Origin: Candidatus Poribacteria bacterium
Lineage (GTDB): Bacteria; Poribacteria; WGA-4E; JAJDTR01
Assembly: GCA_965222225.1 (NCBI GenBank)
Contig: CBDCTK010000002.1
Coordinates: 4,384,001-4,448,000, forward strand
DNA: 64,000 nucleotides
Direction: 5' to 3'
Part shown: positions 1 to 64,000 of the stretch, in pieces
Layout: every line of letters starts with the position of its first letter
Position numbering within the stretch: position 1 is the first letter of the stretch
Notes under the pieces: generated by a model
Databases searched by the model: none
The model's input: only the letters and a program-made list of their open reading frames with translations
What the model was told of the DNA's origin: nothing
Program-made: the position numbers and the translations under genes

Positions 1-279
1 TTTGAAGGTACCGAACCTACCGGCTGGGGTGTGCTGGAGCTTGCATCAAGAGATCGCCGACGTGCCATTGCGGGCATATTTCAACTGTCGGCGCCGCAAG
101 AGAGTGAGTATTGTTTACGCTTCCGCGGCTTGGATGTTTCCAAACGCTATCTCGTGACCTGGGACAATAGTGGTCAGACCTGCGAAATAGACGGCTTTAC
201 GCTCATGAAACAGGGCGTCACAATTCGGCTTGAAGGAGCGTTAACTTCAGAGTTATTGCGATGCAATGCAACCGAATAA
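1..279 (+). CDS. C-terminal fragment of a glycoside hydrolase (GH36 alpha-galactosidase C-terminal domain-like); gene starts before the window
   Basis: Frame is open from position 1 (FEGTEPTGWGVLEL...). 'LRFRGLDVSKRYLV...IDGFTLMKQGVTIRL' resembles the GH36 C-terminal beta-sandwich. Confidence 0.6.
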   Translation, partial: FEGTEPTGWGVLELASRDRRRAIAGIFQLSAPQESEYCLRFRGLDVSKRYLVTWDNSGQTCEIDGFTLMKQGVTIRLEGALTSELLRCNATE

Positions 280-2212
280 ACCACAAGGAGAATTTCCGAT
301 GAAAGCAACGAAGTCTCACTCTGGCTTAACGCTTATTTTTTATCTCTGTTCCGTTGCCGCGCCAACTCTGCTGGTGCTTTCCGTTGTTGCGGCGGAGCCG
401 AAACAAGTTCCCGTCCCAGAGGAGGCGCACAATCCACCGTGGCTGGAAAGCCGTAGGCAGGCGCAGTTGGAGACAGTCGATCAGTTCAAGGTTTTCTATG
501 ATTTTCAGTTTACTGACCGCGTCATGGATAGCGGAATTCAATTTGTTCACCAGATAGTGGATGATGCCGGGAAAGCCTATAAGTTGGTTCATTACGACCA
601 TGGCAATGGGGTGGTAATTGCAGACGTTGACAAGGACGAACTGTATGATATCTACTTTATCAATCAGCTGGGAAGCAACGAGTTGTGGAGGAACCTAGGG
701 GACGGCAGATTTGAAAACATTACGGAATCCGCAGGTGTGGCGGTAGCGGACCGCATCAGCGTCACCGCTTCCTTTGCCGATACTGACAACGACGGCGATC
801 CGGATCTCTTTGTCACCACGGTCGGAATGGGCAACCTCTTATTTGAAAACGACGGAACCGGCGTGTTTAAGGATGTCACAGAGACATCGGGACTAGGTTA
901 TGTCGGACATTCGTCCAGCGCCATATTCTTCGATTACAACCTTGACGGTCTGCTAGACCTCTTTTTGACCAATGTGGGCGTCTACACCATACCGCTCAAG
1001 GGGCGAGGCGGCTATTGGGTCGGGCTTAGGGATGCCTTCACCGGTCACTTAAAGCCGGATCGCACCGAAAACAGCATTCTTTACAGGAATATGGGGGACA
1101 ATCGTTTCGAGGATGTCACCGAAGAAACCGGCTTGATTGATGGAAGCTGGAGCGGCGACGCCTCGCCGATAGATGTCAACGGCGACAATTACCCGGACCT
1201 GTATGTGTTGAACATGCAGGGCCATGATGAATATTACGAGAACGTTAAGGGCGAGTCCTTTGTGAAGAAGAGCCGTGAAGTCTTCCCGAAAACCCCGTGG
1301 GGCTCAATGGGAATCAAGGTTTTTGACTATAACAATGATGGTTTGCTGGACATCATTATTTCGGACATGCACTCGGACATGTCCGAGGATATTGGTCCGG
1401 CGCGCGAGAAGTTGAAATCCCGGATGCAGTGGCCCGAGTCCTCACTACGCTCCGGGGGTAACAGTATCTTCGGCAATGCGTTCTTCAAAAACGAGGGCGG
1501 TGGCAATTATGTAGAGGTCTCGGACGAGATAGGCACCGAGAACTATTGGCCCTGGGGATTAAGTGTCGGCGACCTGAATGCGGACGGGTACGACGATGTG
1601 TTCATAACCTCGAGTATGAACTATCCGTTTCGATACGGTGTGAACTCCCTGCTGCTGAACAATCGCGGTGGAATGTTTCTTGATAGTGAATTCATCGTAG
1701 GCGTTGAACCTCGTCGAGATGGACGAACGACGAAGCCGTGGTTTGAGCTCGATTGTTCAGGCGAGGATAGGGGACACAAGGATTGCAAGGGGCAAACGGG
1801 GCGGATTACGGTGCTTGGGGCATTGGGGACGCGATCGTCCGTCATCTTCGATCTGGATGACGACGGTGACTTGGACATCGTCACGAACGAGTTCAACTCT
1901 GAGCCGTTGGTTTTAATCAACAATTTGTCCGATAAGAAAACAGTCAATTATCTTAAGGTGAAGCTGATCGGGACAGACTCAAACAGAGATGGATTGGGTG
2001 CCAAGGTTACGGTTACCGCTGGTGCGAAGTCCTACGTTAAAGTCCATGACGGACAGTCGGGCTACCTTTCACAGAGCCTATATCCTCTGTACTTCGGATT
2101 AGACGACGCAGGCCAAGTGGATCGGATTGACGTCCATTGGCCCTCGGGCAAAAGGCAGGTCGTTACGGGTCCTCTTGATGCCAGTAAATTGATTGAAATA
2201 AAGGAGGAATGA
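266..2212 (+). CDS. CRTAC1-family protein (FG-GAP/VCBS repeats plus ASPIC/UnbV C-terminal domain), probably secreted
   Basis: Repeated DxDxDGxxDL motifs, C-terminal 'SNRDGLGAKVTV...GQSGYLSQ...LYFGL...WPSG' and a hydrophobic N-terminus. True start is probably ATG 299 (AGGAG upstream). Confidence 0.9.
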   Translation: MQPNKPQGEFPMKATKSHSGLTLIFYLCSVAAPTLLVLSVVAAEPKQVPVPEEAHNPPWLESRRQAQLETVDQFKVFYDFQFTDRVMDSGIQFVHQIVDDAGKAYKLVHYDHGNGVVIADVDKDELYDIYFINQLGSNELWRNLGDGRFENITESAGVAVADRISVTASFADTDNDGDPDLFVTTVGMGNLLFENDGTGVFKDVTETSGLGYVGHSSSAIFFDYNLDGLLDLFLTNVGVYTIPLKGRGGYWVGLRDAFTGHLKPDRTENSILYRNMGDNRFEDVTEETGLIDGSWSGDASPIDVNGDNYPDLYVLNMQGHDEYYENVKGESFVKKSREVFPKTPWGSMGIKVFDYNNDGLLDIIISDMHSDMSEDIGPAREKLKSRMQWPESSLRSGGNSIFGNAFFKNEGGGNYVEVSDEIGTENYWPWGLSVGDLNADGYDDVFITSSMNYPFRYGVNSLLLNNRGGMFLDSEFIVGVEPRRDGRTTKPWFELDCSGEDRGHKDCKGQTGRITVLGALGTRSSVIFDLDDDGDLDIVTNEFNSEPLVLINNLSDKKTVNYLKVKLIGTDSNRDGLGAKVTVTAGAKSYVKVHDGQSGYLSQSLYPLYFGLDDAGQVDRIDVHWPSGKRQVVTGPLDASKLIEIKEE

Positions 2213-2318
2213 AGGGGGTTGATTTAGAGCCTGTTTGAATAATCGGTGGCAAAGCCATTTTTGGTCATTTGTAGGAAGTTTTTTCATGTTTTCATTGTTT
2301 GGCTGCTACATAACCTGT

Positions 2319-2354
2319 AGGATCTCTATCGCAGCCGCTATCCGTTCGTTTGAT
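2319..2354 (+). repeat. 36-bp dispersed hairpin unit
   Basis: AGGATCTCTATCGCAGCCGCTATCCGTTCGTTTGAT. Confidence 0.85.
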
Positions 2355-2385
2355 CCCCGCTGGGGCTTTTAGAGGCTGGTGCGCA

Positions 2386-2421
2386 GGGATCTCTATCGCA
2401 GTCATTATTCATTCCTTTGAT
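2386..2421 (+). repeat. 36-bp dispersed hairpin unit inside a GGTGCGCA..CGCACCC palindrome
   Basis: GGGATCTCTATCGCAGTCATTATTCATTCCTTTGAT. The uninterrupted host palindrome is present in the MITE copy near 37130-37150. Confidence 0.85.
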
Positions 2422-2599
2422 CGCACCCTGCAAACTGTACTTTTCAAACAGGCGCTTAATCTCAATTTTCTCGAAATTGTTTAGGTTCTGTTGACAGATC
2501 ATCGTTACCTAGATGATTGAGGGAGGCATAAATTGGTTCGCTGATATAAACAAATTGGACTATGTGACCGCGAGTTGGTGTTAAGTCAGGGTGGGAAGA

Positions 2600-2635
2600 G
2601 GAATCTCTATCGCGCTCATTGCCCACTCAATTGAT
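2600..2635 (+). repeat. 36-bp dispersed hairpin unit followed by an extra right half
   Basis: GGAATCTCTATCGCGCTCATTGCCCACTCAATTGAT then CTTCATTCAGTCACTTGAC. Confidence 0.75.
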
Positions 2636-2662
2636 CTTCATTCAGTCACTTGACACTACGGA

Positions 2663-2687
2663 GTCGCGAGTGAAACTCGCTCCTACA
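2663..2687. repeat. GTAG-type REP-like palindrome
   Basis: GTCGCGAGTGAAACTCGCTCCTACA. Related copies occur near 12427, 15271, 19023, 49233 and 53863. Confidence 0.7.
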
Positions 2688-2744
2688 GGTGTTGGGTTTC
2701 ACTGTGTTTAACCCGACCTACGGGTTAGTTGTGGGCGGGGCAAG

Positions 2745-2780
2745 GGGATCTCTATCGCACTCGCTATCCGCTCGCTCGAT
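2745..2780 (+). repeat. 36-bp dispersed hairpin unit in the loop of a GGCGGGG..CCCCGCC REP-like palindrome
   Basis: GGGATCTCTATCGCACTCGCTATCCGCTCGCTCGAT. The same host context occurs at 18875. Confidence 0.85.
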
Positions 2781-2983
2781 CCCCGCCTACGGATTCGGTG
2801 TCGCACGGCTTTCCGTTCAGTCCAGTCGTTGTATTTTTGTACAAGTCGAGCTAAGAATCTGTAACCGTGGACTATTGAGTACGTAAGTTTCATAGTCAGA
2901 TTTCGCACCCTCGTTAATGGGATTGGGGTTGTCGGATTCGAAATCGGCAACTGCAATTTTTTCTTTTCGCTGCAAAAAAACTG

Positions 2984-3012
2984 TTGACACACCACGGGAA
3001 TTTAACTATAAT
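2984..3012 (+). promoter_or_regulatory. sigma70-type promoter for the LamG array
   Basis: Perfect TTGACA-17 bp-TATAAT. Confidence 0.8.
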
Positions 3013-3211
3013 TAAGGTAATCTGGCAGTTATAAGTTGTCGGAGAAGGCAGCAATGATGTTTTTTGATGCCACAGTTGAGTGATAATCGTGTAAATTGAT
3101 AGATGGTTTTCTCCCAAAACGGTTGAAATGTCGTAGGGGGAAACTAAGAACCGGGTATATGGAACCCGGAATGATGTTTGCGGGCTAAAGCAATCCCGTA
3201 AATGTATACGG

Positions 3212-4108
3212 GTGAGATGCGCTTCGCCGCTTCCTCCCCTCAAATTAATAAACATGAAGGAGATTGACATGAATATGGGTTTTGTTAGATCAAGCCTATT
3301 ATGCCTAGGTGTGCTCTTGGCGTGCCTAGCCTTTACAAACATTAGCGACGCCGTCACAATGGACGATGTCCTTGCTGTCTGGACTTTCGACGAAAATGCT
3401 GGTGAAGAAGCCGCGGATAGCTCCGGCAACGGCAACAATGCCGAATTCAAATCAGGCGCTCCCCAATGGGTCGCCGGTAAATTCGGCAGCGCGTTGCAGT
3501 TTAACGGCGGCGACGCCGAAGACGGCGACTGGGCAGAAACGGGTGCCCCGGTCGTTGTGGATAGCGTTGACTTCACGATGGGTTGTTATGTGAATCCAGG
3601 CGACTCCCAGAAAACTTGGACGAACATTCTCTCAAGCCACGAAGAGCCGCCGCGCCGTGGTATTTCCTTTGAGATGATTGAAAACAATCTCAATTTGTTC
3701 GGTATTGCTGTTGGCGACGGTGAAAACTGGGCCGGGAATGGTACCGTTCAGCTTGACACCGGCGTGTGGAACCACATGGCTTTCGTTCGTACCGGCAATA
3801 TTGGCACATGGTATTGGAATGGCGTGCCCGAAGAATTCGAGATGCCGGGAGGCATGTTTGAATTGGCATCCGCCAATCCGGTTGTCGCCGCCACCAAACC
3901 CTTCCGCATTGGCAACTGGATACTCGGGGGCCGCGAATTCAACGGAGCCGTTGACGACGCTTTCATCTTTGGGAGACCGTTGAGCGCCGACGACATTGCC
4001 GATATCGCAGCGAACGGTATTGCTGCCGCACTTGCTGGCGGTGGAACTCTCGTTGATCCGAGGGACAAGGCATCGGTTACTTGGGGAGAGATTAAAGCCC
4101 GAAGGTAA
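3212..4108 (+). CDS. Secreted LamG (concanavalin A-like) domain protein
   Basis: Signal peptide, WTFDE..G, GKFGSALQF, WNHMAF, FNGAVDD and C-terminal VDPRDKASVTWGEIK. True start is probably ATG 3269 (AAGGAG RBS). Confidence 0.85.
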   Translation: MRCASPLPPLKLINMKEIDMNMGFVRSSLLCLGVLLACLAFTNISDAVTMDDVLAVWTFDENAGEEAADSSGNGNNAEFKSGAPQWVAGKFGSALQFNGGDAEDGDWAETGAPVVVDSVDFTMGCYVNPGDSQKTWTNILSSHEEPPRRGISFEMIENNLNLFGIAVGDGENWAGNGTVQLDTGVWNHMAFVRTGNIGTWYWNGVPEEFEMPGGMFELASANPVVAATKPFRIGNWILGGREFNGAVDDAFIFGRPLSADDIADIAANGIAAALAGGGTLVDPRDKASVTWGEIKARR

Positions 4109-4148
4109 CTTCAAGCAGATAACTCTCTTGGGTAATCAACATCCATCC

Positions 4149-4177
4149 GTGAGGGCACGAGTTCCATGTGCCCTCAC
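4149..4177. terminator. Intergenic hairpin between LamG genes
   Basis: GTGAGGGCAC...GTGCCCTCAC inverted repeat; no clear U tract. Confidence 0.4.
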
Positions 4178-4202
4178 ATCTCCTATAGGAAGATTTTAGG
4201 AA

Positions 4203-5009
4203 ATGATAAAAGTCACAAATCTAAGACTTTTCCTCTTCGTTCTCCTGCTTGGCTATGGTTGTTTTCTCTCGGCAAACATCGCTGTGGCGCAACTCGACTT
4301 TGATGGCGCCTTGGGGATTTGGCTGTTTGACGAGGGACGAGGGGATAACATTGAGGATTTCTCCGGCAACGACAATAACGGGGCAGTTGCGCAAGGCAAC
4401 CCCAATTGGGTGGATGGGAAGTTCGGCATGGCATTGGAGTTTGAACAGAATAGCTGGGTGACAATGGATACTCCTGTCGTGACAGTCGAAAAGATGGTTG
4501 ATTTCAGCATGGGGTGTTGGGCGAACCCCGAGAACAAACAAAAGACGTGGACAAATATTCTGTCCAGCCACCAAGAGCCGCCGCGCCGGGGTATTTCGTT
4601 TGAAATGATTAACAACGACCTCAATGTGTTCGGGATTGCTATTGGCGACGGAATAAATTGGGCGGGGGCAGGAAAAGTCCAACTAAAAACCGGTGCTTGG
4701 AATCACTTGGCGTTCGTCCGCACAGGCCGAAACGGAACATGGTACTTGAACGGAAAAATCCAAGGTAAATTCGGCTTGGCTTCGGATGATCCCGTTGTCG
4801 CTGCAACATCCGACTTTCGAATTGGCAATTGGGTGCTCGGGACTAGGGAGTTTAACGGCAAGGTTGACGAATCGTTTGTTTTTAGCCGTGCGTTAAGTGC
4901 CGATGAAATTGACATCATCGCCAAGAAGGGCATTGAGAACGCACAAGCCGTTTCCCCCAAAGACAAAGCGACTACGACTTGGGGAAAAATAAAATCCTGG
5001 CATCAATAA
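4203..5009 (+). CDS. Secreted LamG domain protein
   Basis: Close paralogue of 3212-4108 (shared QKTWTNILSSH.EPPRRGISFEMI); C-terminal VSPKDKATTTWGKIK. Confidence 0.88.
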   Translation: MIKVTNLRLFLFVLLLGYGCFLSANIAVAQLDFDGALGIWLFDEGRGDNIEDFSGNDNNGAVAQGNPNWVDGKFGMALEFEQNSWVTMDTPVVTVEKMVDFSMGCWANPENKQKTWTNILSSHQEPPRRGISFEMINNDLNVFGIAIGDGINWAGAGKVQLKTGAWNHLAFVRTGRNGTWYLNGKIQGKFGLASDDPVVAATSDFRIGNWVLGTREFNGKVDESFVFSRALSADEIDIIAKKGIENAQAVSPKDKATTTWGKIKSWHQ

Positions 5010-5120
5010 CCTAACTAACGCCCTGAGGAGTTTGTATTGAGTTCCTTTCGGGTTGCATAACCCAGTGGGCCGTAGGACGTGGCCCCTTAAACATTACATC
5101 AACAGCAAAGGAGGTCTCTG

Positions 5121-5267
5121 TCGGGATGATTCATGTGTTACGTCTGTTCCGTTGAACTTCCAGTTGGTGCGTGTTGAGCTCACGGAAGAAGCATATTCCT
5201 GACATTATAAACGTCAGTCAACTTAGGATGTGTTCACCTATTTTTGAATCTTCCCGGCAAAAAACTC
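5121..5267 (+). repeat. Conserved upstream region repeated before three LamG genes (also 6201-6340 and 7260-7398)
   Basis: Shared TCGGGATgaTTcATGTGTTACGTCTGTTC.GTT...CTCAC.GA.GAAGC...ACATTAT...CTATTT.TGAATC.TCCC. Confidence 0.8.
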
Positions 5268-6104
5268 ATGAAGATAATAATTGCTAAAGTAACGCTTTTC
5301 GCCATCAGTTTTGTATTCGTAGGTTTATTATTCACGAGCGCCGCCCATTCACAGCCTTTTCTGAGAAAAGCCGTGGCAATCTGGCTGTTTGATGAAGACG
5401 GGGGCAAGAAAGTCAACGATTTTGCCCGCAATAACCACGATGGCGAGTTTGAGGGCAAACCTGATTGGGTGCCGGGTAAATTCGGGTCGGCATTAGAGTT
5501 CAGCGGCGCGGACGAAAACCAGTGGGTAGACATTAACCGTCCGGTGGTCGTAGACACCGTTGATTTCAGCATCGGATGCTGGCTGTTACCAGGCGCCCCG
5601 CAGCACTGGCACCAGAATGTACTCGCCGGTCGGGACGCAGACGGGTCAGATACGGGCATTTCCCTTGCGCAGTACGAAAACGCGGTCAATAGCTATCGAA
5701 TTGTTATCGGAGGCGTGTTCAATTGGCAGGGGTTGGGCAATCCGAGACACGCTGCCAGAATAAATCAGGATGAATGGACGCATCTGGTTTTCGTGCGTGA
5801 AGGTAGGAACGGGATATGGTATAAAAACGGCGAACCCGATCGTCCGAAACGCGGCGATTTCTATATTGATATAGGATCAGTGAAACCAGCGAATCCTTCT
5901 GAGGCAAACTTCCGCATAGGAGCCGCTGTATTTGATGAAGCACGGCGCTACAGAGGCATTATTGACGAGGCGTTCGTGTTTGAAAGAGCGCTGAGTCAGG
6001 AAGAAGTTCAACGGGTCATGAACGAGGGATTTCAGGAAGCGCAAAACGTCGATTCCAAGGGCAAGACCGCGACGGTCTGGGGACAGATAAAGTCGCGGCA
6101 TTAG
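5268..6104 (+). CDS. Secreted LamG domain protein
   Basis: Signal peptide MKIIIAKVTLF...AHS, WLFDE, GKFG, WTHLVF; C-terminal VDSKGKTATVWGQIK. The ORF track starts it at 5244. Confidence 0.88.
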   Translation: MKIIIAKVTLFAISFVFVGLLFTSAAHSQPFLRKAVAIWLFDEDGGKKVNDFARNNHDGEFEGKPDWVPGKFGSALEFSGADENQWVDINRPVVVDTVDFSIGCWLLPGAPQHWHQNVLAGRDADGSDTGISLAQYENAVNSYRIVIGGVFNWQGLGNPRHAARINQDEWTHLVFVREGRNGIWYKNGEPDRPKRGDFYIDIGSVKPANPSEANFRIGAAVFDEARRYRGIIDEAFVFERALSQEEVQRVMNEGFQEAQNVDSKGKTATVWGQIKSRH

Positions 6105-6340
6105 CCAATTTTCTAGTTCCCAAACCTGCTGTTAAAGATTCTTAGGAATCTGAAGTCGACACAAACGATCAACGTGCCACGGGAGACTTGCCGCAGGAGA
6201 TCGGGATGATTCATGTGTTACGTCTGTTCTGTTAATCTTCAGGTTGGCACGCGCCGATCCTCACTGAGGAAGCGTGCCCTAACATTATAGGCTTCCATAA
6301 AAGTACCCGGCTATTTCTGAATCGTCCCGGAAAACAACTT

Positions 6341-7177
6341 ATGAACATGATTATTGCTAGATTCACACTTTTCGCTATCAGTTCTTTATTCGTAAGCTTA
6401 ACCTTAACGGATGTCGCTCATTCCCAGCCTTTTTTGAAAAATGCGGTGGCAATCTGGCTTTTCGACGAAGGCAGGGGCAAAGAAGTTACCGATTTTGCCC
6501 GCAATGACCACGACGGGGAGTTCGCTGGAAAACCCGAATGGGTTCCTGCCAAATTTGGGACAGGTTTGAAATTCCTCGGCGCAGACCAAAATACGTGGGT
6601 AGACATTGAACGTCCGGTCGTCGTGAACTCGGTTGATTTGAGTATCGGATGCTGGATGCTTCCAAGCAACCCGCAAGAGCGGTTCCAAAATGTACTTTCC
6701 GGTCGAGACGGAGAGATATCGGACGCCGGAATCGCCCTTCTGCAATACGAAAATACCACCAATAATTATCGGATTGCTATTGGAGGCGTGTTCAATTGGC
6801 AGGGGTTGGGAAATCCCAGGCATACTGCCAAGGTAGTTAAAGATGAATGGACGCATCTGGTTTTCGTGCGCGAAGGTAGGAACGGGATATGGTATATAAA
6901 CGGCGAACCCGATCGCCCGAAACGCGGGAACTTTCATATTGATACAGGTTCCAATAGACCTGCGAAACCTACCGATACGAATTTCCGCATAGGAGCCGCC
7001 GCATTTGATGAAAACCGGCGCTACCGAGGCGTTCTTGACGAGGCGTTTATATTTGAAAGAGCGCTGAGTCAAGAGGAGGTTCAACTCATCATGAACGAAG
7101 GATTCCTAGAAGCGCAAAATGTGGACGCCAAGGGCAAAGCCGCAACTGTCTGGGGCAGAATAAAATCGTCGCGTTAG
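6341..7177 (+). CDS. Secreted LamG domain protein
   Basis: Tandem paralogue of 5268-6104; C-terminal VDAKGKAATVWGRIK. Confidence 0.88.
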   Translation: MNMIIARFTLFAISSLFVSLTLTDVAHSQPFLKNAVAIWLFDEGRGKEVTDFARNDHDGEFAGKPEWVPAKFGTGLKFLGADQNTWVDIERPVVVNSVDLSIGCWMLPSNPQERFQNVLSGRDGEISDAGIALLQYENTTNNYRIAIGGVFNWQGLGNPRHTAKVVKDEWTHLVFVREGRNGIWYINGEPDRPKRGNFHIDTGSNRPAKPTDTNFRIGAAAFDENRRYRGVLDEAFIFERALSQEEVQLIMNEGFLEAQNVDAKGKAATVWGRIKSSR

Positions 7178-7725
7178 GCAGATGTTTCCGTGCTCAAGTC
7201 TGCGGTTAAGAATCCTCGAAATCTGAAGTCGACATTAATTATTAACTGGTAACAGGAAATCGGGATAGTTTATGTGTTACGTCTGTTCCGTTGACCTATC
7301 AGTTGATATGTCTTGCCTCACGGAAGAAGCGTATCTTGACATTATTGGGTTTCCGTGGAAGCGCCCACCTATTTCTGAATCTTCCCCTCAAAAAATTCAT
7401 GAAGACTATATTGCTAAGCGCCCGCTTAAATAATCGGTAGTAATGTTATTGGGACTTAGTAGTTAACTGCTTTTTGGTCGATTTGCTTGCTTTTCTCTTC
7501 TTAATGTACAATCATTTTAGACAGTGTTCGGAATCTTGATTCACACTAAAATACATCTCTATAAGAGAGAAATGGAGGCATATCATGTTGACCAAGCGTT
7601 TGTACATGCTCGCGGGAGCATTGCGGGTTATCTGCGGGATTTTAATTTCCAACACTATGGGATTTTCAGCACACCATGATGTTGTCGTTGACAGAATATA
7701 CCGATAGCCAAACAATTCATGTGGC

Positions 7726-8580
7726 TCAGGTGAAGCATTCATCAAAAAATCTTATGAAAATCTCATCATCTTTTCTGCGATTATATTTCCAGCAAGACTC
7801 CATGATATACAGTGGCAGCCACTTCTTGCTGTAGTGATGATGCGTTCCGTAGAATGACCTCTTGACACAAGCCCAAAACGACTCGATGGTGTTGGTGTGA
7901 GTTACGCCGTCCTCAGAAACATATCTCTCTTGGTGATGGATAACATGTCTTTCGATATCTTCGTCCAGACTATTGTAAGAGCGAAATTCATCAGTCATAA
8001 GAATAGACTCATCGGGTGAGACATTGCTAAGGATGAATTCTCTGATATTTTCACCAGATAGAACCTTCATGAATTTAGCAACCACCCGACCGCCTCTCTC
8101 GACTACGCCGATGACGGGAGATTTATTTGTGCCTCTACCTCTCTTAGATTTTGCTCTGGGTTTGCCGCCGACATAGGTTTCGTCCGCTTCAACTATCCCT
8201 TTCAGCAATTCATCACTATCACTCATTTTCTCACGGAGGCGCATTGCCATATACCAAGCGGACTTTTGATTCATGTCCAAGTCACGAGCAAGCTGACAAC
8301 TCGATATGCTTTTCTTGGCATTGGAAAGAATTGAGATAGCCAAAAACCATTTCTGGAGAGGTATCTTGGTACCATGGAAGATGGTTCCTGCTGTAGCCGA
8401 AAAGCTAGATTCACAATCGTAGCAATTCCAACCAGTAGTAATGTCGTTTTTGTTCTTGCGTCCAACTTTTTCACTGCCACAGTGGATACAGCAAACACCG
8501 TCCTTCCAACGTTTTTCCTCTATAAATCTGAGACAAGATTCTTGATTTGGAAACTCTTTCATAAGATTCAAAATGTCCAT
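7726..8580 (-). CDS. IS1595-family (ISXO2-like) DDE transposase
   Basis: N-terminal zinc ribbon (CIHCGS...CYDC), GTIFHGTKIPL, VEADETYVGG, MTDE, HTNTIESFW. Confidence 0.92.
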   Translation of the reverse strand: MDILNLMKEFPNQESCLRFIEEKRWKDGVCCIHCGSEKVGRKNKNDITTGWNCYDCESSFSATAGTIFHGTKIPLQKWFLAISILSNAKKSISSCQLARDLDMNQKSAWYMAMRLREKMSDSDELLKGIVEADETYVGGKPRAKSKRGRGTNKSPVIGVVERGGRVVAKFMKVLSGENIREFILSNVSPDESILMTDEFRSYNSLDEDIERHVIHHQERYVSEDGVTHTNTIESFWACVKRSFYGTHHHYSKKWLPLYIMESCWKYNRRKDDEIFIRFFDECFT

Positions 8581-8764
8581 AGCAAACTCCTACGAGAAGA
8601 ATAGTCACTATGGACATCTACGTGTGACGAAAAGATTTACGACAGGGTACCAAGTTTTATGTTTGTCGTCAGTCTAAAAGCTACAAGCTACTAATTCCGA
8701 TGTTATTACCGGTGGTTTGAGGGTGGGCGTTTTTATGTTTTTTCAGTCGCCTCCGATTTACCTA

Positions 8765-8863
8765 GAAGATATCTATCGCATTGGGATCTCAATCACATTC
8801 CTTGTTCGGTCATGTGATTCATTCGCACGCTTAATTGCAGGGGTCACTATCCATTCCTTTGAT
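8765..8863 (+). repeat. Decayed nested cluster of 36-bp units
   Basis: GAAGATATCTATCGCATT[GGGATCTCAATCACATTCCTTGTTCGGTCATGTGAT]... followed by TCACTATCCATTCCTTTGAT. Confidence 0.65.
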
Positions 8864-8922
8864 CGCGCGCTTCAAGAGTGCTGATGATAAACTTGGTTTT
8901 AAGCGAATGGTGATAAAAGAAG

Positions 8923-9762
8923 ATGTTTCTTCGATCAGGCTCTAAAGTAACGCTTTTCGGCATCAGTTTTTTATTCGTTTGCTTGATATTTACGAGCACC
9001 GCTCATTCACAGCCGTTTCTGAGAAAAGCCGTGGCAATCTGGCTTTTTGACGAAGGCACGGGTAAGAAAGTAAACGATTTTGCCCGCAATGGCCACGATG
9101 GCGAGTTTACTGGAAAGCCCGAATGGGTACCTGGTAAATTTGGAACAGGATTGAAATTCGCAGGTGCGGATGACAACCAGTGGGTAGACATTGAGCGTCC
9201 GGTCGTCGTAGACTCCGTTGATTTTAGCATCGGATGCTGGATGCTCCCGGGTGCCCCGCAGCACTGGCACCAAAATCCGCTTTCCGGTCGGCCCGCGGAT
9301 GCGTCGGACGAAGGCATTGCTATTGCACAGTACGAAAACGCTGTCAATAGCTATCGAATGGTTATCGGAGGAGTGTTCAATTGGGAGGGGTTGGGCAATC
9401 CGAGAAACTCTGCCAGGCTTAATCAGGATGAATGGACTCATCTGGTTTTCGTGCGCGAGGGCAAAGGAGGGACATGGTACAAAAACGGCCAGCCCGATCG
9501 CCCAAAGCGCGGCAATTTTTACATTAATATTGGAAATGACAATCCCGTGAATGCTACCGAGACGAATTTCCGCATCGGAGCCGCGTCATTTGATGAATTA
9601 CGGCGTTACCGAGGTATACTTGACGAAGCGTTTGTATTTGAAAGGGCGCTGAGTCAAGAGGAAGTTCAACGAATCATGAACGAAGGATTTGAGGAAGCGC
9701 AAGACGTCGATTCCAAGGGCAAAACCGCAACGGTATGGGGGAGGATAAAGACCTCGCGTTAA
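8923..9762 (+). CDS. Secreted LamG domain protein whose start codon lies inside the inserted element
   Basis: Paralogue of 5268-6104 from KVTLF onward; the first residues (MFLRSGS) come from the MITE right end. Confidence 0.85.
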   Translation: MFLRSGSKVTLFGISFLFVCLIFTSTAHSQPFLRKAVAIWLFDEGTGKKVNDFARNGHDGEFTGKPEWVPGKFGTGLKFAGADDNQWVDIERPVVVDSVDFSIGCWMLPGAPQHWHQNPLSGRPADASDEGIAIAQYENAVNSYRMVIGGVFNWEGLGNPRNSARLNQDEWTHLVFVREGKGGTWYKNGQPDRPKRGNFYINIGNDNPVNATETNFRIGAASFDELRRYRGILDEAFVFERALSQEEVQRIMNEGFEEAQDVDSKGKTATVWGRIKTSR

Positions 9763-9835
9763 CATAGCTTTATCGTTCCGAGGTTTGCCGTTAAAACTCC
9801 GAGAAAACTGAAGTCGAACTATCAGCCTATAACAG

Positions 9836-9882
9836 AATAAAATAACCCCATCTCGACACATTTGAGATGGGGTTATTTTATT
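9836..9882. terminator. Rho-independent terminator-like hairpin after the LamG array
   Basis: AATAAAATAACCCCATCTC / GAGATGGGGTTATTTTATT inverted repeat. Confidence 0.75.
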
Positions 9883-11799
9883 TGTCCGACGATGACAAGG
9901 GGGGTGATTTGGATGCTTATCATAGCTCGGGGCAATTTCCGGAGGGGCAGGAATGCCAGCAAACGCCCCACTAGGGCGCCGCACGGGACGCAAGATATTC
10001 CTTTTAAGTTCTTTCTACTGCTTCTCCTCTTTCTGCTTCACGCTGTCGCAATTGCCCAAGCGAATGAGTTGCTTGATTTCAATGAACTCGTTCCACGATA
10101 TGAAAAGGCTGTCAGGAAGGGCCAGTCATCAATTGCCGCACACATGAATCTCGGTTTCGTCTATCTTGCGTTGGCAGCGATGGACCAAGCGATACTTGAG
10201 TTCGAGGAGGCGCTCCGTCTGGATGTCATGCCCGCGGAGCAATACTATTGGCTTGGGCGGCTTGATTACCTTCGAACGAAATCTGACGACGCCATACCTT
10301 CTTTTCAGTCAGCGATACAACTGCTGCCAACCTGGGGAGAGGCACACGCAGAATTGGGATTGTGCTACTATCAGCTTCACCGTTATGATGAGGCGGAAAC
10401 CGCTTTCGAGCAAGCTCTTTCGCTAATTGCGTCGTCACCGCCCCACCGCTACAAATTTGCTCCACCTACAATTCTCGCGAAAGATCCGGACTGGAAAAAT
10501 AAGGTAGCCCCGCTGTCTCAGGCAAATATCGCATACTACCTGAGTTTAATCGCTTTTTCACGAAGTCATTTTGCCAAAGCCGCCGAATACTGCCAACAAG
10601 CGATTGCCTTGGATCCTGAAATTGCCGAAGCGCACATGCAACTCGGGTTAGTCTACCTCCAAAAGAAGGAGTGGGATGCAGCCGAGAACTCGATCCTAGA
10701 GGCAATTCGGATTACCCCCAAGTTGGCGAGTGCGCATTATCAATTGGGGTTACTCTATTTCAAACGCGGCAAGGTGCAGGAGGCAACGGAATCGATGGAA
10801 CAATCCCAGCAGATTAACAAGGCTGAAGAGCAACTTCTCGAACAACGCGTCGGCACGATGCGTAACAAGAAAAAGGGACCTGTACTCTCTAACCTTGGCC
10901 AAATATACTTGAATGAAAAGAAATTCGATGCTGCAATCCGAGAATATAGGAAGGCTCTGTGGCATGAACCGAATCTTGCCGAAGCACACAACGGACTCGG
11001 ATTTGCCTATGCGATGCGCGGACAGTTTGAGGAAGCGATAGCCGCTCAGCAACGAGCGCTTGAATTGAAGCCGGGGATGGCGGAAGCCTATATCGGTCTT
11101 GGAATGGCCCGGCTGAAGCAGGCAGAAATCTCTCAAAGTGAGGATGACTATGAATCGGCCCTTTCAGCCTATCGCAAGGCGGCGGAGTTGAAGCCCGATC
11201 TTCCGGAAGCGCTACGGAACATCGGCAATATTGCCTCAACGTTATCACGGGATAAAGAAGCCGAAGTTGCGTATCAGAAATTGTCAGAACTCCAGCCAAA
11301 TCTTCCCAGTGCGCACATGGCTCTCGGGCAAATCTATAAACGGAAAGAAGAATTCCAAAAGGCGACTTACCATTTTTGGGAAGCACTCAAGCGAAATTCC
11401 AACCTCATCAAAGCGCATCACAATCTAGGATTCATCGCTGCCCACCACAAGAAATATGATGAAGCCATCGAACATTTCGAAGCGGCGCTCAAGATCCGAT
11501 CCGAAAGAGCGGATACGCATTACTTTCTTGCGGAAGTCTATTTTGAACAGGAGGAGTTTGAAAAAGCGGACCGGATGTACAGGCGCGCGCTTGAACTTCA
11601 ACCTTCCTTTGCCAAAGCATCAGAGCGACTCGCACATCTTTACAATACACTCTCGCGTACGGCGTATCTCAAGAAAGATTATGTCAGCGCTGAACGTGCC
11701 ATGAAACAGGCTTTGGCATTGCAACCCGAGAAGCCACTGTATCGGGAAGTTCTAAAGGCCATTCAGAAAGCCATCAGTGACGAGGAAGAAGTGAAATAA
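9862..11799 (+). CDS. Tetratricopeptide repeat protein, probably exported or membrane-anchored
   Basis: Many TPR units (AHMNLG, AHAELG, AHNGLG, AHHNLG) after a hydrophobic segment. True start is probably downstream (about 9913) because 9862 lies within the hairpin. Confidence 0.85.
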   Translation: MRWGYFICPTMTRGVIWMLIIARGNFRRGRNASKRPTRAPHGTQDIPFKFFLLLLLFLLHAVAIAQANELLDFNELVPRYEKAVRKGQSSIAAHMNLGFVYLALAAMDQAILEFEEALRLDVMPAEQYYWLGRLDYLRTKSDDAIPSFQSAIQLLPTWGEAHAELGLCYYQLHRYDEAETAFEQALSLIASSPPHRYKFAPPTILAKDPDWKNKVAPLSQANIAYYLSLIAFSRSHFAKAAEYCQQAIALDPEIAEAHMQLGLVYLQKKEWDAAENSILEAIRITPKLASAHYQLGLLYFKRGKVQEATESMEQSQQINKAEEQLLEQRVGTMRNKKKGPVLSNLGQIYLNEKKFDAAIREYRKALWHEPNLAEAHNGLGFAYAMRGQFEEAIAAQQRALELKPGMAEAYIGLGMARLKQAEISQSEDDYESALSAYRKAAELKPDLPEALRNIGNIASTLSRDKEAEVAYQKLSELQPNLPSAHMALGQIYKRKEEFQKATYHFWEALKRNSNLIKAHHNLGFIAAHHKKYDEAIEHFEAALKIRSERADTHYFLAEVYFEQEEFEKADRMYRRALELQPSFAKASERLAHLYNTLSRTAYLKKDYVSAERAMKQALALQPEKPLYREVLKAIQKAISDEEEVK

Positions 11800-11929
11800 A
11801 CAGTTTTAGGTGGTCGAAATTCAACTGCTTGATGCGAATAAGGGATAAAAGGCCAAATGGACTTCCCTGAATATCTGACGAGGATGAATTAGCTTTAGCC
11901 GCGCGATAATGCAAAAGACAGTCGTCACA

Positions 11930-12193
11930 AGACGTGCAGTATTGTAGGGGCTTGTACTGATTCCCAGCAACTCCTACTGGATTGTGCAAATGGAATCCGT
12001 GTGTTACTCCGCGCATTCGACCCATTATTCACTGTTTTACAGCACAATTTGCAATCTCCTCGTTTTGACGGCGGCAAATGTTCCGCTGAAGAAGCTCTCT
12101 TCCAAGTTCGCATTCGGTCAAGCCGAGTTGCTCACCATCTATATTATGCTGAACCTGTCGGCGGCTTTAGTGGTCTATTCGCTAAAAGAATAA
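11930..12193 (+). pseudogene. Truncated remnant of a polytopic membrane protein (DUF6785/OPT-like N-terminus)
   Basis: Frame reads GLVLIPSNSYWIVQMES...LLVLTAANVPLKKLSSKFAFGQAELLTIYIML and then stops; no proper start. Confidence 0.55.
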
Positions 12194-12229
12194 TGTATAA
12201 GGTAGGGGTATTTTGGTAATTGTCTGAAT

Positions 12230-12405
12230 GGAATCTCTATCAGGATTTTCTATGGGAACTCTAGCGCGTGGGAACTACTATCGCACTCCCTATTCGGCCG
12301 TTCGATCCTATCCGGTCAGTTGCTCCTTCGTTAACCACTCAGTCGATCGCACCTTTGTCAGTCGCTTGATTTATTCGCTCAGTCGATCTTATTCGGTCAC
12401 TTGAT
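12230..12405 (+). repeat. Multiply nested cluster of 36-bp units
   Basis: Four left halves in a row (GGAATCTCTAT, GGATTTTCTAT, GGGAACTCTAG, GGGAACTACTATCGC) followed by about six right halves, nearly all ending in YGAT. Confidence 0.75.
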
Positions 12406-12631
12406 TCCACCCTACAAGTATTATTGTCGGCAATCGGAATTCCCTCCTACAAGCGACACCCGTGGGAGCCATCTCCCGCAGAGGACGCGCAGTGAGTGGC
12501 GCTATTGCAAACCGAACTGCGTAACTCCTTTAGGGGAGAATCAATTTTTTCCTTCCATTATCGCGCGGAATGCGATAGAATCTATTTCTAAATTATATCC
12601 GAGAATCAGAGTCTGCACAAAGAGTCCTACA

Positions 12632-12913
12632 GTGCTTCAATTGAGACAAAAAATCCTTGTACTTTATCTAAATACCCCGGACTTGAAGAGTCGCGTCGTT
12701 GCATGGTCAATCTTTGATGGAACAGGCAAAGAACGACATATGACAGGCGACAGCGATGAACCGCCTTACGGTTCCGTTCTTGATGCCATGAAAGACGGCT
12801 GGAGAGTGATTCAATTTCCCCAACAATTTCCGGCTTATCCGGGTATGGAATACCAAACGGCTTATCTCAGATTTGAGTACATTCTCGAAAAATTGGAGGA
12901 GATTGATGGCTGA
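12632..12913 (+). CDS. Small hypothetical protein coupled to the PhyH gene
   Basis: GTG start inside ORF 12401-12913; 'PPYGSVLDAMKDGWRVIQFP' core; stop overlaps the next start. The upstream part of the track ORF runs through repeats. Confidence 0.7.
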   Translation: MLQLRQKILVLYLNTPDLKSRVVAWSIFDGTGKERHMTGDSDEPPYGSVLDAMKDGWRVIQFPQQFPAYPGMEYQTAYLRFEYILEKLEEIDG

Positions 12914-13724
12914 CGAAAAGAACTTGCTCAATTCCAAGCAGATGGCGAATTTCGTGGCAGACGGGTACCTTCGTTTCGATGAGCTGGTGCCAACAGAGTT
13001 GAACGAAGCCGCCCACGCCGAGATGGAGTCTGGCAGCATCACCACGAAGGGGGCCGGAACTGTTCTGGATGAGACATGGTCCGAAAATTCCGCTGTCGGC
13101 GATGTCTTTCGTCTACCTGAAATTCGCGGCATAATAAATAGCCTGGTTGGCCCAAAACCACTTTACGATCACCATGCTGTTCATATCGTACAGCCTAATC
13201 ACAAGATAGGTCAGATATGGCATGCCGATGCCATAATTGACCTTCGACTGCACTTTGACGTTCAGTTCTTCTACTTTTGTCACAATACACCACGCGAGAT
13301 GGGAGGCACTATGATACTTCCCGGCAGTCATTACCGTCGTGTGTGCGAAACCGATGTGGCACGATATCAGAATTTCTTGGGGCAGTTGCCAGTCGTCTGC
13401 AAAGCCGGGACACTTGTTGTTGTTCACCACGGCATTTGGCACTGCGCCCAGCCGAATCTAACCAATCAAACGCGGTACATGTTCAAACTCAGGCTCAATC
13501 CAACGTCAAGGCAGCTTTGCTTGTGGGACACTGCCGATATTGATGACCCGTCAATATCCGGTATTCTCAGTCGCAATCACGAATGGTACGGCAATGAGGT
13601 GCGGCTGGAGATTGTCAATCGAATCAAGTTCTGGCGATTTTTGACTGGAGATGACAAGTTCGATGTCAGTTATTGGCTTTCCCGTCTTGAGAATCTCCCA
13701 GAGAATGTACTTGAAGCGGCTTGA
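12906..13724 (+). CDS. Phytanoyl-CoA dioxygenase (PhyH) family Fe(II)/2-oxoglutarate oxygenase
   Basis: F..DGYL, WHAD (HxD), GGTMILPGSH, GTLVVVHHGIWH, distal R. Confidence 0.88.
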   Translation: MADEKNLLNSKQMANFVADGYLRFDELVPTELNEAAHAEMESGSITTKGAGTVLDETWSENSAVGDVFRLPEIRGIINSLVGPKPLYDHHAVHIVQPNHKIGQIWHADAIIDLRLHFDVQFFYFCHNTPREMGGTMILPGSHYRRVCETDVARYQNFLGQLPVVCKAGTLVVVHHGIWHCAQPNLTNQTRYMFKLRLNPTSRQLCLWDTADIDDPSISGILSRNHEWYGNEVRLEIVNRIKFWRFLTGDDKFDVSYWLSRLENLPENVLEAA

Positions 13725-13834
13725 AGTAGGGACGTAGGTTTGATAGTCGATCAATTTGATTGGGTTTACCAGTACGTCGTTCAAATCCACCCAGTTCGGC
13801 GATTTCGCCGTAGGGAATGACGAGGGATGTCTAC

Positions 13835-13872
13835 GGGAACTCTATCACGCTCCGTTTTCAGTCGATTTCGAT
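13835..13872 (+). repeat. Degenerate 36-bp unit overlapping the stop codon of the oxidoreductase gene
   Basis: GGGAACTCTATCACGCTCCGTTTTCAGTCGATTTCGAT. Confidence 0.5.
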
Positions 13873-14892
13873 TCGATCCCCCTCTGACAAGAGCCCAGCC
13901 TCATACACTTTCATGACCTCAAGCGCGAATTCCAAGGAGCCCTTTTCAGCAGGTGTCGAAGCGAGAACACAGTCGCAAAAATACCGCATCTCGTTATAGA
14001 AACCTTGCTTGAACAGCGCTTTATTTTCTAGGGTGGCAACACAATTTTGCGCCTCCCAGACGATGGCGCCGCTGTCGAAACCCTCCGGCGCGTAGGTTGT
14101 CGTCCGTCCAAGGTCTGGGATGATGCCCCGTTGAAGGGTCACGCTCAAATTGCTATCAATGACAACATGGCAGCTATTTCCGAAGAAACTGTAGTTTTCT
14201 AGGGGCTGTGAGTCAGCCAGGTGGAAGTTACCGATGGCGCCGCCGGAAAACTCCAGTACGCACACACCTCCGGAGGAGTTTCCACGGTGAACGGTCACCG
14301 CGGACACTTTGCCACCAACAGCGAGAAGCAGGGAAAGAGGATGGCAACCATTTTGCAACCAGTTGGTGTGTTGAAACTCTCGGAGAATTTGTACCCCATT
14401 TTCGGGTAGGGTCATGGGATAAACTGCCAAAAGGCTTAATAGCGGCGCATAGGCTTTGGTCGAGAAGACCTCAATGACCTTTTCAGTAGATGGCATGAAG
14501 GCTTTTTTGAATCCAACAACAGCGATGTTGTCTTTGCGGCAGCGAATTATCTCCTCGACCTCTGAAACGCTCAAGCCGGGAGGTTTTTCAAGCCAGACAT
14601 CCAGACCTGCGTCAAACGCGTCGCACGTCAAATTCAAGAATGTTTGAGGCGGTGTGCACAGAAAGACGGCATCCAAATTCTCATTGGCGTACATTTTCCT
14701 AGCATCGGCGTAATATCCCGATGCGCCGTATTGTGAAGCGGTCAATTTTGCCCGCCGCAAATCGATATCGCACACCGCTACAAGTGACACGGGCAGGAAG
14801 GTCATCGTCGGTAGGATATTGCGGTAGGCGTGCGAACCTACTCCGACGAGACCGACGTTTAGTTTCTTTTCGAATTCTCGTTGCTCATTCAT
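13858..14892 (-). CDS. Gfo/Idh/MocA family oxidoreductase
   Basis: VGLVGVGSHA Rossmann motif, VAVCD, LDAVFLCTP, WLEKP. Confidence 0.9.
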   Translation of the reverse strand: MNEQREFEKKLNVGLVGVGSHAYRNILPTMTFLPVSLVAVCDIDLRRAKLTASQYGASGYYADARKMYANENLDAVFLCTPPQTFLNLTCDAFDAGLDVWLEKPPGLSVSEVEEIIRCRKDNIAVVGFKKAFMPSTEKVIEVFSTKAYAPLLSLLAVYPMTLPENGVQILREFQHTNWLQNGCHPLSLLLAVGGKVSAVTVHRGNSSGGVCVLEFSGGAIGNFHLADSQPLENYSFFGNSCHVVIDSNLSVTLQRGIIPDLGRTTTYAPEGFDSGAIVWEAQNCVATLENKALFKQGFYNEMRYFCDCVLASTPAEKGSLEFALEVMKVYEAGLLSEGDRIEID

Positions 14893-15528
14893 TTTTCAAA
14901 CTCCGAGGTCTTAGTCCAAATGAAGTTGGCGTGATTTATTCGTCGGGATGCGCATTGTACCGCTGGAGCCCCCGATAGGCATATTGACTGAGCTAGTAGG
15001 AAAAGCAGAGATATTATAGTATCACGAAACCGACCAGAATGTTCAATCCAAATATGTGGATTACTTAAGCGAGGTCTGAAACTCAAATCAACCGTTAGAT
15101 AAGCAAGATAATAGAGATCGGAATGAACGAATCCCATATCATCTCTCCAACTTATAGTCATTTAGTCATTGCAATTAAGAATTGTACACGTGAGATCAAC
15201 TTGGTTCGGTTCGTAGTAGCGCAATTTATTACGCGACTTCTGTCGGAGCGAGCTTTGCGTGCTACAGGAGGTCGCGATCGGGAGATCGCTCCTACAAAAA
15301 TCTTTCGTAATAACTTTCAATCATCACATCGACAGCAAGTGTGTGTAAATATGAATCTAAATGACTATAGTGGTTTATTTTCTAAGAATATTTGGTAAGT
15401 GTTTGGGGTCGGTAGTTAACATTGTCTGAACTGTGATTCATAAGATTTTGGGATTACCTTGATTGTCAGTGTTTAGTTGCCAGTGATGAGCCGACTAAAC
15501 CGTACTTTGAAGCCACTAGGATTTAGGG

Positions 15529-15561
15529 AAGAAACCGAGGTTTCAAGAAAAAACTCGATAT
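15529..15561. repeat. AAGAAACC..GTTT palindromic repeat family
   Basis: Similar imperfect palindromes near 30117, 50431-50463 and 53791-53824. Confidence 0.6.
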
Positions 15562-15636
15562 CAATAAGTTTCCATAAATAACAAATATTTAGCGAATGAA
15601 CTACTTAGGGAAGGAACACAAGGAGACGGAGGTCAC

Positions 15637-16026
15637 ATGAAGACAGTAACGCTCACAGACGTTAACGAAGGCGAGTCGCTTCAATTTCCTTGGGGCGCGA
15701 TCAAATGGCTCTGCAACGATGAAATTGATTCGCAGGCTGAAATGACCTTCGGATTGGTTTTTCTGAACGTGGGTGAAACGAACCCCTTGCATTTTCACCC
15801 GAATTGTGAAGAACTCTTATATCTCCTATCAGGGGAGTGCAATCACCGACTTGGCGAAGATACTTTTCCGATGAAGGCGGGAACGATGATACGCATACCG
15901 CGCGGCGTGAAACACAACGCGGTGAATACCGGGTGGCAACCGGTAACCATGATCGTGTGCTATTCCGCCGCAGATCGGCAAACCGTTTTTTGCGATGAAG
16001 ACGAAATCACGCAAGATAATGGATGA
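15637..16026 (+). CDS. Cupin domain protein
   Basis: PLHFHPNCEELLYLLSG and GTMIRIPRGVKH cupin motifs; GGAGG RBS. Confidence 0.9.
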   Translation: MKTVTLTDVNEGESLQFPWGAIKWLCNDEIDSQAEMTFGLVFLNVGETNPLHFHPNCEELLYLLSGECNHRLGEDTFPMKAGTMIRIPRGVKHNAVNTGWQPVTMIVCYSAADRQTVFCDEDEITQDNG

Positions 16027-16244
16027 TAGAGAGATAACCGGATTCTGTTGATTTTTCTCCTGTTTCGCGAAAAAGGTCTCAGTCGCCGAGATATTCTACA
16101 TGACGTACTGCTCTGGCAGGTCGACAACCTCGTCGGCCAAGGCTTCGAAATCCAAGCCGATCGAGACGCAACTATGATTGCCTCACATCTGCTTGACCAT
16201 TTCAGCGTTTTGGGAAAGGCATTGATGGTCGCTCAATCCATGGT

Positions 16245-18698
16245 TTGAATGAGATTGAGAATAAAAAGGGTGTTACAATGCGAATCTTTCGAGCTATTCT
16301 AGCAGTTTTCTTGATTGTGTTAATTGTCCTTTTAGGAGCGATGTTTTTTGGGATTGGCTTCGTTGGCGGGGTAGTGCTTAAATCTTGGGAAGTCGTCAAG
16401 AACGTCAATCTACAGCAACTTGAATACCGCAAAGATGTTGACACATGGCAGCAGCATCTTGAAATATACTCTTCAATCTGCACTGTACAACGGGAAGATT
16501 CGATCGATTTTCTGCTAAGGAAACTGCAGCGCTTGAGCTATGAAGAAACACAGCAGGGCTATATTAAACCCAGCCTTCCAGGGCAATATACCAAGACTTT
16601 CGGTTCATCGCAGTATTCCGGTATCATGTGGATATATCTCTTGGGTTTCCATTACCCTTATGCGGATCGGAAGCCGTATAGGGTAGAAATCGCGGTACGA
16701 GATCGAAAGGTTGAATCTATCCGCAACGATTTGGGCGAATATCTGCCCAGCTTTGATTTACAGCCGGAATTAATTAGTGAGCTTTACGGCGAGGATGATG
16801 AAGCACGCGAACTTATTTCGCTATCGGCGATGCCGGACACACTATTGAAGGCGTTCCTTGCCGTGGAGGATAAGCGGTTTCACCAACATTGGGGTGTTGA
16901 CATAATAGCTATTGGCCGCGCAGTACTCCGAAACATACAGGATGGGACGCTACAAGGCGCTAGCACAATTACACAGCAACTTACTCGGAATATTTATCTC
17001 TCGCGAGAGAAGCGGATTCTACGAAAAATCAAAGAGGCGCTTCTTGCCCTGCGAATTGAGAAGGCTTTTTCCAAAGACGAGATATTTGAACGGTACCTTA
17101 ATCTGATTAACTTCGGACGCTACGGCTCCCGCGAAGTGTTCGGTGTGCAAGAAGCCGCGAACAGTTACTTCGGAAAACCCGTTTGGGAGCTTGAAGTTCA
17201 AGAATGCGCGACGCTTGCCGGCATTCCCAAATCCCCAACGCTTTACTCACCCATCCGCAACCCCAAGGAGTCAATGAACCGCCGCAATCTTGTTCTCGGA
17301 CTGATGCGGAACGCGAATTGCATTTCGCAAGATACCTATGAAGTAGGCTTGGCTACACCCCTCGCCATTGATGCGCCCGAGGACAAGCAAGGGCGGGAAG
17401 CCCTGCATTTTATCGAATACGTGCATCAACAACTGGAGGACATGGAGCACCTTAAAGATCAGTTGTACAACCAGGGGTTGAAGGTCTATACGACACTTGA
17501 TATGTCCATGCAGGAGGTCGCTGAACAAGCGGTGGCTGATCATTTGCGTCAGCTGGATAAGGGTTTTTCAAATCTGCCCGACTACGATGGCAACAAACTT
17601 GATCCCAACGGAATCGATCCGAAAGAAAATTATTTGCAAGCGGCGCTGGTTGCCATTGAACCCCAAACAGGATATATTCGATCGATGGTAGGAGGACGTG
17701 ACTACTACATCACTCGTCGAAAGATAAACTTTTATAATCGCGCGGTAAATTCCCTCCGTCAGCCCGGATCCGCATTTAAACCGATTGTACTTGCAGCTTT
17801 CTTCAACCTCCCGGTCCCCTTGGCAACCCCTGCAACCATTGTCCGAGATGAGGCGTGGTCTTCCATTAGCGAATCATGGAGGAAATGGACTCCACGAAAT
17901 TACACGGATACGTACCACGGGGATGTCACATTACGCACAGTTCTCGAAAAGTCAATTAATGTTGCAACCGCAAAGTTGATGAATGATCCCGAAACCGTTA
18001 AACTCGGTGACGAGAAGGATGGGATTAAGCGGACAATTGCTTTCGCCAAACGCTTGGGCATTGAAAGCAAACTGCCGGAATATCCGTCGCTCTCCCTCGG
18101 CGCAGGGGATGTAACGCTGTTGGAACTCACCTCAGCCTACTCGATTTTTGCCAACGGTGGAATGCGAGCGCAGCCACGCAGCATTCAATATATCGAAAAC
18201 CGTAACGGCGAACTTCTATTTGAGAATGAAATGAAACCCAAAAGGGTTGTTGCGGAGAGCCTAGCCTTTGTAATTACCAATTTAATGAAGGGTGTCATCG
18301 AGAATGGTACCGGCAATAGAGCAATTCGAAGTGGTTTAAAGCGTCCGGCGGCTGGCAAAACCGGAACGACTGATGATTACAAAGATGCTTGGTTTGTCGG
18401 TTATACGCCACGGCTTGCTGCCGGCGTTTGGGTAGGGTTTGACGAATCCAAAAAGAAGAACAAAAGAAGTCAGGGGGAAGGCGCCAAAGCCGCTTTACCA
18501 ATCTGGGCAAGATATATGATTGAAGGGGCAAGGGGGCCCATTGAGGATTTCCGTGAACCTGCCGGGGTTGTATTCCATGAAATTGATAAAGAAACAGGCT
18601 TACTCAAGTACCCCGGCAAGTGCGATCCCAAGAATATCATCCGTGAGGCGTTCCTTGAAGGCTATGCACCGGCTATGCTTTGTACAGCGCACGACTGA
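16245..18698 (+). CDS. Class A penicillin-binding protein (transglycosylase/transpeptidase, PBP1B-like)
   Basis: N-terminal TM, EDKRF, GASTITQQL, RKIKE, QPGSAFKP (SxxK), SIN, KTGT. Confidence 0.93.
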   Translation: MNEIENKKGVTMRIFRAILAVFLIVLIVLLGAMFFGIGFVGGVVLKSWEVVKNVNLQQLEYRKDVDTWQQHLEIYSSICTVQREDSIDFLLRKLQRLSYEETQQGYIKPSLPGQYTKTFGSSQYSGIMWIYLLGFHYPYADRKPYRVEIAVRDRKVESIRNDLGEYLPSFDLQPELISELYGEDDEARELISLSAMPDTLLKAFLAVEDKRFHQHWGVDIIAIGRAVLRNIQDGTLQGASTITQQLTRNIYLSREKRILRKIKEALLALRIEKAFSKDEIFERYLNLINFGRYGSREVFGVQEAANSYFGKPVWELEVQECATLAGIPKSPTLYSPIRNPKESMNRRNLVLGLMRNANCISQDTYEVGLATPLAIDAPEDKQGREALHFIEYVHQQLEDMEHLKDQLYNQGLKVYTTLDMSMQEVAEQAVADHLRQLDKGFSNLPDYDGNKLDPNGIDPKENYLQAALVAIEPQTGYIRSMVGGRDYYITRRKINFYNRAVNSLRQPGSAFKPIVLAAFFNLPVPLATPATIVRDEAWSSISESWRKWTPRNYTDTYHGDVTLRTVLEKSINVATAKLMNDPETVKLGDEKDGIKRTIAFAKRLGIESKLPEYPSLSLGAGDVTLLELTSAYSIFANGGMRAQPRSIQYIENRNGELLFENEMKPKRVVAESLAFVITNLMKGVIENGTGNRAIRSGLKRPAAGKTGTTDDYKDAWFVGYTPRLAAGVWVGFDESKKKNKRSQGEGAKAALPIWARYMIEGARGPIEDFREPAGVVFHEIDKETGLLKYPGKCDPKNIIREAFLEGYAPAMLCTAHD

Positions 18699-18874
18699 TG
18701 CGTGTGGACAACGCTTTCAGTTTGGGGCGATTTCTTGCGTTCAAGAAAGGCGCAGGAGATTTTAACCATTCGGTCTTTTTGGTAGACCATTGGAAAAGAC
18801 GCTAGCGGTTTTCGGTATCATGCAGATGACGTGTTGGGTTTCACTTGAATTTTGGTGTGGAACGACGGGGCAAG

Positions 18875-18910
18875 GAGATCTCTATCGCGGTCGTTATTCA
18901 CTCCCTTGAT
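18875..18910 (+). repeat. 36-bp dispersed hairpin unit in a REP-like palindrome
   Basis: GAGATCTCTATCGCGGTCGTTATTCACTCCCTTGAT between CGGGGCAAG and CCCCGCCTAC. Confidence 0.85.
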
Positions 18911-19148
18911 CCCCGCCTACGGGATTGGTATTGCGCGGCTTTCAGTTCAACCCAACCGTTTTACGTATGTACAAAGTCAAGCTTACAGAGTTCGCTATTT
19001 GTAGAAAACAGACATTCCTATGGTCGTGAATCGGAGTTCGCTCCTACAGGGAGTTACGCCAATTGAAATCGCATCTTCGATTTGACGATCCGCGAACCGA
19101 ACTGTGTGAGTCCCATATGTAAGATTTTCTGTTGGAGTGGCTATAAAT

Positions 19149-19514
19149 CTAATTCTCCTTGTTTTTGTTACTTCGGCGATTGCTTGCAGCGTTCTTGTGG
19201 TGGAGAAATTGATAAAACTCGAACATTGTCTCTTTGTCTTTTTCGGGTAGTTCGGTTATGCCTCTAAGCATCATGCCGACTTTGGGATCTGCCAATAGAT
19301 CGTCGTAACGATTGCGCGGCTTGCCAAATAGGTAGTCGGTCGTCACTTTCAGGGCGTCGGCTAAACTCGGAACTGTGTCAAATGCGGGCTTTCTTGCACC
19401 CGATTCAAATTGTGAAATCGCCGCGGGCGTAATATTAGCTGCCTTCGCAAGTCCTGTCTGCGTCAAGTTAAGTTCGCGACGACGTTTTCTAATCCGTGAA
19501 ACAACAGTTTCCAT
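19149..19514 (-). CDS. XRE-family HTH transcriptional regulator
   Basis: RIRKRRRELNLTQTGLA...AISQFESGARKP...LADALKVTTDYL. Confidence 0.88.
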   Translation of the reverse strand: METVVSRIRKRRRELNLTQTGLAKAANITPAAISQFESGARKPAFDTVPSLADALKVTTDYLFGKPRNRYDDLLADPKVGMMLRGITELPEKDKETMFEFYQFLHHKNAASNRRSNKNKEN

Positions 19515-19945
19515 CGGAAGTTCCTTTCGCGGAGAACATCAATCCATTCGTCCGCAATCGGACTTAATGCTAACGGATGTGATGTAAATTCAAACATGCC
19601 AACTTTTTCTTATTACAACGTTAAAATTGGGCAAACGATACGAGGAATTCGTACGGGGCCCACCCGCCACCGTGTTTATTCCTCAGCAAAAGTCAGTAGG
19701 TTTCAATAAACAAGCGTCCATGTGCTAGCATGCGAATGTTAGCCTCGCACCGCAGAGCGGTTTCAATAGTGCTCGGTGCGGGTTCAAATTTCTGACGGCG
19801 AGTCGAGATTTTCGCGCGGTCGATTCCGGTGGATTCTTCGTGGATGTAGTCTTTAGTCGACGGAGTCGAGAGGCATTGGTCGGCATGGTGTATTCGTCAA
19901 CAAAATGGTTTACACACCGTACTGCTCCTACAGATTGAGAATCTC

Positions 19946-20005
19946 ATCGGTCAAGGCTTGGATTTGTCAATCCAAGCCGAGCGGGAATAGTCATGGGTGT
20001 CTAAC
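19946..20005. repeat. GGCTTGGATTTGTCAATCCAAGCC palindromic repeat
   Basis: Near-identical copy around 62319-62378 and a related palindrome near 62144-62173. Confidence 0.7.
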
Positions 20006-20092
20006 ATCTTCCGTGCCAATGCGGCATGGGCTACAGTATTCGTCTTGAGTGGGCCTTTTGTGAAATCTTTGCGTGCCCATCACTTTTGTGTC

Positions 20093-20121
20093 TTGACAAG
20101 GCTTAACGACTATGATAAAAT
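20093..20121 (+). promoter_or_regulatory. sigma70-type promoter of the FtsX/OPT/PqqD operon
   Basis: TTGACA-17 bp-TAAAAT with TGn extension; GGAGG RBS before 20188. Confidence 0.7.
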
Positions 20122-20187
20122 CTGAATAACTCGGAAAAAGCGAATCAAAATCCTTACCGCGTTCAGAGTGTTTTTGGAGGAGGCTAG

Positions 20188-23100
20188 ATGGTCAGAGTAG
20201 CAACAGTTTGTGCAATGTTGTCATTTTGTTTATTAACCCTATTTGCCTTTGCGCCCGCCGGCGTTTCCGCTGATGGGCAGCAGACACTCGGACTCTTCGA
20301 GACAGCGGTGGAAATTCGTGGCGAAGTTTCTGTGGGCGGCATGCGGAAAGACATCGCTCGACTTTCCAGTCTCTCCACTCGAGTTACCGGCTATGACGAG
20401 GCAGCGAACGGTGCCAAATATGTTTTCGATCGTTTTGTTGAAATCGGCTTGCAAAATATTGAGGCACGCGGATTTGAAATAACCGTGCCGATTGACGCAG
20501 AGGATGGAAAACTTGAGTTACTCTCGCCGGATGGAACGGTTTCCAAGAGCGTCAAAATATCTCCCTGTTGGCCCAACCTCGTACGGACCTCCCTTCTCCC
20601 TAACGGAATCAAGCATCTTGTCAATTCCGATGAAACTCTCGAAGAGATTGCTCAATCCTACCAAGTCGACGTTCAATCTATATTCACCAATCCCCACAAT
20701 CAGTATCTACAAGATCAGGGTGCTGACGGTCGTGACAATGACAGTGACGGCGACATTGATGAAACAGGCGAATTTGCACTAATTGAGGGGAATACCGTTT
20801 TCGTTCCTACGGGCGGGTTAACGGCGCCGTTGCTATACGCTGGTGATGCCGAGCTTGTTGATTTTAACGGGTTGGATGTTGGTGGAATTTGGTACGATGT
20901 ACAACCCGGCGACACGCTCGAAAACATCTCGCACCGGTTCCGAGTGAGTCGAGGAAGCATTACCGATGACGTTTTGAATGGTCACCTCCAGAAGACGGAA
21001 GACGGAATTGACAATGACGAAGACACAGAAGTCGACGAATATGGAGAAATTCCGCCGCTTGAAGAAATCGTCCGTTGGGGCAACGACGGGATTGATAATG
21101 ACGGTGACGGGTACGCGGACGAGGTCCCCGGTGATGACGAAGACGCTATAGACAATAATAGAGACGGGCAAATCGATGAGCCGGGCGAGTTTGTGGCAGC
21201 TGGTGAATCCAGCATCTTTATTCCACAAGGCAGTATTGTCCTAGTCGACTTTAATTCTGGCACCCGCTGGATTAACGCCGCGATGTTGGGAGCCAAAGCG
21301 GTGATTTTCATCGAACCGGAGGCCACTATCCGCGGTGAAGCAGAGAACAAATTCCTGACTGTTCCTGCCAATATACCTCGCTTTTGGATTTCCAAGGAGG
21401 ACGCAGAGGAACTCAAAGCGATGATGGCGCAGGAAAATATCTCCGCTCGATTAACCTGTACCATGACTTGGCAACGCCGTATTGGCCAGAATATCCGCGG
21501 CTTCCTTGAAGGCAACGACCCCGTATTAAAAGACGAATTAATAGTCCTTACCGCTTACTACGATTCAATGTCTATCGTTCCCGCGATGGCTCCCGGTGCC
21601 GATCCGACGGGCGGCATTGCCGCACTGCTTGAATTGGCGCGTATATTCAGCAACGAAGAATTCCGCCCCGGACGTTCCATGCTATTTGTTGCGACCGATG
21701 GACACTTCCAAGGCTTGGCCGGTATGCGGTCTTTCATGGAGGGAATTGGCCAAGATACCGTCGGCGGTGCTACGGATTCGCCGGGGACTCCCACGATGCA
21801 TGGTCTACGGCGCGGGCTGTCCGCAGACCTCTTTGAATTTCAGGAACTAGGGCGGAAGTTGTTACTCTCCATTGACCGGAGCGTTTTGGTCGACTTGCCT
21901 CCGGATTTCTATTACGATGTCCACAAAATTGATGCAGACCTTGATTCACTGGCGACAACCCTGGCGGCTCTGTCCGACACTCGGGGGAAAATCAGTTCTC
22001 TCCGTGATGCCCAGCGCGACTTCAAAGAGAAACAGAAGAAGAAAATTGAAACAACGAAGAAACGTGAGAAACAGGGATTTACCGCGGAGGAAAAGTCGCG
22101 TCTTGAAACAAATCTGACTTCGTTCAAAAAAGATTCCTTGCAAACAACTCACTTTCTGCGAGACCTCGTAATACGGGTAGATCGACTTCGTTCACAGGCC
22201 TTGAAGGAATCTCGGAAAGCCCAGCGGGAGTTGCTTGAAAATATGGCACTACCTATGGCGCATCTGGACATTTGGGCGCTTCGGCAGCTGAGAAACGACC
22301 TTGAGGCAAAGCGGATTGCGGACAGTTTTTCGCGAGAACCCTCAGAATCCTACGTTTTGCCTAGAATGGTGGGCGACGGGTACGAAATTCCAATCGATGC
22401 CGAAGCCGGGGATACGCACCTCGGGGAGCAAGTCAAGATTCTATCAGAGTATCTTGAAAACTGGGAACTGGGCGATTCGCGAAAATTTGCACTCCAATTT
22501 ACTCCGGAAAAATTGCTTGACCGCCACCTAGATTTTCACGGTCTCCAGCGCATAAATAGATCTCGGAAGGTTGTCAATCGAGCCACTCAACCGTTGGCTA
22601 ACTATATCGCCCTTGAGCAACAGATGCTTGAACGCGCATTGGCGAAAATTCCCGAAAGCAGTGACGCTGAAAACCTAATTAAATCAGCAATTACAAAACT
22701 TGCTACCGACCCGTCATACTATCCACCGTCTATTGTTTCAGAACTAAAACAATATTTAAGTCAACCGTCCGTTGAGCGCTTGGATCACACACAGACCGGG
22801 CTTCAGCAAAAGCTCAGAGAAGCCAAAACGACCGAAACAGATGATGCCTCGCATGCGATTCTAGTCGCGGACTTCGTCAAGGACAAACAGTCCATCTTTG
22901 AGGCGGCACTGCGAAATGCGCGATTGGAGAGGAACCGGATCCGGAATTTACTGCGAAATCACGGGGAACTGGTTCGTGTGTATCTCGCAGAAGAGGAACT
23001 GGTGCTTCGTCACTATTTATCGAAGAATGAAGTGGATCAGGCGGTTGAAGCGCGTTCTCAAATCTTTGCCCACTTGTCCGAAGAGATGCTTCTTTCTTAC

Positions 23101-26100
23101 GTGCAGAGGAAGGCTGCGAATGACGTTGTTGAACTAAACAACCTTTTGAACCGATTGGATACGCTTGATCGTGACCTGAGCGAGGAAACAAAGATTCTTC
23201 TGCGCGACAACATGCTCACGCTCAGGAATTCCCGATTTCGTAACCTTCAAAGTCGCATCGAAAAGATAACCCGAATCAGTAAGTTCGAGTACAACCGCAA
23301 GATTTCCCAGATGGAGCAATCCATAACCCTTCAAGATCTCTTCAATCGTTACTACACTTCCCTATTCATCTCAATAGACCTTTCTACCCAGAGCGACAAA
23401 TTCGGTGTTTTCAATAAAGGTTGGTTCTACAATCAACAGCCTGAATTTGTTCTGCGACGAGAGTTTGCGTCCATCGGCAACAAACTCGCCGAGTATGCGG
23501 AAGACGCGGATTTCGGCGCGCGCGTCCGGAATCTGTGGACTTTCACCGATGATCAGATTCGTCAAGGCGTCCTGAACAATCAGTGGACTGTTGCGGGAAC
23601 AATTGAATCCAAAGCGGCGGTTGAAGGCAAGACGCTGGAGACGCTCATCAGTGAGCACTTTGACACGTTCACGGCGCTTTCCGGAGTATCGCGCTTGATG
23701 AAGTTGCAGTTTGAGCAGATGCGAGATCGCGGGGAACCGTCCGAGGATATGGTCAAGGATATGGACTACATTCGCCAGGAGGTAGAGCGATTTATCCGCA
23801 ACGATGTTCGGACGGCGAGAAAGGATCGAAAAAATAGCATCCGATTGTTGAATCGGCTTAACGCAATGCTGCAACTCAGGTGCGAAGATGCTTCAACGTT
23901 ATCGCAGGATGAGATTGAAGACATTAAGACCCTAATTGGACTCGTAGGTCTCGGCGGGGAGACAAACTTCGTGAATGCAATCTCTGCTAGCGGCGGAAAA
24001 ACTTGGCAGACTTACATACCCGGCAAGATAGCTTTTGACAGCGAAGTTGCCACGTTGACCGGCAAAACGGGTATTGCCATTGCCACCGTGGAAGATGCGC
24101 GTATCCTCACTGATACCCCCTTGGATACAATCGATCGAATGCATGTAGAGGAAGATGGGAATCTGCACCAACAGGTCAAAACACTGGCGGCCATATTGGT
24201 ACAAGCGATGCGCGACCCGAAGATGCCAACAGCCGCGAAGGTCGGAAACTTTTACTGTAATCTATTCGGCGATGTAGTAGAGTTTGATGCGCGTGAGAGC
24301 GCTCTGCCCAATAAACCGGTTCCTTATCCGATCTTGACATTGCGACGTAAGCACAAAACGATGATGGGGGTAAGAGGCGACCTATTCACCATGGGAGACA
24401 ACAAGGGGAACTTTGAGGTCGCCGGACTGGCAATGGAGGGGCGTGCGACGAATCGAATCGCGGGTACGCAGGAGGTAGAGGCATATCTTCTTGATCCCGA
24501 TTCCGGGGACATTGTTTACGCGCCGGACCTTGGCAACTACGGAGCCAAGTTACTGCCCAATAAAGTGCCGATTGACACTCGCCGCCGCGGTTGCCGCGTC
24601 GTGGTGTTTCCTTGTGTTTCAACAACGATTTACGATTTAGTCGATCAACGCTATCTGCGCACCTTACGTGAACTTCAAGTCTACGAAGCCACATCGGATA
24701 GCGCTCCGGAGAAATATGGGATTTCCAAACCTTGGCAGCAGGAGGGCGTTTCCGCTGCCGAACCAATTGCGCTCGTCTATTCCGAGCCACATGAACGCAT
24801 CAAAATCGGTATGGCGTATGGGCAGATTGGGAAACGCTTGTTATTGATTAAAGCGACAAAAAGCGGGATGAAAAATCCGACGCTATACACGGGTGAGGGT
24901 TTCGTTGTACGAGAGAACGGCAGCATTCGGGTGACGCCTTACGTCGTTGTGCGGGATATGTGGTGGCTTGATGAGAATCGATCGCGCCTCTACAAGCGGT
25001 TCGGCATTTCGAGCGATAGACTTGACAAGCTTCACGAATTTGCCCACGAATATCTCGAGCAGGCAGAGTTGGCGCTCCAGCAGAAGGACTATCAGCAGGC
25101 GTTGAAACTCGCTCGTGCGGCGTGGGGCTATGAATCCCGCGCTTATCCCGATGTAAAGAAGACCGGTAACGATGTGGTTAGTGGCGTGATGTTCTACCTC
25201 GCACTCCTGATTCCGTTCGCCTATTTCTTGGAACGTTTGCTATTTGCCTCCCCAAGCGTGAATAAACAGATTATGTGGACAGGGGTTATCTTCCTAACCG
25301 TCTTTTTCTTCCTCTCTCGGGTGCATCCCGCCTTCCAAATTACGACCACCCCGATAATCATATTGGTTGCCTTTATCGTGCTTGCTCTAACAGTGATTGT
25401 TATCTCAATCATCATCCGCAAGTTTGAGGAGCAACTTGAGAAGATTAAACAGGAAGGCAGCAACGTATATAAGGCTGATGTGGGAAGGTTATCGGCATCA
25501 GCGGCGGCGTTCAGCCTCGGAATTTCGAATATGAGGAAGAGGGGCGGACGGACAATCTTGACGTGCGTGACATTGGTCATTCTGACGTTCACCGTTATCT
25601 CATTCACGTCGGTCCGAACCTTTATGCACCCTAACAAGACTAGCCTGCCTGCCGTCACACCACGTTATACCGGATTGTTGATTCGTGACCAATATTGGCG
25701 TCCACTAGAGGAGCCCGTATTAACTTCCGTCATGAACGACATGCGCAAGACTAAGATACCCGAGAAAGATGCACGGCTTCTGTTCAAGAGGAGAGGAAAG
25801 ACCGATGCCGAGATTGATTCGCTTTTGGATTCATATATTGAGACGGCTGAGGAGTCCCCGAAGCTTGGGGCGGCCTCGGGCAGTGCGACAACTATACGAG
25901 CATCTGTTGCGGGAAGCCAGCGGCGGGAAGTTGCGGCGTCTACGAGTGTGGGCGAGCGCTCACGATTTTTCGCCGTTCACAATGTAGTAGCACCCCGCGC
26001 ATGGTATCAATCTTCCGGTACAGGCGACCAATCGTTCGTGCAGTTGACGCGCACACCAAATCCGGCGGATCCTGTGCCACCGCTAGATCCGAAGACCGGT

Positions 26101-27624
26101 CAACTATTGCCCTACGCTGCGAGCATGCTCATTGGAATGACACCTAACGAGCCTGCTGCCACGGGTATTGATTTGCACCTTCAATATGGCAAATGGTTTA
26201 ATCCAATGGATGAAGATTCTTGGCCCACCTCTTGGCCCTATGCCTGCGTGCTGCCCAAAGGGATAGCGGATGTATTGAAGATAACGGAGACTGATGTAGG
26301 TAAAGCAACGGTTTCCGTCTACGGCGCCAATTTCACCGTTGTCGGAGTGCTTGGTATCGGATTCAAGGATTTGACCGATAACGATGGCGAAGAGATGACA
26401 CCGGTCGATTACCAACTGATGCAACAGCAACAATCTCGCGGCGCCCAAGGGGACCAGACTCTAGAGGGTGAGTTGCAGAAGTATCTCCATTTAGTGCCGG
26501 ACAGCATCGCTATTCTACCCTATGAAGTGGTCATGAATCAGGGCGGTACGCTAAGAAGCGTTGCTGTCAATATGGACCCCTTCGAAGGCGATTCGAACAT
26601 CTTTAGCGGGATCGATAAACTCGATTTGATAATGTCCCCTCTGATGAATCGAGTTGCGCTTGACTTCTTCGTTGGTCGTGATAGAGATACGTACCTGTAC
26701 AGCTCAATCGGCATGACCTCCTTTAGCGGAATGGGAAACTTGTTCATACCTATTCTCATCGCGGCGTTGATTGTGCTGAATACGATGCTCGGAGCTGTCT
26801 ACGAACGCGTGAGGGAAATCGCGATTTATAGTTCTGTCGGGCTTGCACCCGTTCATATCGCCTTCCTTTTCCTCGCGGAAGCTTGCGTTTATGCAATCAT
26901 CGGAGCCGTTTTAGGTTACCTTTTGGGGCAAGCTACGGCTACGGTCATGGTTAATTTTGGATGGCTCGCCGGTTTGACTTTGAACTATTCCTCTATGTCA
27001 ACGGTGGTCGCAACTATCATTGTGATGATCGTGGTCATCGGAAGTACGCTTTATCCAGCAATCAAAGCGTCCCGCATGGCGGTTCCCGATATCGAGCGTA
27101 AGTGGAAATTACCGGAGCCTGAGGGGGACGAATGGCACTTCAATCTTCCGTTTACCGTTTTGTCCGAGGAATCACTTGGCTTGAATGTTTTCATGCGAGA
27201 CTATTTCGATGCACATGCGGATGAATCCGCGAGCGACTTTTACACTGATCAGGTTACCTTCAACCAAACGAGCGAGGGAGGAAATGGCGAAGAGGAAGGT
27301 TCCTATTCGATCGGCATGATGGTTTGGCTCGCCCCCTACGATCTAGGTGTCAGCCAATCGATACGATTTATCACTTCCCCGGTAGGCGGAGAAGAGGAGG
27401 ATTTATACAATATTACGCTTGATGTGCATCGGGAAAGCGGTGAAATCGCTTCATGGAAACGAGTTAACCGTCGTTTCTTGAATCTCGTGCGGAAACAACT
27501 CCTAATATGGCGGACGTTCAGTGCCGATATTCGCGGAGAGTTTCATGAACGTGGTCGTCAAGAACGCGAAGCGAATGAAGGCGCTACTGGTGTTCCAGAA
27601 CTAGCACCCCAACCGGCTAATTAA
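20188..27624 (+). CDS. Giant FtsX-like ABC permease fused to M28-peptidase-like/PA, LysM and acidic repeat domains
   Basis: Signal peptide; two LysM-like motifs; DGIDNDGDG repeats; LTAYYDS...APGAD..GGIAALLELAR; long helical insert; TM block plus 'ISNMRKRGGRTILT' and 'VYERVREIAIYSSVGLAP' FtsX motifs. Confidence 0.85.
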   Translation: MVRVATVCAMLSFCLLTLFAFAPAGVSADGQQTLGLFETAVEIRGEVSVGGMRKDIARLSSLSTRVTGYDEAANGAKYVFDRFVEIGLQNIEARGFEITVPIDAEDGKLELLSPDGTVSKSVKISPCWPNLVRTSLLPNGIKHLVNSDETLEEIAQSYQVDVQSIFTNPHNQYLQDQGADGRDNDSDGDIDETGEFALIEGNTVFVPTGGLTAPLLYAGDAELVDFNGLDVGGIWYDVQPGDTLENISHRFRVSRGSITDDVLNGHLQKTEDGIDNDEDTEVDEYGEIPPLEEIVRWGNDGIDNDGDGYADEVPGDDEDAIDNNRDGQIDEPGEFVAAGESSIFIPQGSIVLVDFNSGTRWINAAMLGAKAVIFIEPEATIRGEAENKFLTVPANIPRFWISKEDAEELKAMMAQENISARLTCTMTWQRRIGQNIRGFLEGNDPVLKDELIVLTAYYDSMSIVPAMAPGADPTGGIAALLELARIFSNEEFRPGRSMLFVATDGHFQGLAGMRSFMEGIGQDTVGGATDSPGTPTMHGLRRGLSADLFEFQELGRKLLLSIDRSVLVDLPPDFYYDVHKIDADLDSLATTLAALSDTRGKISSLRDAQRDFKEKQKKKIETTKKREKQGFTAEEKSRLETNLTSFKKDSLQTTHFLRDLVIRVDRLRSQALKESRKAQRELLENMALPMAHLDIWALRQLRNDLEAKRIADSFSREPSESYVLPRMVGDGYEIPIDAEAGDTHLGEQVKILSEYLENWELGDSRKFALQFTPEKLLDRHLDFHGLQRINRSRKVVNRATQPLANYIALEQQMLERALAKIPESSDAENLIKSAITKLATDPSYYPPSIVSELKQYLSQPSVERLDHTQTGLQQKLREAKTTETDDASHAILVADFVKDKQSIFEAALRNARLERNRIRNLLRNHGELVRVYLAEEELVLRHYLSKNEVDQAVEARSQIFAHLSEEMLLSYVQRKAANDVVELNNLLNRLDTLDRDLSEETKILLRDNMLTLRNSRFRNLQSRIEKITRISKFEYNRKISQMEQSITLQDLFNRYYTSLFISIDLSTQSDKFGVFNKGWFYNQQPEFVLRREFASIGNKLAEYAEDADFGARVRNLWTFTDDQIRQGVLNNQWTVAGTIESKAAVEGKTLETLISEHFDTFTALSGVSRLMKLQFEQMRDRGEPSEDMVKDMDYIRQEVERFIRNDVRTARKDRKNSIRLLNRLNAMLQLRCEDASTLSQDEIEDIKTLIGLVGLGGETNFVNAISASGGKTWQTYIPGKIAFDSEVATLTGKTGIAIATVEDARILTDTPLDTIDRMHVEEDGNLHQQVKTLAAILVQAMRDPKMPTAAKVGNFYCNLFGDVVEFDARESALPNKPVPYPILTLRRKHKTMMGVRGDLFTMGDNKGNFEVAGLAMEGRATNRIAGTQEVEAYLLDPDSGDIVYAPDLGNYGAKLLPNKVPIDTRRRGCRVVVFPCVSTTIYDLVDQRYLRTLRELQVYEATSDSAPEKYGISKPWQQEGVSAAEPIALVYSEPHERIKIGMAYGQIGKRLLLIKATKSGMKNPTLYTGEGFVVRENGSIRVTPYVVVRDMWWLDENRSRLYKRFGISSDRLDKLHEFAHEYLEQAELALQQKDYQQALKLARAAWGYESRAYPDVKKTGNDVVSGVMFYLALLIPFAYFLERLLFASPSVNKQIMWTGVIFLTVFFFLSRVHPAFQITTTPIIILVAFIVLALTVIVISIIIRKFEEQLEKIKQEGSNVYKADVGRLSASAAAFSLGISNMRKRGGRTILTCVTLVILTFTVISFTSVRTFMHPNKTSLPAVTPRYTGLLIRDQYWRPLEEPVLTSVMNDMRKTKIPEKDARLLFKRRGKTDAEIDSLLDSYIETAEESPKLGAASGSATTIRASVAGSQRREVAASTSVGERSRFFAVHNVVAPRAWYQSSGTGDQSFVQLTRTPNPADPVPPLDPKTGQLLPYAASMLIGMTPNEPAATGIDLHLQYGKWFNPMDEDSWPTSWPYACVLPKGIADVLKITETDVGKATVSVYGANFTVVGVLGIGFKDLTDNDGEEMTPVDYQLMQQQQSRGAQGDQTLEGELQKYLHLVPDSIAILPYEVVMNQGGTLRSVAVNMDPFEGDSNIFSGIDKLDLIMSPLMNRVALDFFVGRDRDTYLYSSIGMTSFSGMGNLFIPILIAALIVLNTMLGAVYERVREIAIYSSVGLAPVHIAFLFLAEACVYAIIGAVLGYLLGQATATVMVNFGWLAGLTLNYSSMSTVVATIIVMIVVIGSTLYPAIKASRMAVPDIERKWKLPEPEGDEWHFNLPFTVLSEESLGLNVFMRDYFDAHADESASDFYTDQVTFNQTSEGGNGEEEGSYSIGMMVWLAPYDLGVSQSIRFITSPVGGEEEDLYNITLDVHRESGEIASWKRVNRRFLNLVRKQLLIWRTFSADIRGEFHERGRQEREANEGATGVPELAPQPAN

Positions 27625-27679
27625 GAGCGTTTAGTTTTAGGAGGGATTGGGCTGCTTTCAAAGGGGGATTTCGAGAGTT

Positions 27680-27856
27680 ATGGAAAGGTTGATAAGCTTC
27701 ATTATCATTGTTGGGGCTCTTATATGGCTTGCCGCAGTGCTTTTCATGGAGGCACGGTGGCAATGGCAGATATTTTCCGCGGCGATAGTGATTGTCGGCA
27801 TTATCGCTGCCCACATATGGGAGGGAGGTTCCCAGAACAAAGACGAAGAGGAATAA
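27680..27856 (+). CDS. Small two-TM membrane protein
   Basis: MERLISFIIIVGALIWLAAVLF...IFSAAIVIVGIIAAHIW with an acidic tail, in operon orientation. Confidence 0.7.
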   Translation: MERLISFIIIVGALIWLAAVLFMEARWQWQIFSAAIVIVGIIAAHIWEGGSQNKDEEE

Positions 27857-28107
27857 CATAGAACACGCTGACTGCAACGTGTAACGGAGTTGTGGTCTTG
27901 AGCCGCTAAGTCGGCTATAGAGATGTGGATTCGCTCTAAACCGAGAAAGGCAGGTCTCCCTACGGCGCCGTAAGAGGCAATGGCCAACACGGCAATTCAG
28001 GTAGGCAACGATGCTGATGGACTGAGAGAAGTCGTTAATTCTCCGAAGGGCGGATCGGTTTGTTTTGTATGGCTTGGTCAAGCTAAACAGAAAGGAGAAC
28101 ACTACAT

Positions 28108-30099
28108 TTGGCGAGAGAGAGAGTATCTCAAGCAGACGAGTGGCAGGCTTGGGCGCAGCGGTATGATATTGATGGCGGAATCAGAACCTTTGAATCGGGG
28201 TTGACGTTAAAGGTCTTCATAGGCGCGATTTTTGTCGGGCTGCTGATGATGCCGGGGTCGATTTATCTTAGCTACGTATCCGGACAATCGGGCGCGGGGG
28301 CAGCGCCGTGGGTGGCTGTCATTCTGTTTACGGAATTGGCACGTCGTTCGTTTACGACCGCTCGGCGGCAAGAACTGTATATGCTGCTTGGATTAACCGG
28401 GGCTGCCGTTGGAGCCGGCACTCAGTATCGTGGTTTCATTTGGTACGCCTATTTTATCAATACCCCGCAAGCGGAATCATATGAGATTGCAGACAAGATT
28501 CCCTTCTGGATCGCGCCAGGGAGAGATTCAATTGCCATTGCCGAGAGAACGCTTTTGCACATGGATTGGTTCTGGCCCATCGCCTTCTTCCTAATATTCA
28601 AACTGCTAGGAACTATCCGCGGTATCAGCGCCGGTTACATTCTCTTTCGCCTCACCGCCGATCTGGAGCGGCTGCCCTTTCCGTTGGCTCCCATAGATGC
28701 ACAGGGCGCCACGGCATTGGCTGAAACGACCGGAAGAACCGAAACTTGGCGCTGGCGCGTGTTTTCAATCGGATCGGTGGCGGGTCTGATATGGGGATTC
28801 ATCTATATCGGTGTACCGTCTCTTACCGGCGTCATGATGACGACACCGATTCAGATCCTGAAAATCCCATTCATTGACTTTACTCCTAGCATCGAAGGTT
28901 TTGCCCCAACAGGGGTGTTTGCGCTTTCAACGGATTTCGGACAGATGCTCGTGGGGTTTGTGATGCCGTTCCCGATAATTATGTCGGAATTTATTACCGC
29001 GATGTTAACTCAGTTCATCGTGAATCCACAGATTCTGTACCGTTTTGAGGTACTCCATCAGTGGAAATCGGGACTTGATGTGCGCGGTGTCGGGCTGTTT
29101 AACGGACTCGACTTCTGGATAAGTTACGGTATGGGCAAGTCCTTCAGTTTCGCGATCGTCGGAATGGCGGCATCTATCCCGATGCTGATTAAATTCAGGA
29201 AGTCACAACCTCAGAAGGCGGGGCAGCGCGGTTCACTCCGTCCGCCGCCCGGACGCGGAGATTTTCCAATCTGGTTGATGGGAATCTTCTGGCTCTTTGG
29301 TATGGTGACGTTCGTGGCGTTGGTGCACTGGATGGTTCCAAACTTTCCGCTGATGTTCCTCCTCGGATTTGCTTTCTTGTACACCCCGCTTAATTCCTAC
29401 ATCACTGCCCGCACATTCGGAATTTTAGGACGCGATTTGTTTGAAATCCCTTATATCCATGAGGCTACGTTTATCCTCAGCCGCTACGAGGAGATTGACA
29501 TCTGGTTCGTTCCACTACCCGACGAAGACTACGGGCGCGGAACACAAGGTTGGCGGGTGCTTGAGTTGACCGGGACGACCTTCACCAGTAACATCGCAGC
29601 TCAACTACTGATTATGCCGATCCTGCTAGTCTCGGGTATTGTTGTCTATCATTTCATCTGGAAGATTGCGCCGATACCCTCCTCGCAATATCCTTACGTA
29701 CAAACATGGTGGCCAATCCACGCTACCAATGAGGCGCTCTGGAAGACTTCGCTCCGCGATGGAAATAGTCAGATGTTACAGGCGATTCGGGGTGATTATG
29801 TCGCCGCCGGGTTCTCATCCACCCTTGCTTTATACGGGCTGTTGTGGGTGGCGAAGATGCCGAGTATGTGGTTCTACGGGATCGCGGGTGGAATCGGCGG
29901 CGACCCGGGTATGATGATACCCCGACTTCTCGGCGCGGTAATTGGTCGATTCTATATGATTAAACAGTTCGGGTTGAAGCGGTGGTTTATGTTCAATCCT
30001 GTTCTAGCTGCCGGCTTCGCCTGCGGAGTAGGCCTTATCGGCATGGCAACGGTGGCAATTGCTTTGGTTTCGAAAGCGGTGATTGTGAAACCGTTCTGA
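28108..30099 (+). CDS. OPT-superfamily-like polytopic transporter
   Basis: Many TM segments; 'LPFPLAPIDAQGATALAE'; AAGGAG RBS before TTG. Confidence 0.75.
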   Translation: MARERVSQADEWQAWAQRYDIDGGIRTFESGLTLKVFIGAIFVGLLMMPGSIYLSYVSGQSGAGAAPWVAVILFTELARRSFTTARRQELYMLLGLTGAAVGAGTQYRGFIWYAYFINTPQAESYEIADKIPFWIAPGRDSIAIAERTLLHMDWFWPIAFFLIFKLLGTIRGISAGYILFRLTADLERLPFPLAPIDAQGATALAETTGRTETWRWRVFSIGSVAGLIWGFIYIGVPSLTGVMMTTPIQILKIPFIDFTPSIEGFAPTGVFALSTDFGQMLVGFVMPFPIIMSEFITAMLTQFIVNPQILYRFEVLHQWKSGLDVRGVGLFNGLDFWISYGMGKSFSFAIVGMAASIPMLIKFRKSQPQKAGQRGSLRPPPGRGDFPIWLMGIFWLFGMVTFVALVHWMVPNFPLMFLLGFAFLYTPLNSYITARTFGILGRDLFEIPYIHEATFILSRYEEIDIWFVPLPDEDYGRGTQGWRVLELTGTTFTSNIAAQLLIMPILLVSGIVVYHFIWKIAPIPSSQYPYVQTWWPIHATNEALWKTSLRDGNSQMLQAIRGDYVAAGFSSTLALYGLLWVAKMPSMWFYGIAGGIGGDPGMMIPRLLGAVIGRFYMIKQFGLKRWFMFNPVLAAGFACGVGLIGMATVAIALVSKAVIVKPF

Positions 30100-30277
30100 T
30101 GCACTTTCATGAGCGGAGAAAACGGGTTTTTTTTGAAGGTTCGGGTTCTTTAGCTCGACTTTGTACATCTAAGCGGGATAACGGACAGTGTCAATCAAGC
30201 ATTGAAGAGAAGCAGGGACATTTTGATTATCTGGCTTATTTGATTGACCGCGGTTTCTTATACCCATACAACCTGTG

Positions 30278-30313
30278 AAGATCTCTATCGCGCTCGCTAT
30301 CCACTCGTTTGAT
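30278..30313 (+). repeat. 36-bp dispersed hairpin unit
   Basis: AAGATCTCTATCGCGCTCGCTATCCACTCGTTTGAT between AACCTGTG and CCCCTCCGGGG. Confidence 0.85.
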
Positions 30314-30361
30314 CCCCTCCGGGGCTTATAAGGCTGGCGCAAAGGTTCATCCTGATTTGGG

Positions 30362-31345
30362 GTGAGGGTAATGGCTCTACCCGAAATGAATTTTCAAACA
30401 GACTCTAAACCAACCATGGATTGGACTACATTTGGCTGGGCGGGTATTAGGCTTGAGATTCCTTCCAACTGGGAGTTGAGCGGATTATCAGGAGATGACA
30501 AAGATGGATACTTACGGTTAGACGGCGAGGAGATGCCGCGTCTGGAGCTGAAGTGGGCGCAGTCGAAGAAGAAAAAACCGGACCTTGGCCGTGTTCTGGA
30601 TGAGTATTTCAAGCTAGTACGCAAGAATTACAAGCGTAAAGAGGCCAAGTTGCACATTCAGCGGAATGTGAACCTGGTTAATGATGAATCTGTGTTCGAA
30701 GGACGCGAGGTCGTCAGTTTTACGTGGAAAGGAGACATACGCGCAAACGGTATCATCTTCCACTGCCAAACGTGTAAGCGCATTACAATTGTGCAGATTA
30801 TGGGGCATCTCAAAGAGAATCTGCGCTCGACTACGGTGAGAGTTTTGCAGTCGGTGCAAGATCACCCAGCGACACAGAATGTGCTTTGGAGCGCTTATAA
30901 TCTGAATGTAGAGGTTCCGCGCCGGTATCGATTGGGGAAACATCAACTACTTTCCGGATATCTGCTTTTCTCATTTGCCGATGGGAGTCGCAAAATCAGC
31001 ATTGAACGGTATGGCGTGGCAGATGTGACCCTTAAAGACCAGGACCTAGAGTCGTGGTTCCGCCCTAAATATGCGAAAGCCATCCGTGGATACGGTTTTG
31101 AAATAACCTCACTGACGCATGACGGGGACGAACACCTTAGATTGATTGGCGAACAAACGCGCGTAACCGACCGCATTCCCTTCGCCCCTGTATTGGCGGT
31201 GGATAAGGTGATGCGCCGTCAAGTGTTCGCGGCGTATCTTTGGCGTTGTCATCTCTCAAATCGAATTTACGTTGTGCAGGCTATCGCCAAACGTGACGCA
31301 GCCAAGATTGGCGAGGATGTGGCGGGAAGCATAAAGTGTCATTAG
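30362..31345 (+). CDS. Hypothetical cytoplasmic protein with an apparent internal duplication
   Basis: FGWAGIRLEIPSNWEL / WSAYNLNVEVPRRYRL and HCQTCKRITIVQ / RCHLSNRIYVVQ. Confidence 0.75.
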   Translation: MRVMALPEMNFQTDSKPTMDWTTFGWAGIRLEIPSNWELSGLSGDDKDGYLRLDGEEMPRLELKWAQSKKKKPDLGRVLDEYFKLVRKNYKRKEAKLHIQRNVNLVNDESVFEGREVVSFTWKGDIRANGIIFHCQTCKRITIVQIMGHLKENLRSTTVRVLQSVQDHPATQNVLWSAYNLNVEVPRRYRLGKHQLLSGYLLFSFADGSRKISIERYGVADVTLKDQDLESWFRPKYAKAIRGYGFEITSLTHDGDEHLRLIGEQTRVTDRIPFAPVLAVDKVMRRQVFAAYLWRCHLSNRIYVVQAIAKRDAAKIGEDVAGSIKCH

Positions 31346-31347
31346 GG

Positions 31348-31383
31348 ATCAACTGAGTGAATAACGAAGGCGATAGAGATCCT
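31348..31383 (-). repeat. 36-bp dispersed hairpin unit (reverse), with further decayed left halves to about 31433
   Basis: ATCAACTGAGTGAATAACGAAGGCGATAGAGATCCT. Confidence 0.85.
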
Positions 31384-31494
31384 TTAGGGGGGCGATGGGA
31401 ATCCTCGTGCGAAAGAACACCAATAGAGATCCTAGGAATATAACAAATCTATCTATGTGCGAATATTCTCAGAAGGAATTCGGGTCTCCGAGGC

Positions 31495-31914
31495 ATGCTT
31501 AACGCAATTCTATATAAGCTGAGGCTAAAGAAGCGGCAGGATTCCGATTTTAATCGCCGGGATGTGCTGAAGGCTTTGCCGCTGCGGAATCAGCTCATCA
31601 AGTGGGAAGTTGATGACAAACAGGAGGTGTCACTGATAATACCTCAGAAACAGAGGTTTTGGGTTGGAATCGCCTCGAAACTCTTTACGCTGCCGGATAA
31701 GCGTGTGATAGTTCTTGACGATGTCGGATCTTATGTTTGGCTGCTCTGTGATGGACAGAATACCGTCGGTCACGTCGTGAAGCAACTTTGCAACCGCTAC
31801 CAGATGACACGCAAAGAGGCGGAGACATCCCTGTTCACCTATATGCGTCAATTGGGCAAACGCGGTATAATCGGATTTGCTGTACCGAAAGACATGAAGG
31901 GAGGAAAGAAATAG
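31495..31914 (+). CDS. PqqD-family (RRE-like) protein
   Basis: LDDVGSYVWLLCDGQNTVGHVVKQL...Y...EAETSLFTYMRQLGKRGII. Confidence 0.85.
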   Translation: MLNAILYKLRLKKRQDSDFNRRDVLKALPLRNQLIKWEVDDKQEVSLIIPQKQRFWVGIASKLFTLPDKRVIVLDDVGSYVWLLCDGQNTVGHVVKQLCNRYQMTRKEAETSLFTYMRQLGKRGIIGFAVPKDMKGGKK

Positions 31915-31917
31915 CGC

Positions 31918-32733
31918 ATGGCAGAAGTTCAAACATCTCAACCCCCCGGCGACTCTGTTCCACTTAAAGTTCCAACGCGATTTCGGCGAGATTTGCCGAA
32001 GGAAAACACAGTACGGGTGAGGAATCTTATCAAGAAGTATGAAATGGGCACGACAGTCGTCGAGGCATTGCGGGGCGCGAATTTTGAAATCGCCCGGGGC
32101 GAATACATCTCAATCATGGGACCATCGGGTTCCGGGAAGTCAACCCTTTTCAACATGATTGGCGGATTGGATAAGCCAACAGAGGGGCGGGTTTATATTG
32201 ACGAGGTCGACATCGCTCAATTGGATGCCTACGAATTGGCGTGGTTGCGGTGCCGAAAAATCGGGTACATTTTCCAGTCGTTCAACCTCATTCCAGTGAT
32301 GACCGCGCTTGAGAATGTATCCCTACCGATGATATTCGCGGGTATGTCGGCTGATGAAAGCCGCGGCAAGGCGGTCGACCTATTGACCCTCGTCGGTCTA
32401 GGCGAGCGTGTTCAGCATAAGCCACTAGAGCTGTCGGGAGGTCAACAGCAGCGTGTCGCCATTGCGCGCTCACTCGCGAACGATCCGGCTATCGTGTTGG
32501 CAGATGAACCAACAGGAAACTTGGACACCAGAACGGGGTTAGAGATTATTTCGCTGCTCAGGAAACTAAACGAGGACAACGGCGTGACAGTTATTACCGC
32601 CACACACGACACCAAGATGCTTGATGTTTCTGACCGGATCTTCCATATGACGGATGGGCGGGTGAGCAAGATTGAATCGCGAGATGAAATCGACCTGCAT
32701 GTCGGTAGGCTTGATGGAGAGGAAGTGGGTTAA
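31918..32733 (+). CDS. ABC transporter ATP-binding protein (LolD/MacB-like)
   Basis: GPSGSGKS, IGYIFQSFNL, LSGGQQQRVAIAR, LADEPTGNLD. Confidence 0.93.
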   Translation: MAEVQTSQPPGDSVPLKVPTRFRRDLPKENTVRVRNLIKKYEMGTTVVEALRGANFEIARGEYISIMGPSGSGKSTLFNMIGGLDKPTEGRVYIDEVDIAQLDAYELAWLRCRKIGYIFQSFNLIPVMTALENVSLPMIFAGMSADESRGKAVDLLTLVGLGERVQHKPLELSGGQQQRVAIARSLANDPAIVLADEPTGNLDTRTGLEIISLLRKLNEDNGVTVITATHDTKMLDVSDRIFHMTDGRVSKIESRDEIDLHVGRLDGEEVG

Positions 32734-33039
32734 TACAAGTTCGTAGTGCATGAGATAAGCACCGTGCTTTATAATAGTGCAACGATAGATGCGGTCATAT
32801 AGGCAGATTGGTCAAAGCAACCGAGTTTGTGTAAAGCCAAGGCGGGCCAACCCCGCCCCTACGGGTTTTGTTTGCGATTTGTACGTTTTTTTTGACATGT
32901 AGGCACACCTCAACCCGGTTCCCGTTGGCAGGGATTAACGAGGGGACTAAGCCCCCCTGGTCGGCATGCACCGGCATCCGTAGGGTTGGGTCTTCAGATC
33001 GGCTTGGTGCCTCAATGTCAACAGATCCAAACTAGTTAC

Positions 33040-33080
33040 AAAAAAAGGGAGTGAAGGCTATAGCCTTCACTCCCTTTTTT
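33040..33080. terminator. Bidirectional rho-independent terminator after groEL
   Basis: AAAAAAAGGGAGTGAAGGCTATAGCCTTCACTCCCTTTTTT. Confidence 0.9.
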
Positions 33081-33096
33081 GGGTTTGCTGAACGGT

Positions 33097-34743
<1,647 letters not shown>

Positions 34744-34750
34744 CTAAGAT

Positions 34751-35041
34751 TTAGGTAATTTTTGCCAAGATATCGTCTTCGCGCAGAATCAGATACTCAA
34801 GGTTGTCGTGAGTGGCTTCGGTGCCACCATACTTTCCGAACAGGATATTATCCCCAGCGGCGACATCCACAGCTTGACGCTCGCCATTGTCAAGCAGGCG
34901 ACCTTTGCCAACGGCGATAACTACGCCTTCCTGCGGCTTTTCTTTGGCGGTGTCGGGGATGATGATTCCGCCCCTAGTTTTCTGCTCATCTTCTTCAATA
35001 CGCTTAACGAGAATTCTATCTCCAAGCGGTACAAGTGCCAT
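34751..35041 (-). CDS. groS: Co-chaperonin GroES
   Basis: [27 protein letters not shown]. Confidence 0.97.
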
Positions 35042-35150
35042 TATAAGTATTCCTCCTTATAGGCATTTTTATGACACAGTTTCTGAAACTGTAGGATTAG
35101 GTTAAATCACCCTTGCTCCAAGGCAAGGGGTTTTAGTTCACCGATTTATT

Positions 35151-35167
35151 AGCAAGAGCCGTGCCAA
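35151..35167 (-). promoter_or_regulatory. sigma54 (-24/-12) promoter for groES-groEL
   Basis: Minus strand TTGGCACGGCTCTTGCT matches TGGCAC-N5-TTGCW. Confidence 0.8.
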
Positions 35168-35196
35168 TACAGGATGATTGATTTTGGTGAAGTGGG

Positions 35197-35302
35197 TGCC
35201 ATTTTGTCACGCCCCATGATGGTGTTAAAATGTCGTCATTGGCGCTTTAGGTCTGATGGGCGACATTATGTCGCCGTTGTTTGCATGAGTGACAAGATGA
35301 AC
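35197..35302. promoter_or_regulatory. Candidate upstream activator sites
   Basis: TGCCATTTTGTCA (35197), TGTTAAAATGTCG (35223), CGACATTATGTCG (35261), TGACAAGATGAAC (35290). Confidence 0.55.
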
Positions 35303-35326
35303 TTGGCATCCCATTCGATTTTACTA

Positions 35327-35355
35327 TTGAGTGTATCTCAATAAATTGGTATAAT
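35327..35355 (+). promoter_or_regulatory. sigma70-type promoter for the dsRBD gene
   Basis: TTGAGT-17 bp-TATAAT with TGn extension. Confidence 0.6.
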
Positions 35356-35446
35356 TATAATTGTCTCCTAACAACAGCCTATACTACCAGCTTATGGTCG
35401 GAATGGACTGAATCTTTCATCTTTCCAATCTCATCTTTAGTGTAAA

Positions 35447-36022
35447 ATGTCCGATAATACCACCAATTCAATCGTCGAAAATTATAAGGGCATACTGCAA
35501 GAATACTGTCATGTGAGGAATCTCGGTGATCCGTCGTACGAGGTTACGCAATTCGGAAGCCCGAACGAGCCGCGTTGGGGTGTGGAGGTCAAATACGGTC
35601 AAGCACGGCATAGTACGCCAGAACCGCTGTGCGGCTCCAAACGTCTCGCGGAGCAGATTGCGGCGAAGCAGGTGCTTGAGATTTTAGAATCACGTCAAGA
35701 GGCGTTCTTGGCGGGAAAGCCGCTAGAAAATAACTCGTCGGCTGCGGCAGCATTCAAGTCTGAGGCGCCCTCCATCCCGGTGGAGGAGGCGGATCTGCCT
35801 CCCATTGATGCGCCGGTTGAACTCGTTGCAACGGCGCTAAACGTGGCAAGTCAGCGTTTGGCTGGCAGTTCGCGACGCAGTGGAAAATACCGCGAATCCT
35901 CGGATTCAAAAAGAGATAATGAAATCTACGCTCGAAACTTGGCGGAACTAACGGTGCAAATCGTTCGGGAACTCATCACTGCTGCCGAATCAAATAACGT
36001 TAGATTTATATCCAAATCGTAG
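35447..36022 (+). CDS. Double-stranded RNA-binding motif (dsRBD) protein
   Basis: NYKGILQEYC...PSYEV...GSPNEP.W.VEV...GSKRLAEQIAAKQVL. Confidence 0.75.
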   Translation: MSDNTTNSIVENYKGILQEYCHVRNLGDPSYEVTQFGSPNEPRWGVEVKYGQARHSTPEPLCGSKRLAEQIAAKQVLEILESRQEAFLAGKPLENNSSAAAAFKSEAPSIPVEEADLPPIDAPVELVATALNVASQRLAGSSRRSGKYRESSDSKRDNEIYARNLAELTVQIVRELITAAESNNVRFISKS

Positions 36023-36028
36023 GGTGGG

Positions 36029-36134
36029 ATCAAAGGAATGAATAATGAACAGGATTTACTATCGCCTTGGGATCTCTATCGCGGTCGTTATTCACTCCCC
36101 TGATCTATCCGCTCAGTTGATCGATAAAGATCCT
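36029..36134. repeat. Three-level nested 36-bp units inside a GTAGGGTGGG..GCCCACC REP
   Basis: Outer reverse unit 36029-36134, middle forward unit 36051-36121, inner intact unit 36069-36104. An intact host REP lies at 44172-44192. Confidence 0.85.
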
Positions 36135-36247
36135 TGGCCCACCAGCCTTTCGGACTTCGTTGCCTTTGTAGGGTGCGCATCGCGCACCAGCCTTTTGTCC
36201 TCAATAATCCCTAATGGGCTAATCACCCTGTCCTCGATCCTCTCTTC

Positions 36248-36952
36248 ATGAACAACCCGACCCTCCCATCGGACCGAATCTCCAAGATAAAACATCGCTT
36301 GCGTCAATCTCGTTTTCTCTCAATCTTCATGGGGTGCCCCTACCCGGCGCCGCGCTGGGAGAAAGCCGTAAAGAAGGTCTTGCGCGATCTCGGTCAGGAA
36401 GCGAAAATCCTAGATCTCGGGTCGGGGCTTGATCGACGCACACCCAACACTATCAACCTCGAAATCGAAGCCACGCCGAATGTGGATGTCGTCGGCGACG
36501 GGCATTGCATTCCCTTCAAGGACGCGGTTTTCGACGCCGTCATCTCGGAAGCGGTTCTTGAGCATGTGCAAGATCCGAAACGGGTTGCCTCGGAAATGCA
36601 TCGCGTTCTGAAACCGGGCGGGTACGTTTGCGCCGCGGTGCCGTTCTTGCAAGGCTTCCACGCATCGCCGCACGATTATCAACGCTACACCGTTCCCGGA
36701 TTCAATCATCTTTTTTCGGCGTTTACGCGGATTGAGGGGGGAGCGTGTGCGGGACCGACGACGTCGTTGCACTGGATTTTCCGGGAGTATGTGGGGTTGC
36801 TCTTTTCCTTTGGAAATCTGCTTTTGGCAAAACTGATTTCGCTAGTCGTGGGGTGGATTACGTTTCCGGCGGTGTGGTTGGATTATCTTCTGATGCGAAA
36901 TAGACATGCGCATATTTTGGCGTCGGCGGTGTATTTTATTGGTAAGAAGTGA
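36248..36952 (+). CDS. Class I SAM-dependent methyltransferase (type 11-like)
   Basis: ILDLGSG, PFKDAVFDAV, VLEHV.DP, RVLKPGG. Confidence 0.9.
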   Translation: MNNPTLPSDRISKIKHRLRQSRFLSIFMGCPYPAPRWEKAVKKVLRDLGQEAKILDLGSGLDRRTPNTINLEIEATPNVDVVGDGHCIPFKDAVFDAVISEAVLEHVQDPKRVASEMHRVLKPGGYVCAAVPFLQGFHASPHDYQRYTVPGFNHLFSAFTRIEGGACAGPTTSLHWIFREYVGLLFSFGNLLLAKLISLVVGWITFPAVWLDYLLMRNRHAHILASAVYFIGKK

Positions 36953-36977
36953 GAGCGGTTAGGGCGATGGAAGAGAT

Positions 36978-37058
36978 TGTCTGAATCGCGGATTAAGGGG
37001 ATTACGCGGATTAGGGATCTCTATCGCACTCATTATCCATTCGCTTGATCGGATTAAA
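36978..37058 (+). repeat. (CGCGGATTA)n-type repeat carrying a 36-bp unit at 37014-37049
   Basis: Near-identical direct copy at about 41094-41173 and a related host near 43424-43460. Confidence 0.8.
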
Positions 37059-37104
37059 GACTAGTCCTACTTTGTAACGGGAATTTAACCTGTGAAATCC
37101 TTTA

Positions 37105-37307
37105 GAACCTGTTTGAAAAGTACAGTTTGTAGGGTGCGCACTGCGCACCAGCCTCTAAAAGCCCCAGAGGGGATCAGGCGAACGATCAACTGAGTGGATA
37201 ACGAAGGCGATAGAAGATCCCATAGTGAGTGCGATAGAGATCCCACAAGTATATGACAACTCAAATGTCAAAAAGTGGATTTACCACCTAATTATTCAAG
37301 CAAGTTC
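37105..37307. mobile_element. MITE (inverted homologue of 2227-2455) with a two-level nested 36-bp unit at 37173-37244
   Basis: GAACCTGTTTGAA...TTCAAGCAAGTTC ends; internal sequence matches the 2227 copy in reverse complement. Confidence 0.75.
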
Positions 37308-37368
37308 TAAGTTGGGTTTCACTGGGTTCCACCCAACCTACGGGCTACAAAAAACCGGAGAATAGAAC

Positions 37369-40300
37369 ATGGACGGACCAAAAAAGGCCATTGAAAAAGC
37401 CCTGCACGAATTCGCCAGCGGTGACCTTTCCGAGAACGCCAAGAAGTTGTTCAAAGAACTCGGCTACGAGAGCGAGAGGACGATGAACCTTGACCCCAAC
37501 ACCGCAGACAGCTTCCTTTCCGCCTTCAATCTCCAAGACAATCAAGGTTTCAACCCCGAACGAGCGCTGATCGCGAAATGGGAATCAATAGATCTTCTGT
37601 TTCAGTTAACGGAGGAGGAAATCGGTAACAATCCCAATCTTGAGATCGACTTCGGAGACGGCGGCATTGACGAGGCGCGCATGGAGTCGTACCTCTTTTT
37701 CGCCATTAAGCTAAGCGGTGACCATTACACGCGGACACAACTCTCCCAAATTACGCGCGAAATCAACAAACCTTTCGACATGCCCGCCATGATTCTCTTC
37801 CAACATGGCGGGGCACTCACCTTCGCAGTGATTGACCGGCGTCTCAACAAACTCGACGAATCTAAAGATGTTCTCCTAAAGACAACCCTCATCAAAGACA
37901 TCAACTTCGCCAATCCCCACCGCGCGCACATTGACATTTTGTCTGACCTCTCAATTGACGAACTATATGCGAAGCACGAGTTCAAAAATTTCCCGGAACT
38001 TCATGAAGCGTGGAGAGGGACACTAGATACCGAGGAACTCAATCGACAGTTTTACCAGAAATTGTTTAAATGGTTTGAGTGGGCAGTATGTGAGGCAAGA
38101 TTCCCGGAGAGTGAGAAACGCACTTTGAAACCGGAGGAACACGTTATTCGGTTAATCACGCGCTTGCTTTTCGTCTGGTTCATCAAGGAGAAAGGACTGG
38201 TTGCGGATGAGTTGTTCAACGACACGCAAGTCGCACGTTTGATGAAAGACTATGACCGTGACAGTGGGGATTCTTACTACCGTGCGGTGCTGCAGAACCT
38301 GTTCTTTGCCACGTTGAACACCGAGATTGAGGAGCGTCGGTTTAGCAGAATGACAAGGGACGACCATCGCAATTTCACACTGTATCGCTACAAAGATCAG
38401 ATAAGCAACCCTGATGCTTTACTGACACTCTTCTCCCAAACGCCATTCATCAACGGCGGGTTGTTCGATTGTCTTGATGACTACAAAGCAATACTAGCGG
38501 GCGGTTCCCGCATTGACTGTTTTTCGGATGAGCATTACTGGAAGTTAAGTGTTCCTAACAGTCTGTTCTTTAACGAGACTCGTGGTCTGTTCCCCCTTCT
38601 GACCCACTACAAGTTCACTGTAGAAGAAAACACGCCGATAGAGGAGGAGGTCGCGTTGGATCCTGAATTGCTCGGAAAGGTGTTTGAGAATCTGCTGGCG
38701 GCATATAATCCGCAAACCGGCACAACCGCGCGCAAACAGACTGGCTCCTACTACACGCCGCGCGTTATCGTGGACTACATGGTGGAGGAAGCGCTGGTAG
38801 CGGCGCTTGCAGAACGGGTGAAACCGACAGATGGAGATGCGGAGTTCTGGAGTGAGCGGTTGCATTATTTGCTGGACTACGCAATGGCATTCGATGATGC
38901 GAGCGAATGGTTCGATGACCGGGAATTAAACGACATTGTCCGGAAAATCTCAGATTTGAAGATTTTGGACCCGGCGGTGGGGTCCGGTGCCTTCCCGATG
39001 GGGATGCTGCACAAACTGACACTTGCACTACGCCGGCTCGACCCGGACAATATCCGGTGGGAGAAATTGCAGAAGGAACGCGCGGGGCAACGAGCGACGG
39101 CGGCTTTCGATACCTCAGACCAACAGGAACGGGATGCGGAATTGACAGAGATCAGCGACACTTTCGAGCGATACCGCGATTCGGATTTTGGTCGGAAGTT
39201 GTACCTGATTCAGAACAGCATCTTCGGTGTGGATATTCAATCCATCGCCTGCCAAATTTCCAAACTGCGTTTCTTTATCTCGCTTACAATTGAGCAGGAA
39301 CCGAATGATTTAGTGGACAACTTTGGTATCAAGCCCTTGCCAAATTTGGAGACGCGCTTTATTGCTGCGAACACGTTAATCGGCCTAAAAACAGAAATCC
39401 AGTTATTTCTGGAAAATGACACCGTTCAAAAAAAGCAATCCGAAATTCAGTTAATACGCGAAAAGTATTTCTTGGCAAGCACTCGAAAGGAAAAGCTCGG
39501 ACAAATTGACAAGGAAGATGAGTGTCGCAGAGAATTAGAACAGGCATTGAATAAACAGCAAGTTGCATGGGTCATGCAGCAGAAAAGACAGATAGAGCAC
39601 AAGGTTGCTCAGCTTCCAACTGAAGAACTTCGGAAGGCACTACGGGAAAAACTAGGACACGAATACAAGCGACTTGAGCGAGAACTGAACATTCGCTTTG
39701 AGGAGGCCCGCAAAATCGCCGGATGGGTGCCCTACGACCAGAATTCCTCTGCCGAGTTCTTTGATGCGGAAGGAATGTTTGGTGTTAAAGACGGTTTTGA
39801 TGTGGTGCTAGGGAATCCACCGTATATTCAGTTGCAGAAGGATGGTGGAAAATTAGGGCGTTTGTATGAACCATGCAAATTTGATAGTTTCACAAAAACA
39901 GGGGATATCTACTGTCTGTTCTATGAGAAAGCAATTCAATTGTCAAATGACGGTGGGCATGTCTTCTTTATTACTTCCAACAAATGGATGCGTGCAGGGT
40001 ACGGCAAAAAGCTACGAGATTATCTCATTAAACACACCCAACCGATTCAGCTGTTGGATATGGGCCGGATGTATTTGACGCCACAGTAGATGCCAATATC
40101 CTGCTTTTGCGAAATTCCGCACTTGATTTGCGCACGGCATTCAGAGCTTGTACCATGAAATCTGATTTCGACAAACAAGTAGGGAACATAGCCCGATACC
40201 TGAAGAACAATGGCGTGACCATGGAACTACCGCCCAACGGCGAACCGTGGACGATACTTTCACCGGCAAAACTTGCCCTGAAACGCAAAATAGAGGGTGT

Positions 40301-41099
40301 TGGAAAAGCACTCAAAGACTGGGATATAAACATCCATTATGGGATAAAAACAGGTTGCAATGAAGCATTCATCATAAATGAAGCAAAGCGTGAAGAACTG
40401 ATTGCACAGGACCCAAGGTCAGTCGAAATCATCAAGCCATTTCTGCGCGGCCGAGACATCAAACGCTATCATGTTCAATGGGCAGGCTTGTACATGTTGG
40501 CAACCCAATACAATCTGGATATTCCAAAAAAGTATCCCGCTATCTACAATCACCTCAAAACCGTAGGAGAACAGATAGAATCTGGAAGAATAAAGGCAAA
40601 AGGTAAAGGGTTATTCAATAGGGACGACCAAGGCGAGAACTGGTGGAATCTCAGAGCTTGTGCTTACTACGCCGAATTTGAAGAAGAGAAGGTTGTTTAT
40701 CCCGAAACAACTCTCGCTGCTAACTTTTTCTACGATGAAGAGCGACATTTCATAGAGAAAACCTGTTTTATGATAACTGGTAGCGATTTAAAAATCTTAG
40801 TGGGATTGTTGAGTTCCACGCTATTGACATTTGTATACAGACAATACTACGGTGGTACTGTGCTCGGCAATAAGGGATATCAATACAACAAACATGCCCT
40901 AGAAGAGCTCCCGGTTATTGAGATTTCTGCTACAGAACAGCGTTCTTTTATCTCTTTAGTCGATCAGATTCTCGACGCCAAACGTGCCGATTCGGACGCC
41001 GATGTATCCGAACTTGAAAGTGACATTGACCAGGTGGTATACTCGTTGTACAATCTGACTGCTGAAGAAATTGCTATTGTGGAGGAAAACACGGTCTGA
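37369..41099 (+). pseudogene. Type IIG (Eco57I-like) restriction-modification enzyme / N6-adenine MTase, split by a 1-bp frameshift near 40066 (ORFs 37369-40089 and 40107-41099)
   Basis: FINGGLF, LLGKVFENLL, TGSYYTP, ILDPAVGSGAF, GNPPY. Restoring one base in ATGGGCCGGATG gives MGPDVFDATVDANILLL running into the TaqI-like target-recognition ORF. Confidence 0.85.
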
Positions 41100-41129
41100 A
41101 TCACGGATTACACGGATTACGCGGATTAG

Positions 41130-41165
41130 GGGATCTCTATCGCACTCATTATCCATTCGCTTGAC
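41130..41165 (+). repeat. 36-bp dispersed hairpin unit
   Basis: GGGATCTCTATCGCACTCATTATCCATTCGCTTGAC, one base different from 37014-37049. Confidence 0.85.
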
Positions 41166-41251
41166 CGGATTAAACGCAAGGCACTCCGCAACCTGGATTC
41201 GATCCGTGAATCAGAAGATGCCCGATAATTTTCCATTGTGAAGAAAAGAGA

Positions 41252-43369
41252 ATGAACAAACCTCTAAAAGGTTTCATCACCTATTCGCATAAAGACGAAC
41301 AGAAAAGGAAAAAATTGCGGACGTGTCTTGCTGTAATGGAGCGGGCAGGCGAGGTGACAATTCGCGACGATAGTGACATCAACCCGGGCGGCAAAGCGCG
41401 TCAGGAAGACATTCTTAAAGAAGTTGCTGATTCGGATATTCTGCTTTATCTCGTTTCTACTGATAGCCTTGCATCTGGAAACTGTAACAGAGAGTTGACC
41501 GAGGCAGTGAGAGCCAACAGACGTGTTATCCCCATCATCCTTGAGAGTTGTGATTGGCTGAATGACCGACTCCACGGCTTCGGAGCTCTTCCGGACAAAG
41601 GCAAAGCCATAAACAAATGGAAACCTCAGAGTGATGGATGGCAGAATGTAGTGGATGGTATTCGAGAAGTTATTGAAGAAATGCAAGCTCAAGCGGATAC
41701 ATCATCCGGGACATCTGAAGAAGAACTACAGGCTAAATTGGCACTCAGATACGGTAACGACTTAATGATGATTGGACAAACCGACAGAGCAATAGAAAGC
41801 TATTCGCACGCAATTGAAATTGACCGAAATTATGCCGAGGCTTATAACAATCGCGGGGTTGCATACCAGAAAAAGGGCGACTTTAACCGCGCCATTACAG
41901 ATTTTACCAAAGTGATAGAGCTTAAACCCAATGATGCCGTAGCCTATACCAATCGCGGGGGCATTTATGGGGACACAGGTGATTATGACCGTGCCATCGC
42001 AGATGTTAATACCGCAATAAAACTCAAACCCAATTATGCCGGAGCGTATAATAATCGCGGGTTAGTTTATAATAATAAAGGAGATTTTAACCGTGCCATT
42101 GAGGATTATACGACGGCGATACAACTCGACCCGCATCATGCAATAGCCTATTGTAATCGTGGCATAGCTTACAACAGCAAAAATGAGTATGACCACGCCA
42201 TCAAAGACTTTAACGTGGCCATAGAACTCAAGCCAAACCTTGCCAACGCCTATTGCAATCGTGGCGGTGCTCACATTCATAAGGGGGATTATAACCGCGC
42301 CGTCGGCGACTTGGACACAGCAATAGACCTGAACCCCAATCTTGCAGAAGCCTATGCGGATCGTGGCGGTGCATACATTCATAAAGGGGATTATGACCGC
42401 GCCATCGCTGACCTGAACACGGCGATAGACTTGAAACCCGATAACACCGAAGCCTTTACCAATCGAGGCCTAGCCTTAATTCATGCAGGGGATTATGACT
42501 GTGCCATCGGCGACTTGAACACGGCAATAGGCTTGAAACCAGATCATGCCAGTGCTTATAACAATCGTGGACTAGCTTACGTTCATAAAGGCAATTTGAA
42601 CCGCGCCATCGTGGATTTTAACGTGGCGATAGACCTGAAATCTGATTTTGGCGAAGCCTATAACAATCGTGGAAGTGCTTACATTCATGAAGGGGATTAT
42701 GACCGCGCCGTCGACGACTTCAATGCGGCGATAGACCTGAAATCTAATGATGCCGGAGCCTATACTAATCGTGGTATTGCACAGGCCAAAAAAGGGAATC
42801 TTAATCTAGCCATTGGAGATTTTAATACAGCGATACAACTCAATCCCAATGATGCCATGGCCTATTCTAATCGCGGACAGACCTACAGTGATATAGGTGA
42901 TTATGATCGTGCTATCATAGACTTTGGCGCAGCGATACAATTGGACCCCCACAATGCCATCACCTACTACAATTGTGGTATCGCTTATAACAACAACGGA
43001 GAATACGAACACGCCATCGCAAACTTTGACATGGCCGTAAAGCGGAATCCCAATTTTGCAAACGCCTATCATCTTCGGGGTATTGCCTACAGAAACCAAA
43101 GGAAATTTAGCCCTGCCATAGCAGACTTCAGCAATGCGATTCAACTCAATCCGAATTTGCCGGGAGCCTATTGTAATCGCGGCGAGGCGCGGTTGCACCT
43201 ACGTGAATGGGAGAAAGCGAAATCAGACTTAATGGTTGCAAAGGATAAAGGCGTAGATATCATTGCTCCCTTTCGTATTTGCTACAAAGGCGTTGAGGAT
43301 TTTGAGCAGAAGAATAACGTGAAATTACCGGAAGACATTGTTGCGATGCTTACGCCACCGGCAGGTTGA
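41252..43369 (+). CDS. TIR domain plus TPR repeat protein
   Basis: N-terminal FITYSHKD...LYLVSTDSLASGNCNREL...VIPIIL (TIR_2) followed by about 15 regular AYNNRG TPR units. Confidence 0.9.
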   Translation: MNKPLKGFITYSHKDEQKRKKLRTCLAVMERAGEVTIRDDSDINPGGKARQEDILKEVADSDILLYLVSTDSLASGNCNRELTEAVRANRRVIPIILESCDWLNDRLHGFGALPDKGKAINKWKPQSDGWQNVVDGIREVIEEMQAQADTSSGTSEEELQAKLALRYGNDLMMIGQTDRAIESYSHAIEIDRNYAEAYNNRGVAYQKKGDFNRAITDFTKVIELKPNDAVAYTNRGGIYGDTGDYDRAIADVNTAIKLKPNYAGAYNNRGLVYNNKGDFNRAIEDYTTAIQLDPHHAIAYCNRGIAYNSKNEYDHAIKDFNVAIELKPNLANAYCNRGGAHIHKGDYNRAVGDLDTAIDLNPNLAEAYADRGGAYIHKGDYDRAIADLNTAIDLKPDNTEAFTNRGLALIHAGDYDCAIGDLNTAIGLKPDHASAYNNRGLAYVHKGNLNRAIVDFNVAIDLKSDFGEAYNNRGSAYIHEGDYDRAVDDFNAAIDLKSNDAGAYTNRGIAQAKKGNLNLAIGDFNTAIQLNPNDAMAYSNRGQTYSDIGDYDRAIIDFGAAIQLDPHNAITYYNCGIAYNNNGEYEHAIANFDMAVKRNPNFANAYHLRGIAYRNQRKFSPAIADFSNAIQLNPNLPGAYCNRGEARLHLREWEKAKSDLMVAKDKGVDIIAPFRICYKGVEDFEQKNNVKLPEDIVAMLTPPAG

Positions 43370-43473
43370 GATTTGACAGACCGTTGCGCCTCCGAGGTAA
43401 TTGTGGAGGAAGGGATGGAAAACTGTCCGAATCACGGATTAAACAGAATACGCAGATTAGTGAATTTTTATCG

Positions 43474-43576
43474 ATCAACTGGGCGGATAGATCGAACGAG
43501 CGATTAGCGAGTGATCAACTGAGCGATTAATGAAGGCGATAGAGATCCCATAGAGATCTTAAGGCGATAATTCCCC
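43474..43576 (-). repeat. Three-level nested 36-bp units (reverse)
   Basis: Minus strand: GGGAATTATCGCCTT[AAGATCTCTAT[GGGATCTCTATCGCCTTCATTAATCGCTCAGTTGAT]CACTCGCTAATCGCTCGTTCGAT]CTATCCGCCCAGTTGAT. Confidence 0.8.
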
Positions 43577-44248
43577 CATAGCGCCTTCCGTTCGACAGTG
43601 TTTATCCCGCGCCCTTCCAAATCTGATTGTTGACAAAAAGGCATTATTTCGTCAAATTTCGTCAAGTTGTGTCGTGTTTTGTCACGTAACCTTCGTTAGA
43701 AGCATTCACTTGAATCCGAGTTTCTACTTCAAAACCCGCGATCTTTATCGCAAAATCTTTTCGAGTGCACACCGCCGCCAAGCGGCAGAATAAATCCACG
43801 GAGCGAATAGATTAGCCACTTGACCTATTCAATCGTTCGATCGGTCATTTTCCATACATACCGAGTCGTCTCGACATGTATCGCGGCGAAAACTCTCGGA
43901 ATGGAGATGGGTTCAATTTGGCAAATGTCAACACGCTCTAGTACCCTTGAACCGGCTAGGGGATCGATCCGGTTTCAGAGTGTTGTTCCGAGGTCCATGC
44001 ACTGCATACCGCCGAGAAACTAGTCCTGGAACGGGTTCTCCCTGTTTCCTGTGACGCTTCGTTTCTCGCGTCTACTCTGAAAACTCTGAAAATCACATGA
44101 CCGCAGCCGCGTTAGATGAAGTGTCAGATTGAGTAAACCGCGGACGAGCCCTCACATCAGGCACACTTGCAGTAGGGTGGGCACTGCCCACCATCAGCAA
44201 ACGCCCAATGGCTGCTCAAATTAACGACATCCCATAAAGGAAAAAAAC

Positions 44249-47200
44249 ATGACAGAAAACCCCTCACTATTCCCGTCCGGCATCCGGGACAACCGCGAGC
44301 GGGGGACGGTCGGCAAGTTCCTTGAATCGCAGATTGAGAACGGGTCGTCGCTTTCGGTTGTCTCGGCGTACTTTACAATCTACGCTTTCGAGGCGTTGAA
44401 ATCGTCCTTACTTGGAATCAGTGACCTTCGCTTTCTGTTCGGCGAACCCCGATTCATCAAAAAGCTTGACCCCGACAAAACGGAAAAGAAATCCTTCGTC
44501 ATAGATAGCGACGGTTTGCAGTTGGAGAACCAGCTCCAACTCAAGCGTGTGGCACGGGAATGCGCCGAGTGGATTCAGGAGAAGGTGGAGATTCGGTCAA
44601 TCCGTGAATCAAATATGCTGCACGGGAAGATGTACCATATCGCCAAGAACGGCGTGGAAAACGCCATCCTCGGCAGCTCGAATTTTACCGTTCGCGGCTT
44701 GGGATTGAGTGAGTCAGGCAGCAATATTGAACTGAATCTGAAGGTGGCGGACGACCGCGACCGGAGCGATCTGAAGTTGTGGTTTGATGAACTGTGGAAT
44801 GATAAGAAACGGGTCGAGGATGTTAAGGAGGAGGTGTTGTCCTACCTTAACCAACTCTATGAGAATTACGCGCCGGAGTTTGTCTACTACAAGACGCTCT
44901 TTCATATTTTTGAGCGATTCTTGAGCGATCAGGAGGGACGGGGATTGCTGGACGAACCGGCGCAACTGGTCGATACGCAGATTTGGAAAGCGCTCTATGA
45001 ATTTCAGAAGGATGGCGTGAAGGGGGCAATCAACAAAATCTTGACGCATAACGGGTGTATCATCGCGGACAGTGTGGGCTTGGGCAAAACGTACGAGGCA
45101 TTGGCGGTGATAAAATACTTTGAACTGCGTAACGACAACGTGCTGGTGCTGTGTCCGAAGAAGCTGCGTGAGAATTGGACGCTCTACCAAGCATACACGG
45201 GAAACAAACTCAATCCGTTCCCCAATGACCGATTCGGTTACACCGTGCTGTCGCATACCGACCTGAGCCGGGAGGGAGGCAAGTCGGGGGATATCGACCT
45301 TTCGTCGTTCAACTGGGCCAACTACGGTCTGGTGGTTATAGATGAGTCGCACAATTTCCGAAACAACACGCCTGGAAAAAAAGATCGGGACGGCAACCTG
45401 ATACGCTTGAGCCGCTACAAGCGGCTGATGGAGGACATTGTCAAGAGCGGGGTAAAGACCAAGATGCTGTTGCTGTCGGCGACGCCGGTGAACAACGACC
45501 TACGAGATTTGCGGAACCAACTCTATTTTCTTACAGAGGAACGCGACGACGCTTTCAAGGACTCACTCGGTGTCGCCAACCTGAGAGAGACTATCACAGC
45601 CGCCCAAACGGCGTTCAACAAGTGGGCGAAAGAGGACGGTGCGCGTAACAGTCAGAAGTTGCTGGAGGAACTGAGTACTGCCTTCTTCAAGTTGCTTGAC
45701 GGGTTGACGATTGCCCGTTCGCGGAAGCAGATTCAGAAGTATTATCCCAAGTCGCTGAGAGAACTTGGCGGCTTCCCGGAACGCAGTAAGCCAGTTTCGC
45801 TTTCTCCGCCTATTGATACACTCGGGGAGTTCATGTCTTACGACAAACTTAACGAGGAGATTTCCGAGTATCAACTCTCCTTGTACAATCCTACCAAATA
45901 TCTCCGACCCGAATACCAGTGCGAATATGACCTAGAGCCCGTCAGAAACTTTACGCAGAGCGACCGCGAGCACTTTCTAATCGGCATGATGAGGGTAAAC
46001 TTCCTCAAACGCTTGGAAAGCTCCGTTCGCTCCTTTAGGATTACGTTGAAGCGTACGCTTGATAAGATTGAGGAGTTGGAGGCGCGTATCCGACGGTTTC
46101 AGGAGTATCGCGCCGGAAATCCCGACCTGGATCCGGCGGAGATGGAGATTGACGCCGATGATGACGAAGAACTACAGGCGGCGTTCGAGGTGGGCAAGAG
46201 CCTAGTGTTCAAGATGGCGCACCTTGATGTTGAGCGGTGGTTAGAGGATTTGAAACAGGACAGGGAGCAACTTGAGGGGCCGTACCGCTCGGCAGAGAAA
46301 GTCAGCCCTGTCCGCGATGCCAAACTGGCGAAACTCAAGGAACTAATTGAGGCTAAGGTTAAGCACCCGACAATCACCAAGAATGGGAATCCCAATCGGA
46401 AGGTACTGGTGTTCACGGCTTTTGCGGATACCGCCGACTACCTCTACGGGGAGTTACATGAATGGGCACAGGCAGAATTGGGCATCCGCACCGGGATGGT
46501 GACGGGGGGCGCCATGCCCAACAGAACCACGCTTGGCAAGACCAACTTCATCGACATTCTCACCAATTTCTCGCCCATTGCAAAGAACCGCGCGCACGAC
46601 GATTCCATGCCCCAAGAAGCCGAGATTGACCTGCTCATCGGCACGGATTGTATCTCGGAAGGACAGAACCTGCAAGACTGCGATTACCTGATTAACTACG
46701 ACATTCATTGGAATCCGGTACGCATCATCCAGCGGTTCGGGCGGATTGACCGTATCGGGAGCGTCAATAAGAGCGTACACTTGGTAAACTTCTGGCCCAC
46801 TCCCGACTTAAACCGTTACATCAACCTGAAAAATCGGGTTGAAGCGCGGATGGCGTTGGTGGATGTCACGGCTACGCAGGGAGACAACTTGCTCGATCCG
46901 GACGCACTTCCCGACGTGATTGCGGGTGACCTCAAGTACCGCGACCAGCAACTCCTAAAACTTCAGGAGGAAATCCTTGACCTTGAAGAGTTTAACGAAA
47001 GCGTTGCCCTCAACGAGTTCACGCTGGACGATTTCCGCATGGAACTAATCAAGTATATTGAAAGTAACAGGAAGAAACTTGAAGAGGCACCCTTCGGACT
47101 TTACGCGGTTGTGCCGCCGCTTGCGGGAGATCCAATAATTCAACCCGGCGTCATCTTCTGCCTGCGACAGAAAACGGAATCGGAGGAGAACGAAAAGTTG

Positions 47201-47653
47201 AATCCTACCCAACCCTATTTCCTCGTCTATGTTCGGGAGGATGGCGTCGTGCGGTTTACCTTTGCGCAGCCGAAGCAGATTCTTGAGATGTACCGGCAAC
47301 TGTGTGCGACGAAAACTAGCCCGTATGACGAGTTGTGTGCGTTGTTCGACGAGCATACGGAGGACGGCGGCGACATGTCGCAATACGACAAACTACTCCG
47401 GGAAGCCGTGAGGTCCATTTCTTATACGTACGAGAAACGCGCCTTCAGCAGTCTGCGATCCGGTCGCGGTGGGGTTTTGCCACTCGAGTCAGAGCAGGTT
47501 GGCGACACGACGGACTTTGAGTTGGTGACGTGGTTGGTGATTAAGGACGGATCGTCTCCCACAAAGCTGAATGAGCTTCTGGATCAAGTGACAGAATACA
47601 AGATTCATGGTGAAGTAGACACCGGATCTCCGGTGGGGCGTGAAGAATGGTAA
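44249..47653 (+). CDS. PLD-nuclease plus SNF2-type helicase (R-M-associated) with a MazE-like C-terminal tail
   Basis: LHGKMY...GSSNFT (PLD), IADSVGLGKT, DESH, LLSATP, SEGQNLQ, QRFGRIDRIG; tail LNELLDQVTEYKIHGEVDTGSPVGREEW. Confidence 0.9.
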   Translation: MTENPSLFPSGIRDNRERGTVGKFLESQIENGSSLSVVSAYFTIYAFEALKSSLLGISDLRFLFGEPRFIKKLDPDKTEKKSFVIDSDGLQLENQLQLKRVARECAEWIQEKVEIRSIRESNMLHGKMYHIAKNGVENAILGSSNFTVRGLGLSESGSNIELNLKVADDRDRSDLKLWFDELWNDKKRVEDVKEEVLSYLNQLYENYAPEFVYYKTLFHIFERFLSDQEGRGLLDEPAQLVDTQIWKALYEFQKDGVKGAINKILTHNGCIIADSVGLGKTYEALAVIKYFELRNDNVLVLCPKKLRENWTLYQAYTGNKLNPFPNDRFGYTVLSHTDLSREGGKSGDIDLSSFNWANYGLVVIDESHNFRNNTPGKKDRDGNLIRLSRYKRLMEDIVKSGVKTKMLLLSATPVNNDLRDLRNQLYFLTEERDDAFKDSLGVANLRETITAAQTAFNKWAKEDGARNSQKLLEELSTAFFKLLDGLTIARSRKQIQKYYPKSLRELGGFPERSKPVSLSPPIDTLGEFMSYDKLNEEISEYQLSLYNPTKYLRPEYQCEYDLEPVRNFTQSDREHFLIGMMRVNFLKRLESSVRSFRITLKRTLDKIEELEARIRRFQEYRAGNPDLDPAEMEIDADDDEELQAAFEVGKSLVFKMAHLDVERWLEDLKQDREQLEGPYRSAEKVSPVRDAKLAKLKELIEAKVKHPTITKNGNPNRKVLVFTAFADTADYLYGELHEWAQAELGIRTGMVTGGAMPNRTTLGKTNFIDILTNFSPIAKNRAHDDSMPQEAEIDLLIGTDCISEGQNLQDCDYLINYDIHWNPVRIIQRFGRIDRIGSVNKSVHLVNFWPTPDLNRYINLKNRVEARMALVDVTATQGDNLLDPDALPDVIAGDLKYRDQQLLKLQEEILDLEEFNESVALNEFTLDDFRMELIKYIESNRKKLEEAPFGLYAVVPPLAGDPIIQPGVIFCLRQKTESEENEKLNPTQPYFLVYVREDGVVRFTFAQPKQILEMYRQLCATKTSPYDELCALFDEHTEDGGDMSQYDKLLREAVRSISYTYEKRAFSSLRSGRGGVLPLESEQVGDTTDFELVTWLVIKDGSSPTKLNELLDQVTEYKIHGEVDTGSPVGREEW

Positions 47654-48006
47654 GACTGACCAACTACGTTCCACGACGCGGTGATGCGGTGTGGGTTGAC
47701 TTTAATCCTCAAGCTGGGCATGAGCAAGCGGGTCGTCGTCCTGCCGTAGTTCTTTCACCAGAGTCTTATAACGGAACTGTAGGTTTAGCAATTTTGTGCC
47801 CAATTACCAACAAAGTGAAGGGGTATCCCTTTGAGGTGGCTATCCCTCCCGGACTGGAGGTAACAGGCGTAATTCTTGCGGATCAACTCAAGAGCGCAGA
47901 TTGGCAAGTAAGAAATTCCGAGTTGATTTGTTCCTTGCCCATGAACACAGTGGACACGGTTTTGCAGAAAGTCCAAACGCTCTTGGGAAAAGATGATAAA
48001 CCATGA
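47647..48006 (+). CDS. mazF: MazF/PemK endoribonuclease toxin
   Basis: YVPRRGDAVWVDFNPQAGHEQAGRRPAVVLSP..YN...CPIT..KGYPFEV..GVILADQLKS.DW. Confidence 0.95.
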   Translation: MVRLTNYVPRRGDAVWVDFNPQAGHEQAGRRPAVVLSPESYNGTVGLAILCPITNKVKGYPFEVAIPPGLEVTGVILADQLKSADWQVRNSELICSLPMNTVDTVLQKVQTLLGKDDKP

Positions 48007-48177
48007 TTGAATCCAAGTGGAACACTTGTCAATTCACGATGGTTTTTTGTCCTTTAAAACCAAACAAATCAGCAACTCAACATATCTTGGACAGATTGCA
48101 TGGGTGGTGATTAACCAGCGGTGCAGTGAGCGAAAGGGTGTACTGAACTTGGTGCTTTTTGATGGAGAGAATCTCGT

Positions 48178-49188
48178 ATGGCTCTTAAACGAAATGACAG
48201 ACTGAAATGGAATAGCCGATCGATATTGGAAGGTAACGGGCAGATAGGCGATCTTAGGCAGGAGATACCTCAATTTGCGGAAGCTCCGTTCAGCGTAGAA
48301 GACAGAGGGGAGAATAAATATCTAAGACTCATAGTAAGGGAACCTCTCAAGGAAGGTCAAGGATTCCTTTTCCCAAGCAACAACCAAGAGGAGTTGCAGA
48401 TTCCCGTTGCCACCGTCTCAAAACGGTACAAGCTAGTTCAACATCGTCATATAGTAATGTCATTAGAAATGGCGCTGAAAAGAGTTGGTCTGAACCCAGA
48501 ACGTCTTGAAGTCGGATTAACCCTGACAGAGTATGGCGAATGCATGCAGATTAGCTTCTTTATGCCCAACGATTCTCCGTACGCCTTTAATCTCGGCAAT
48601 GAAGACCATGTTTTACAAGTGAATGCATTGAATTCTGTGGATAAAACGACGAAACTGGAGATTAACCTAAGGTGGTATAGTCTTAATTCCCAAACCGGAA
48701 TGTTGGCGCGTCGGGATGCGAGATTGAAAAAAATTCACCTGAAATCGTCGAAATCACTTGAATCTGTCATTAAAGGATTCTTAGAAGAGCAACTTGCTCA
48801 AGCATCAGAGGACATACAACGATTCAGAGAGTGGTATCAAATCAAGGTTTCTTTCGAGCAGTTATCCCATGCGAAGCCTAGTCCAAGCCAAATTGAACAT
48901 TGGATAAAGCGATTCGTCGCTAGGAGATGGGGAGAACATTCAGCCAAAAGAGTGTACCGCATTGCAAGAGAAGGGATGGACCTCCCCAGTCCTCATGAAT
49001 CCCAATACACCAATCCAGTTCTTAGCTCTTTCGCTCCCGTGCGCAATGCCTACGATATCAGTCAAGTGTTAAGTTGGATTGCCAGCCAAGAAGGAACAAT
49101 ACAGAATCAACATGCCCGACGGATGGATATACCAGATTTGATGGAGGCCCTCATTAAAACACAAAAGCCGCTAACGCTGAGCGTGTAA
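48178..49188 (+). CDS. DUF932/DUF945-like protein (mobile-element associated)
   Basis: VATVSKRYKLVQH, TEYGECM, LNSVD motifs. Confidence 0.6.
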   Translation: MALKRNDRLKWNSRSILEGNGQIGDLRQEIPQFAEAPFSVEDRGENKYLRLIVREPLKEGQGFLFPSNNQEELQIPVATVSKRYKLVQHRHIVMSLEMALKRVGLNPERLEVGLTLTEYGECMQISFFMPNDSPYAFNLGNEDHVLQVNALNSVDKTTKLEINLRWYSLNSQTGMLARRDARLKKIHLKSSKSLESVIKGFLEEQLAQASEDIQRFREWYQIKVSFEQLSHAKPSPSQIEHWIKRFVARRWGEHSAKRVYRIAREGMDLPSPHESQYTNPVLSSFAPVRNAYDISQVLSWIASQEGTIQNQHARRMDIPDLMEALIKTQKPLTLSV

Positions 49189-49291
49189 TACCATTTCTCT
49201 AAAATGACAATGCATCAATGGCGTGAATTAAAGTCGCGATTCGGAGATCGCTCCTATTGGGACCGCTGGATTACCACGTATTTGATGTAAA

Positions 49292-50281
49292 TCAAAACTC
49301 CATTAGCGTTGCGTCGTTGTTGAGGTAGGCTTGGATCCATGGGCGTACTCGCTCGCGCATGCTACCGGCGTCATGTAGATGCAACCAAAGCGTCATGCCG
49401 CGGAGGAAGGCAAGTTTGAGATGAGCGGTCAGTGAATTTCGCTCGGATTTCGTGAGGGGACAGACCGCTTCGTAGGCATCAAGAAAAACGGATTTCTGGT
49501 GGGGCGCTAGGGGCGTGTTTTGGTAGACGGCGGGGAAAAAGACCAGGGCATACGCGAGATCGAAGGTGCGATTGGCGGGTCGTGCGGTGTCGAGATCCAA
49601 GATAGCTTTCACCTTTCCTTCGGCATGAAATTTCAGGTTCTGTGCGCGGTAATCGCCGTGGATAATCCAATCTCCCTCGTCCGGCACGGGAAGTTCCGCA
49701 GCTAATCTCTCCACTTCGGTCTTCCACTCAGCAATCTGACTCTCCGATACCGGATAGCCTGCGGTTTGCGAGGCAGCGGTTCGTATTCGCTCAAGCCGTA
49801 GGCGCAACAGGTTGATGACTTCGTCGTGCATTGGCACCCACTTGAAGTCAACTGAGGGCAGAAAGCCGCGCAATTCATCGTGAATTCGGCACAAGATGTC
49901 GCCCGCAGATTGCAGCGCTCCCGTAGGTTTCGCAGTGTCGTAATTGTACCCATCCACAAATTCGGAAATCGCGTAGATTTCACTTCCTTCATTCGTTAGT
50001 GTGTCGCTGTCACGGTTTCGGAGGAGGCGAGGGATGGGGAAACCCCGATCCCAAAGATAATCCTGTGCCGCATGGGTGAAGGCGATGCGAGGGCGGTGCG
50101 TAGATGGGTTGAGGTTAAGGTCAGACGCAGGCTTATAGCGTTTTAGAAACAATTTACCCCGATCCGTATTGAGTGCCATGGTGGAACTCATGGCGCCTGT
50201 GCCTACCGGGATAGCCGTGGCAACTTTCAGTCGGTAGTTCTGGTGGATACTTGCCTCTTCGTGAGGCAAAAGGGGTTCCAT
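49292..50281 (-). CDS. Phosphotransferase (APH / type II homoserine kinase-like)
   Basis: FLKRY, IIHGDYRAQNL, ILDLD. Confidence 0.85.
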   Translation of the reverse strand: MEPLLPHEEASIHQNYRLKVATAIPVGTGAMSSTMALNTDRGKLFLKRYKPASDLNLNPSTHRPRIAFTHAAQDYLWDRGFPIPRLLRNRDSDTLTNEGSEIYAISEFVDGYNYDTAKPTGALQSAGDILCRIHDELRGFLPSVDFKWVPMHDEVINLLRLRLERIRTAASQTAGYPVSESQIAEWKTEVERLAAELPVPDEGDWIIHGDYRAQNLKFHAEGKVKAILDLDTARPANRTFDLAYALVFFPAVYQNTPLAPHQKSVFLDAYEAVCPLTKSERNSLTAHLKLAFLRGMTLWLHLHDAGSMRERVRPWIQAYLNNDATLMEF

Positions 50282-50535
50282 TTGCTGGTGTGTTTACTTT
50301 AATTTCTTGTCCTCGACTAGGGTTGTTTCTCTTAGGATATTTTCAGTCGTGCCGAGTTCGTTGTCAAGTCTTATTCGGGATTATCTTCGATTTTATGATT
50401 GAAGATTTCATCCTACGAGGGTGTGGAGGGAAGAAACCGAGTTTTGAGGAAAAACTCGGTTTCAACCCGAGAAGGAAAATCGGTGATTTGATGATTTCAG
50501 ATTGTGCTATCTCGCGCTCGGAGTTTAGTTTCACT

Positions 50536-50599
50536 GGAATCTCTATCGCACAGGATTTTCTTTCGGAACTCTATCGCCCTCGCTATCCACTTGGTTGAT
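50536..50599 (+). repeat. Nested/decayed 36-bp units inside a REP ending CCTACA
   Basis: GGAATCTCTATCGCAC..GGATTTTCTTT..CGGAACTCTATCGCCCTCGCTATCCACTTGGTTGAT. Confidence 0.75.
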
Positions 50600-50725
50600 C
50601 CTACAAAATCTGTTGCCTCATGATAAATCTTTGGTGTATGATGTGGAAAAAGACCTAGCTGTCGTTGGCGCTAGATTTGGAGTTGCGCGATTCAGGCTTC
50701 ACATTGTAACGTTAGATTTCCGTAG

Positions 50726-52747
<2,022 letters not shown>

Positions 52748-52827
52748 ATCATGTAAGGCTGCCACCGTAACCTTTACGCACTTCCAGCCTATTCGATCTC
52801 TCATTTCCTCATTCCACTCGAATCGGA

Positions 52828-52856
52828 TTGATACATTGACGCCAAGTTGTTATAAT
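52828..52856 (+). promoter_or_regulatory. sigma70-type promoter
   Basis: TTGATA-17 bp-TATAAT with TGn extension. Confidence 0.65.
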
Positions 52857-52894
52857 GCAATCGCGTCAAAATGATACGCGAAAGGAGTCAAATT

Positions 52895-53659
52895 ATGCCT
52901 ACATCACAAATTGCAGCACAACTTTATACCGTGCGTGATTTCACTAAAACACCGACTGATATCGCCCAGACGCTAAACAAGGTGAAGCAACTCGGATACG
53001 ATGCCGTTCAATGTTCAGCACTTGGTCCAATCGAGACAGCCGAATTGAAACGACTGGTTGATGGAGAAGGATTGAGCATTTGCGCCACGCACGCCGACTA
53101 TGAGCGAATGCGCACTGAACCCCAGTCCGTCATTGATGAACATCAACTTCTAGGTTGTAAGTATGTGGCGATTAGCAGCATGCCCGGGTCTGAACGCAGC
53201 GCCGAAGGGTTTGCGCGTTTCGCCAAGGAAGCCTCTGAAGTGGCGCAGCGTCTCGCCGAAGGTGGACTTGTAGTGTCATATCATAACCACAGCTTTGAGT
53301 TAGAGCGATTTGACGGACGTACCGGCTTGGAAATTTTATGCGATGAAAGCAATCCGGATCTCCTCAAGAGTGAGCTTGATACGTACTGGATTCAACACGG
53401 GGGCGGCGATCCGGCGGCATGGATTCGCAAATTAAAAGGGCGTATTCCAACAATTCACGTCAAGGATATGGAGATGCAGGGGAGCACTCAACTTTTTGCC
53501 GAGGTGGGAGAAGGCAATCTGAATTGGTCGGCAATTCTTGAGGCGTGTAAAGAGGCGAGCGTGCAATGGTACATCGTTGAGCAGGACACCTGCCAGCGCG
53601 ATCCATTTGAGAGTTTGGGAATCAGTTTGAGCAATTTGAAGGGGATGGGAGTTGAGTAG
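52895..53659 (+). CDS. Sugar phosphate isomerase/epimerase (xylose isomerase-like TIM barrel)
   Basis: AQLYTVRD, YHNHSFE, ELDTYW, IHVKD, VEQD; AAGGAG RBS before ATG 52895. Confidence 0.9.
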   Translation: MPTSQIAAQLYTVRDFTKTPTDIAQTLNKVKQLGYDAVQCSALGPIETAELKRLVDGEGLSICATHADYERMRTEPQSVIDEHQLLGCKYVAISSMPGSERSAEGFARFAKEASEVAQRLAEGGLVVSYHNHSFELERFDGRTGLEILCDESNPDLLKSELDTYWIQHGGGDPAAWIRKLKGRIPTIHVKDMEMQGSTQLFAEVGEGNLNWSAILEACKEASVQWYIVEQDTCQRDPFESLGISLSNLKGMGVE

Positions 53660-54208
53660 GATAAAGGTCATGAGGGATTGAAAGTCCATTTCTCCGTTTG
53701 AGGGCGATAGTATCTAATTTTTGGTTATTGAAGCGTTACTTACGTCGTTCTAGGCGTGACGCGCATTGAGAAAAGGAGAGGGTGTGAAAAAAGAACCCCG
53801 GTTTTCAAGAAAACACTGGGGTTCGATGCACATGCAAGTAAACCACATCCGCAGCAAGAGGAAGTCGCGATTCGGAGATCGCTCGCTCCTACCGGGTCGT
53901 GATTTGTTCGCTTGATTTCCTAAAATTAGACTTACGCACTTCCATAGCTGAATTGGGCAAGACGGTTTAGAATTTTTGCTTGCATAATCCTTCAAGTTAT
54001 GATACCATGTAAATCCAGCCGCGAAGAACCTTTCCATGAGTACAGGGAAAAGCATCGCGGTTTTTTTGTGCGTCTGGCACCGCTGACAATTGTTTTATCG
54101 CCAATGTGGAGAGGCCTGAAATAACAGGCGGAAAGCGCGTTAATGGCGTGCTGGAAGTGCCTTTGTACGTTTGGCCGTCCGTCCAAGCTTGGTGAGTGGC
54201 ATTATTTC

Positions 54209-54242
54209 GAGAGTGGGATGTTATTCCCGCTCTTTTATTTTT
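54209..54242 (+). terminator. rimP leader terminator/attenuator hairpin
   Basis: AGAGTGGGA-TGTTAT-TCCCGCTCT followed by a T-rich tract, just before rimP. Confidence 0.7.
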
Positions 54243-54259
54243 AGCACCCGAATTTCAAA

Positions 54260-54718
54260 ATGACATCTTTGTTGAAATCCTCAATGATCGAACTGTTGTC
54301 GCCTGTGCTCGGTCGGGAGGGAATTGAGTTAGTTGATGCCGAGCTTCTGGGTAAAAATAGGACAACGACGGTACGGTTTCTGATTTACAAGCCCGGCGGT
54401 ACAACTGTTAGAGATTGCCAAAGGGTGAGTCGCATGGTTCATCCAATCCTTGAAGTTCACGGTTTGATAGATAGCGGAGTAACCCTTGAAGTTGCTTCAC
54501 CGGGGATTGACAGACCGCTTGCCACCGAGGCAGATTTTCGCAGGAATATTGGACGGGCAGTTCAGATAGAAACAGCCTCCGCAACAGGAGAATCACTGCA
54601 ATTGAGTGGGACCGTGATGGATGTCAAGGGCGGAATAGTTCGCCTTGATGAATCTGGGAAAATAACCGAACTTCAAATTTCAACCATCATTAGAGCTCAA
54701 ATCCAACTGATGTGGTAA
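54260..54718 (+). CDS. rimP: Ribosome maturation factor RimP
   Basis: DCQRVSR, LEVASPGIDRPL; synteny with nusA. Confidence 0.92.
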   Translation: MTSLLKSSMIELLSPVLGREGIELVDAELLGKNRTTTVRFLIYKPGGTTVRDCQRVSRMVHPILEVHGLIDSGVTLEVASPGIDRPLATEADFRRNIGRAVQIETASATGESLQLSGTVMDVKGGIVRLDESGKITELQISTIIRAQIQLMW

Positions 54719-54747
54719 CATATTGGGTGGGTAGTGGAGAATAAATC

Positions 54748-56031
54748 ATGACAAATGATTTGTTGATGATTGTTCGTCAAATCATGGATCAGACAGAATT
54801 ACCGCAGGAGACCTTCATTGAAGCAATAGAAGCTGCGCTCTATTCCGCAGCGAAGAGACGTTACGGCTCAACACACGGGGTTTCAATCAAAATAGATCCC
54901 GAGTTACGCGAGATCGAATGTTATGTGCCCAAGAAGGTCGTCGAAATCATGAAGAATTTCGCTAAAGAGATTCCGATTGAGGAGGCGGTAAAACTGAAAC
55001 CCGACGCCCAACTCGACGACATGCTCGAGGTTGAAGTAGATCCTAAAGAGTTTGGAAGAATTGAGGCTCAGACAGCACGTCAAATCCTCGTTCAGAAAAT
55101 CAAGGAAGCGGAACGACAACAGATCTATGAGGAGTACAAAGACCGCGAGGGCGAGGTTGTTGCGGGACACGTGCAGCGCATGGAGCGCGGGAGTCTTATC
55201 CTTGATTTGGAACGGACGGAAGGGGTGTTGCCGTTTAGCGAAATGCCTCATCCGAACAATTTCCAGCGGAATGACGTTTTGAAGTGCCTTATCTTGGAAG
55301 TTCAAGATAGTGTCAAAGGACCGCAGGTTGTCCTCTCTCGCACTCACAAGACTTTGGTTGCCCGTTTATTTGAGATGGAAGTTCCCGAGATGTATGATGG
55401 GCTCGTCCTCGTGAAAGCTATTGAACGAGATCCGGGCGATCGCGCGAAAGTCGCCGTTACCGCGACTGTCGGCGATATAGACGCGGTCGGAACGTGTGTC
55501 GGAGTCAAGGGGTCTCGCGTTCAAACGGTTGTGCGAGAATTAGATGGCGAGAGAATTGATCTCCTTGAGTGGGATGAGAATCCCAAAGTGTTTATAGCCA
55601 ATGCGCTGCAGCCCGCCAAGGTAACTCGCGTCACGATTGGTGAAGACGGCAATGCAGAAGTTATTGTTCCGGACGATCAGCTTTCGTTAGCGATTGGGAG
55701 ACGCGGACAGAACGCCCGGCTTGCAGCACGGTTGACGGGATGGAAAATTGATATCAAGAGTGAGTCTGAAGCAGGTTTGCAATTCAAGGAAGAGATTGTT
55801 GGTGAACTCTTTGGAACAGAGCCCGAGGCAACCTCCGCAGATACAGAGCTAGACTTGGCCGAGTTAGACGGAGTCGGCGCAAAAATTGCCGCCGTCCTTA
55901 AAGATTCCGCGTTTCCAACCGTAGAACTTGTTGCCAAGGCCTCGTTGGAAGATTTGTCATCTATCCCTGGCGTTGGCGTCAAGACGGCTGAGAAGATTCA
56001 ACGTTCCGCATTGGAGCTGATTGGGCCCTAG
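54748..56031 (+). CDS. nusA: Transcription factor NusA
   Basis: FGRIEAQTARQ, FEMEVPE, RDPGDRAKVAV, LSLAIGRRGQNARLAARLTGWKIDI. Confidence 0.97.
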   Translation: MTNDLLMIVRQIMDQTELPQETFIEAIEAALYSAAKRRYGSTHGVSIKIDPELREIECYVPKKVVEIMKNFAKEIPIEEAVKLKPDAQLDDMLEVEVDPKEFGRIEAQTARQILVQKIKEAERQQIYEEYKDREGEVVAGHVQRMERGSLILDLERTEGVLPFSEMPHPNNFQRNDVLKCLILEVQDSVKGPQVVLSRTHKTLVARLFEMEVPEMYDGLVLVKAIERDPGDRAKVAVTATVGDIDAVGTCVGVKGSRVQTVVRELDGERIDLLEWDENPKVFIANALQPAKVTRVTIGEDGNAEVIVPDDQLSLAIGRRGQNARLAARLTGWKIDIKSESEAGLQFKEEIVGELFGTEPEATSADTELDLAELDGVGAKIAAVLKDSAFPTVELVAKASLEDLSSIPGVGVKTAEKIQRSALELIGP

Positions 56032-56079
56032 AGGAATTTAAAGAGAGAATCAACGAAGTTTCTAGCGCTAGGAGGTAGC

Positions 56080-56379
56080 GTGGCTGCTATTGCTTTACGT
56101 ACCTGTATTGGGTGCCGAGGAAAATTTCCCAAGAAAACGTTGCTACGATTCGTGTGCCATTTAGATTCATGCTTCCGAGCGGATGGAACAGGTAAACTTC
56201 CCGGGCGTGGGGCATATGTGTGCGAATCACAGGTTTGTATTGCGGAGGCATTCAAGTCGCACAAGCGGGTCAATTCGCTGTTGCGAAGAAATTTCTCGAA
56301 AGAGATTGTTATGCAGTTCAAACAGGAGCTTTTAAATTCGGTGAGTCAAGATAGCGCAAGAGGGGGAGGACATCAATGA
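56080..56379 (+). CDS. ylxR: YlxR/DUF448 RNA-binding protein
   Basis: RTCIGCR...LLRFV...GKLPGRGAYVC. Confidence 0.9.
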   Translation: MAAIALRTCIGCRGKFPKKTLLRFVCHLDSCFRADGTGKLPGRGAYVCESQVCIAEAFKSHKRVNSLLRRNFSKEIVMQFKQELLNSVSQDSARGGGHQ

Positions 56380-58454
56380 GAAAACGCAATGAGAAAAAGA
56401 AACCATCCACCACTAAAAAGCCGGCAGAAGAAACGAAGAACCTCCGAATCTATGAGCTTGCAAAGCAGTATGGGATAACTAGCAAGGAACTGATCGAAGA
56501 CCTGCAACGCTATGGCATTTCAGTCAAGAATCATATGAGTTCTCTTGACGCCGAGACGATTGCGCTTATCGAAGCCGAGCGCAAAGGAGCGGAATCAGCC
56601 AAGCCAAAAAAGCCTAAAGAAAAGGAAACGCCGGATTCCAAGCCTTCTCGTGACAAACCCGCCAAGGCAGTTATCGAATCGAAACAGCCTAAACCGGATG
56701 AATCTGGGCGATTGCAAATTCAGGAGAACGTCACGGTTGCGGATTTGGCTTCAACCTTGGGCCGCCGACCGCCGGAGATGATTATGCGCTTGATGAAGTT
56801 GGGCATAATGGCAAATGTGAACCAACGTCTGAGTTATGCAGCCCTCCAAGCGATTGGTGATACGTTTGATTTCGACGCTGTCCGCGAATTGACGTTAGCA
56901 GAAAAGCTGCTAGTGGATGAAGAGGATGATCCGGCAGACATGCTTCCACGCGCGCCGGTAACCACGATTATGGGTCATGTAGACCACGGTAAAACTTCTC
57001 TACTGGATGCAATTCGAGAGTCGAACGTCATGGAATCCGAGGCGGGGAATATCACCCAACATATCGGCGCCTATAATGTAAAGCTTGAAACTGGAAACGT
57101 CGTTTTTCTTGATACGCCGGGACATGCGGCTTTCACCGCCATGCGCGCGCGCGGGGCGCAAGTGACGGATGTCGTTGTTCTTGTCGTGGCTGCGGACGAT
57201 GGCATTATGCCACAGACAATTGAGGCAATTAGCCATGCAAAAGCAGCCGATGTCCCAATTGTTGTTGCAATCAATAAAATTGATGTGGCAGGCGCCCGGG
57301 TTGACTATGTGAAGGAGCAGTTAGGAAATCAAAATCTAGTACCTGAAGAGTGGGGTGGGCAGACGGTATTCGTTGAAATCTCGGCCAAAGAGAAGATAGG
57401 TATCGATTTCCTTTTGGAGATGCTACTGCTAGAAGCCGAATTGCTTGAATTAAAGGCAAATCCGAACGGGCCCGCACGCGGCACTGTTGTCGAGGCGAAA
57501 TTGGATAAAGGGCGCGGTCCTGTTGCAACCGTGCTTATGCAAAACGGAACGTTGAAAGTAGGGAATGCATTCGTCGCCGGACGCTATTATGGAAAAGTTC
57601 GAGCGATGATGGACGACCTTGGACATCGTATCAAAGTGGTAGGACCGTCAACTCCGGTAGAGGTTTTGGGTTTCACGGGGGTTCCCGAGGCGGGGGACCG
57701 ATTCTATGCCGTCGAATCCGAGAAGGATGCAAAAGCGATTAGCGATTCTCGACAGGAAGAACATCGACAAATCCAGCTCGGATCACATAGCCACGTCAGC
57801 TTGGAAGACCTGTTCCAACACATTCAAGAGGGTGAAATCAAGGAATTGAACATCATTGTTAAAGGTGATGTTCAAGGGTCGGTGCAGGCGGTCTCCGATG
57901 AATTAAACAAGTTGAGCACAGATGAGGTTAAGATTAATGTCATCCACCAAGCCGTCGGCGGAATTACAGAACCGGACATTTTGTTGGCTTCGGCTTCGAA
58001 TGCGATCGTCGTCGGATTCAACGTGCATCCCACGACGGGAGCTGCGCAACTAAAAGAGACCGAGAAAATTGATGTGCGAACTTACAACGTCATCTACAAT
58101 CTGATTTCCGATGTTCACTCAGCCATGGAAGGACTATTAGATCCGGAAGTCCGTGAGGTGGTCATCGGTAGAGCTGTGGTGCGAGACTTATTCAATGTGC
58201 CGCGGGTGGGAACCGCTGCGGGTAGCTATGTCAATTGGGGACGAGTGGCGCATAACCAGCCGGTGCGAGTATTGCGCGATAACCGTCTGGTCTATGATGG
58301 CAAGGTCGGTTCGCTCCGTCGATTCAAAGAGAATGTCAATGAAGTCCAAGCCAATTACGAATGTGGTGTCGGTATCAATGACTTCTCGGACTTCAAGGTT
58401 AACGATGTATTAGAATGTTATGTCTACGAACACATTCGCCGCTCTCTCAAGTAG
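56376..58454 (+). CDS. infB: Translation initiation factor IF-2
   Basis: [29 protein letters not shown]. Confidence 0.98.
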
Positions 58455-58497
58455 AGACGGAGTATCCGCGCAGGGTGTCGAATAATCAAGAATACGC

Positions 58498-58779
58498 ATG
58501 CGAGTCGGTGTTTGCAGGATTTTCCTGAGAATCCCGGAAAACCAGTCTCTAAAGCAGAAACGTCAGGTCGTGAAGAGCATTATTGACCGGGTAAAGAATC
58601 GGTTCAATGTCGCAATTGCGGAAGTTGATGCTCTTAATTCTCATCAAACCGTGGTTCTCGGAGCCGTGACCGTTTCAAACGATTCTAGACACGTCAACCG
58701 TGTCTTGTCACATGTCGTGAGCTATATTGAAGATACCGCCTCAACAGAATTGACCGACTACGAAATTGAGTTGACCTGA
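58498..58779 (+). CDS. DUF503 (YlxP) protein
   Basis: SLKQKRQVVKSII.RVKNRFNVAIAEV; synteny between infB and rbfA. Confidence 0.9.
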   Translation: MRVGVCRIFLRIPENQSLKQKRQVVKSIIDRVKNRFNVAIAEVDALNSHQTVVLGAVTVSNDSRHVNRVLSHVVSYIEDTASTELTDYEIELT

Positions 58780-58793
58780 GAGGGTGAGTCGAA

Positions 58794-59174
58794 ATGTTGG
58801 AATATACACGTTCGGATCGTGTGGGGGCGCTCCTGCAAAGAGAGTTGAGCGATATTATCCATCGTTCTCTTAAGGATCCGCGCGTCGGTTTCTGCACCGT
58901 GGGCCATGTCGAAGTGTCCTCAGACCTGAAATATGCCGATGTCTTAGTTAGCGTAGTGGGCGACAATAAACAGAAGCAGGCTACGCTTGCGGGCTTGAGA
59001 AGCGCCAGTGGTTTCCTGAGGCGTGAAGTCGGGAATCGAATCGACTTGCGTTATACTCCCGAACTCCGTTTCGCGCTGGACAAATCCGCAGACCATCTAA
59101 TGAAGATAGACCGTCTCCTTAAGCAAGTACAACAAGACACGGAAGAAGATGGGCACGTGACAACCGGCGAGTAG
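58794..59174 (+). CDS. rbfA: Ribosome-binding factor A
   Basis: RSDRVG, KDPR, DLKYA, LRYTPELRF.LD. Confidence 0.95.
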   Translation: MLEYTRSDRVGALLQRELSDIIHRSLKDPRVGFCTVGHVEVSSDLKYADVLVSVVGDNKQKQATLAGLRSASGFLRREVGNRIDLRYTPELRFALDKSADHLMKIDRLLKQVQQDTEEDGHVTTGE

Positions 59175-59176
59175 CC

Positions 59177-60175
59177 ATGGAAGACTATCAAGCGATTTTA
59201 GATGTATTCGACCAACACGACTCTTTTGCCCTGTCAGTCCATATCAATCCCGATGGGGACGCATTTGGCTCACAGCTGGCACTCTATTCCTTTCTCCGAG
59301 ATCTAGGAAAGCAGGTCCGAGTCTTCAATACGGACGTGGTTCCCGCCAACTACCACTTTCTCCCTTTCAGCGAAGTCATTCAAGGTCCTGACGACGTTCA
59401 GGGCTATTCTCCCGAGGTTCTTGTCATTCTTGATGCCAGTACCCGACGCCGAATCGGTGACAAATTGTGTCAAACGCTCGTTCCGACCAAAGCGGTCGTC
59501 AACATAGACCACCACGATACCGGCGATCGTTTCGGTGATTATAACCTTGTAGAGACAACCGCCTCGTCAACATCAGAGATTATTTATCGCCTAATCAAAC
59601 ATCGTGAGATGCCTATCGGCAAAGATCGCGCGCTTTGTCTCTATACCGGTATCATGTTCGATACCGGTTGCTTTCGATACAGCAACTCCGCTCCAGTTGC
59701 GCATCGGATTGCGGCAGAGCTCATCGAACAGGGCGGTTTTCCCGTAGATGTGGTATATCGCCAGGTGTATGAATCGGTTCCGCTGGGGAAGATGCGACTT
59801 TTGGCAGAGGTGTTGCACACATTGAGTCTGACCCCAGACGGCAAAATCGGGTGGTTATGTGCAACACGAGAGATGTTTCGGAAAACCGGCACCACTCCCG
59901 ATGACGTAGAGGGCTTCGTGAATCACATTCGCGCGATTGATACTGTCGAGGTTTCGATTTTTGTGAGCGAACTAGAGGATGGGACATCGAAAGCCAGTTT
60001 GCGAAGCGAGGCTTATGTTGATGTTGGCAAAGTCGCCGCTGAGTTTGAAGGAGGCGGGCACCAACGCGCCTCCGGGTGCGAAATCAATGCACCGCATCAA
60101 TTGGCAGTTGAACGACTTGTTGCAAACGCTCAAAAACGAATAAAGTCCACCACAAACGGTAACTCTGGGAAGTAA
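59177..60175 (+). CDS. nrnA: DHH/DHHA1 phosphoesterase (NrnA-like)
   Basis: HINPDGDA, NIDHH, DTG.F, GGGH. Confidence 0.9.
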   Translation: MEDYQAILDVFDQHDSFALSVHINPDGDAFGSQLALYSFLRDLGKQVRVFNTDVVPANYHFLPFSEVIQGPDDVQGYSPEVLVILDASTRRRIGDKLCQTLVPTKAVVNIDHHDTGDRFGDYNLVETTASSTSEIIYRLIKHREMPIGKDRALCLYTGIMFDTGCFRYSNSAPVAHRIAAELIEQGGFPVDVVYRQVYESVPLGKMRLLAEVLHTLSLTPDGKIGWLCATREMFRKTGTTPDDVEGFVNHIRAIDTVEVSIFVSELEDGTSKASLRSEAYVDVGKVAAEFEGGGHQRASGCEINAPHQLAVERLVANAQKRIKSTTNGNSGK

Positions 60176-60231
60176 CTCGGCAGTGCCGTAGGTCTTAACC
60201 GGCTATCTCCGGGTATAGGCTGATAGTCATT

Positions 60232-60966
60232 ATGCAGGTAGACGGCGTCTTTAATCTAAATAAACCACCAAGAATGACCTCCAGACAAGCCGTCGATCGA
60301 GTGAAACATGTCCTGAAAGTCCCGAAGGCTGGACACGGAGGCACATTGGATCCCGATGCCACAGGCGTTTTACTCGTCTGCTTGGGCAAGGCAACGAAGT
60401 TGTTCGATTGGCTACAAAAGGGAACCAAAGAGTACGAAGGCACACTTAGGTTGGGGATTACGACAGATACGCTTGATGCCAGTGGCAGAGTCCAAAAGGT
60501 GTCCGATGTTGGACAGGTTGCCGCGGAAGAAATCCGGGTTATTGCTCGACAATTTGTAGGCGAGATTGAGCAAGCGGTCCCCATGTTTTCAGCCGTAAAG
60601 CACAAAGGCAAGCGGTTGTACAAGTTGGCTCATCAAGGCGTCGCGTTGGACGAATTGCCGAAGCGAACTGTTCGCGTCAAATCACTTGAGATTTTATCGG
60701 TATGTCCGCCGGATGTTCGATTCCGAGTCGTGTGCTCGAAGGGCACATACATTCGTGTCCTCGCTGCGGATATTGGAGCATCCCTCGGGTGCGGGGCTCA
60801 TCTCTCACAGCTAACTCGCACGCGTTCAGGGGATTTCACGCTCGAATCGTCTCATACGCTTGATTGGCTTGAGGAGCAGTCATCTCAAGTTTACGAGGCT
60901 GTTATCCCAATGGATGCTGTGTTTGAAATGGGTGCCAAGACGGCAGAAAACACAGATTATCGCTAA
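60232..60966 (+). CDS. truB: tRNA pseudouridine(55) synthase
   Basis: KAGHGGTLDPDATGVL, CSKGTYIR. Confidence 0.95.
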   Translation: MQVDGVFNLNKPPRMTSRQAVDRVKHVLKVPKAGHGGTLDPDATGVLLVCLGKATKLFDWLQKGTKEYEGTLRLGITTDTLDASGRVQKVSDVGQVAAEEIRVIARQFVGEIEQAVPMFSAVKHKGKRLYKLAHQGVALDELPKRTVRVKSLEILSVCPPDVRFRVVCSKGTYIRVLAADIGASLGCGAHLSQLTRTRSGDFTLESSHTLDWLEEQSSQVYEAVIPMDAVFEMGAKTAENTDYR

Positions 60967-61090
60967 GTGTTTAGTGTCACCGGAATCTTGGCTCGGCTAG
61001 TAATGCGTATCGCATAGAAGCGCTCCTCTTGAATCGTACTTTTCCGGGTCGTGATTGGCATTTCCAATCCGATGCCTTAGGGACTGAAGT

Positions 61091-62020
61091 TTGCAGATTT
61101 ACTACAATCTGGAAGATATTCCTGTATTTAATCAAGACTCGGTTGCGACCTTCGGCGTGTTCGACGGATTGCACCTCGGGCACCAAGCTGTCATTCACCA
61201 AGTAGTCAGAGATGCAACCGCTCGTGACCTTTCGAGTACCGTGCTTGGGTTTTATCCCCATCCGATGGCGTTTCTCGCTCCCGAAAGATGCCCGCCAATC
61301 CTTACTTCCCGACGAAAACGGCTTGAGCTTCTTGAAGAGTTGGGCGTTGACATCGCGATCTTTGTTCGGTTCGACGCATATTTAGCAGAGATGTCACCAA
61401 GCACTTTTGTCCAAGACGTACTTATTGGCAAATTACGTGCCCGGCAGGTCATTGTCGGATACGCGTGTCAATTTGGCAAGAGTCGGTCGGGAAATGCAGA
61501 GGTTTTGCAGTCGCTAGGCGCGCAGAATAACCTTGATGTAACAATTATGCCCCCAACAATGGTTGGAGGTATGCCGGTCCATAGCACCCGTGTCCGAGAA
61601 GTTGTGGTACAAGGTAAAATGAAACTTGCCGCACAGCTGCTTGAACGCCCTCACTCTATCATCGGCAGAATTGTTCGAGGCGATGGTCGAGGCCGCCAAC
61701 TCGGGTATCCGACAGCTAACATTCACGCCGAGAATCAGATTCATCCTCCAAACGGTGTCTATGCCATTCAGGCTAAACTGGAGGACAGGCTCTGCGGGGG
61801 AATACTGAATATGGGGATGCGACCAACCGTTGATGGACTGAAGTTTCAAATCGAGGCACACTTATTCAACTTTAATGAGGATGTGTACGACAGGGAGATT
61901 GAAATCTTTTTCATCAAGAATGTCCGTGATGAACGGAAATTTCCTGACCTGGAATCCTTGGTGAAGCAGATTGATCGGGATGTCGAAATTGCACACGGCA
62001 TTCTAGATGCCGAAACGTGA
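61091..62020 (+). CDS. ribF: Bifunctional riboflavin kinase/FAD synthetase
   Basis: GVFDGLHLGH, GRQLGYPTAN, GMRPT, IEAHL. Confidence 0.95.
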   Translation: MQIYYNLEDIPVFNQDSVATFGVFDGLHLGHQAVIHQVVRDATARDLSSTVLGFYPHPMAFLAPERCPPILTSRRKRLELLEELGVDIAIFVRFDAYLAEMSPSTFVQDVLIGKLRARQVIVGYACQFGKSRSGNAEVLQSLGAQNNLDVTIMPPTMVGGMPVHSTRVREVVVQGKMKLAAQLLERPHSIIGRIVRGDGRGRQLGYPTANIHAENQIHPPNGVYAIQAKLEDRLCGGILNMGMRPTVDGLKFQIEAHLFNFNEDVYDREIEIFFIKNVRDERKFPDLESLVKQIDRDVEIAHGILDAET

Positions 62021-62555
62021 GGGATGTCACCTAGTATTCGTCTTGGCAATTTTCGCTGATAGAACTAGGAGATGTTAGAAGAAACTGAAAAAATTGATAT
62101 GCACGGTGAGAGCACACGTGGAACATCGGACTAGCGAATCCGAGTGTGCGGTCTGGATTTGCCAATCCAGACCGAGCAGTTAGGGAGACGCCGAACAGAG
62201 TGACACAATACAAATCCCGATGAATTGGAGTTGAAGGGTCTGTTTGAATACTGGTGACACAGTTTATTAGTCGGCTAGGCGGTTTACGCGGTGTGCTGTT
62301 CCCGCGGTTTGACAACCTCATCGGCCAAAGCTTGGATTTGTCAATCCAAGCTGAGTGGGAAACAGCTATGAGTGTCTCGCGTCTGTCTGACTATTACAAG
62401 AATAGTGGCAAAGCCGTTTTTGGTCATTCGAGTTCCAATAAAATAAGCTAAAGATGCCATATTCAATTTGATACTCGCAGATTCCTCACCGCTAGAATCA
62501 GGTGCGATTGTCCAGCAAGCTGTCGATCTTTCCCTTTCGCAATTGTGACACGGTG

Positions 62556-62564
62556 TGATATAAT
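62556..62564 (+). promoter_or_regulatory. Extended -10 promoter for rpsO
   Basis: TGATATAAT upstream of the AAGGAGG RBS. Confidence 0.55.
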
Positions 62565-62627
62565 CACAATATGTACCAACCATGCAGAAAGAAGTGAAGC
62601 ATCTACTGGATAAGGAGGTGAATCTAG

Positions 62628-62918
62628 GTGGCACTCAACGCAGAAAAGAAGGGCGAACTGCTCCAAACATACAGGCAGCACGAAAAGGATACCGGGTCGC
62701 CAGAAGCCCAAGTGGCATTAATCAATACTCGGATTCGACAATTGACCGATCATTTTCGCACGCACAAGAAGGACCATCATTCAAGATACGGACTCTTCAA
62801 ACTTGTGGGAAAACAACGTCGATTATTACGCTACCTTTACAAGAAGAACAGTCAACGATATTATCATCTTATTAATCAACTCGGAATACGGGACACACTA
62901 GGATCAAGAGGGAATTGA
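62628..62918 (+). CDS. rpsO: 30S ribosomal protein S15
   Basis: DTGSPEAQVAL, HKKDHHSRYGL. Confidence 0.97.
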   Translation: MALNAEKKGELLQTYRQHEKDTGSPEAQVALINTRIRQLTDHFRTHKKDHHSRYGLFKLVGKQRRLLRYLYKKNSQRYYHLINQLGIRDTLGSRGN

Positions 62919-62952
62919 ACATCCACCGTAGGAGTGTTGAGGAGGAAACAAA

Positions 62953-64000
62953 GTGAAAGTAGAAATGCAACTTGGAGGAGAGCAACTTTCAATTGAAACG
63001 GGGAAGGTTGCCAAGCAGGCAGATGGAGCTGTCTGGGTACAATACGGTGGAACGGTCGTCTTAGTGACAGTCGTTGCCGAAATGAGAGAAAGCAATCTCG
63101 ATTTCTTTCCGCTAACGGTAGATTATCGAGAACGCGCATATGCCGCTGGACGAATTCCAACGGTTTACGGAAGGCGTGAACCACGCCCGGGGGTAGGAGA
63201 GCAGTTGGTCTCACGCTTAATTGATCACTGCATTCGGCCTCTGTTTCCGAAGGACTTTAAGGTAGAGGTGCAAATTCTGTGCAATGTTCTATCTTCAGAT
63301 CAGGTGCATCCGGCTGATGTGCCAGCGCTGATTGGAACTTCTGCGGCGTTATGTATTTCAGATATTCCTTTCAGTGGACCAGTTGGAGCGGTTACCGTCG
63401 GTAAGCTAGATGGATCGTTAGTCATCAATCCGGCCTACGAACAACTGAAATCGGCGGAAATGGAACTATTTGTCAGCGGTACGGCGGATGCGGTCATGTC
63501 TGTCGAAGGCGGCGGACACGAAATACCAGAGAATGATGTTATTGACACAATCATTGTGGCGCACAAGGAAATTAAAGAAATCATCAGATTGCAAGAGGGT
63601 TTGATTGCCCTCTGTGGGGAACCGACTCGTGAATACCAAACGAAGAAGATTGGCGAAGCGTTGAACACTCGAATCCGCAGCCTGGCTACCTCAAAGATTA
63701 GGGAATCAATCGGCATGGAGGACAAGAAAACTCGAGAGGATTATCTGGAGCAAGTCCAAGTGGATGTGCTTTCGAAAATCCTTGATGATGATGTCGAAGA
63801 GGAAGGTGTTGTCGCGATGGAGAAGGATACCATCTCCATATTGGGTGACATCGAAAAAGAGCAGATGCGCCAATCCATTCTGAATGAGGGGAGACGCGTT
63901 GACGGGCGCAGTACAACAGAAATTCGGCAGATCTCAGGAGAGGTTTCAGTGCTTCCGAGGGCACACGGTTCCTCCCTCTTCACACGCGGACAAACTCAGG
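62953..64000 (+). CDS. pnp: Polyribonucleotide nucleotidyltransferase (truncated by the window end)
   Basis: GTG after GGAGG; ETGKVAKQADG, DFFPLTVDYRE, IRPLFP, RVDGR, HGSSLFTRGQTQ. Absent from the ORF track because there is no stop in the window. Confidence 0.96.
   Translation, partial: MKVEMQLGGEQLSIETGKVAKQADGAVWVQYGGTVVLVTVVAEMRESNLDFFPLTVDYRERAYAAGRIPTVYGRREPRPGVGEQLVSRLIDHCIRPLFPKDFKVEVQILCNVLSSDQVHPADVPALIGTSAALCISDIPFSGPVGAVTVGKLDGSLVINPAYEQLKSAEMELFVSGTADAVMSVEGGGHEIPENDVIDTIIVAHKEIKEIIRLQEGLIALCGEPTREYQTKKIGEALNTRIRSLATSKIRESIGMEDKKTREDYLEQVQVDVLSKILDDDVEEEGVVAMEKDTISILGDIEKEQMRQSILNEGRRVDGRSTTEIRQISGEVSVLPRAHGSSLFTRGQTQ

Follow-up and report, generated by a model that had tools for sequence, protein, structure and literature searches.

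The 36-nt repeat dispersed over the analyzed DNA (the 36-mer) belongs to a repeat family of Candidatus Poribacteria that is real, genome-wide, and restricted to one genus. Its copies share a covarying hairpin with a pronounced strand asymmetry, they occupy sites that are empty elsewhere, and they are nested in other repeats and in each other. On balance, we favor the interpretation that the 36-mer is a REP-like, non-autonomous single-stranded DNA element, with a RAYT-type Y1 HUH transposase acting in trans as its mover.

Abundance and distribution of the repeat family

In the window, i.e. the whole analyzed stretch of 64,000 nucleotides, the head motif GGGATCTCTATCGC has 18 matches with at most two mismatches, compared with a mean of 0.41 expected from dinucleotide shuffles, and none of 100 shuffles reached this number. 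At the same stringency, the 5.7-Mb genome contains 987 heads. Each of 10 species of the genus g1 has 420-968 heads per genome, and the nine other genera of the order (31 genomes) have 0-15. The exact pattern occurs at 80 or more loci, and all 80 among the matches listed belong to Candidatus Poribacteria MAGs. The unit is 36-37 nt long and, like REPs (20-40 nt), it is short, high-copy, and extragenic. Each copy carries two GATC sites, and GATC is all that its two ends have in common. No Rfam model matched the window at the gathering score, and no match to the 36-mer was found in the searchable literature. Thus, the initial annotation, which did not recognize a described family, was right in the sense that no description was found; the 36-mer is nevertheless not a new category, since it behaves as a REP and has its tag in common with the REP that brackets a RAYT gene (see below).

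Copies in the window

A covariance model was trained on 12 window copies, and its hits in the window were reported up to E = 1. It yielded 28 hits, including 16 with E < 0.01 and 13 full-length copies at 49-62 bits. None of the approximately 16 loci named in the initial annotation was missed; the reverse copies at 31347-31383, 37184-37221, and 43513-43549 were among those recovered. Below, the strand of a copy is the folding strand, the one bearing G.A and G.T pairs, and bit scores are those of the covariance model.

Several full copies lie within other repeats. Two of them are carried by a host MITE of approximately 226 bp (2228-2453, plus strand), which has AGCCTGTTTGAA and TTCAAACAGGC as terminal inverted repeats and is one of 38 oriented genomic copies that vary in the number of 36-mers inside. 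The copy at 2319-2355 (minus strand, 51.7 bits) is located between the tag and the hairpin of a REP-A unit, and the copy at 2386-2422 (minus, 60.5 bits), for which both filled and empty paralogues were found, lies within a GTAG-tagged REP, in its loop. In this MITE region, contigs of runs X1 and X4 pass directly from 2217 to 2456, leaving out the 238 intervening bases. GTAG-tagged REP loops also hold the copies at 2745-2781 (minus, 58.5 bits; flanks GGCGGGGCAAG and CCCCGCCTAC) and 18875-18911 (minus, 59.8 bits), and a further copy occupies the tag/hairpin junction of a REP-A unit (30278-30314, minus, 56.2 bits). The other full copies on the minus strand are found at 2600-2636 (49.3 bits), 36069-36105 (58.8 bits, plus a partial inverted copy at 36119-36134 with 13.1 bits), 37014-37050 (61.8 bits, preceded by heptamer repeats), and 41130-41166 (58.5 bits), and those in reverse orientation on the plus strand at 31347-31383 (60.8 bits) and 43513-43549 (54.6 bits, with tail-like units alongside).

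The remaining loci are composite or degenerate. In the nested pair at 37184-37244 (plus), an outer copy truncated after position 23, in its own loop, is followed by a full copy (52.8 bits for 37184-37221). At 50536-50600 (minus, 52.7 bits), a truncated head (50536-50557) precedes a full copy (50564-50600). The cluster at 12230-12420 (minus) comprises a full copy (12270-12307, 33.2 bits) along with two truncated heads and a series of tail-like units, each about 17 nt long. Degenerate copies were found at 8783-8819 (minus, 26.1 bits), adjoining an IS end, and at 13835-13878 (minus, 19.1 bits, E 0.0015), with an indel.

Covariation and strand asymmetry of the hairpin

After removal of 439 truncated, indel-bearing, or degenerate-tailed sequences from the 987 genomic heads, 548 ungapped full copies remained, 496 of them unique. 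Mutual information between positions of the full copies is highest for 19:27 (1.21 bits), 16:30 (0.99), 15:31 (0.64), and 20:26 (0.45), and the fifth-ranked pair has only 0.19 bits; the genome thus singles out exactly the four pairs for which compensatory variation had been proposed from the window. Watson-Crick pairing holds in 94% of copies for 19:27, 92% for 16:30, 84% for 20:26, and 66% for 15:31; A:C or C:A combinations add 3, 3, 12, and 29%, respectively, and G:T or T:G combinations add 1-2% per pair. All four pairs are simultaneously paired in 469 of the 548 copies, compared with an average of 74 over 1000 shuffles, none of which exceeded 102. The 36-mer is therefore an imperfect palindrome with conserved pairing, as REPs are. 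The covariation did not collapse upon merging of subfamilies, as there are 147 stem haplotypes, 75 of them fully paired. It also recurs in other species: in 114 distinct copies, 98.9% of cells pair (83.3% when shuffled), double-sided changes occur in 123 cells (21.5 when shuffled), and the covariation score is 0.566, compared with at most 0.10 when the partners are slid.

The hairpin also distinguishes the two strands, as the initial annotation had argued. The fixed mismatches 14:32, 17:29, 18:28, and 21:25 are C/T or T/C on the GGGATC strand in 92-96% of genomic copies and thus read as G.A on the other strand, where they would form G.A pairs. Since A:C and C:A on the GGGATC strand read as G.T on the complement, the wobble pairs favor the complement about 10:1 (232 A:C/C:A versus 23 G:T/T:G over the four pairs of the 496 unique copies). 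On the complement, each GA step is preceded on its 5' side by C, G, or T and hardly ever by A; this holds in both arms, and the preceding base is a pyrimidine in approximately 68% of copies. With RNA parameters, the proposed hairpin is folded by the complement in four of five copies and by the GGGATC strand in none of the five, with weak and non-significant z-scores (-1.0 to +0.6). With DNA parameters, it is the best fold in only one of five copies (0 to -3 kcal/mol). Such weak nearest-neighbor energies do not predict a stable free hairpin.

Genomic placement and orientation

ORFs make up 80% of the genome by a crude map, yet 895 of the 983 chromosomal copies fall outside them. Their orientation does not follow gene direction and is near random; of 601 co-directional spacers, 332 have the folding strand on the sense side. 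Orientation does track the local GC skew (157/91 versus 75/218 in 542 single-orientation clusters, Fisher p ~1e-18), with the G-rich strand bearing the non-folding form in 69% of clusters. The G-rich strand is usually the lagging-strand template, and IS608-type elements have the strand preference opposite to this bias. The copies form 604 clusters, 362 with a single copy and 242 with more than one, and neighbors within 300 bp have the same orientation in 272 cases and are inverted in 43.

Mobility, targets, and nesting

Both orthologous and paralogous sites were found filled and empty, in agreement with the mobility suggested by the initial annotation, and the identical occupancy across relatives that would have spoken against it was not seen: orthologous spacers differ in the occupancy and orientation of copies. 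The spacer orthologous to 18875-18911 is empty in four of seven relatives and has differently placed copies in the other three. In genomes G000, G001, and G005, a 36-mer interrupts the REP located immediately downstream of the RAYT gene; in G002, G009, and G004, this REP is intact. The REP context of the copy at 2745-2781 was found empty in nine paralogues and filled in at least six, and in the MITE family the same REP sites are empty or filled with different stem haplotypes.

Insertions were found at the following structural positions: between the tag and the hairpin of other REPs, in their loops, and inside the 36-mer itself. At least three unrelated REP contexts carry copies, and loops of flanking stems of at least 5 bp hold 57 of 566 copies, compared with 12.9 expected. 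Truncated heads stop after positions 11, 17, and 23, and these ends precede C or a pyrimidine; 216 of the 987 heads directly follow CTAT or CTGT. At the filled and empty sites compared, no target-site duplication was found, and the insertions are not clean, with 1-3 target bases being replaced, which cannot be derived from simple cut-and-paste.

The claim of a minimal mobile unit held with respect to filled and empty sites, but the 36-mer does not always stand alone. Many copies are passengers inside the larger MITE or members of head/tail arrays, and tandem head units of 11, 13, and 17 nt together with tail units are numerous in the genome; there have therefore been far fewer independent jumps than there are copies. 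The copies residing in the MITE family represent the two most frequent stem haplotypes (51 and 34 copies). Stem positions share little mutual information with the flanking sequence (at most 0.2 bits).

Y1 HUH genes and a candidate RAYT

Seven Y1 HUH loci were identified in the genome, five by Pfam Y1_Tnp matches and two by protein searches. They span 2.56-5.00 Mb of contig C2, on which the window occupies 4.384-4.448 Mb, and none of the seven lies inside the window, as expected from the earlier proposal that the mover is not encoded there. No TnpB or IS110-type genes were found in the genome. A single, weak reverse-transcriptase-like frame was detected (27.5 bits; 29.9 with its frame neighbors, at a cut-off of 29.6).

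A 157-aa protein encoded at 3,080,258-3,080,728 of contig C2 matches PF01797 (84.4 bits), and its HUH and Tyr motifs align to the structures of ISDra2 and IS608 TnpA. It scores above the cut-off of the IS200 model (65.8 versus 55) and below that of NCBIfam REP_Tyr_transpos (30.6 versus 80). The genome has one intact gene copy and one 47-aa fragment, and inverted REPs bracket the gene in each of the 12 loci examined; thus, the Y1 HUH fold and the single copy with inverted REPs are both as in RAYTs. The bracketing REP, which co-occurs with the gene across genera, differs from the 36-mer, which is a secondary insertion there. A search for copies flanking a HUH gene, as proposed in the initial annotation, led to this gene in G000, where 36-mers are present on both sides, again as secondary insertions in the different REP. 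No Y1 gene bracketed primarily by the 36-mer was found in the genome. The tag of the bracketing REP, CTGTCGC or CTATCGC (core CTRTCGC), corresponds to positions 8-14 of the 36-mer and is located directly 5' of the hairpin in both. The single-copy 157-aa Y1 gene, whose bracketing REP carries this tag core, is the best candidate for the mover. Orthologues of the gene (65-82% identity) were found in four further genera without the 36-mer, and in some g1 species the gene contains stop codons or is split, yet the 36-mer copies remain.

Possible mechanism and alternative explanations

We infer a single-stranded DNA intermediate and a moving enzyme for the 36-mer, which could operate as follows. The working form would be single-stranded and complementary to the GGGATC reading, composed of (i) a short 5' GATCAA, (ii) the hairpin, in which four freely variable Watson-Crick or G.T pairs would be sandwiched by invariant G.A/A.G steps, and (iii) the conserved unpaired 3' tag GCGATAGAGATCCC. 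The enzyme would read the hairpin shape, namely helix irregularities at fixed places, and the tag rather than the letters of the stem, and such recognition would allow the stem letters to drift and yet stay complementary. A RAYT-type Y1 HUH transposase encoded elsewhere may cut and rejoin this strand during replication, and new copies would land in REPs at the places where such enzymes act, either in the loop or where the tag meets the hairpin; equivalent places within the 36-mer could also serve as landing sites.

Several observations count against this reading: the weak folding energies, the 3' location of the tag, and the GC-skew bias opposite to that of IS608-type elements; the possession by the 157-aa gene of its own REP, its orthologues in genera free of the 36-mer, and its broken state in some g1 species; the score below the NCBI REP-tyrosine-transposase cut-off, the unclean insertions, and the spread by MITEs and arrays. 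A mobile element independent of a RAYT, i.e. a small dispersed repeat like the SDRs of heterocyst-forming cyanobacteria, copied, for example, via an RNA intermediate or by repair that switches templates at extruded hairpins, appears unlikely to us. It would suit the replacement of 1-3 bases in the loops and feet of other repeats and in the 36-mer itself, the lack of a Y1 gene bracketed primarily by the 36-mer, the occurrence of the candidate RAYT in genera without it, and the folding-strand hairpins obtained with RNA parameters; however, copy orientation ignores gene direction, the one reverse-transcriptase-like frame is weak, and the tag is common to the 36-mer and the RAYT-bracketing REP.

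An improbable explanation is that the 36-mer is primarily a useful host site, such as a protein-binding site, a carrier of GATC methylation, or an RNA hairpin stabilizing or ending transcripts, with its spread being secondary. The variable occupancy of orthologous spacers, the near-random orientation to genes, and the debris-like appearance of nested and truncated copies and arrays argue against this, whereas persistence under the same constraints in all 10 g1 species, the intergenic location, and the two GATC sites per copy would favor it. RNA-library contigs cover 2456-2787, including two copies, but they cannot show transcription or strand. Finally, the 36-mer might have no mobility of its own and be amplified by MITE hitch-hiking and local slippage or duplication, its covariation stemming from a few founders. 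The MITE-borne commonest haplotypes, the tandem head and tail units, and the multi-copy clusters are in line with this reading. We consider it very unlikely, given the diversity of stem haplotypes, the low stem-flank mutual information, the filling of the same REP site by different haplotypes, the 362 single-copy clusters, and the variety of unrelated REP contexts.

The RAYT interpretation has a bolder form, possible though doubtful, in which the 36-mer is a hyperparasite of REP/RAYT systems: approximately the smallest mobile DNA known, specified by shape and a short tag instead of its stem sequence, and borrowing the Y1 transposases of several resident REP families. The recognized shape would consist of two G.A platforms in tandem plus a loop closed by G.A, at set distances from one another, and the 36-mer would land exactly where Y1 enzymes open their own repeats. 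If so, an oligonucleotide and the 157-aa protein would make the copying of REPs and small dispersed repeats directly testable; according to PMC3479197, the way in which REP-type repeats are copied has yet to be clarified, E. coli included. With hundreds of copies in which the stem letters are free and the geometry is fixed, the family is an unusually clean natural experiment, where the strand asymmetry names the working strand and the many filled and empty sites name the targets. In this uncultured phylum of sponge symbionts, intergenic DNA consists of small repeats that have inserted into one another layer upon layer, which matters for the assembly and annotation of Poribacteria genomes and for the reading of strain variation.

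Comparison with known systems

The 36-mer resembles REP/RAYT systems in that it is short, extragenic, and present in hundreds of copies; in its imperfect hairpin, which has conserved mismatches and adjoins a tag that is conserved and unpaired; in its subfamilies with complementary stem changes and G.T pairs; and in the presence, in its host genome, of a Y1 gene that is single-copy and has inverted REPs on both sides. According to PMC3479197, the E. coli RAYT needs a stem mismatch and the tag (REP/BIME, PDB 4ER8) and cuts at a dinucleotide at a variable distance on either side of the hairpin. The differences concern the tag, the stem, and the location. REPs carry GTAG or CGTC tags (PMC3733652), whereas the 36-mer tag (CTATCGC on the non-folding strand) is neither of these and contains ATAG on the folding strand. 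It lies 3' of the hairpin on that strand, in contrast to the 5' GTAG tag of E. coli REPs (PMC3479197). The 36-mer stem alternates two free pairs with two fixed G.A steps, and its copies bracket no Y1 gene primarily but lie inside other REPs. Like REPINs, described in PMC3116915, the 36-mer would be non-autonomous, RAYT-linked, and replicating within a genome. REPINs are inverted REP doublets in that source, whereas the 36-mer is a single hairpin or a direct array, and we rejected a REPIN assignment given the 43 inverted versus 272 same-orientation neighbors within 300 bp.

Two other classes were also rejected. The 36-mer is not a CRISPR repeat, as 362 of 604 clusters are single-copy and the arrays are head-to-tail without spacers, and it is not a MITE itself, as its ends share only GATC, whereas MITEs have terminal inverted repeats of 15-30 bp, and target-site duplication is lacking at the sites compared.

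The SDRs of Nostoc and its relatives, reportedly described by Elhai et al. in 2008, are said to be about 21-27 nt long, to occur in hundreds of copies with the mover unknown, and to be present or absent in otherwise identical contexts and inserted into other repeats. By this reputed description, they are similar to the 36-mer in their very small size, copy number, presence/absence pattern, and insertion into other repeats; they differ in phylum and sequence, and the 36-mer has the covarying hairpin with G.A steps and the RAYT-REP tag.

With IS200/IS605 elements, the 36-mer would share recognition of an irregular-stem single-strand hairpin, cuts at short sites near the hairpin, and the lack of target duplication (for the mechanism, see PMC3479197). 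IS200/IS605 ends and their miniature derivatives differ in having two distinct ends versus one hairpin in the 36-mer, which has no transposase inside and whose host genome has no TnpB. Insertion into REP hairpins, with the loop as target, is also characteristic of IS1397-type elements, which appear among the references of PMC3116915; in contrast to the 36-mer, these are kilobase-sized IS elements with their own DDE transposase.

Abundance and distribution of the 36-mer

The head of the dispersed 36-mer, that is, its 5' part in the GGGATC reading (GGGATCTCTATCGC), occurs 18 times in the window with at most two mismatches, whereas shuffled sequences contain 0.41 heads on average and none of 100 shuffles reaches 18. 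A search of the window with a covariance model trained on 12 of its copies gave 28 matches at E<=1, among them 16 with E<0.01 and 13 full-length ones scoring 49-62 bits. When the copies were read with their flanks, all window loci listed in the initial annotation were recovered, including the reverse and clustered ones. In the whole genome (5.70 Mb, ~50% G+C), of which contig C2, with the window at 4,384,001-4,448,000, makes up 5.64 Mb, we found 987 heads: 570 on one strand of the chromosome, 413 on the other, and 4 on a 63-kb contig.

The element is present in all 10 species of the genus, at 420-968 copies per species in a head search allowing at most one mismatch; at the same threshold, 31 genomes from nine other genera of the order contain 0-15 copies each, and the reversed pattern, used as a control, gives 0-3 matches. 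An exact-pattern scan of ~186,000 species genomes returned at least 96 stretches, and all 80 among the matches listed belong to metagenome-assembled genomes of Candidatus Poribacteria, for which reason a cyanobacterial origin, suggested by HIP1-like letters, was rejected. In a locus of another species (L060, 5833-5957), four hairpin-only units were observed at 34-nt spacing, with neither head nor tail, the latter being the 3' part that ends in TTGAT.

Covariation in the hairpin stem

To describe the stem, we used the 548 copies (496 unique) in which the tail is in register, leaving out 439 truncated, gapped or degenerate heads. The highest mutual information was obtained for the position pairs 19:27 (1.21 bits), 16:30 (0.99), 15:31 (0.64) and 20:26 (0.45), the next pair having 0.19 bits. 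These are the same four pairs for which compensatory changes had been noted in 11 intact window copies, and the covariation extends to the genome. Three or four types of pair are in use at each (at 19:27, GC in 229 copies, AT in 132 and CG in 104). All four pairs are formed in 469 of the 548 copies, compared with a mean of 74 and a maximum of 102 in 1000 shuffles of the 3' arm, and the stems fall into 147 haplotypes; a small number of amplified subfamilies therefore does not account for the signal, which in that case had been expected to vanish.

The same pair types recur in other species (166 unique copies, 80 loci). Among the 150 best model matches in other species (114 distinct sequences), 98.9% of cells pair vs 83.3% after shuffling, both-sided changes occur in 123 cells vs 21.5, and the covariation score is 0.566 vs at most 0.10 with slid partners. 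This alignment is biased towards pairing because it was fitted to the model and the best matches were taken; the pattern-based counts, from the 548-copy set and from the 166 copies of 80 loci, are free of this bias. Extension of the mutual-information matrix to the flanks revealed no guide-like link of the stem letters to their surroundings, and none was seen between the two GATC ends (positions 1-40).

Strand and nucleic acid level of folding

Several features distinguish the complement of the GGGATC strand as the folding strand: (i) exceptions at the four stem pairs are A:C or C:A in 232 cases vs G:T or T:G in 23, A:C being G.T when the complement is read; (ii) the invariant mismatches C/T, T/C, C/T and T/C become A.G, G.A, A.G and G.A; and (iii) in the complement, each GA step is preceded on its 5' side by C, G or T (by a pyrimidine in ~68% of copies, almost never by A), and the partner of this base, 3' of the opposite GA, is hardly ever T. 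The rule at the GA steps is alike in both arms and holds in other species. Sheared tandem G.A pairs prefer the context 5'-pyrimidine-GA-purine-3', and we take the observed base rule to be this preference. With RNA nearest-neighbour parameters, the proposed hairpin was obtained for four of five complements (energies between -2.5 and -8.7 kcal/mol; z between -1.0 and +0.6) vs none of five GGGATC strands, and with DNA parameters for one of five complements only. Folding energy, being weak support, was set aside, and the pairing is therefore deduced from evolution rather than from predicted stability. Of the strand-specific G.A hairpin proposed initially, the strand asymmetry and the fixed mismatches stand, whereas its predicted stability is low.

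The element avoids ORFs, 895 of 983 copies lying outside them although a crude map assigns 80% of the genome to ORFs, and the direction of neighbouring genes has almost no bearing on how copies are oriented. Orientation does correlate with local GC skew: in 542 clusters with a single orientation, the G-rich strand carries the GGGATC form in 375 (157+218) and the other strand in 166 (91+75; Fisher p ~1e-18). Together these features point to a replication-linked process at the DNA level; the direction of the skew correlation is puzzling, since the folding strand then falls mainly on what is presumed to be the leading-strand template. The cumulative GC skew of C2 changes sign many times and has no two-arm pattern; the chromosome may have undergone extensive rearrangement, or the skew may be no simple replication signal. 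Four sequencing runs were compared, all as assembled contigs and disregarding chimeric joints at repeats; contigs from RNA libraries span two copies and, as assembled contigs, are uninformative on transcription, strand and ends.

Comparison with known elements

Passages of Di Nocera et al. (PMC3733652) deal with REP families in which stem residues are replaced by complementary alternatives, G.T pairs occur and, in one family, unpaired G and A residues are conserved; the kind to which the 36-mer belongs is therefore already known. The element itself differs from REPs in the GTAG/CGTC tag test and from REPINs in the doublet test, and by the respective tests it is neither a MITE nor a CRISPR. Rfam, one of the databases suggested in the initial annotation, gave no match in the window. 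In the literature searched, we found no printed description of the 36-mer, the two motif matches being unrelated, and a search combining Poribacteria with 'repetitive extragenic' returned only an unrelated review. The initial view of an undescribed family is kept for the element and abandoned for its kind, which is probably REP-like. We also presume a resemblance to the small dispersed repeats of Nostoc.

Probable mobility and target sites

The 36-mer is real and strongly constrained, and it is probably mobile. Length, occupancy and orientation all vary among the orthologous spacers of nine relatives, and filled and empty REP paralogues coexist, contrary to the identical occupancy expected of an immobile element. 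In the genome, one context with a GTAG-tagged REP is represented by 9 empty copies and at least 6 filled ones, and in a MITE family of 38 oriented copies the REPs are empty or filled, with different haplotypes, at four defined sites. Of 566 copies, 57 are enclosed as the loop of a stem of 5 bp or more that their flanks form, vs 12.9 expected. CTAT or CTGT, the core of both the 36-mer's own tag and the REP tag, directly precedes 216 of the 987 heads. Many truncated heads have a new head behind them, at spacings of 11, 16-17, 23 and 28 nt. On the right, the junction reads TTGAT and then C in every case, and 1-3 target bases are always replaced in filled relative to empty sites, a replacement that is explained neither by simple cut-and-paste nor by any one rule that we could derive. 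In other genera, a pattern search for inserts at the junction of REP-A, a resident REP type hosting 36-mers, returned REP doublet spacers only and is thus uninformative on such inserts.

Candidate transposases

Seven Y1 loci were identified in the genome, five by the Pfam family search and two more, Y1-like, by protein searches; none is inside the window, in agreement with the proposal that a mover would act in trans. One of them (C2 3,080,258-3,080,728; L001/L006, orthologues L007-L017) is an intact, single-copy gene for a 157-aa Y1 HUH transposase. The protein aligns with TnpA of ISDra2 and IS608 across the HUH and Tyr motifs and scores 65.8 with the IS200 model (cut-off 55) and 30.6, below the cut-off of 80, with the NCBI REP transposase model. 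Its orthologues are also found in genera without the 36-mer, and in some species the gene is split or has in-frame stops.

Copies of the 36-mer lie on both sides of this gene, an arrangement that the initial annotation had suggested looking for; the primary brackets, however, are inverted GCCCC-NNN-GGGGC REP doublets with the tag CCTGTCGC, present at 12 orthologous loci in four genera, and simple RAYT bracketing by the 36-mer was rejected as the primary arrangement after these loci had been compared. The bracketing REP co-occurs with the gene across genera, with a few exceptions each way. Its tag reads CTGTCGC in the first unit and CTATCGC in the second, is identical to positions 8-14 of the 36-mer, and in both repeats lies immediately 5' of the hairpin. 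The downstream REP is interrupted by a 36-mer in G000 (the genome studied) and in relatives G001 and G005, and uninterrupted in relatives G002, G009 and G004. According to passages on E. coli TnpA-REP (PMC3479197), that enzyme depends on the tag and on a mismatch in the stem, and its cleavage site is a dinucleotide on either side of the hairpin whose distance from it varies; in the authors' suggestion, strand transfer could be completed by any 3'-OH end. Such cutting would fit the left junctions of the 36-mer, which vary, and the several points at which it is truncated, and we infer a candidate link to a Y1 HUH (RAYT-type) enzyme.

The remaining Y1 genes were rejected as specific partners. The gene at C2 3.089 Mb (L003) is broken by a stop codon and bracketed by a GTAG-tagged REP; that at 3.728 Mb (L004) has a patchy distribution among genera and a different GTAG-tagged REP as its bracket; those at 2.564 Mb (L002) and 3.836 Mb have no 36-mer copies nearby. 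No TnpB or IS110 genes were found in the genome, and the search for reverse transcriptases gave one weak RT-like frame only.

Other repeats in the window

Members of the MITE family are ~150-380 bp long, with terminal repeats AGCCTGTTTGAA and TTCAAACAGGC and an interior of REP units and 36-mers; the window copy (2228-2453) is skipped by contigs of two runs (238 bases, 2217 to 2456). A repeated module, GGGTTTCAC ... TTCAACCCAACC, surrounds the host REP of the copies at 2745 and 18875 (2690-2735 and 18830-18960), and the relatives' orthologue has a different interior. Heptamer-like tandem repeats (GGATTAC/GCGGATTA) directly precede two copies (36990-37013 and 41105-41129). A 1.25-kb insertion sequence (7451-8700) encodes a 284-aa transposase, presumably IS1595-like by its zinc-ribbon N-terminus; it is absent from contigs of three of the four runs, where 7442 is joined to 8700, and has at least 28 copies of 99-100% identity in the genome.

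Follow-up and report, generated by a model that had tools for sequence, protein, structure and literature searches.

Nested units interrupt short repeats in the window

The window, the whole 64,000-nt stretch that was analysed (G000:C2:4384001-4448000), belongs to a Candidatus Poribacteria genome of 5.70 Mb and 50% GC. It carries copies of a 36-37-nt unit, several of them nested, within REP-like repeats and 9-mer arrays. In the list below, R is the structured strand of the unit, which is the reverse of the strand called forward in the first-pass annotation, and r precedes positions in the unit.

36019..36027, + strand: left piece of REP-A, G variant, GTAG-tagged, GTAGGGTGG (read directly)
36028..36052, + strand: outer unit, r1-r25, with R on + (nhmmer partial match 36028-36048)
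36053..36068, - strand: middle unit, one part, with R opposite to the outer unit (read directly)
36069..36105, - strand: intact inner unit, 37 nt, at r17/r21 of the middle unit (nhmmer, E 6e-10)
36106..36122, - strand: middle unit, other part
36123..36134, + strand: outer unit, right part, GATAAAGATCCT
36135..36143, + strand: right arm of the interrupted REP-A, TGGCCCACC
36168..36188, + strand: intact REP-A, C variant
36973..37013, + strand: 9-mer array GTCTGAATCGCGGATTA(nnCGGATTA)n, host of a unit
37014..37050, - strand: intact unit in the 9-mer array, the reference copy (nhmmer, E 1e-12)
37129..37149, + strand: intact REP-A
37162..37171, + strand: left part of a D-type repeat, CCCCAGAGGG, host of the two-level nest
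37172..37244, + strand: two-level nest, outer unit 37172-37183 and 37222-37244, inner unit 37184-37221 (nhmmer)
41130..41166, - strand: unit in a second 9-mer array, which spans 41088-41129 (nhmmer)
43473..43577, + strand: three-level nest, all units co-oriented (nhmmer; contigs of other studies)
43473-43489 and 43561-43577, + strand: outer unit of this nest, class r17/r21
43490-43512 and 43550-43560, + strand: middle unit of this nest, class r23/r27
43513-43549, + strand: inner unit of this nest
44172..44192, + strand: intact REP-A, G variant, GTAGGGTGGGCACTGCCCACC, the empty form of the host

Direct reading and nhmmer give the same parse of the nests at 36019-36143, 37172-37244 and 43473-43577 as the first-pass annotation, and the intact form that it named as host of the first nest, GTAGGGTGGGCACTGCCCACC, is present at 44172-44192. 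The two-level nest sits inside a CCCCAGAGGG..ACAAGT repeat, while the pieces of the nest at 43473-43577 measure 17+23+37+11+17 nt.

The unit belongs to a large intergenic family

An iterated nhmmer search of the 5.7-Mb genome gave 1,451 matches at E<=1 and 940 at E<=1e-4; the 1,030 matches at E<=1e-3 group into 757 loci, 568 of which hold a single unit. Near-full ungapped copies, called intact here, number 696, with 602 distinct sequences among them. A 30-nt core pattern with at most one mismatch matches the genome 826 times, compared with 0 for a reversed-pattern control, placing the family far above chance. The units are mostly intergenic, with only 40 of 1,027 inside crude open reading frames, and make up ~3.5% of the non-coding DNA.

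On R, the unit reads GATCAA-nn-GA-nn-GRATA-nn-GA-nn-GCGATAG-AGATCCC, with 3′ tails that vary among CCC, CCT, CTT and CTC. A C after the terminal GAT, taken earlier as re-creating GATC upon insertion, is found in 90% of copies but is simply position 37 of the unit. The unit has no terminal inverted repeat, its inward-read ends (GATCAAGC and GGGATCTC) having only GATC in common, and no GTAG tag at the 5′ foot of its hairpin, where it starts with GATCAA and has ATAG 3′ of the hairpin. GTAG does lie upstream of 180 of the 696 intact copies, but as part of host REPs and mostly 4-5 nt off.

Neighbouring units no more than 300 nt apart are direct in 203 cases and inverted in 43. We rejected a rolling-circle or head-to-tail array origin, since no head-to-tail array has the normal 7-nt tail spacing; a single array has an 8-nt spacer, TCTTGTAG. 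Rfam gave no match at the gathering threshold in the whole window and none at E<=1 in 35950-37350, and HIP1 is not in excess in the source genome (120 copies), one of the grounds for rejecting a cyanobacterial origin. A literature search on Poribacteria and 'repetitive extragenic palindromic' found no account of the family. A search for a long master element with the ends of the unit found none and gave only an unrelated 1,252-nt insertion sequence, present in 46 copies with AT-rich duplications of ~8 bp.

Covariation supports a hairpin on the R strand

The R-strand hairpin is composed of four covarying pairs around two fixed G.A/A.G pairs, with a GRATA loop; the invariant GA dinucleotides of the unit oppose each other and form the tandem G.A pairs. 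The hairpin takes up only 17 of the 37 nt. Outside the hairpin, conservation extends to two single-stranded stretches, GATCAA 5′ of it and, 3′ of it, GCGATAG followed by a 7-nt tail specific to the genus.

The mutual information of the four stem pairs is 0.40-1.11. Stem pairing reaches 93-96% on R and 67-93% on the other strand, the lower values arising because A-C combinations there correspond to G.U/G.T on R; G.U is allowed on the R strand only. For 77 copies taken from several genomes, the paired share of cells is 96%, compared with 64.3% upon shuffling (0 of 500 shuffles reach 96%) and 22-60% in slid controls; double changes in this set number 111, and two pairs have 18-20 G.U. Pairing on one strand together with covariation indicates a structural constraint on R.

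Insertion follows a reproducible junction rule with a small target loss

The span of REP-A is 22 nt when empty (198 cases) and 56 nt when singly filled (24 cases, with 55 nt in 4 and 57 nt in 7 more). The net gain of 34 nt for a 37-nt unit indicates that the unit replaces GCA in the REP-A left arm, GTAGGGTGS-GCA-CTGC. The target types and the stretches replaced in them are as follows.

REP-A left arm: GCA replaced; 49 intact units, 198 empty REP-A sites
REP-A right arm: GC replaced; 19 filled
REP-C, GTAGGCGGG-GCAT-CTTGCCCC: GCAT replaced; 15 empty, 16-19 filled
D repeats, CCCCAGCGGG-GCG-ACAGGT: GCG replaced; 13 empty, 24-55 filled
REP-E, GTAGGAGC-GA-TCTCC: GA replaced; 48 empty, 3-18 filled
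The unit itself, r24-26: GCG replaced; 47 nests
The unit itself, r18-20: GYG replaced; 18 nests
9-mer arrays, CGGATTAnn: 1-3 nt replaced; at least 17 of 42 arrays filled

The 37-nt unit replaces 2-4 target nucleotides that start with G, and its left junction reads G^ATC. As all replaced stretches start with G, the simplest description is that 36 nt (ATCAA...CCC) are placed after a G with the loss of 1-3 nt, and the comparison of empty and filled spans thus bears out the loss of 1-3 target bases described earlier from the window. For each target type the junction is constant although unit stems and 3′ tails differ. Insertion favours GCG/GCA-type triplets, which lie in five REP-like families, in 9-mer arrays and at two sites of the unit itself; units of this one family are found in seven or more unrelated host contexts, plus unique DNA.

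Target duplication was sought genome-wide as flanking direct repeats of 2-8 nt at end offsets of -2 to +2, which proved little more frequent than in shuffled flanks (best signal at k=4, 4.5% versus 1.1%), in agreement with the absence of duplication first read from the nests. Insertion in a non-DDE style, as the first-pass annotation had proposed, is supported by the lack of duplication and of a terminal inverted repeat, by strand specificity (114 versus 6 nests) and by a reproducible junction of small loss. Restriction and ligation at GATC was rejected, as REP-A lacks GATC, the junction in REP-E is at odds with such a model, insertion is orientation-specific and the units of a second genus (g4, below) lack the second GATC.

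A preference for hairpin-forming DNA had been proposed as well. Relative to the repeats' share of non-coding DNA, units are enriched ~28-fold in REP-A and 5-11-fold in their own family, counts that include composite-amplified, non-independent copies and for which p-values are overstated. This enrichment speaks for the proposal, but units also occupy the non-palindromic 9-mer arrays, and the joined flanks of 196 unclassified sites exceed random intergenic DNA only weakly in palindromicity (stems of at least 5 bp in 7% versus 3%; MFE -6.3 versus -5.7; p 0.01-0.04). Structure describes the sites no better than a G followed by C/R in GC-rich surroundings.

Furthermore, a second, unrelated 36-nt family (type B, GATCGGCGATCATCAAATCGCCGATTTCCCCTCTTA), with at least 40 copies and a GATC start, occupies exactly the same REP-A position, which points to machinery shared by the two families.

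Unit orientation tracks local GC skew

In REP-A, the R strand is on the GTAG strand in all filled copies. Genome-wide, the non-structured strand is on + in 304 cases and on - in 166 where local GC skew is positive, and on + in 137 and on - in 380 where it is negative (chi2 144), counts in which composite-amplified copies are not independent and overstate the p-value. The association holds in every gene-orientation context, so that orientation tracks local GC skew and not gene direction, with a ratio of up to 1:32 in 100-kb bins. Empty REP-A has the same polarity as the units (69:19 and 48:22). The R strand lies on the C-rich strand, i.e. the leading-strand template; because GC skew here is weak, with many changes of sign, the link of unit orientation to replication is one that we infer.

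Most nests are co-oriented, and part of the family looks amplified as composites

Nested insertions, with both host sides recognised, account for 120 of the 696 intact copies. Of these nests, 114 are co-oriented and 6 are opposite, including the middle unit in 36019-36143. Nesting uses two positions in the unit, r24-26 and r18-20, and reaches a depth of three. The independently assembled genome G005 contains the same three-level nest as 36019-36143, at ~94% identity. Public reads were compared as Logan contigs, which break at repeats: short-read contigs of three other studies (X3, X4 and X20) wholly or nearly cover the nest at 43473-43577, and contigs break inside the nest at 36019-36143, with no bridging contig. 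The Logan contigs yielded neither filled or empty alleles nor circle junctions, and those of RNA libraries are uninformative on unit transcripts.

Host and insert are identical at five variable positions in 0 of 102 pairs and differ by a mean of 3.31, compared with 2.90 in shuffled pairs; this absence of identical pairs led us to reject local duplication as the origin of the nests. By sequence, the 120 nests sort into 113 clusters; by flank, the 696 intact copies sort into 511, 478 of which are singletons.

Within the REP-A left arm, 35 of the 49 copies fall into one cluster of REP-A plus unit, with near-identical units of one subfamily. The D family is mostly filled, its filled copies share a marker T, and composites of REP-A and D recur throughout genus g1 at 90-98% identity. 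From their sequences, the 35-copy cluster and the D family look amplified as composites, and together with the recurring composites they indicate that part of the spread of the unit is hitch-hiking. The first-pass picture of serial insertions is supported, with most of them independent: it accords with the non-identical pairs, the nest and flank clusters and the filled and empty orthologues (below), but not with the copies that look composite-amplified.

The family is concentrated in two genera and varies between species

The core pattern was searched in 176 genomes. All 10 genomes of genus g1 contain the unit, at 529-1,216 copies, as do all 4 genomes of genus g4, at 184-205 copies; one g6 genome has 19, six more genomes have 1-4, and the remaining 155 have none. 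In the sister genus g2 the count is 3, and in most of g6 it is zero. The unit-bearing records among the matches listed (at least 80) are all Candidatus Poribacteria. The g4 units have the same core, with the tail TCTTNNC and without the second GATC.

Across five orthologous 13-18-kb regions, unit content differs at each intergenic region. In both G002 and G003, the orthologue of the 9-mer array that carries the unit 37014-37050 is empty. At the 36019-36143 locus, where the orthology of individual REPs is uncertain, the REP is empty in G001, G003 and G006 and holds a single unit in G007; G002 and G004 lack an intact one. Orthologous sites are thus filled in one species and empty in others.

The 94%-identical three-level nest is shared by two species whose flanking genes are 80-88% identical. 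A RAYT-like gene is 99% identical between G000 and G005, which makes a recent exchange between these two genomes possible, and such an exchange can explain the conserved nest.

Candidate enzymes

Of the five Y1 loci in the genome, an IS200-type gene has D repeats at its flanks and a RAYT remnant (L015) is flanked by units in inverted orientation. The other three are RAYT-like: one intact gene, one pseudogene with REP-E at its flanks, and one gene bordered by a REP type of its own. The intact RAYT loci are flanked by REP types other than the unit. Each of the 14 unit-rich genomes sampled has Y1 genes. The RAYT-like gene L012 occurs in only 2-3 of 31 relatives and does not follow the distribution of the unit; nor does PF01797, which 11 of 17 relatives without the unit have as well. 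The IS200-type gene occurs in 102 of the 176 genomes, with no match at E<=1e-20 in two g4 genomes that have ~190 units each. A DUF559/Vsr-like nuclease is encoded by a single gene in the genome, with no units nearby. The genome has one reverse transcriptase, an AbiA-family defence gene, and no group II intron or retron reverse transcriptase. None of the Y1 genes tracks the unit, and no specific gene could be tied to it.

Comparison with known small mobile elements

Elhai et al. reportedly described, in 2008, SDR1-8 of 21-27 nt in Nostoc punctiforme and its relatives, elements that are said to nest in their own copies, to be embedded in heptamer tandem repeats and to have hairpins backed by compensatory changes. 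To our knowledge, no enzyme is known for either the SDRs or the unit. The SDRs described in Nostoc are the smallest known mobile DNA elements. In the available portions of PMC4390886, PMC13756078 and PMC5861425, SDR5 of Nostocaceae is 21 nt long and inserts between nucleotides 3 and 4 of GCGATCGC (GCG^ATCGC), SDRs are reported as not found outside Nostocaceae, and the function of SDR5 is still called unknown in literature to 2026. By their descriptions, the unit resembles SDRs in being very small and dispersed, with a covarying hairpin, self-nesting, precise insertion into short repeats and a narrow clade. It is unlike SDRs in its length (36-37 versus 21-27 nt), in its occurrence in Candidatus Poribacteria rather than Nostocaceae, and in the lack of a HIP1 excess. 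The target loss of 1-3 nt, the skew-linked polarity and the co-orientation with REPs are found for the unit here. The unit is real and mobile, resembles SDRs, occurs in a phylum new for such elements and inserts by a sharply defined rule.

The GTAG-tagged REP superfamily, with REPINs and RAYT (Y1/HUH), is treated in the available portions of PMC3733652 and PMC3116915. Like REPs, the unit is a short, intergenic, strand-specific hairpin with a covarying stem that includes G.T, and it has the polarity of REP-A; RAYT-like genes are present, two of them flanked by their own REP types, as in REP-RAYT systems. Unlike REPs, it has no GTAG of its own, its hairpin covers 17 of 37 nt, and it inserts into REPs. 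Unlike REPINs, its neighbours are mainly direct (203) rather than inverted (43), and most loci are single. As to a cognate gene of the kind found in REP-RAYT systems, units flank the RAYT remnant L015 in inverted orientation, but the intact RAYT loci have other REP types beside them and no Y1 gene is co-distributed with the unit.

IS200/IS605 elements are longer than 100 nt and have left and right subterminal hairpins, both of which are required; each goes in 3′ of a fixed target of 4-5 nt, no base of which is lost, and the structured strand of IS608 lies on the replication strand opposite to that of the unit's R. The unit shares with IS200/IS605 the absence of duplication and of terminal inverted repeats, strand specificity, a hairpin and an orientation that, in the unit, is probably linked to the replication strand. 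It differs in having one hairpin in 36 nt, variable flanks, a loss of 1-3 nt and the opposite replication strand. REP-targeting insertion sequences such as IS1397 are full-length and transposase-encoding; the unit is like them in using REPs as targets and in being mobile DNA inside mobile DNA, and unlike them in being 36 nt long and gene-less, with no target duplication. That IS1397 and others target REPs is documented in references given in the available text of PMC3116915. The unit also differs from a DDE-type MITE in having neither terminal inverted repeats nor target-site duplication.

Interpretation

We favour, at a probability of about 0.6, the reading in which the unit, a very small DNA element of two Candidatus Poribacteria genera, is mobile but non-autonomous, is of the same kind as the Nostocaceae SDRs and moves by a single-strand, HUH/Y1 route. 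A single-stranded intermediate would be recognised through its hairpin, and an enzyme acting in trans would join it to single-stranded DNA at the replication fork; an HUH/Y1 transposase (RAYT or IS200-type) would be the most plausible candidate. Passive spread, as cargo of REP or D-type composites, accounts for some copies. The presence of L012 in only 2-3 of 31 relatives, the occurrence of PF01797 in unit-free relatives and the gaps in the distribution of the IS200-type gene count against the HUH/Y1 link. So do the single hairpin and the loss of 1-3 nt, which depart from IS200/IS605 transposition, and the position of R on the strand opposite to that of IS608.

An RNA-mediated route has been proposed for cyanobacterial SDRs, and small target deletions without duplication may resemble R2-type target-primed insertion. 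Here, transcription of the R strand would yield a folding RNA that is copied into a nicked target by reverse transcription, with a second nick a few nt off giving the loss of 1-3 nt. Tolerance of G.U wobble on one strand only, the small site-specific deletions without duplication and the location of units in intergenic DNA that may be transcribed are all in keeping with such copying; we nevertheless consider it unlikely, as the sole reverse transcriptase is of the AbiA family, orientation tracks GC skew rather than transcription direction, there is no A-tail, and on inspection end-truncated solo copies did not stand out as a population. Selection by the host of a functional motif, such as a protein-binding or replication-related hairpin that is polar like KOPS or Chi and spread by recombination, could explain why the hairpin is kept by compensatory change across hundreds of copies, why polarity tracks GC skew and why the three-level nest is 94% identical between genomes whose flanking genes are 80-88% identical. 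Nesting, however, destroys host hairpins and so fits poorly with selection acting on every copy; the distribution is patchy (3 copies in g2 and none in most of g6), copy content differs at every orthologous intergenic region examined, and exchange between G000 and G005 can account for the conserved nest, so that we regard this explanation as very unlikely.

The copies that look amplified also invite an account with few true insertions, in which each host type was hit once and the composites spread by the mobility of the host repeat, unit interiors being swapped later by gene conversion and identical junctions reflecting common descent. The single identical junction per host type, the near-identical units in 35 of 49 REP-A left-arm copies, the D family (24-55 filled and 13 empty, with the shared marker T) and the REP-A and D composites, 90-98% identical in all genomes of the genus, would fit this account. 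The 478 singleton flank contexts, the 113 nest clusters, units and 3′ tails that differ right up to the junction, the seven or more unrelated host contexts plus unique DNA, and the orthologous 9-mer array that is empty in two other species make it, in our judgement, highly improbable. An assembly artefact of repeats, which the first-pass annotation had named as a possible undoing of the nests, has in its favour the short-read contigs that break within 36019-36143; it is contradicted by the same nest in G005, by the contigs of other studies that cover 43473-43577 wholly or nearly and by a family present in 14 genomes, many of them single-chromosome assemblies, which leaves its probability negligible.

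Beyond the preferred reading of a mobile element moved as a single strand, we tentatively consider that SDR-type elements may be a wider class than the cyanobacterial ones, moving by an undescribed mechanism in which a 36-nt single-hairpin strand is pasted after a G, in place of a constant 1-3 target nt and coupled to replication, by an enzyme of no known transposase family or by an unrecognised cargo-exchange mode of REP-associated Y1 enzymes. This is possible rather than probable; if it is true, the two unrelated 36-nt families, with their common GATC start and REP position, would be substrates of one length-measuring machine.

The unit provides a second, independent SDR-like system, in another phylum and at ~1,000 copies per genome. 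Its sharp junction rule, its polarity shared with REPs and the second family with the same target make it useful for work on mechanism, and fourteen related genomes, many of them single-chromosome, with varying copy content make the mechanism testable by comparative genomics and oligonucleotide biochemistry. For annotation, the units break REPs and fragment short-read assemblies.

A second 36-nt repeat family

The Candidatus Poribacteria genome (G000) carries, besides the main unit, a second family of 36-nt repeats (type B; consensus GATCGGCGATCATCAAATCGCCGATTTCCCCTCTTA), which is present in at least 40 copies, including the following two on contig C2:

2645383 (−), type B copy
5167937 (+), type B copy

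Type B forms a covarying 9-bp hairpin distinct from that of the main unit, and is inserted in REP-A, a GTAG-tagged REP family, at exactly the position occupied by the main unit.

The main unit itself also forms a tandem array on C2, comprising at least six units, the stems of which differ from unit to unit. The spacer between these units is 8 nt in length, TCTTGTAG, and thereby places GTAG immediately 5′ of every GATCAA. Separate from this array, the 100-kb bin at 1.5–1.6 Mb of C2 contains 66 matches to the main unit.

Y1 transposase genes and their flanking repeats

The Y1 (HUH) loci of the genome include the following three on C2:

3078872–3082216, intact IS200-type gene (L011)
3087437–3090769, RAYT-like gene interrupted by TAG (L013)
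3726239–3729466, RAYT-like gene split over two overlapping reading frames (L014)

Each of the two RAYT-like genes has its own type of flanking REP, GTAGGAGCGATCTCC for L013 and GTAGTAGGCAYAC..GTRTGCC for L014; therefore, several REP-RAYT systems coexist in this genome. On either side of the IS200-type gene of L011 lies the D repeat (CCCCAGCGGGGCGACAGGT), in inverted orientation; one of these copies already holds a main unit.

A further RAYT-like protein of 247 aa (L017, L018) is 99% identical between G000 and G005, an independently assembled genome of another species, while the flanking housekeeping genes of the two are ~80–88% identical. This disparity in sequence identity suggests that the RAYT-like gene was recently transferred between the two species.

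Other elements in and near the window

Three further elements were located, the first two in window coordinates and the third on C2:

7449–8699, insertion sequence of 1,252 nt
41777–43182, tandem repeat of 102-nt period, 11 copies, within an ORF at 41252–43369 (+)
4499047–4502589, locus (L016) of an AbiA-family abortive-infection reverse transcriptase, 670 aa

Unrelated to the main unit, the insertion sequence is of an ordinary kind and has recently been active; it is one of 46 near-identical copies (98–100%), with AT-rich target duplications of ~8 bp. The 102-nt copies are 62–74% identical, and their period predicts that the ORF encodes a protein with ~34-residue repeats. The reverse transcriptase, located ~52 kb past the window end, is the only reverse transcriptase match in the genome.

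Follow-up and report, generated by a model that had tools for sequence, protein, structure and literature searches.

The C-terminus of a PLD+SNF2 helicase encoded in a 64,000-nucleotide stretch of a Candidatus Poribacteria genome (the window) reads as the toxin-binding module of a MazE-type antitoxin, and its last codons overlap the start of a mazF toxin gene for which no mazE of its own is found. The explanation that we favor, with a probability of about 70%, is that a deletion fused the helicase gene to the distal part of an adjacent mazE and that the helicase acts as the antitoxin of MazF. This reading, put forward in a preliminary description of the locus, is the best supported because the tail resembles MazE, the helicase family normally ends before it, no separate mazE is found, the fusion is real, mazF looks active and a model of the complex predicts binding.

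A helicase with a MazE-type C-terminus

Table 1 Features of the window and the evidence used to assign them.
Feature	Position	Strand	Size or evidence
Eco57I-family (type IIG-like) N6-adenine methyltransferase with TaqI_C target-recognition part	37369..41099	+	Pfam, PADLOC
TIR-TPR protein, between methyltransferase and helicase	41252..43369	+	Pfam TIR_2 and many TPR families
PLD (HKD) + SNF2 helicase ORF, tail included	44249..47653	+	1134 aa
Helicase core, residues 1-1099, ending ...DFELVTWLVIK	44249..47545	+	Pfam, PADLOC, orthologue ends
MazE-derived C-terminal tail, residues 1100-1134, 35 codons	47546..47650	+	Homology to MazE C-termini
Segment predicted to touch both MazF subunits, helicase residues 1105-1134	47561..47650	+	Complex model
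GAATGGTAA junction, helicase ...E-W-stop over mazF ATG (47647-47649)	47645..47653	+	ORF reading
mazF, endoribonuclease toxin, 119 aa	47647..48006	+	PF02452, NF007386, solved-structure match

The helicase contains the Pfam domains PLDc_2, SNF2-rel_dom, and Helicase_C. The PADLOC profile C3a139 (‘HKD+Snf2’) matches it at 8.2e-126, with profile positions 94-946 of 948 falling on residues 106-1097; the protein thus has the full-length profile, the PLD domain and both SNF2 lobes (N and C) expected of a C3a139 member. It is not the DISARM protein DrmD, as its scores against NF038317 (151.3 bits, cut-off 610) and NF038318 (95.3 bits, cut-off 950) are far too low. We consider the helicase a candidate anti-phage defense enzyme on the basis of its context, that is, a methyltransferase partner. 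The methyltransferase (Pfam Eco57I, 1.3e-34, and TaqI_C, 5.3e-14; PADLOC REase_MTase_IIG) is read in two frames, 37369..40089 and 40107..41099. It lies about 4 kb upstream of the helicase and shares 53-65% identity with a gene that, in three loci of other genera (L019-L021), overlaps the stop codon of the helicase gene; it is likely the modification partner of the helicase. The term R-M island used in the preliminary description is therefore fair. The TIR-TPR protein encoded between the two genes matches the PADLOC ThsB-like TIR profile at 9.5e-23.

Helicase orthologues stop 0-12 residues past the motif WLVI[KQLE] in 14 of 20 loci, whereas the protein encoded in the window runs 35 codons beyond this normal end. 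After DFELVTWLVIK the frame continues with DGSSPTKLNELLDQVTEYKIHGEVDTGSPVGREEW, which begins with a five-residue linker (DGSSP) followed by the toxin-binding segment and ends with a Trp codon (47648-47650) and a TAA stop (47651-47653). In phmmer searches of solved structures the last 28-29 residues aligned end-to-end with three MazE/PemI C-termini: 7d2n_E residues 53-80 (E 0.015), 1mvf_D residues 54-82, and 1ub4_C residues 57-85. A profile HMM based on 19 free MazE-type tails, and on none from the helicases, was used with every filter off to search the complete set of 137,900 six-frame ORFs (at least 25 aa) of the genome. The sole match was the helicase C-terminus (E 5.1e-9, 36.7 bits; next E 6.8), with profile positions 17-46 lying on its last 30 residues. 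The tail also retains all six invariant columns (L18, L21, E33, G41, E43, and W45) of a 22-row tail alignment (A2). By these comparisons the similarity to MazE is above chance.

In contrast to the free-tail profile, the Pfam and NCBIfam family models gave no MazE family, either with the tail alone or with the last 67 residues of the helicase, where the sole match was DUF5921 (E 0.16). Thus, the tail proposed in the preliminary description is recognized by a profile of MazE tails and not by the family models. Such a result is expected, because PF04014 (AbrB/MazE/SpoVT) models only the N-terminal AbrB domain. The helicase has no PF04014 match, so it is not a MazE-family protein and bears only the C-terminal module. 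The sequence comparisons therefore support assignment of the tail as a MazE C-terminal module that lacks the AbrB domain, as had been claimed. Antitoxins are modular proteins in which a disordered toxin-binding tail accompanies a DNA-binding domain. For E. coli MazE, PMC4333400 reports that residues 1-50 alone bind DNA and that the disordered C-terminus neutralizes MazF. An AlphaFold2 model of the C-terminal 258 residues of the helicase (19-row alignment) had a mean pLDDT of 42.5 and a pTM of 0.35, values too poor to judge exposure of the tail.

MazF, its missing antitoxin and the predicted complex

The toxin gene is well assigned. MazF matches PF02452 (1.4e-25, 90.0 bits, cut-off 23.1) and the curated family NF007386 ‘endoribonuclease MazF’ (125.4 bits, cut-off 120), and aligns with the solved MazF structure 7d28_A at 1e-36. 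Residues R31 and T54 align without gaps with R29 and T52 of E. coli MazF (5ck9_A), which we take to be the catalytic Arg and Thr. An alignment of 22 MazF sequences (A1) shows T54 without exception and R31 with a conservation of at least 90%. The preliminary description had allowed for an inactive toxin, but with these residues kept, both curated cut-offs passed and the coding sequence constrained (see below), the mazF gene looks active.

The reported overlap of the last tail codons with the mazF ATG is seen and amounts to 7 nt. An identical −7 overlap joins the free 80-aa mazE to mazF in sister-genus gene pairs (L024-L027) and is also present in L022 and L023. The helicase tail follows the sister-genus mazE in codon register without gaps, and a T-x-L-V-I motif is common to helicase and free mazE at the joint. 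No other ORF that could be mazE is present in the helicase-mazF interval. Genome-wide, PF04014 gave no matches (the positive control was matched in 10 of 14 known genomes) and a sister-genus MazE query found only the tail (E 3.8e-4). The claim that a separate mazE is absent therefore holds both locally and across the genome, which is 94.9% complete, and mazF has no other visible antitoxin, although these searches reveal the MazE type only and would miss an antitoxin of another class. A sigma-70 and terminator scan of positions 43300-48300 gave three promoter-like sites (4.2 expected from shuffled sequences), each of them on the minus strand, and neither favors nor disfavors a separate mazF promoter.

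The complex of tail and MazF was modeled, as the preliminary description had suggested, with two copies of MazF. All three runs gave an ipSAE of 0.80, against 0.00 for the best of three controls; the runs shared at least 90% of contacts and partner pLDDT was at least 72. In calibration 58 of 80 solved complexes attained this mark, as did 2 of 110 mismatched pairs, although the present model differs from the calibration set in using its own alignments and two MazF copies. The modeled interface comprises residues 16-19, 21-22, 24-25, 28-38, and 40-45 of the 45-aa helicase segment and on the MazF side includes residues 31, 52, and 54. Note that passing the mark may reflect memory of solved MazEF complexes. 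With this reservation, the model supports binding of the tail to MazF.

These data suggest how the gene may have arisen. An in-frame deletion would have joined the last strand of the AbrB domain of an adjacent mazE (..T-N/K-L-V-I..) to the look-alike end of the helicase (..T-W-L-V-I-K). MazE would have lost its DNA-binding half, and the disordered MazF-binding tail would have been retained together with the native mazE-mazF translational overlap. The 1134-aa helicase would now serve as antitoxin, with one tail wrapped around one MazF dimer, masking the catalytic Arg and Thr and docking the RNase on the helicase. MazF would be translated, in a coupled manner, from the helicase transcript, and MazE-type autoregulation would be missing. 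The consequence would be addiction: MazF would be freed if synthesis of full-length, in-frame helicase halted or if the tail were clipped. Counting against a helicase antitoxin is that the avidity and autoregulation of canonical MazE are gone without the AbrB dimer.

Distribution, age and selection

The tail is present in seven of ten same-genus genomes. Three of these seven also carry mazF, and from the other four it has been removed by a clean deletion that begins directly past the stop codon (in these four species there is no mazF match at E ≤ 1e-10); the remaining three genomes have neither. One of the latter, G003, is nested among the tail-bearers. The fusion is restricted to this one genus among 61 genomes searched, and the orthologues outside it all lack the tail. 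Between the six tail-bearing genomes with whole loci, helicase-body dS is 0.31-0.86, and the 13 clusters (90% identity) of the same helicase all end GREEW. Mis-assembly at about position 47545, a concern raised at the outset, is rejected and any assembly or annotation artifact there has a negligible probability, as the same junction recurs in the seven separately assembled species genomes and in the 13 protein clusters, and contigs from two other studies (X3 record 16, with 0 differences, and X8 record 21) span positions 47545 and 47647 with no joints and no indels. The fusion is real and old. Contigs from RNA libraries also span the tail/mazF junction (X15 record 6 and X16 record 11); such contigs are no proof of transcription.

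The proposed search for further helicase-tail loci recovered the same orthologue and, among the matches listed, no unrelated large carrier. In a word search of proteins of 623-1985 aa, which requires shared five-residue words and could miss distant fusions, all 13 matches (20 candidates) were the same orthologue. An exhaustive search with the tail profile gave 2604 proteins at E ≤ 0.001, the best 150 of which are all 37-304 aa long; longer carriers could rank below these 150, and the helicase's own representative is absent from them. No enzyme domain was found in the 10 proteins scanned from the best 150. The carriers that lack an AbrB domain (same bacterial order and metagenomes) have hydrophobic or repeat-bearing N-termini, are an 8xMP membrane protein or consist of a near-bare tail of 37-66 aa. 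Like the helicase they have the tail at the extreme C-terminus and mazF directly downstream, but they differ from it in size and, in the 10 scanned, in the lack of an enzyme domain.

Tail and mazF are under purifying selection in the mazF-bearing genomes. Tail pN/pS in the mazF-bearing pairs is 0.05, 0.23, and 0.09, values that rest on tiny counts (1-3.5 non-synonymous and 4.5-8.5 synonymous substitutions per pair), and mazF omega is 0.08-0.11 relative to G006. The helicase body has an omega of about 0.08-0.12. Note that the mazF-bearing genomes G000 and G005 differ by a dS of only 0.037 in mazF versus 0.53 in the helicase, so that their mazF genes and distal tails cannot be treated as independent observations; the mazF segment recombines within the genus. 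Tail pN/pS is also low in the mazF-less genomes (0.08-0.21), so the signal on the tail is not specific to the presence of mazF. An in-frame, constrained tail in four mazF-less species could mean that the tail has a role in the helicase unrelated to MazF, or that MazF is neutralized otherwise, by an antitoxin of another class or by very low expression. We consider this most improbable, as the invariant terminal Trp codon is altered only in mazF-less genomes, where two independent mutations (TGG>TTG and TGG>TAG) have removed it, every orthologue outside the genus lacks the tail, and no conserved gene follows mazF across the three mazF-bearing loci.

A more serious rival accepts the fusion and denies it any value in defense. 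A chance deletion-fusion may persist because cells that lose the tail are killed by MazF, with the module being slowly lost as a selfish or neutral relic. The three-state polymorphism within a single genus, the clean deletion of mazF followed by decay of the Trp codon, the restriction to one genus, and the movement of the mazF segment by recombination all agree with such a history, whereas the strong purifying selection on mazF speaks against it, as does survival of the fusion over a dS of 0.5-0.8. However, a selfish toxin-antitoxin module would also outlast such divergence, so this explanation and the opposing reading differ only in host benefit. We hold the relic explanation to be quite possible, if short of probable. 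Because mazF is absent from four of the seven tail-bearers and G003 lacks both elements, the helicase-mazF pairing is dispensable and the natural history leans toward a deletion-fusion kept by the need to neutralize MazF, or toward a selfish addiction module. That mazF has been lost repeatedly points to a module that cells can do without and that may be selfish.

Possible guarding of a defense enzyme and comparison with known systems

The preferred reading, the helicase as antitoxin, can be extended to a back-up in abortive infection, which is built on it rather than exclusive of it. In this view the helicase-nuclease would form the first line against phage DNA. Should a phage inhibit, deplete, or cleave it, or should it shut off host expression and with it replenishment of the product of the 3.4-kb antitoxin ORF, MazF would be released and the cell would be killed or arrested, much as in the PrrC/EcoprrI system. 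MazF is tied to a defense enzyme within an R-M-like island, the fusion has been retained in three species that are 0.5-0.8 dS apart, and there are precedents in PrrC-EcoprrI, type II Gabija, and the BREX-related back-up RNases. In contrast, the dispensability of mazF described above weighs against guarding and, as no other large carrier was found by the word search or among the best 150 of the 2604 profile matches, there is no sign of convergent recruitment. We therefore offer the guard as a tentative proposal that is rather unlikely to be correct. Equally speculative is its fullest form, a two-tier device in which MazF, parked on the helicase via a captured antitoxin peptide, would become an abortive-infection RNase when a phage neutralizes, consumes, or stops synthesis of the helicase, a PrrC-EcoprrI-like guard built in covalently by domain capture. 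Frame-breaking mutations in the 3.4-kb gene would then be lethal and lock in a costly defense gene.

Whatever its use, a MazE tail has moved onto a large defense enzyme and been long retained, and a suicide toxin appears to be wired to that enzyme in an unusual manner. If the helicase is the antitoxin, this would be a natural case of a toxin-antitoxin pair wired into another immune system and a simple physical route for guarding a restriction enzyme, and the module would protect an entire long ORF against loss of function by mutation. The genus supplies natural controls in its alleles with tail plus mazF, tail only, and neither. A description of a helicase-MazE-tail/mazF locus was not found in the article texts searched; further architectures may appear in the supplements of PMC13069673 and PMC12839542.

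The locus shares with canonical type II MazE-MazF (E. coli 1UB4; Deinococcus-type 7D2N) the Trp-terminal tail motif L..LL....(H/E)xE.D.G...G.E.W, a MazF toxin, an antitoxin stop codon over the toxin ATG, and a tail that, in the model, spans both MazF subunits. It differs in that a 1099-aa PLD+SNF2 helicase takes the place of the AbrB/SpoVT DNA-binding and dimerization domain, and hence operator binding, a MazE dimer, and a small labile antitoxin are lacking. In EzeT (PMC4826407) and fused HicAB (PMC10865869), as those articles present them, an antitoxin module is likewise carried covalently on a larger polypeptide, but there it is joined to its own toxin, whereas here it is joined to an unrelated defense enzyme and the toxin is separate.

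Helicases are combined with a MazF-fold or other toxin-antitoxin toxin in one defense operon in type II Gabija (GajB plus GajC), DarHTG, and ietHAS (PMC13069673). According to that article, type II Gabija pairs the GajB helicase with a MazF-like effector in abortive infection, and the ietH helicase lends antitoxin-like control in ietHAS. However, the accounts given there are of separate UvrD- or DEAH-type helicases and include no MazE-derived tail, and GajC has a split MazF-like fold and is not a bona fide MazF. BREX-related core ATPases are described as carrying fused back-up RNases (PMC12839542).

PrrC with the type Ic enzyme EcoprrI offers an analogy in logic. In both cases an RNase toxin lies beside a DNA-restriction enzyme; PrrC is physically associated with EcoprrI, which keeps it latent until a T4 inhibitor of EcoprrI activates it (PMC1484252), and latency by association is what we propose for MazF. 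The toxin of the present locus is not PrrC, as it is a MazF by PF02452 and NF007386, and PrrC is an ABC-ATPase-type tRNase that is masked without a captured antitoxin peptide. For PrrC, a phage anti-restriction peptide has been shown to trigger activation, and the likeness of the helicase-MazF pair to it would be one of logic only.

The helicase-mazF junction

The helicase had been described as reading on in frame past DFELVTWLVIK, and it does so for 35 codons before its stop; the ORF overlaps the start of mazF by 7 nt. A Pfam scan assigned PLDc_2, SNF2-rel_dom and Helicase_C domains to the helicase, and the PADLOC profile C3a139 (HKD+Snf2) matched it at 8.2e-126, covering residues 106-1097. 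By sequence, the following gene is a clear MazF. Its product scored 90 bits with PF02452, the MazF family, and 125.4 bits with the NCBIfam model for endoribonuclease MazF (cut-off 120), and was matched by the solved MazF 7d28_A at 1e-36. MazF R31 and T54 align with E. coli MazF R29 and T52, which we take to be catalytic.

Features of the helicase-mazF locus and contigs (runs X3 and X8) bridging its junctions
Feature	Position	Strand	Description
Eco57I-family methyltransferase	37369..40089		upstream of helicase; 906 aa, Eco57I/N6_Mtase
TaqI_C part of methyltransferase	40107..41099		upstream of helicase, other frame; 330 aa
TIR-TPR protein	41252-43369		between methyltransferase and helicase; 705 aa, ThsB-like TIR, long TPR repeats
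Helicase ORF	44249..47653	+	1134 aa; PLD (HKD) nuclease-type domain and SNF2 helicase lobes
K1099, end of ...DFELVTWLVIK	47543-47545	+	last residue before tail
Tail, 35 codons	after 47545	+	DGSSPTKLNELLDQVTEYKIHGEVDTGSPVGREEW; in frame with helicase
Helicase stop TAA	47651-47653	+	
mazF	ATG 47647-47649, end 48006	+	7-nt overlap with helicase ORF
ORF directly after mazF	48178-49188		336 aa; no Pfam or PADLOC family
X3 record 16	47504-47905		0 differences; bridges both junctions
X8 record 21	47398-48200		bridges both junctions

Mis-assembly at about 47545, raised in the preliminary description as a possible objection, is excluded. Seven species genomes, each assembled separately, share the same core/tail junction, as do 13 protein clusters, 13/13 of which end in GREEW, and contigs from two other studies span the core/tail and tail/mazF junctions without indels or joints. 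In comparisons among the six tail-bearing genomes that have whole loci, helicase-body dS was 0.31-0.86 and omega about 0.1. The fusion is not an artefact, and it is old.

The type IIG-like methyltransferase (37369-41099) is either a true two-subunit enzyme or a gene broken by a frameshift; its two ORFs cover the front and the back, respectively, of single PADLOC REase_MTase_IIG profiles. In three genomes from other genera the helicase stop is overlapped by a gene 53-65% identical to this methyltransferase, and helicase and methyltransferase are therefore a linked R-M-like pair, rearranged here. The ORF directly after mazF is absent at the corresponding place in the related genomes G005 and G006, and the X3 and X8 contigs continue into it.

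The tail compared with MazE antitoxins

When the last 45 aa of the helicase were compared with all solved chains by phmmer, three of the six matches were MazE/PemI chains (7d2n_E, E 0.015; 1mvf_D; 1ub4_C), each aligned from about residue 53-57 through its final residue. Antitoxins ending in the same motif precede mazF homologues in relatives' genomes, and the helicase tail kept 6/6 invariant columns in an alignment of 22 antitoxin tails. To avoid circularity an HMM was built from 19 non-helicase tails and run, with all filters off, against every six-frame genome ORF of at least 25 aa. Its sole match was the helicase C-terminus (E 5.1e-9; next, E 6.8), and no second MazE-type tail was found among these 137,900 ORFs of an assembly that is 94.9% complete. 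PF04014, the AbrB/MazE domain, gave zero matches genome-wide in a search that was positive in 10/14 control genomes, and the sister-genus MazE (80 aa), used as query, matched only the helicase tail. The MazE-like character of the tail and the lack of a separate mazE and AbrB domain, both claimed earlier, are borne out, and within the reach of these searches mazF has no other antitoxin.

A complex of two MazF copies with the 45-aa C-terminal helicase segment was modelled with a set-up differing from that of the calibration, in which 58/80 solved complexes and 2/110 mismatched pairs reached the mark. All three runs gave ipSAE 0.80 (the best of three controls reached 0.00) and shared at least 90% of contacts, with partner pLDDT of at least 72. 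Residues 1-15 of the segment, which are native to the helicase, fall outside the predicted interface, whereas residues 16-45 are predicted to touch both MazF subunits, including MazF residues 31, 52 and 54. Because MazE-MazF complexes are already solved, the modelling suggested earlier shows likeness to those complexes, not binding by this copy. The predicted fold of the C-terminal 258 aa of the helicase was too poor for use.

Tail sd/nd in pairs of mazF-bearing genomes was 6/1, 4.5/3.5 and 8.5/2.5 (pN/pS 0.05, 0.23 and 0.09), all small counts; the predicted contact segment differed at one position (N/K) among the three such genomes, and mazF omega was 0.08-0.11 versus G006. Tail pN/pS is likewise low in mazF-less genomes (0.08-0.21, small counts), which weighs against reading the tail as an antitoxin.

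The tail also occurs on hydrophobic or repeat N-termini, on an 8xMP membrane protein and on near tail-only ORFs, but none of the best 150 tail-profile matches exceeded 304 aa, and an enzyme domain was present in 0/10 carriers scanned from these.

A further genus of the same order has, ahead of mazF, proteins of 120-280 aa that lack a Pfam domain and are not AbrB-type MazE (loci L029-L033, L035, L037-L039 and L048; proteins P0014, P0025, P0043 and P0071). Some of these proteins begin with a hydrophobic stretch, seen in several, and in all of them the MazE tail motif occurs twice in tandem, with Trp ending only the last copy. In the 304-aa metagenome protein P0055, another non-standard carrier, the MazE tail and a weak AbrB match are joined to an octameric membrane-protein domain of the 8xMP type (PF24838, 6.2e-37).

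Origin and allelic states of the fusion

Within a set of 20 orthologous helicase loci (66-100% identity), 14 end 0-12 residues past TWLVI[KQLE], the usual end that the preliminary description had wished to see located. The tail is present in 6/20 and in a seventh genome, G004 (partial contig), and all seven tail-bearing genomes belong to the genus of the window; among the matches listed, none from 51 genomes of other genera reaches past query residue 1117. In the sister genus a 70%-identical mazF follows a standard 80-aa mazE that encodes both the AbrB domain and the tail, and there too the two genes overlap by 7 nt. The native helicase end resembles the last strand of that AbrB domain, given a gapless codon match of helicase T-W-L-V-I-K-D-G-S-S-P-T-K-L with MazE T-N/K-L-V-I-V-P-V-S/R-P-A-S-L-A-L. 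The simplest origin would be an in-frame deletion at short homology. A tail-less allele in metagenome contigs leaves the window sequence exactly after 47544, reading ...WLVIKAAGE-stop in the contigs' loose-end letters, and this pins the fusion breakpoint.

Several allelic states coexist within the single metagenome runs X8 and X15 (window 47544/47545 and 47652): tail plus mazF; tail-less, departing after 47544; and tail-only, departing at the stop codon. At L028 of genome G041 (1274-3319), a mazE frame lacks any ATG/GTG/TTG start ahead of a 35-aa ORF, its usual N-terminal AbrB strand is not recognisable, and a 70%-identical mazF is next. A paralogous gene for a PLD-type helicase lies about 1 kb further downstream, which makes this a second mazEF beside such a helicase.

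Ten genomes of the genus show three states: tail plus mazF (the window's own G000, G005 and G006), tail only (G009, G001, G002 and G004) and neither (G003, G007 and G008). In tail-only genomes divergence begins a few bases past the stop codon, which indicates a clean mazF deletion; the W/ATG codon is changed from TGG to TTG in G009, G001 and G004 and to TAG in G002. Tail-less G003 is sister to G006 on the helicase tree (support 1.0), so exchange or loss of the states has happened on more than one occasion. G000 and G005 are near-identical over mazF and the last ~14 tail codons (window 47607-48006; L003/L022 in G005), with dS 0.037 for mazF versus 0.53 for the adjoining helicase, which points to a tract of recent recombination or transfer with its upstream edge inside the tail. 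The tail-less loci L008 and L009 (G003 and G007) share a ~200-aa gene downstream of the helicase stop, followed by the same APH-type kinase gene as window 49292-50281.

Proposed mechanism and known systems

We propose that the helicase itself would be the MazF antitoxin. The tail would be the last part translated, mazF would be translated by coupling, and one tail would hold one MazF dimer onto the helicase. In E. coli MazE, residues 1-50 bind DNA and the disordered tail neutralises MazF (PMC4333400). As the AbrB domain is absent here, MazE-type autoregulation would be impossible. Loss of full-length in-frame helicase production, or clipping of the tail, would free MazF, the minimum outcome being addiction to an intact helicase ORF.

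Full-text searches of main articles gave no case of a MazE tail on a PLD+SNF2 defence helicase acting as the only antitoxin to a separate MazF; the component parts are already known and their combination appears undescribed. The helicase-MazF pair may also serve as an abortive-infection back-up. That mazF has been lost repeatedly argues, however, for a pairing that cells can do without. Precedents for such a back-up are PrrC masked by EcoprrI (PMC1484252), type II Gabija with its GajB helicase and MazF-like effector (PMC13069673) and BREX-related ATPases with fused back-up RNases (PMC12839542).
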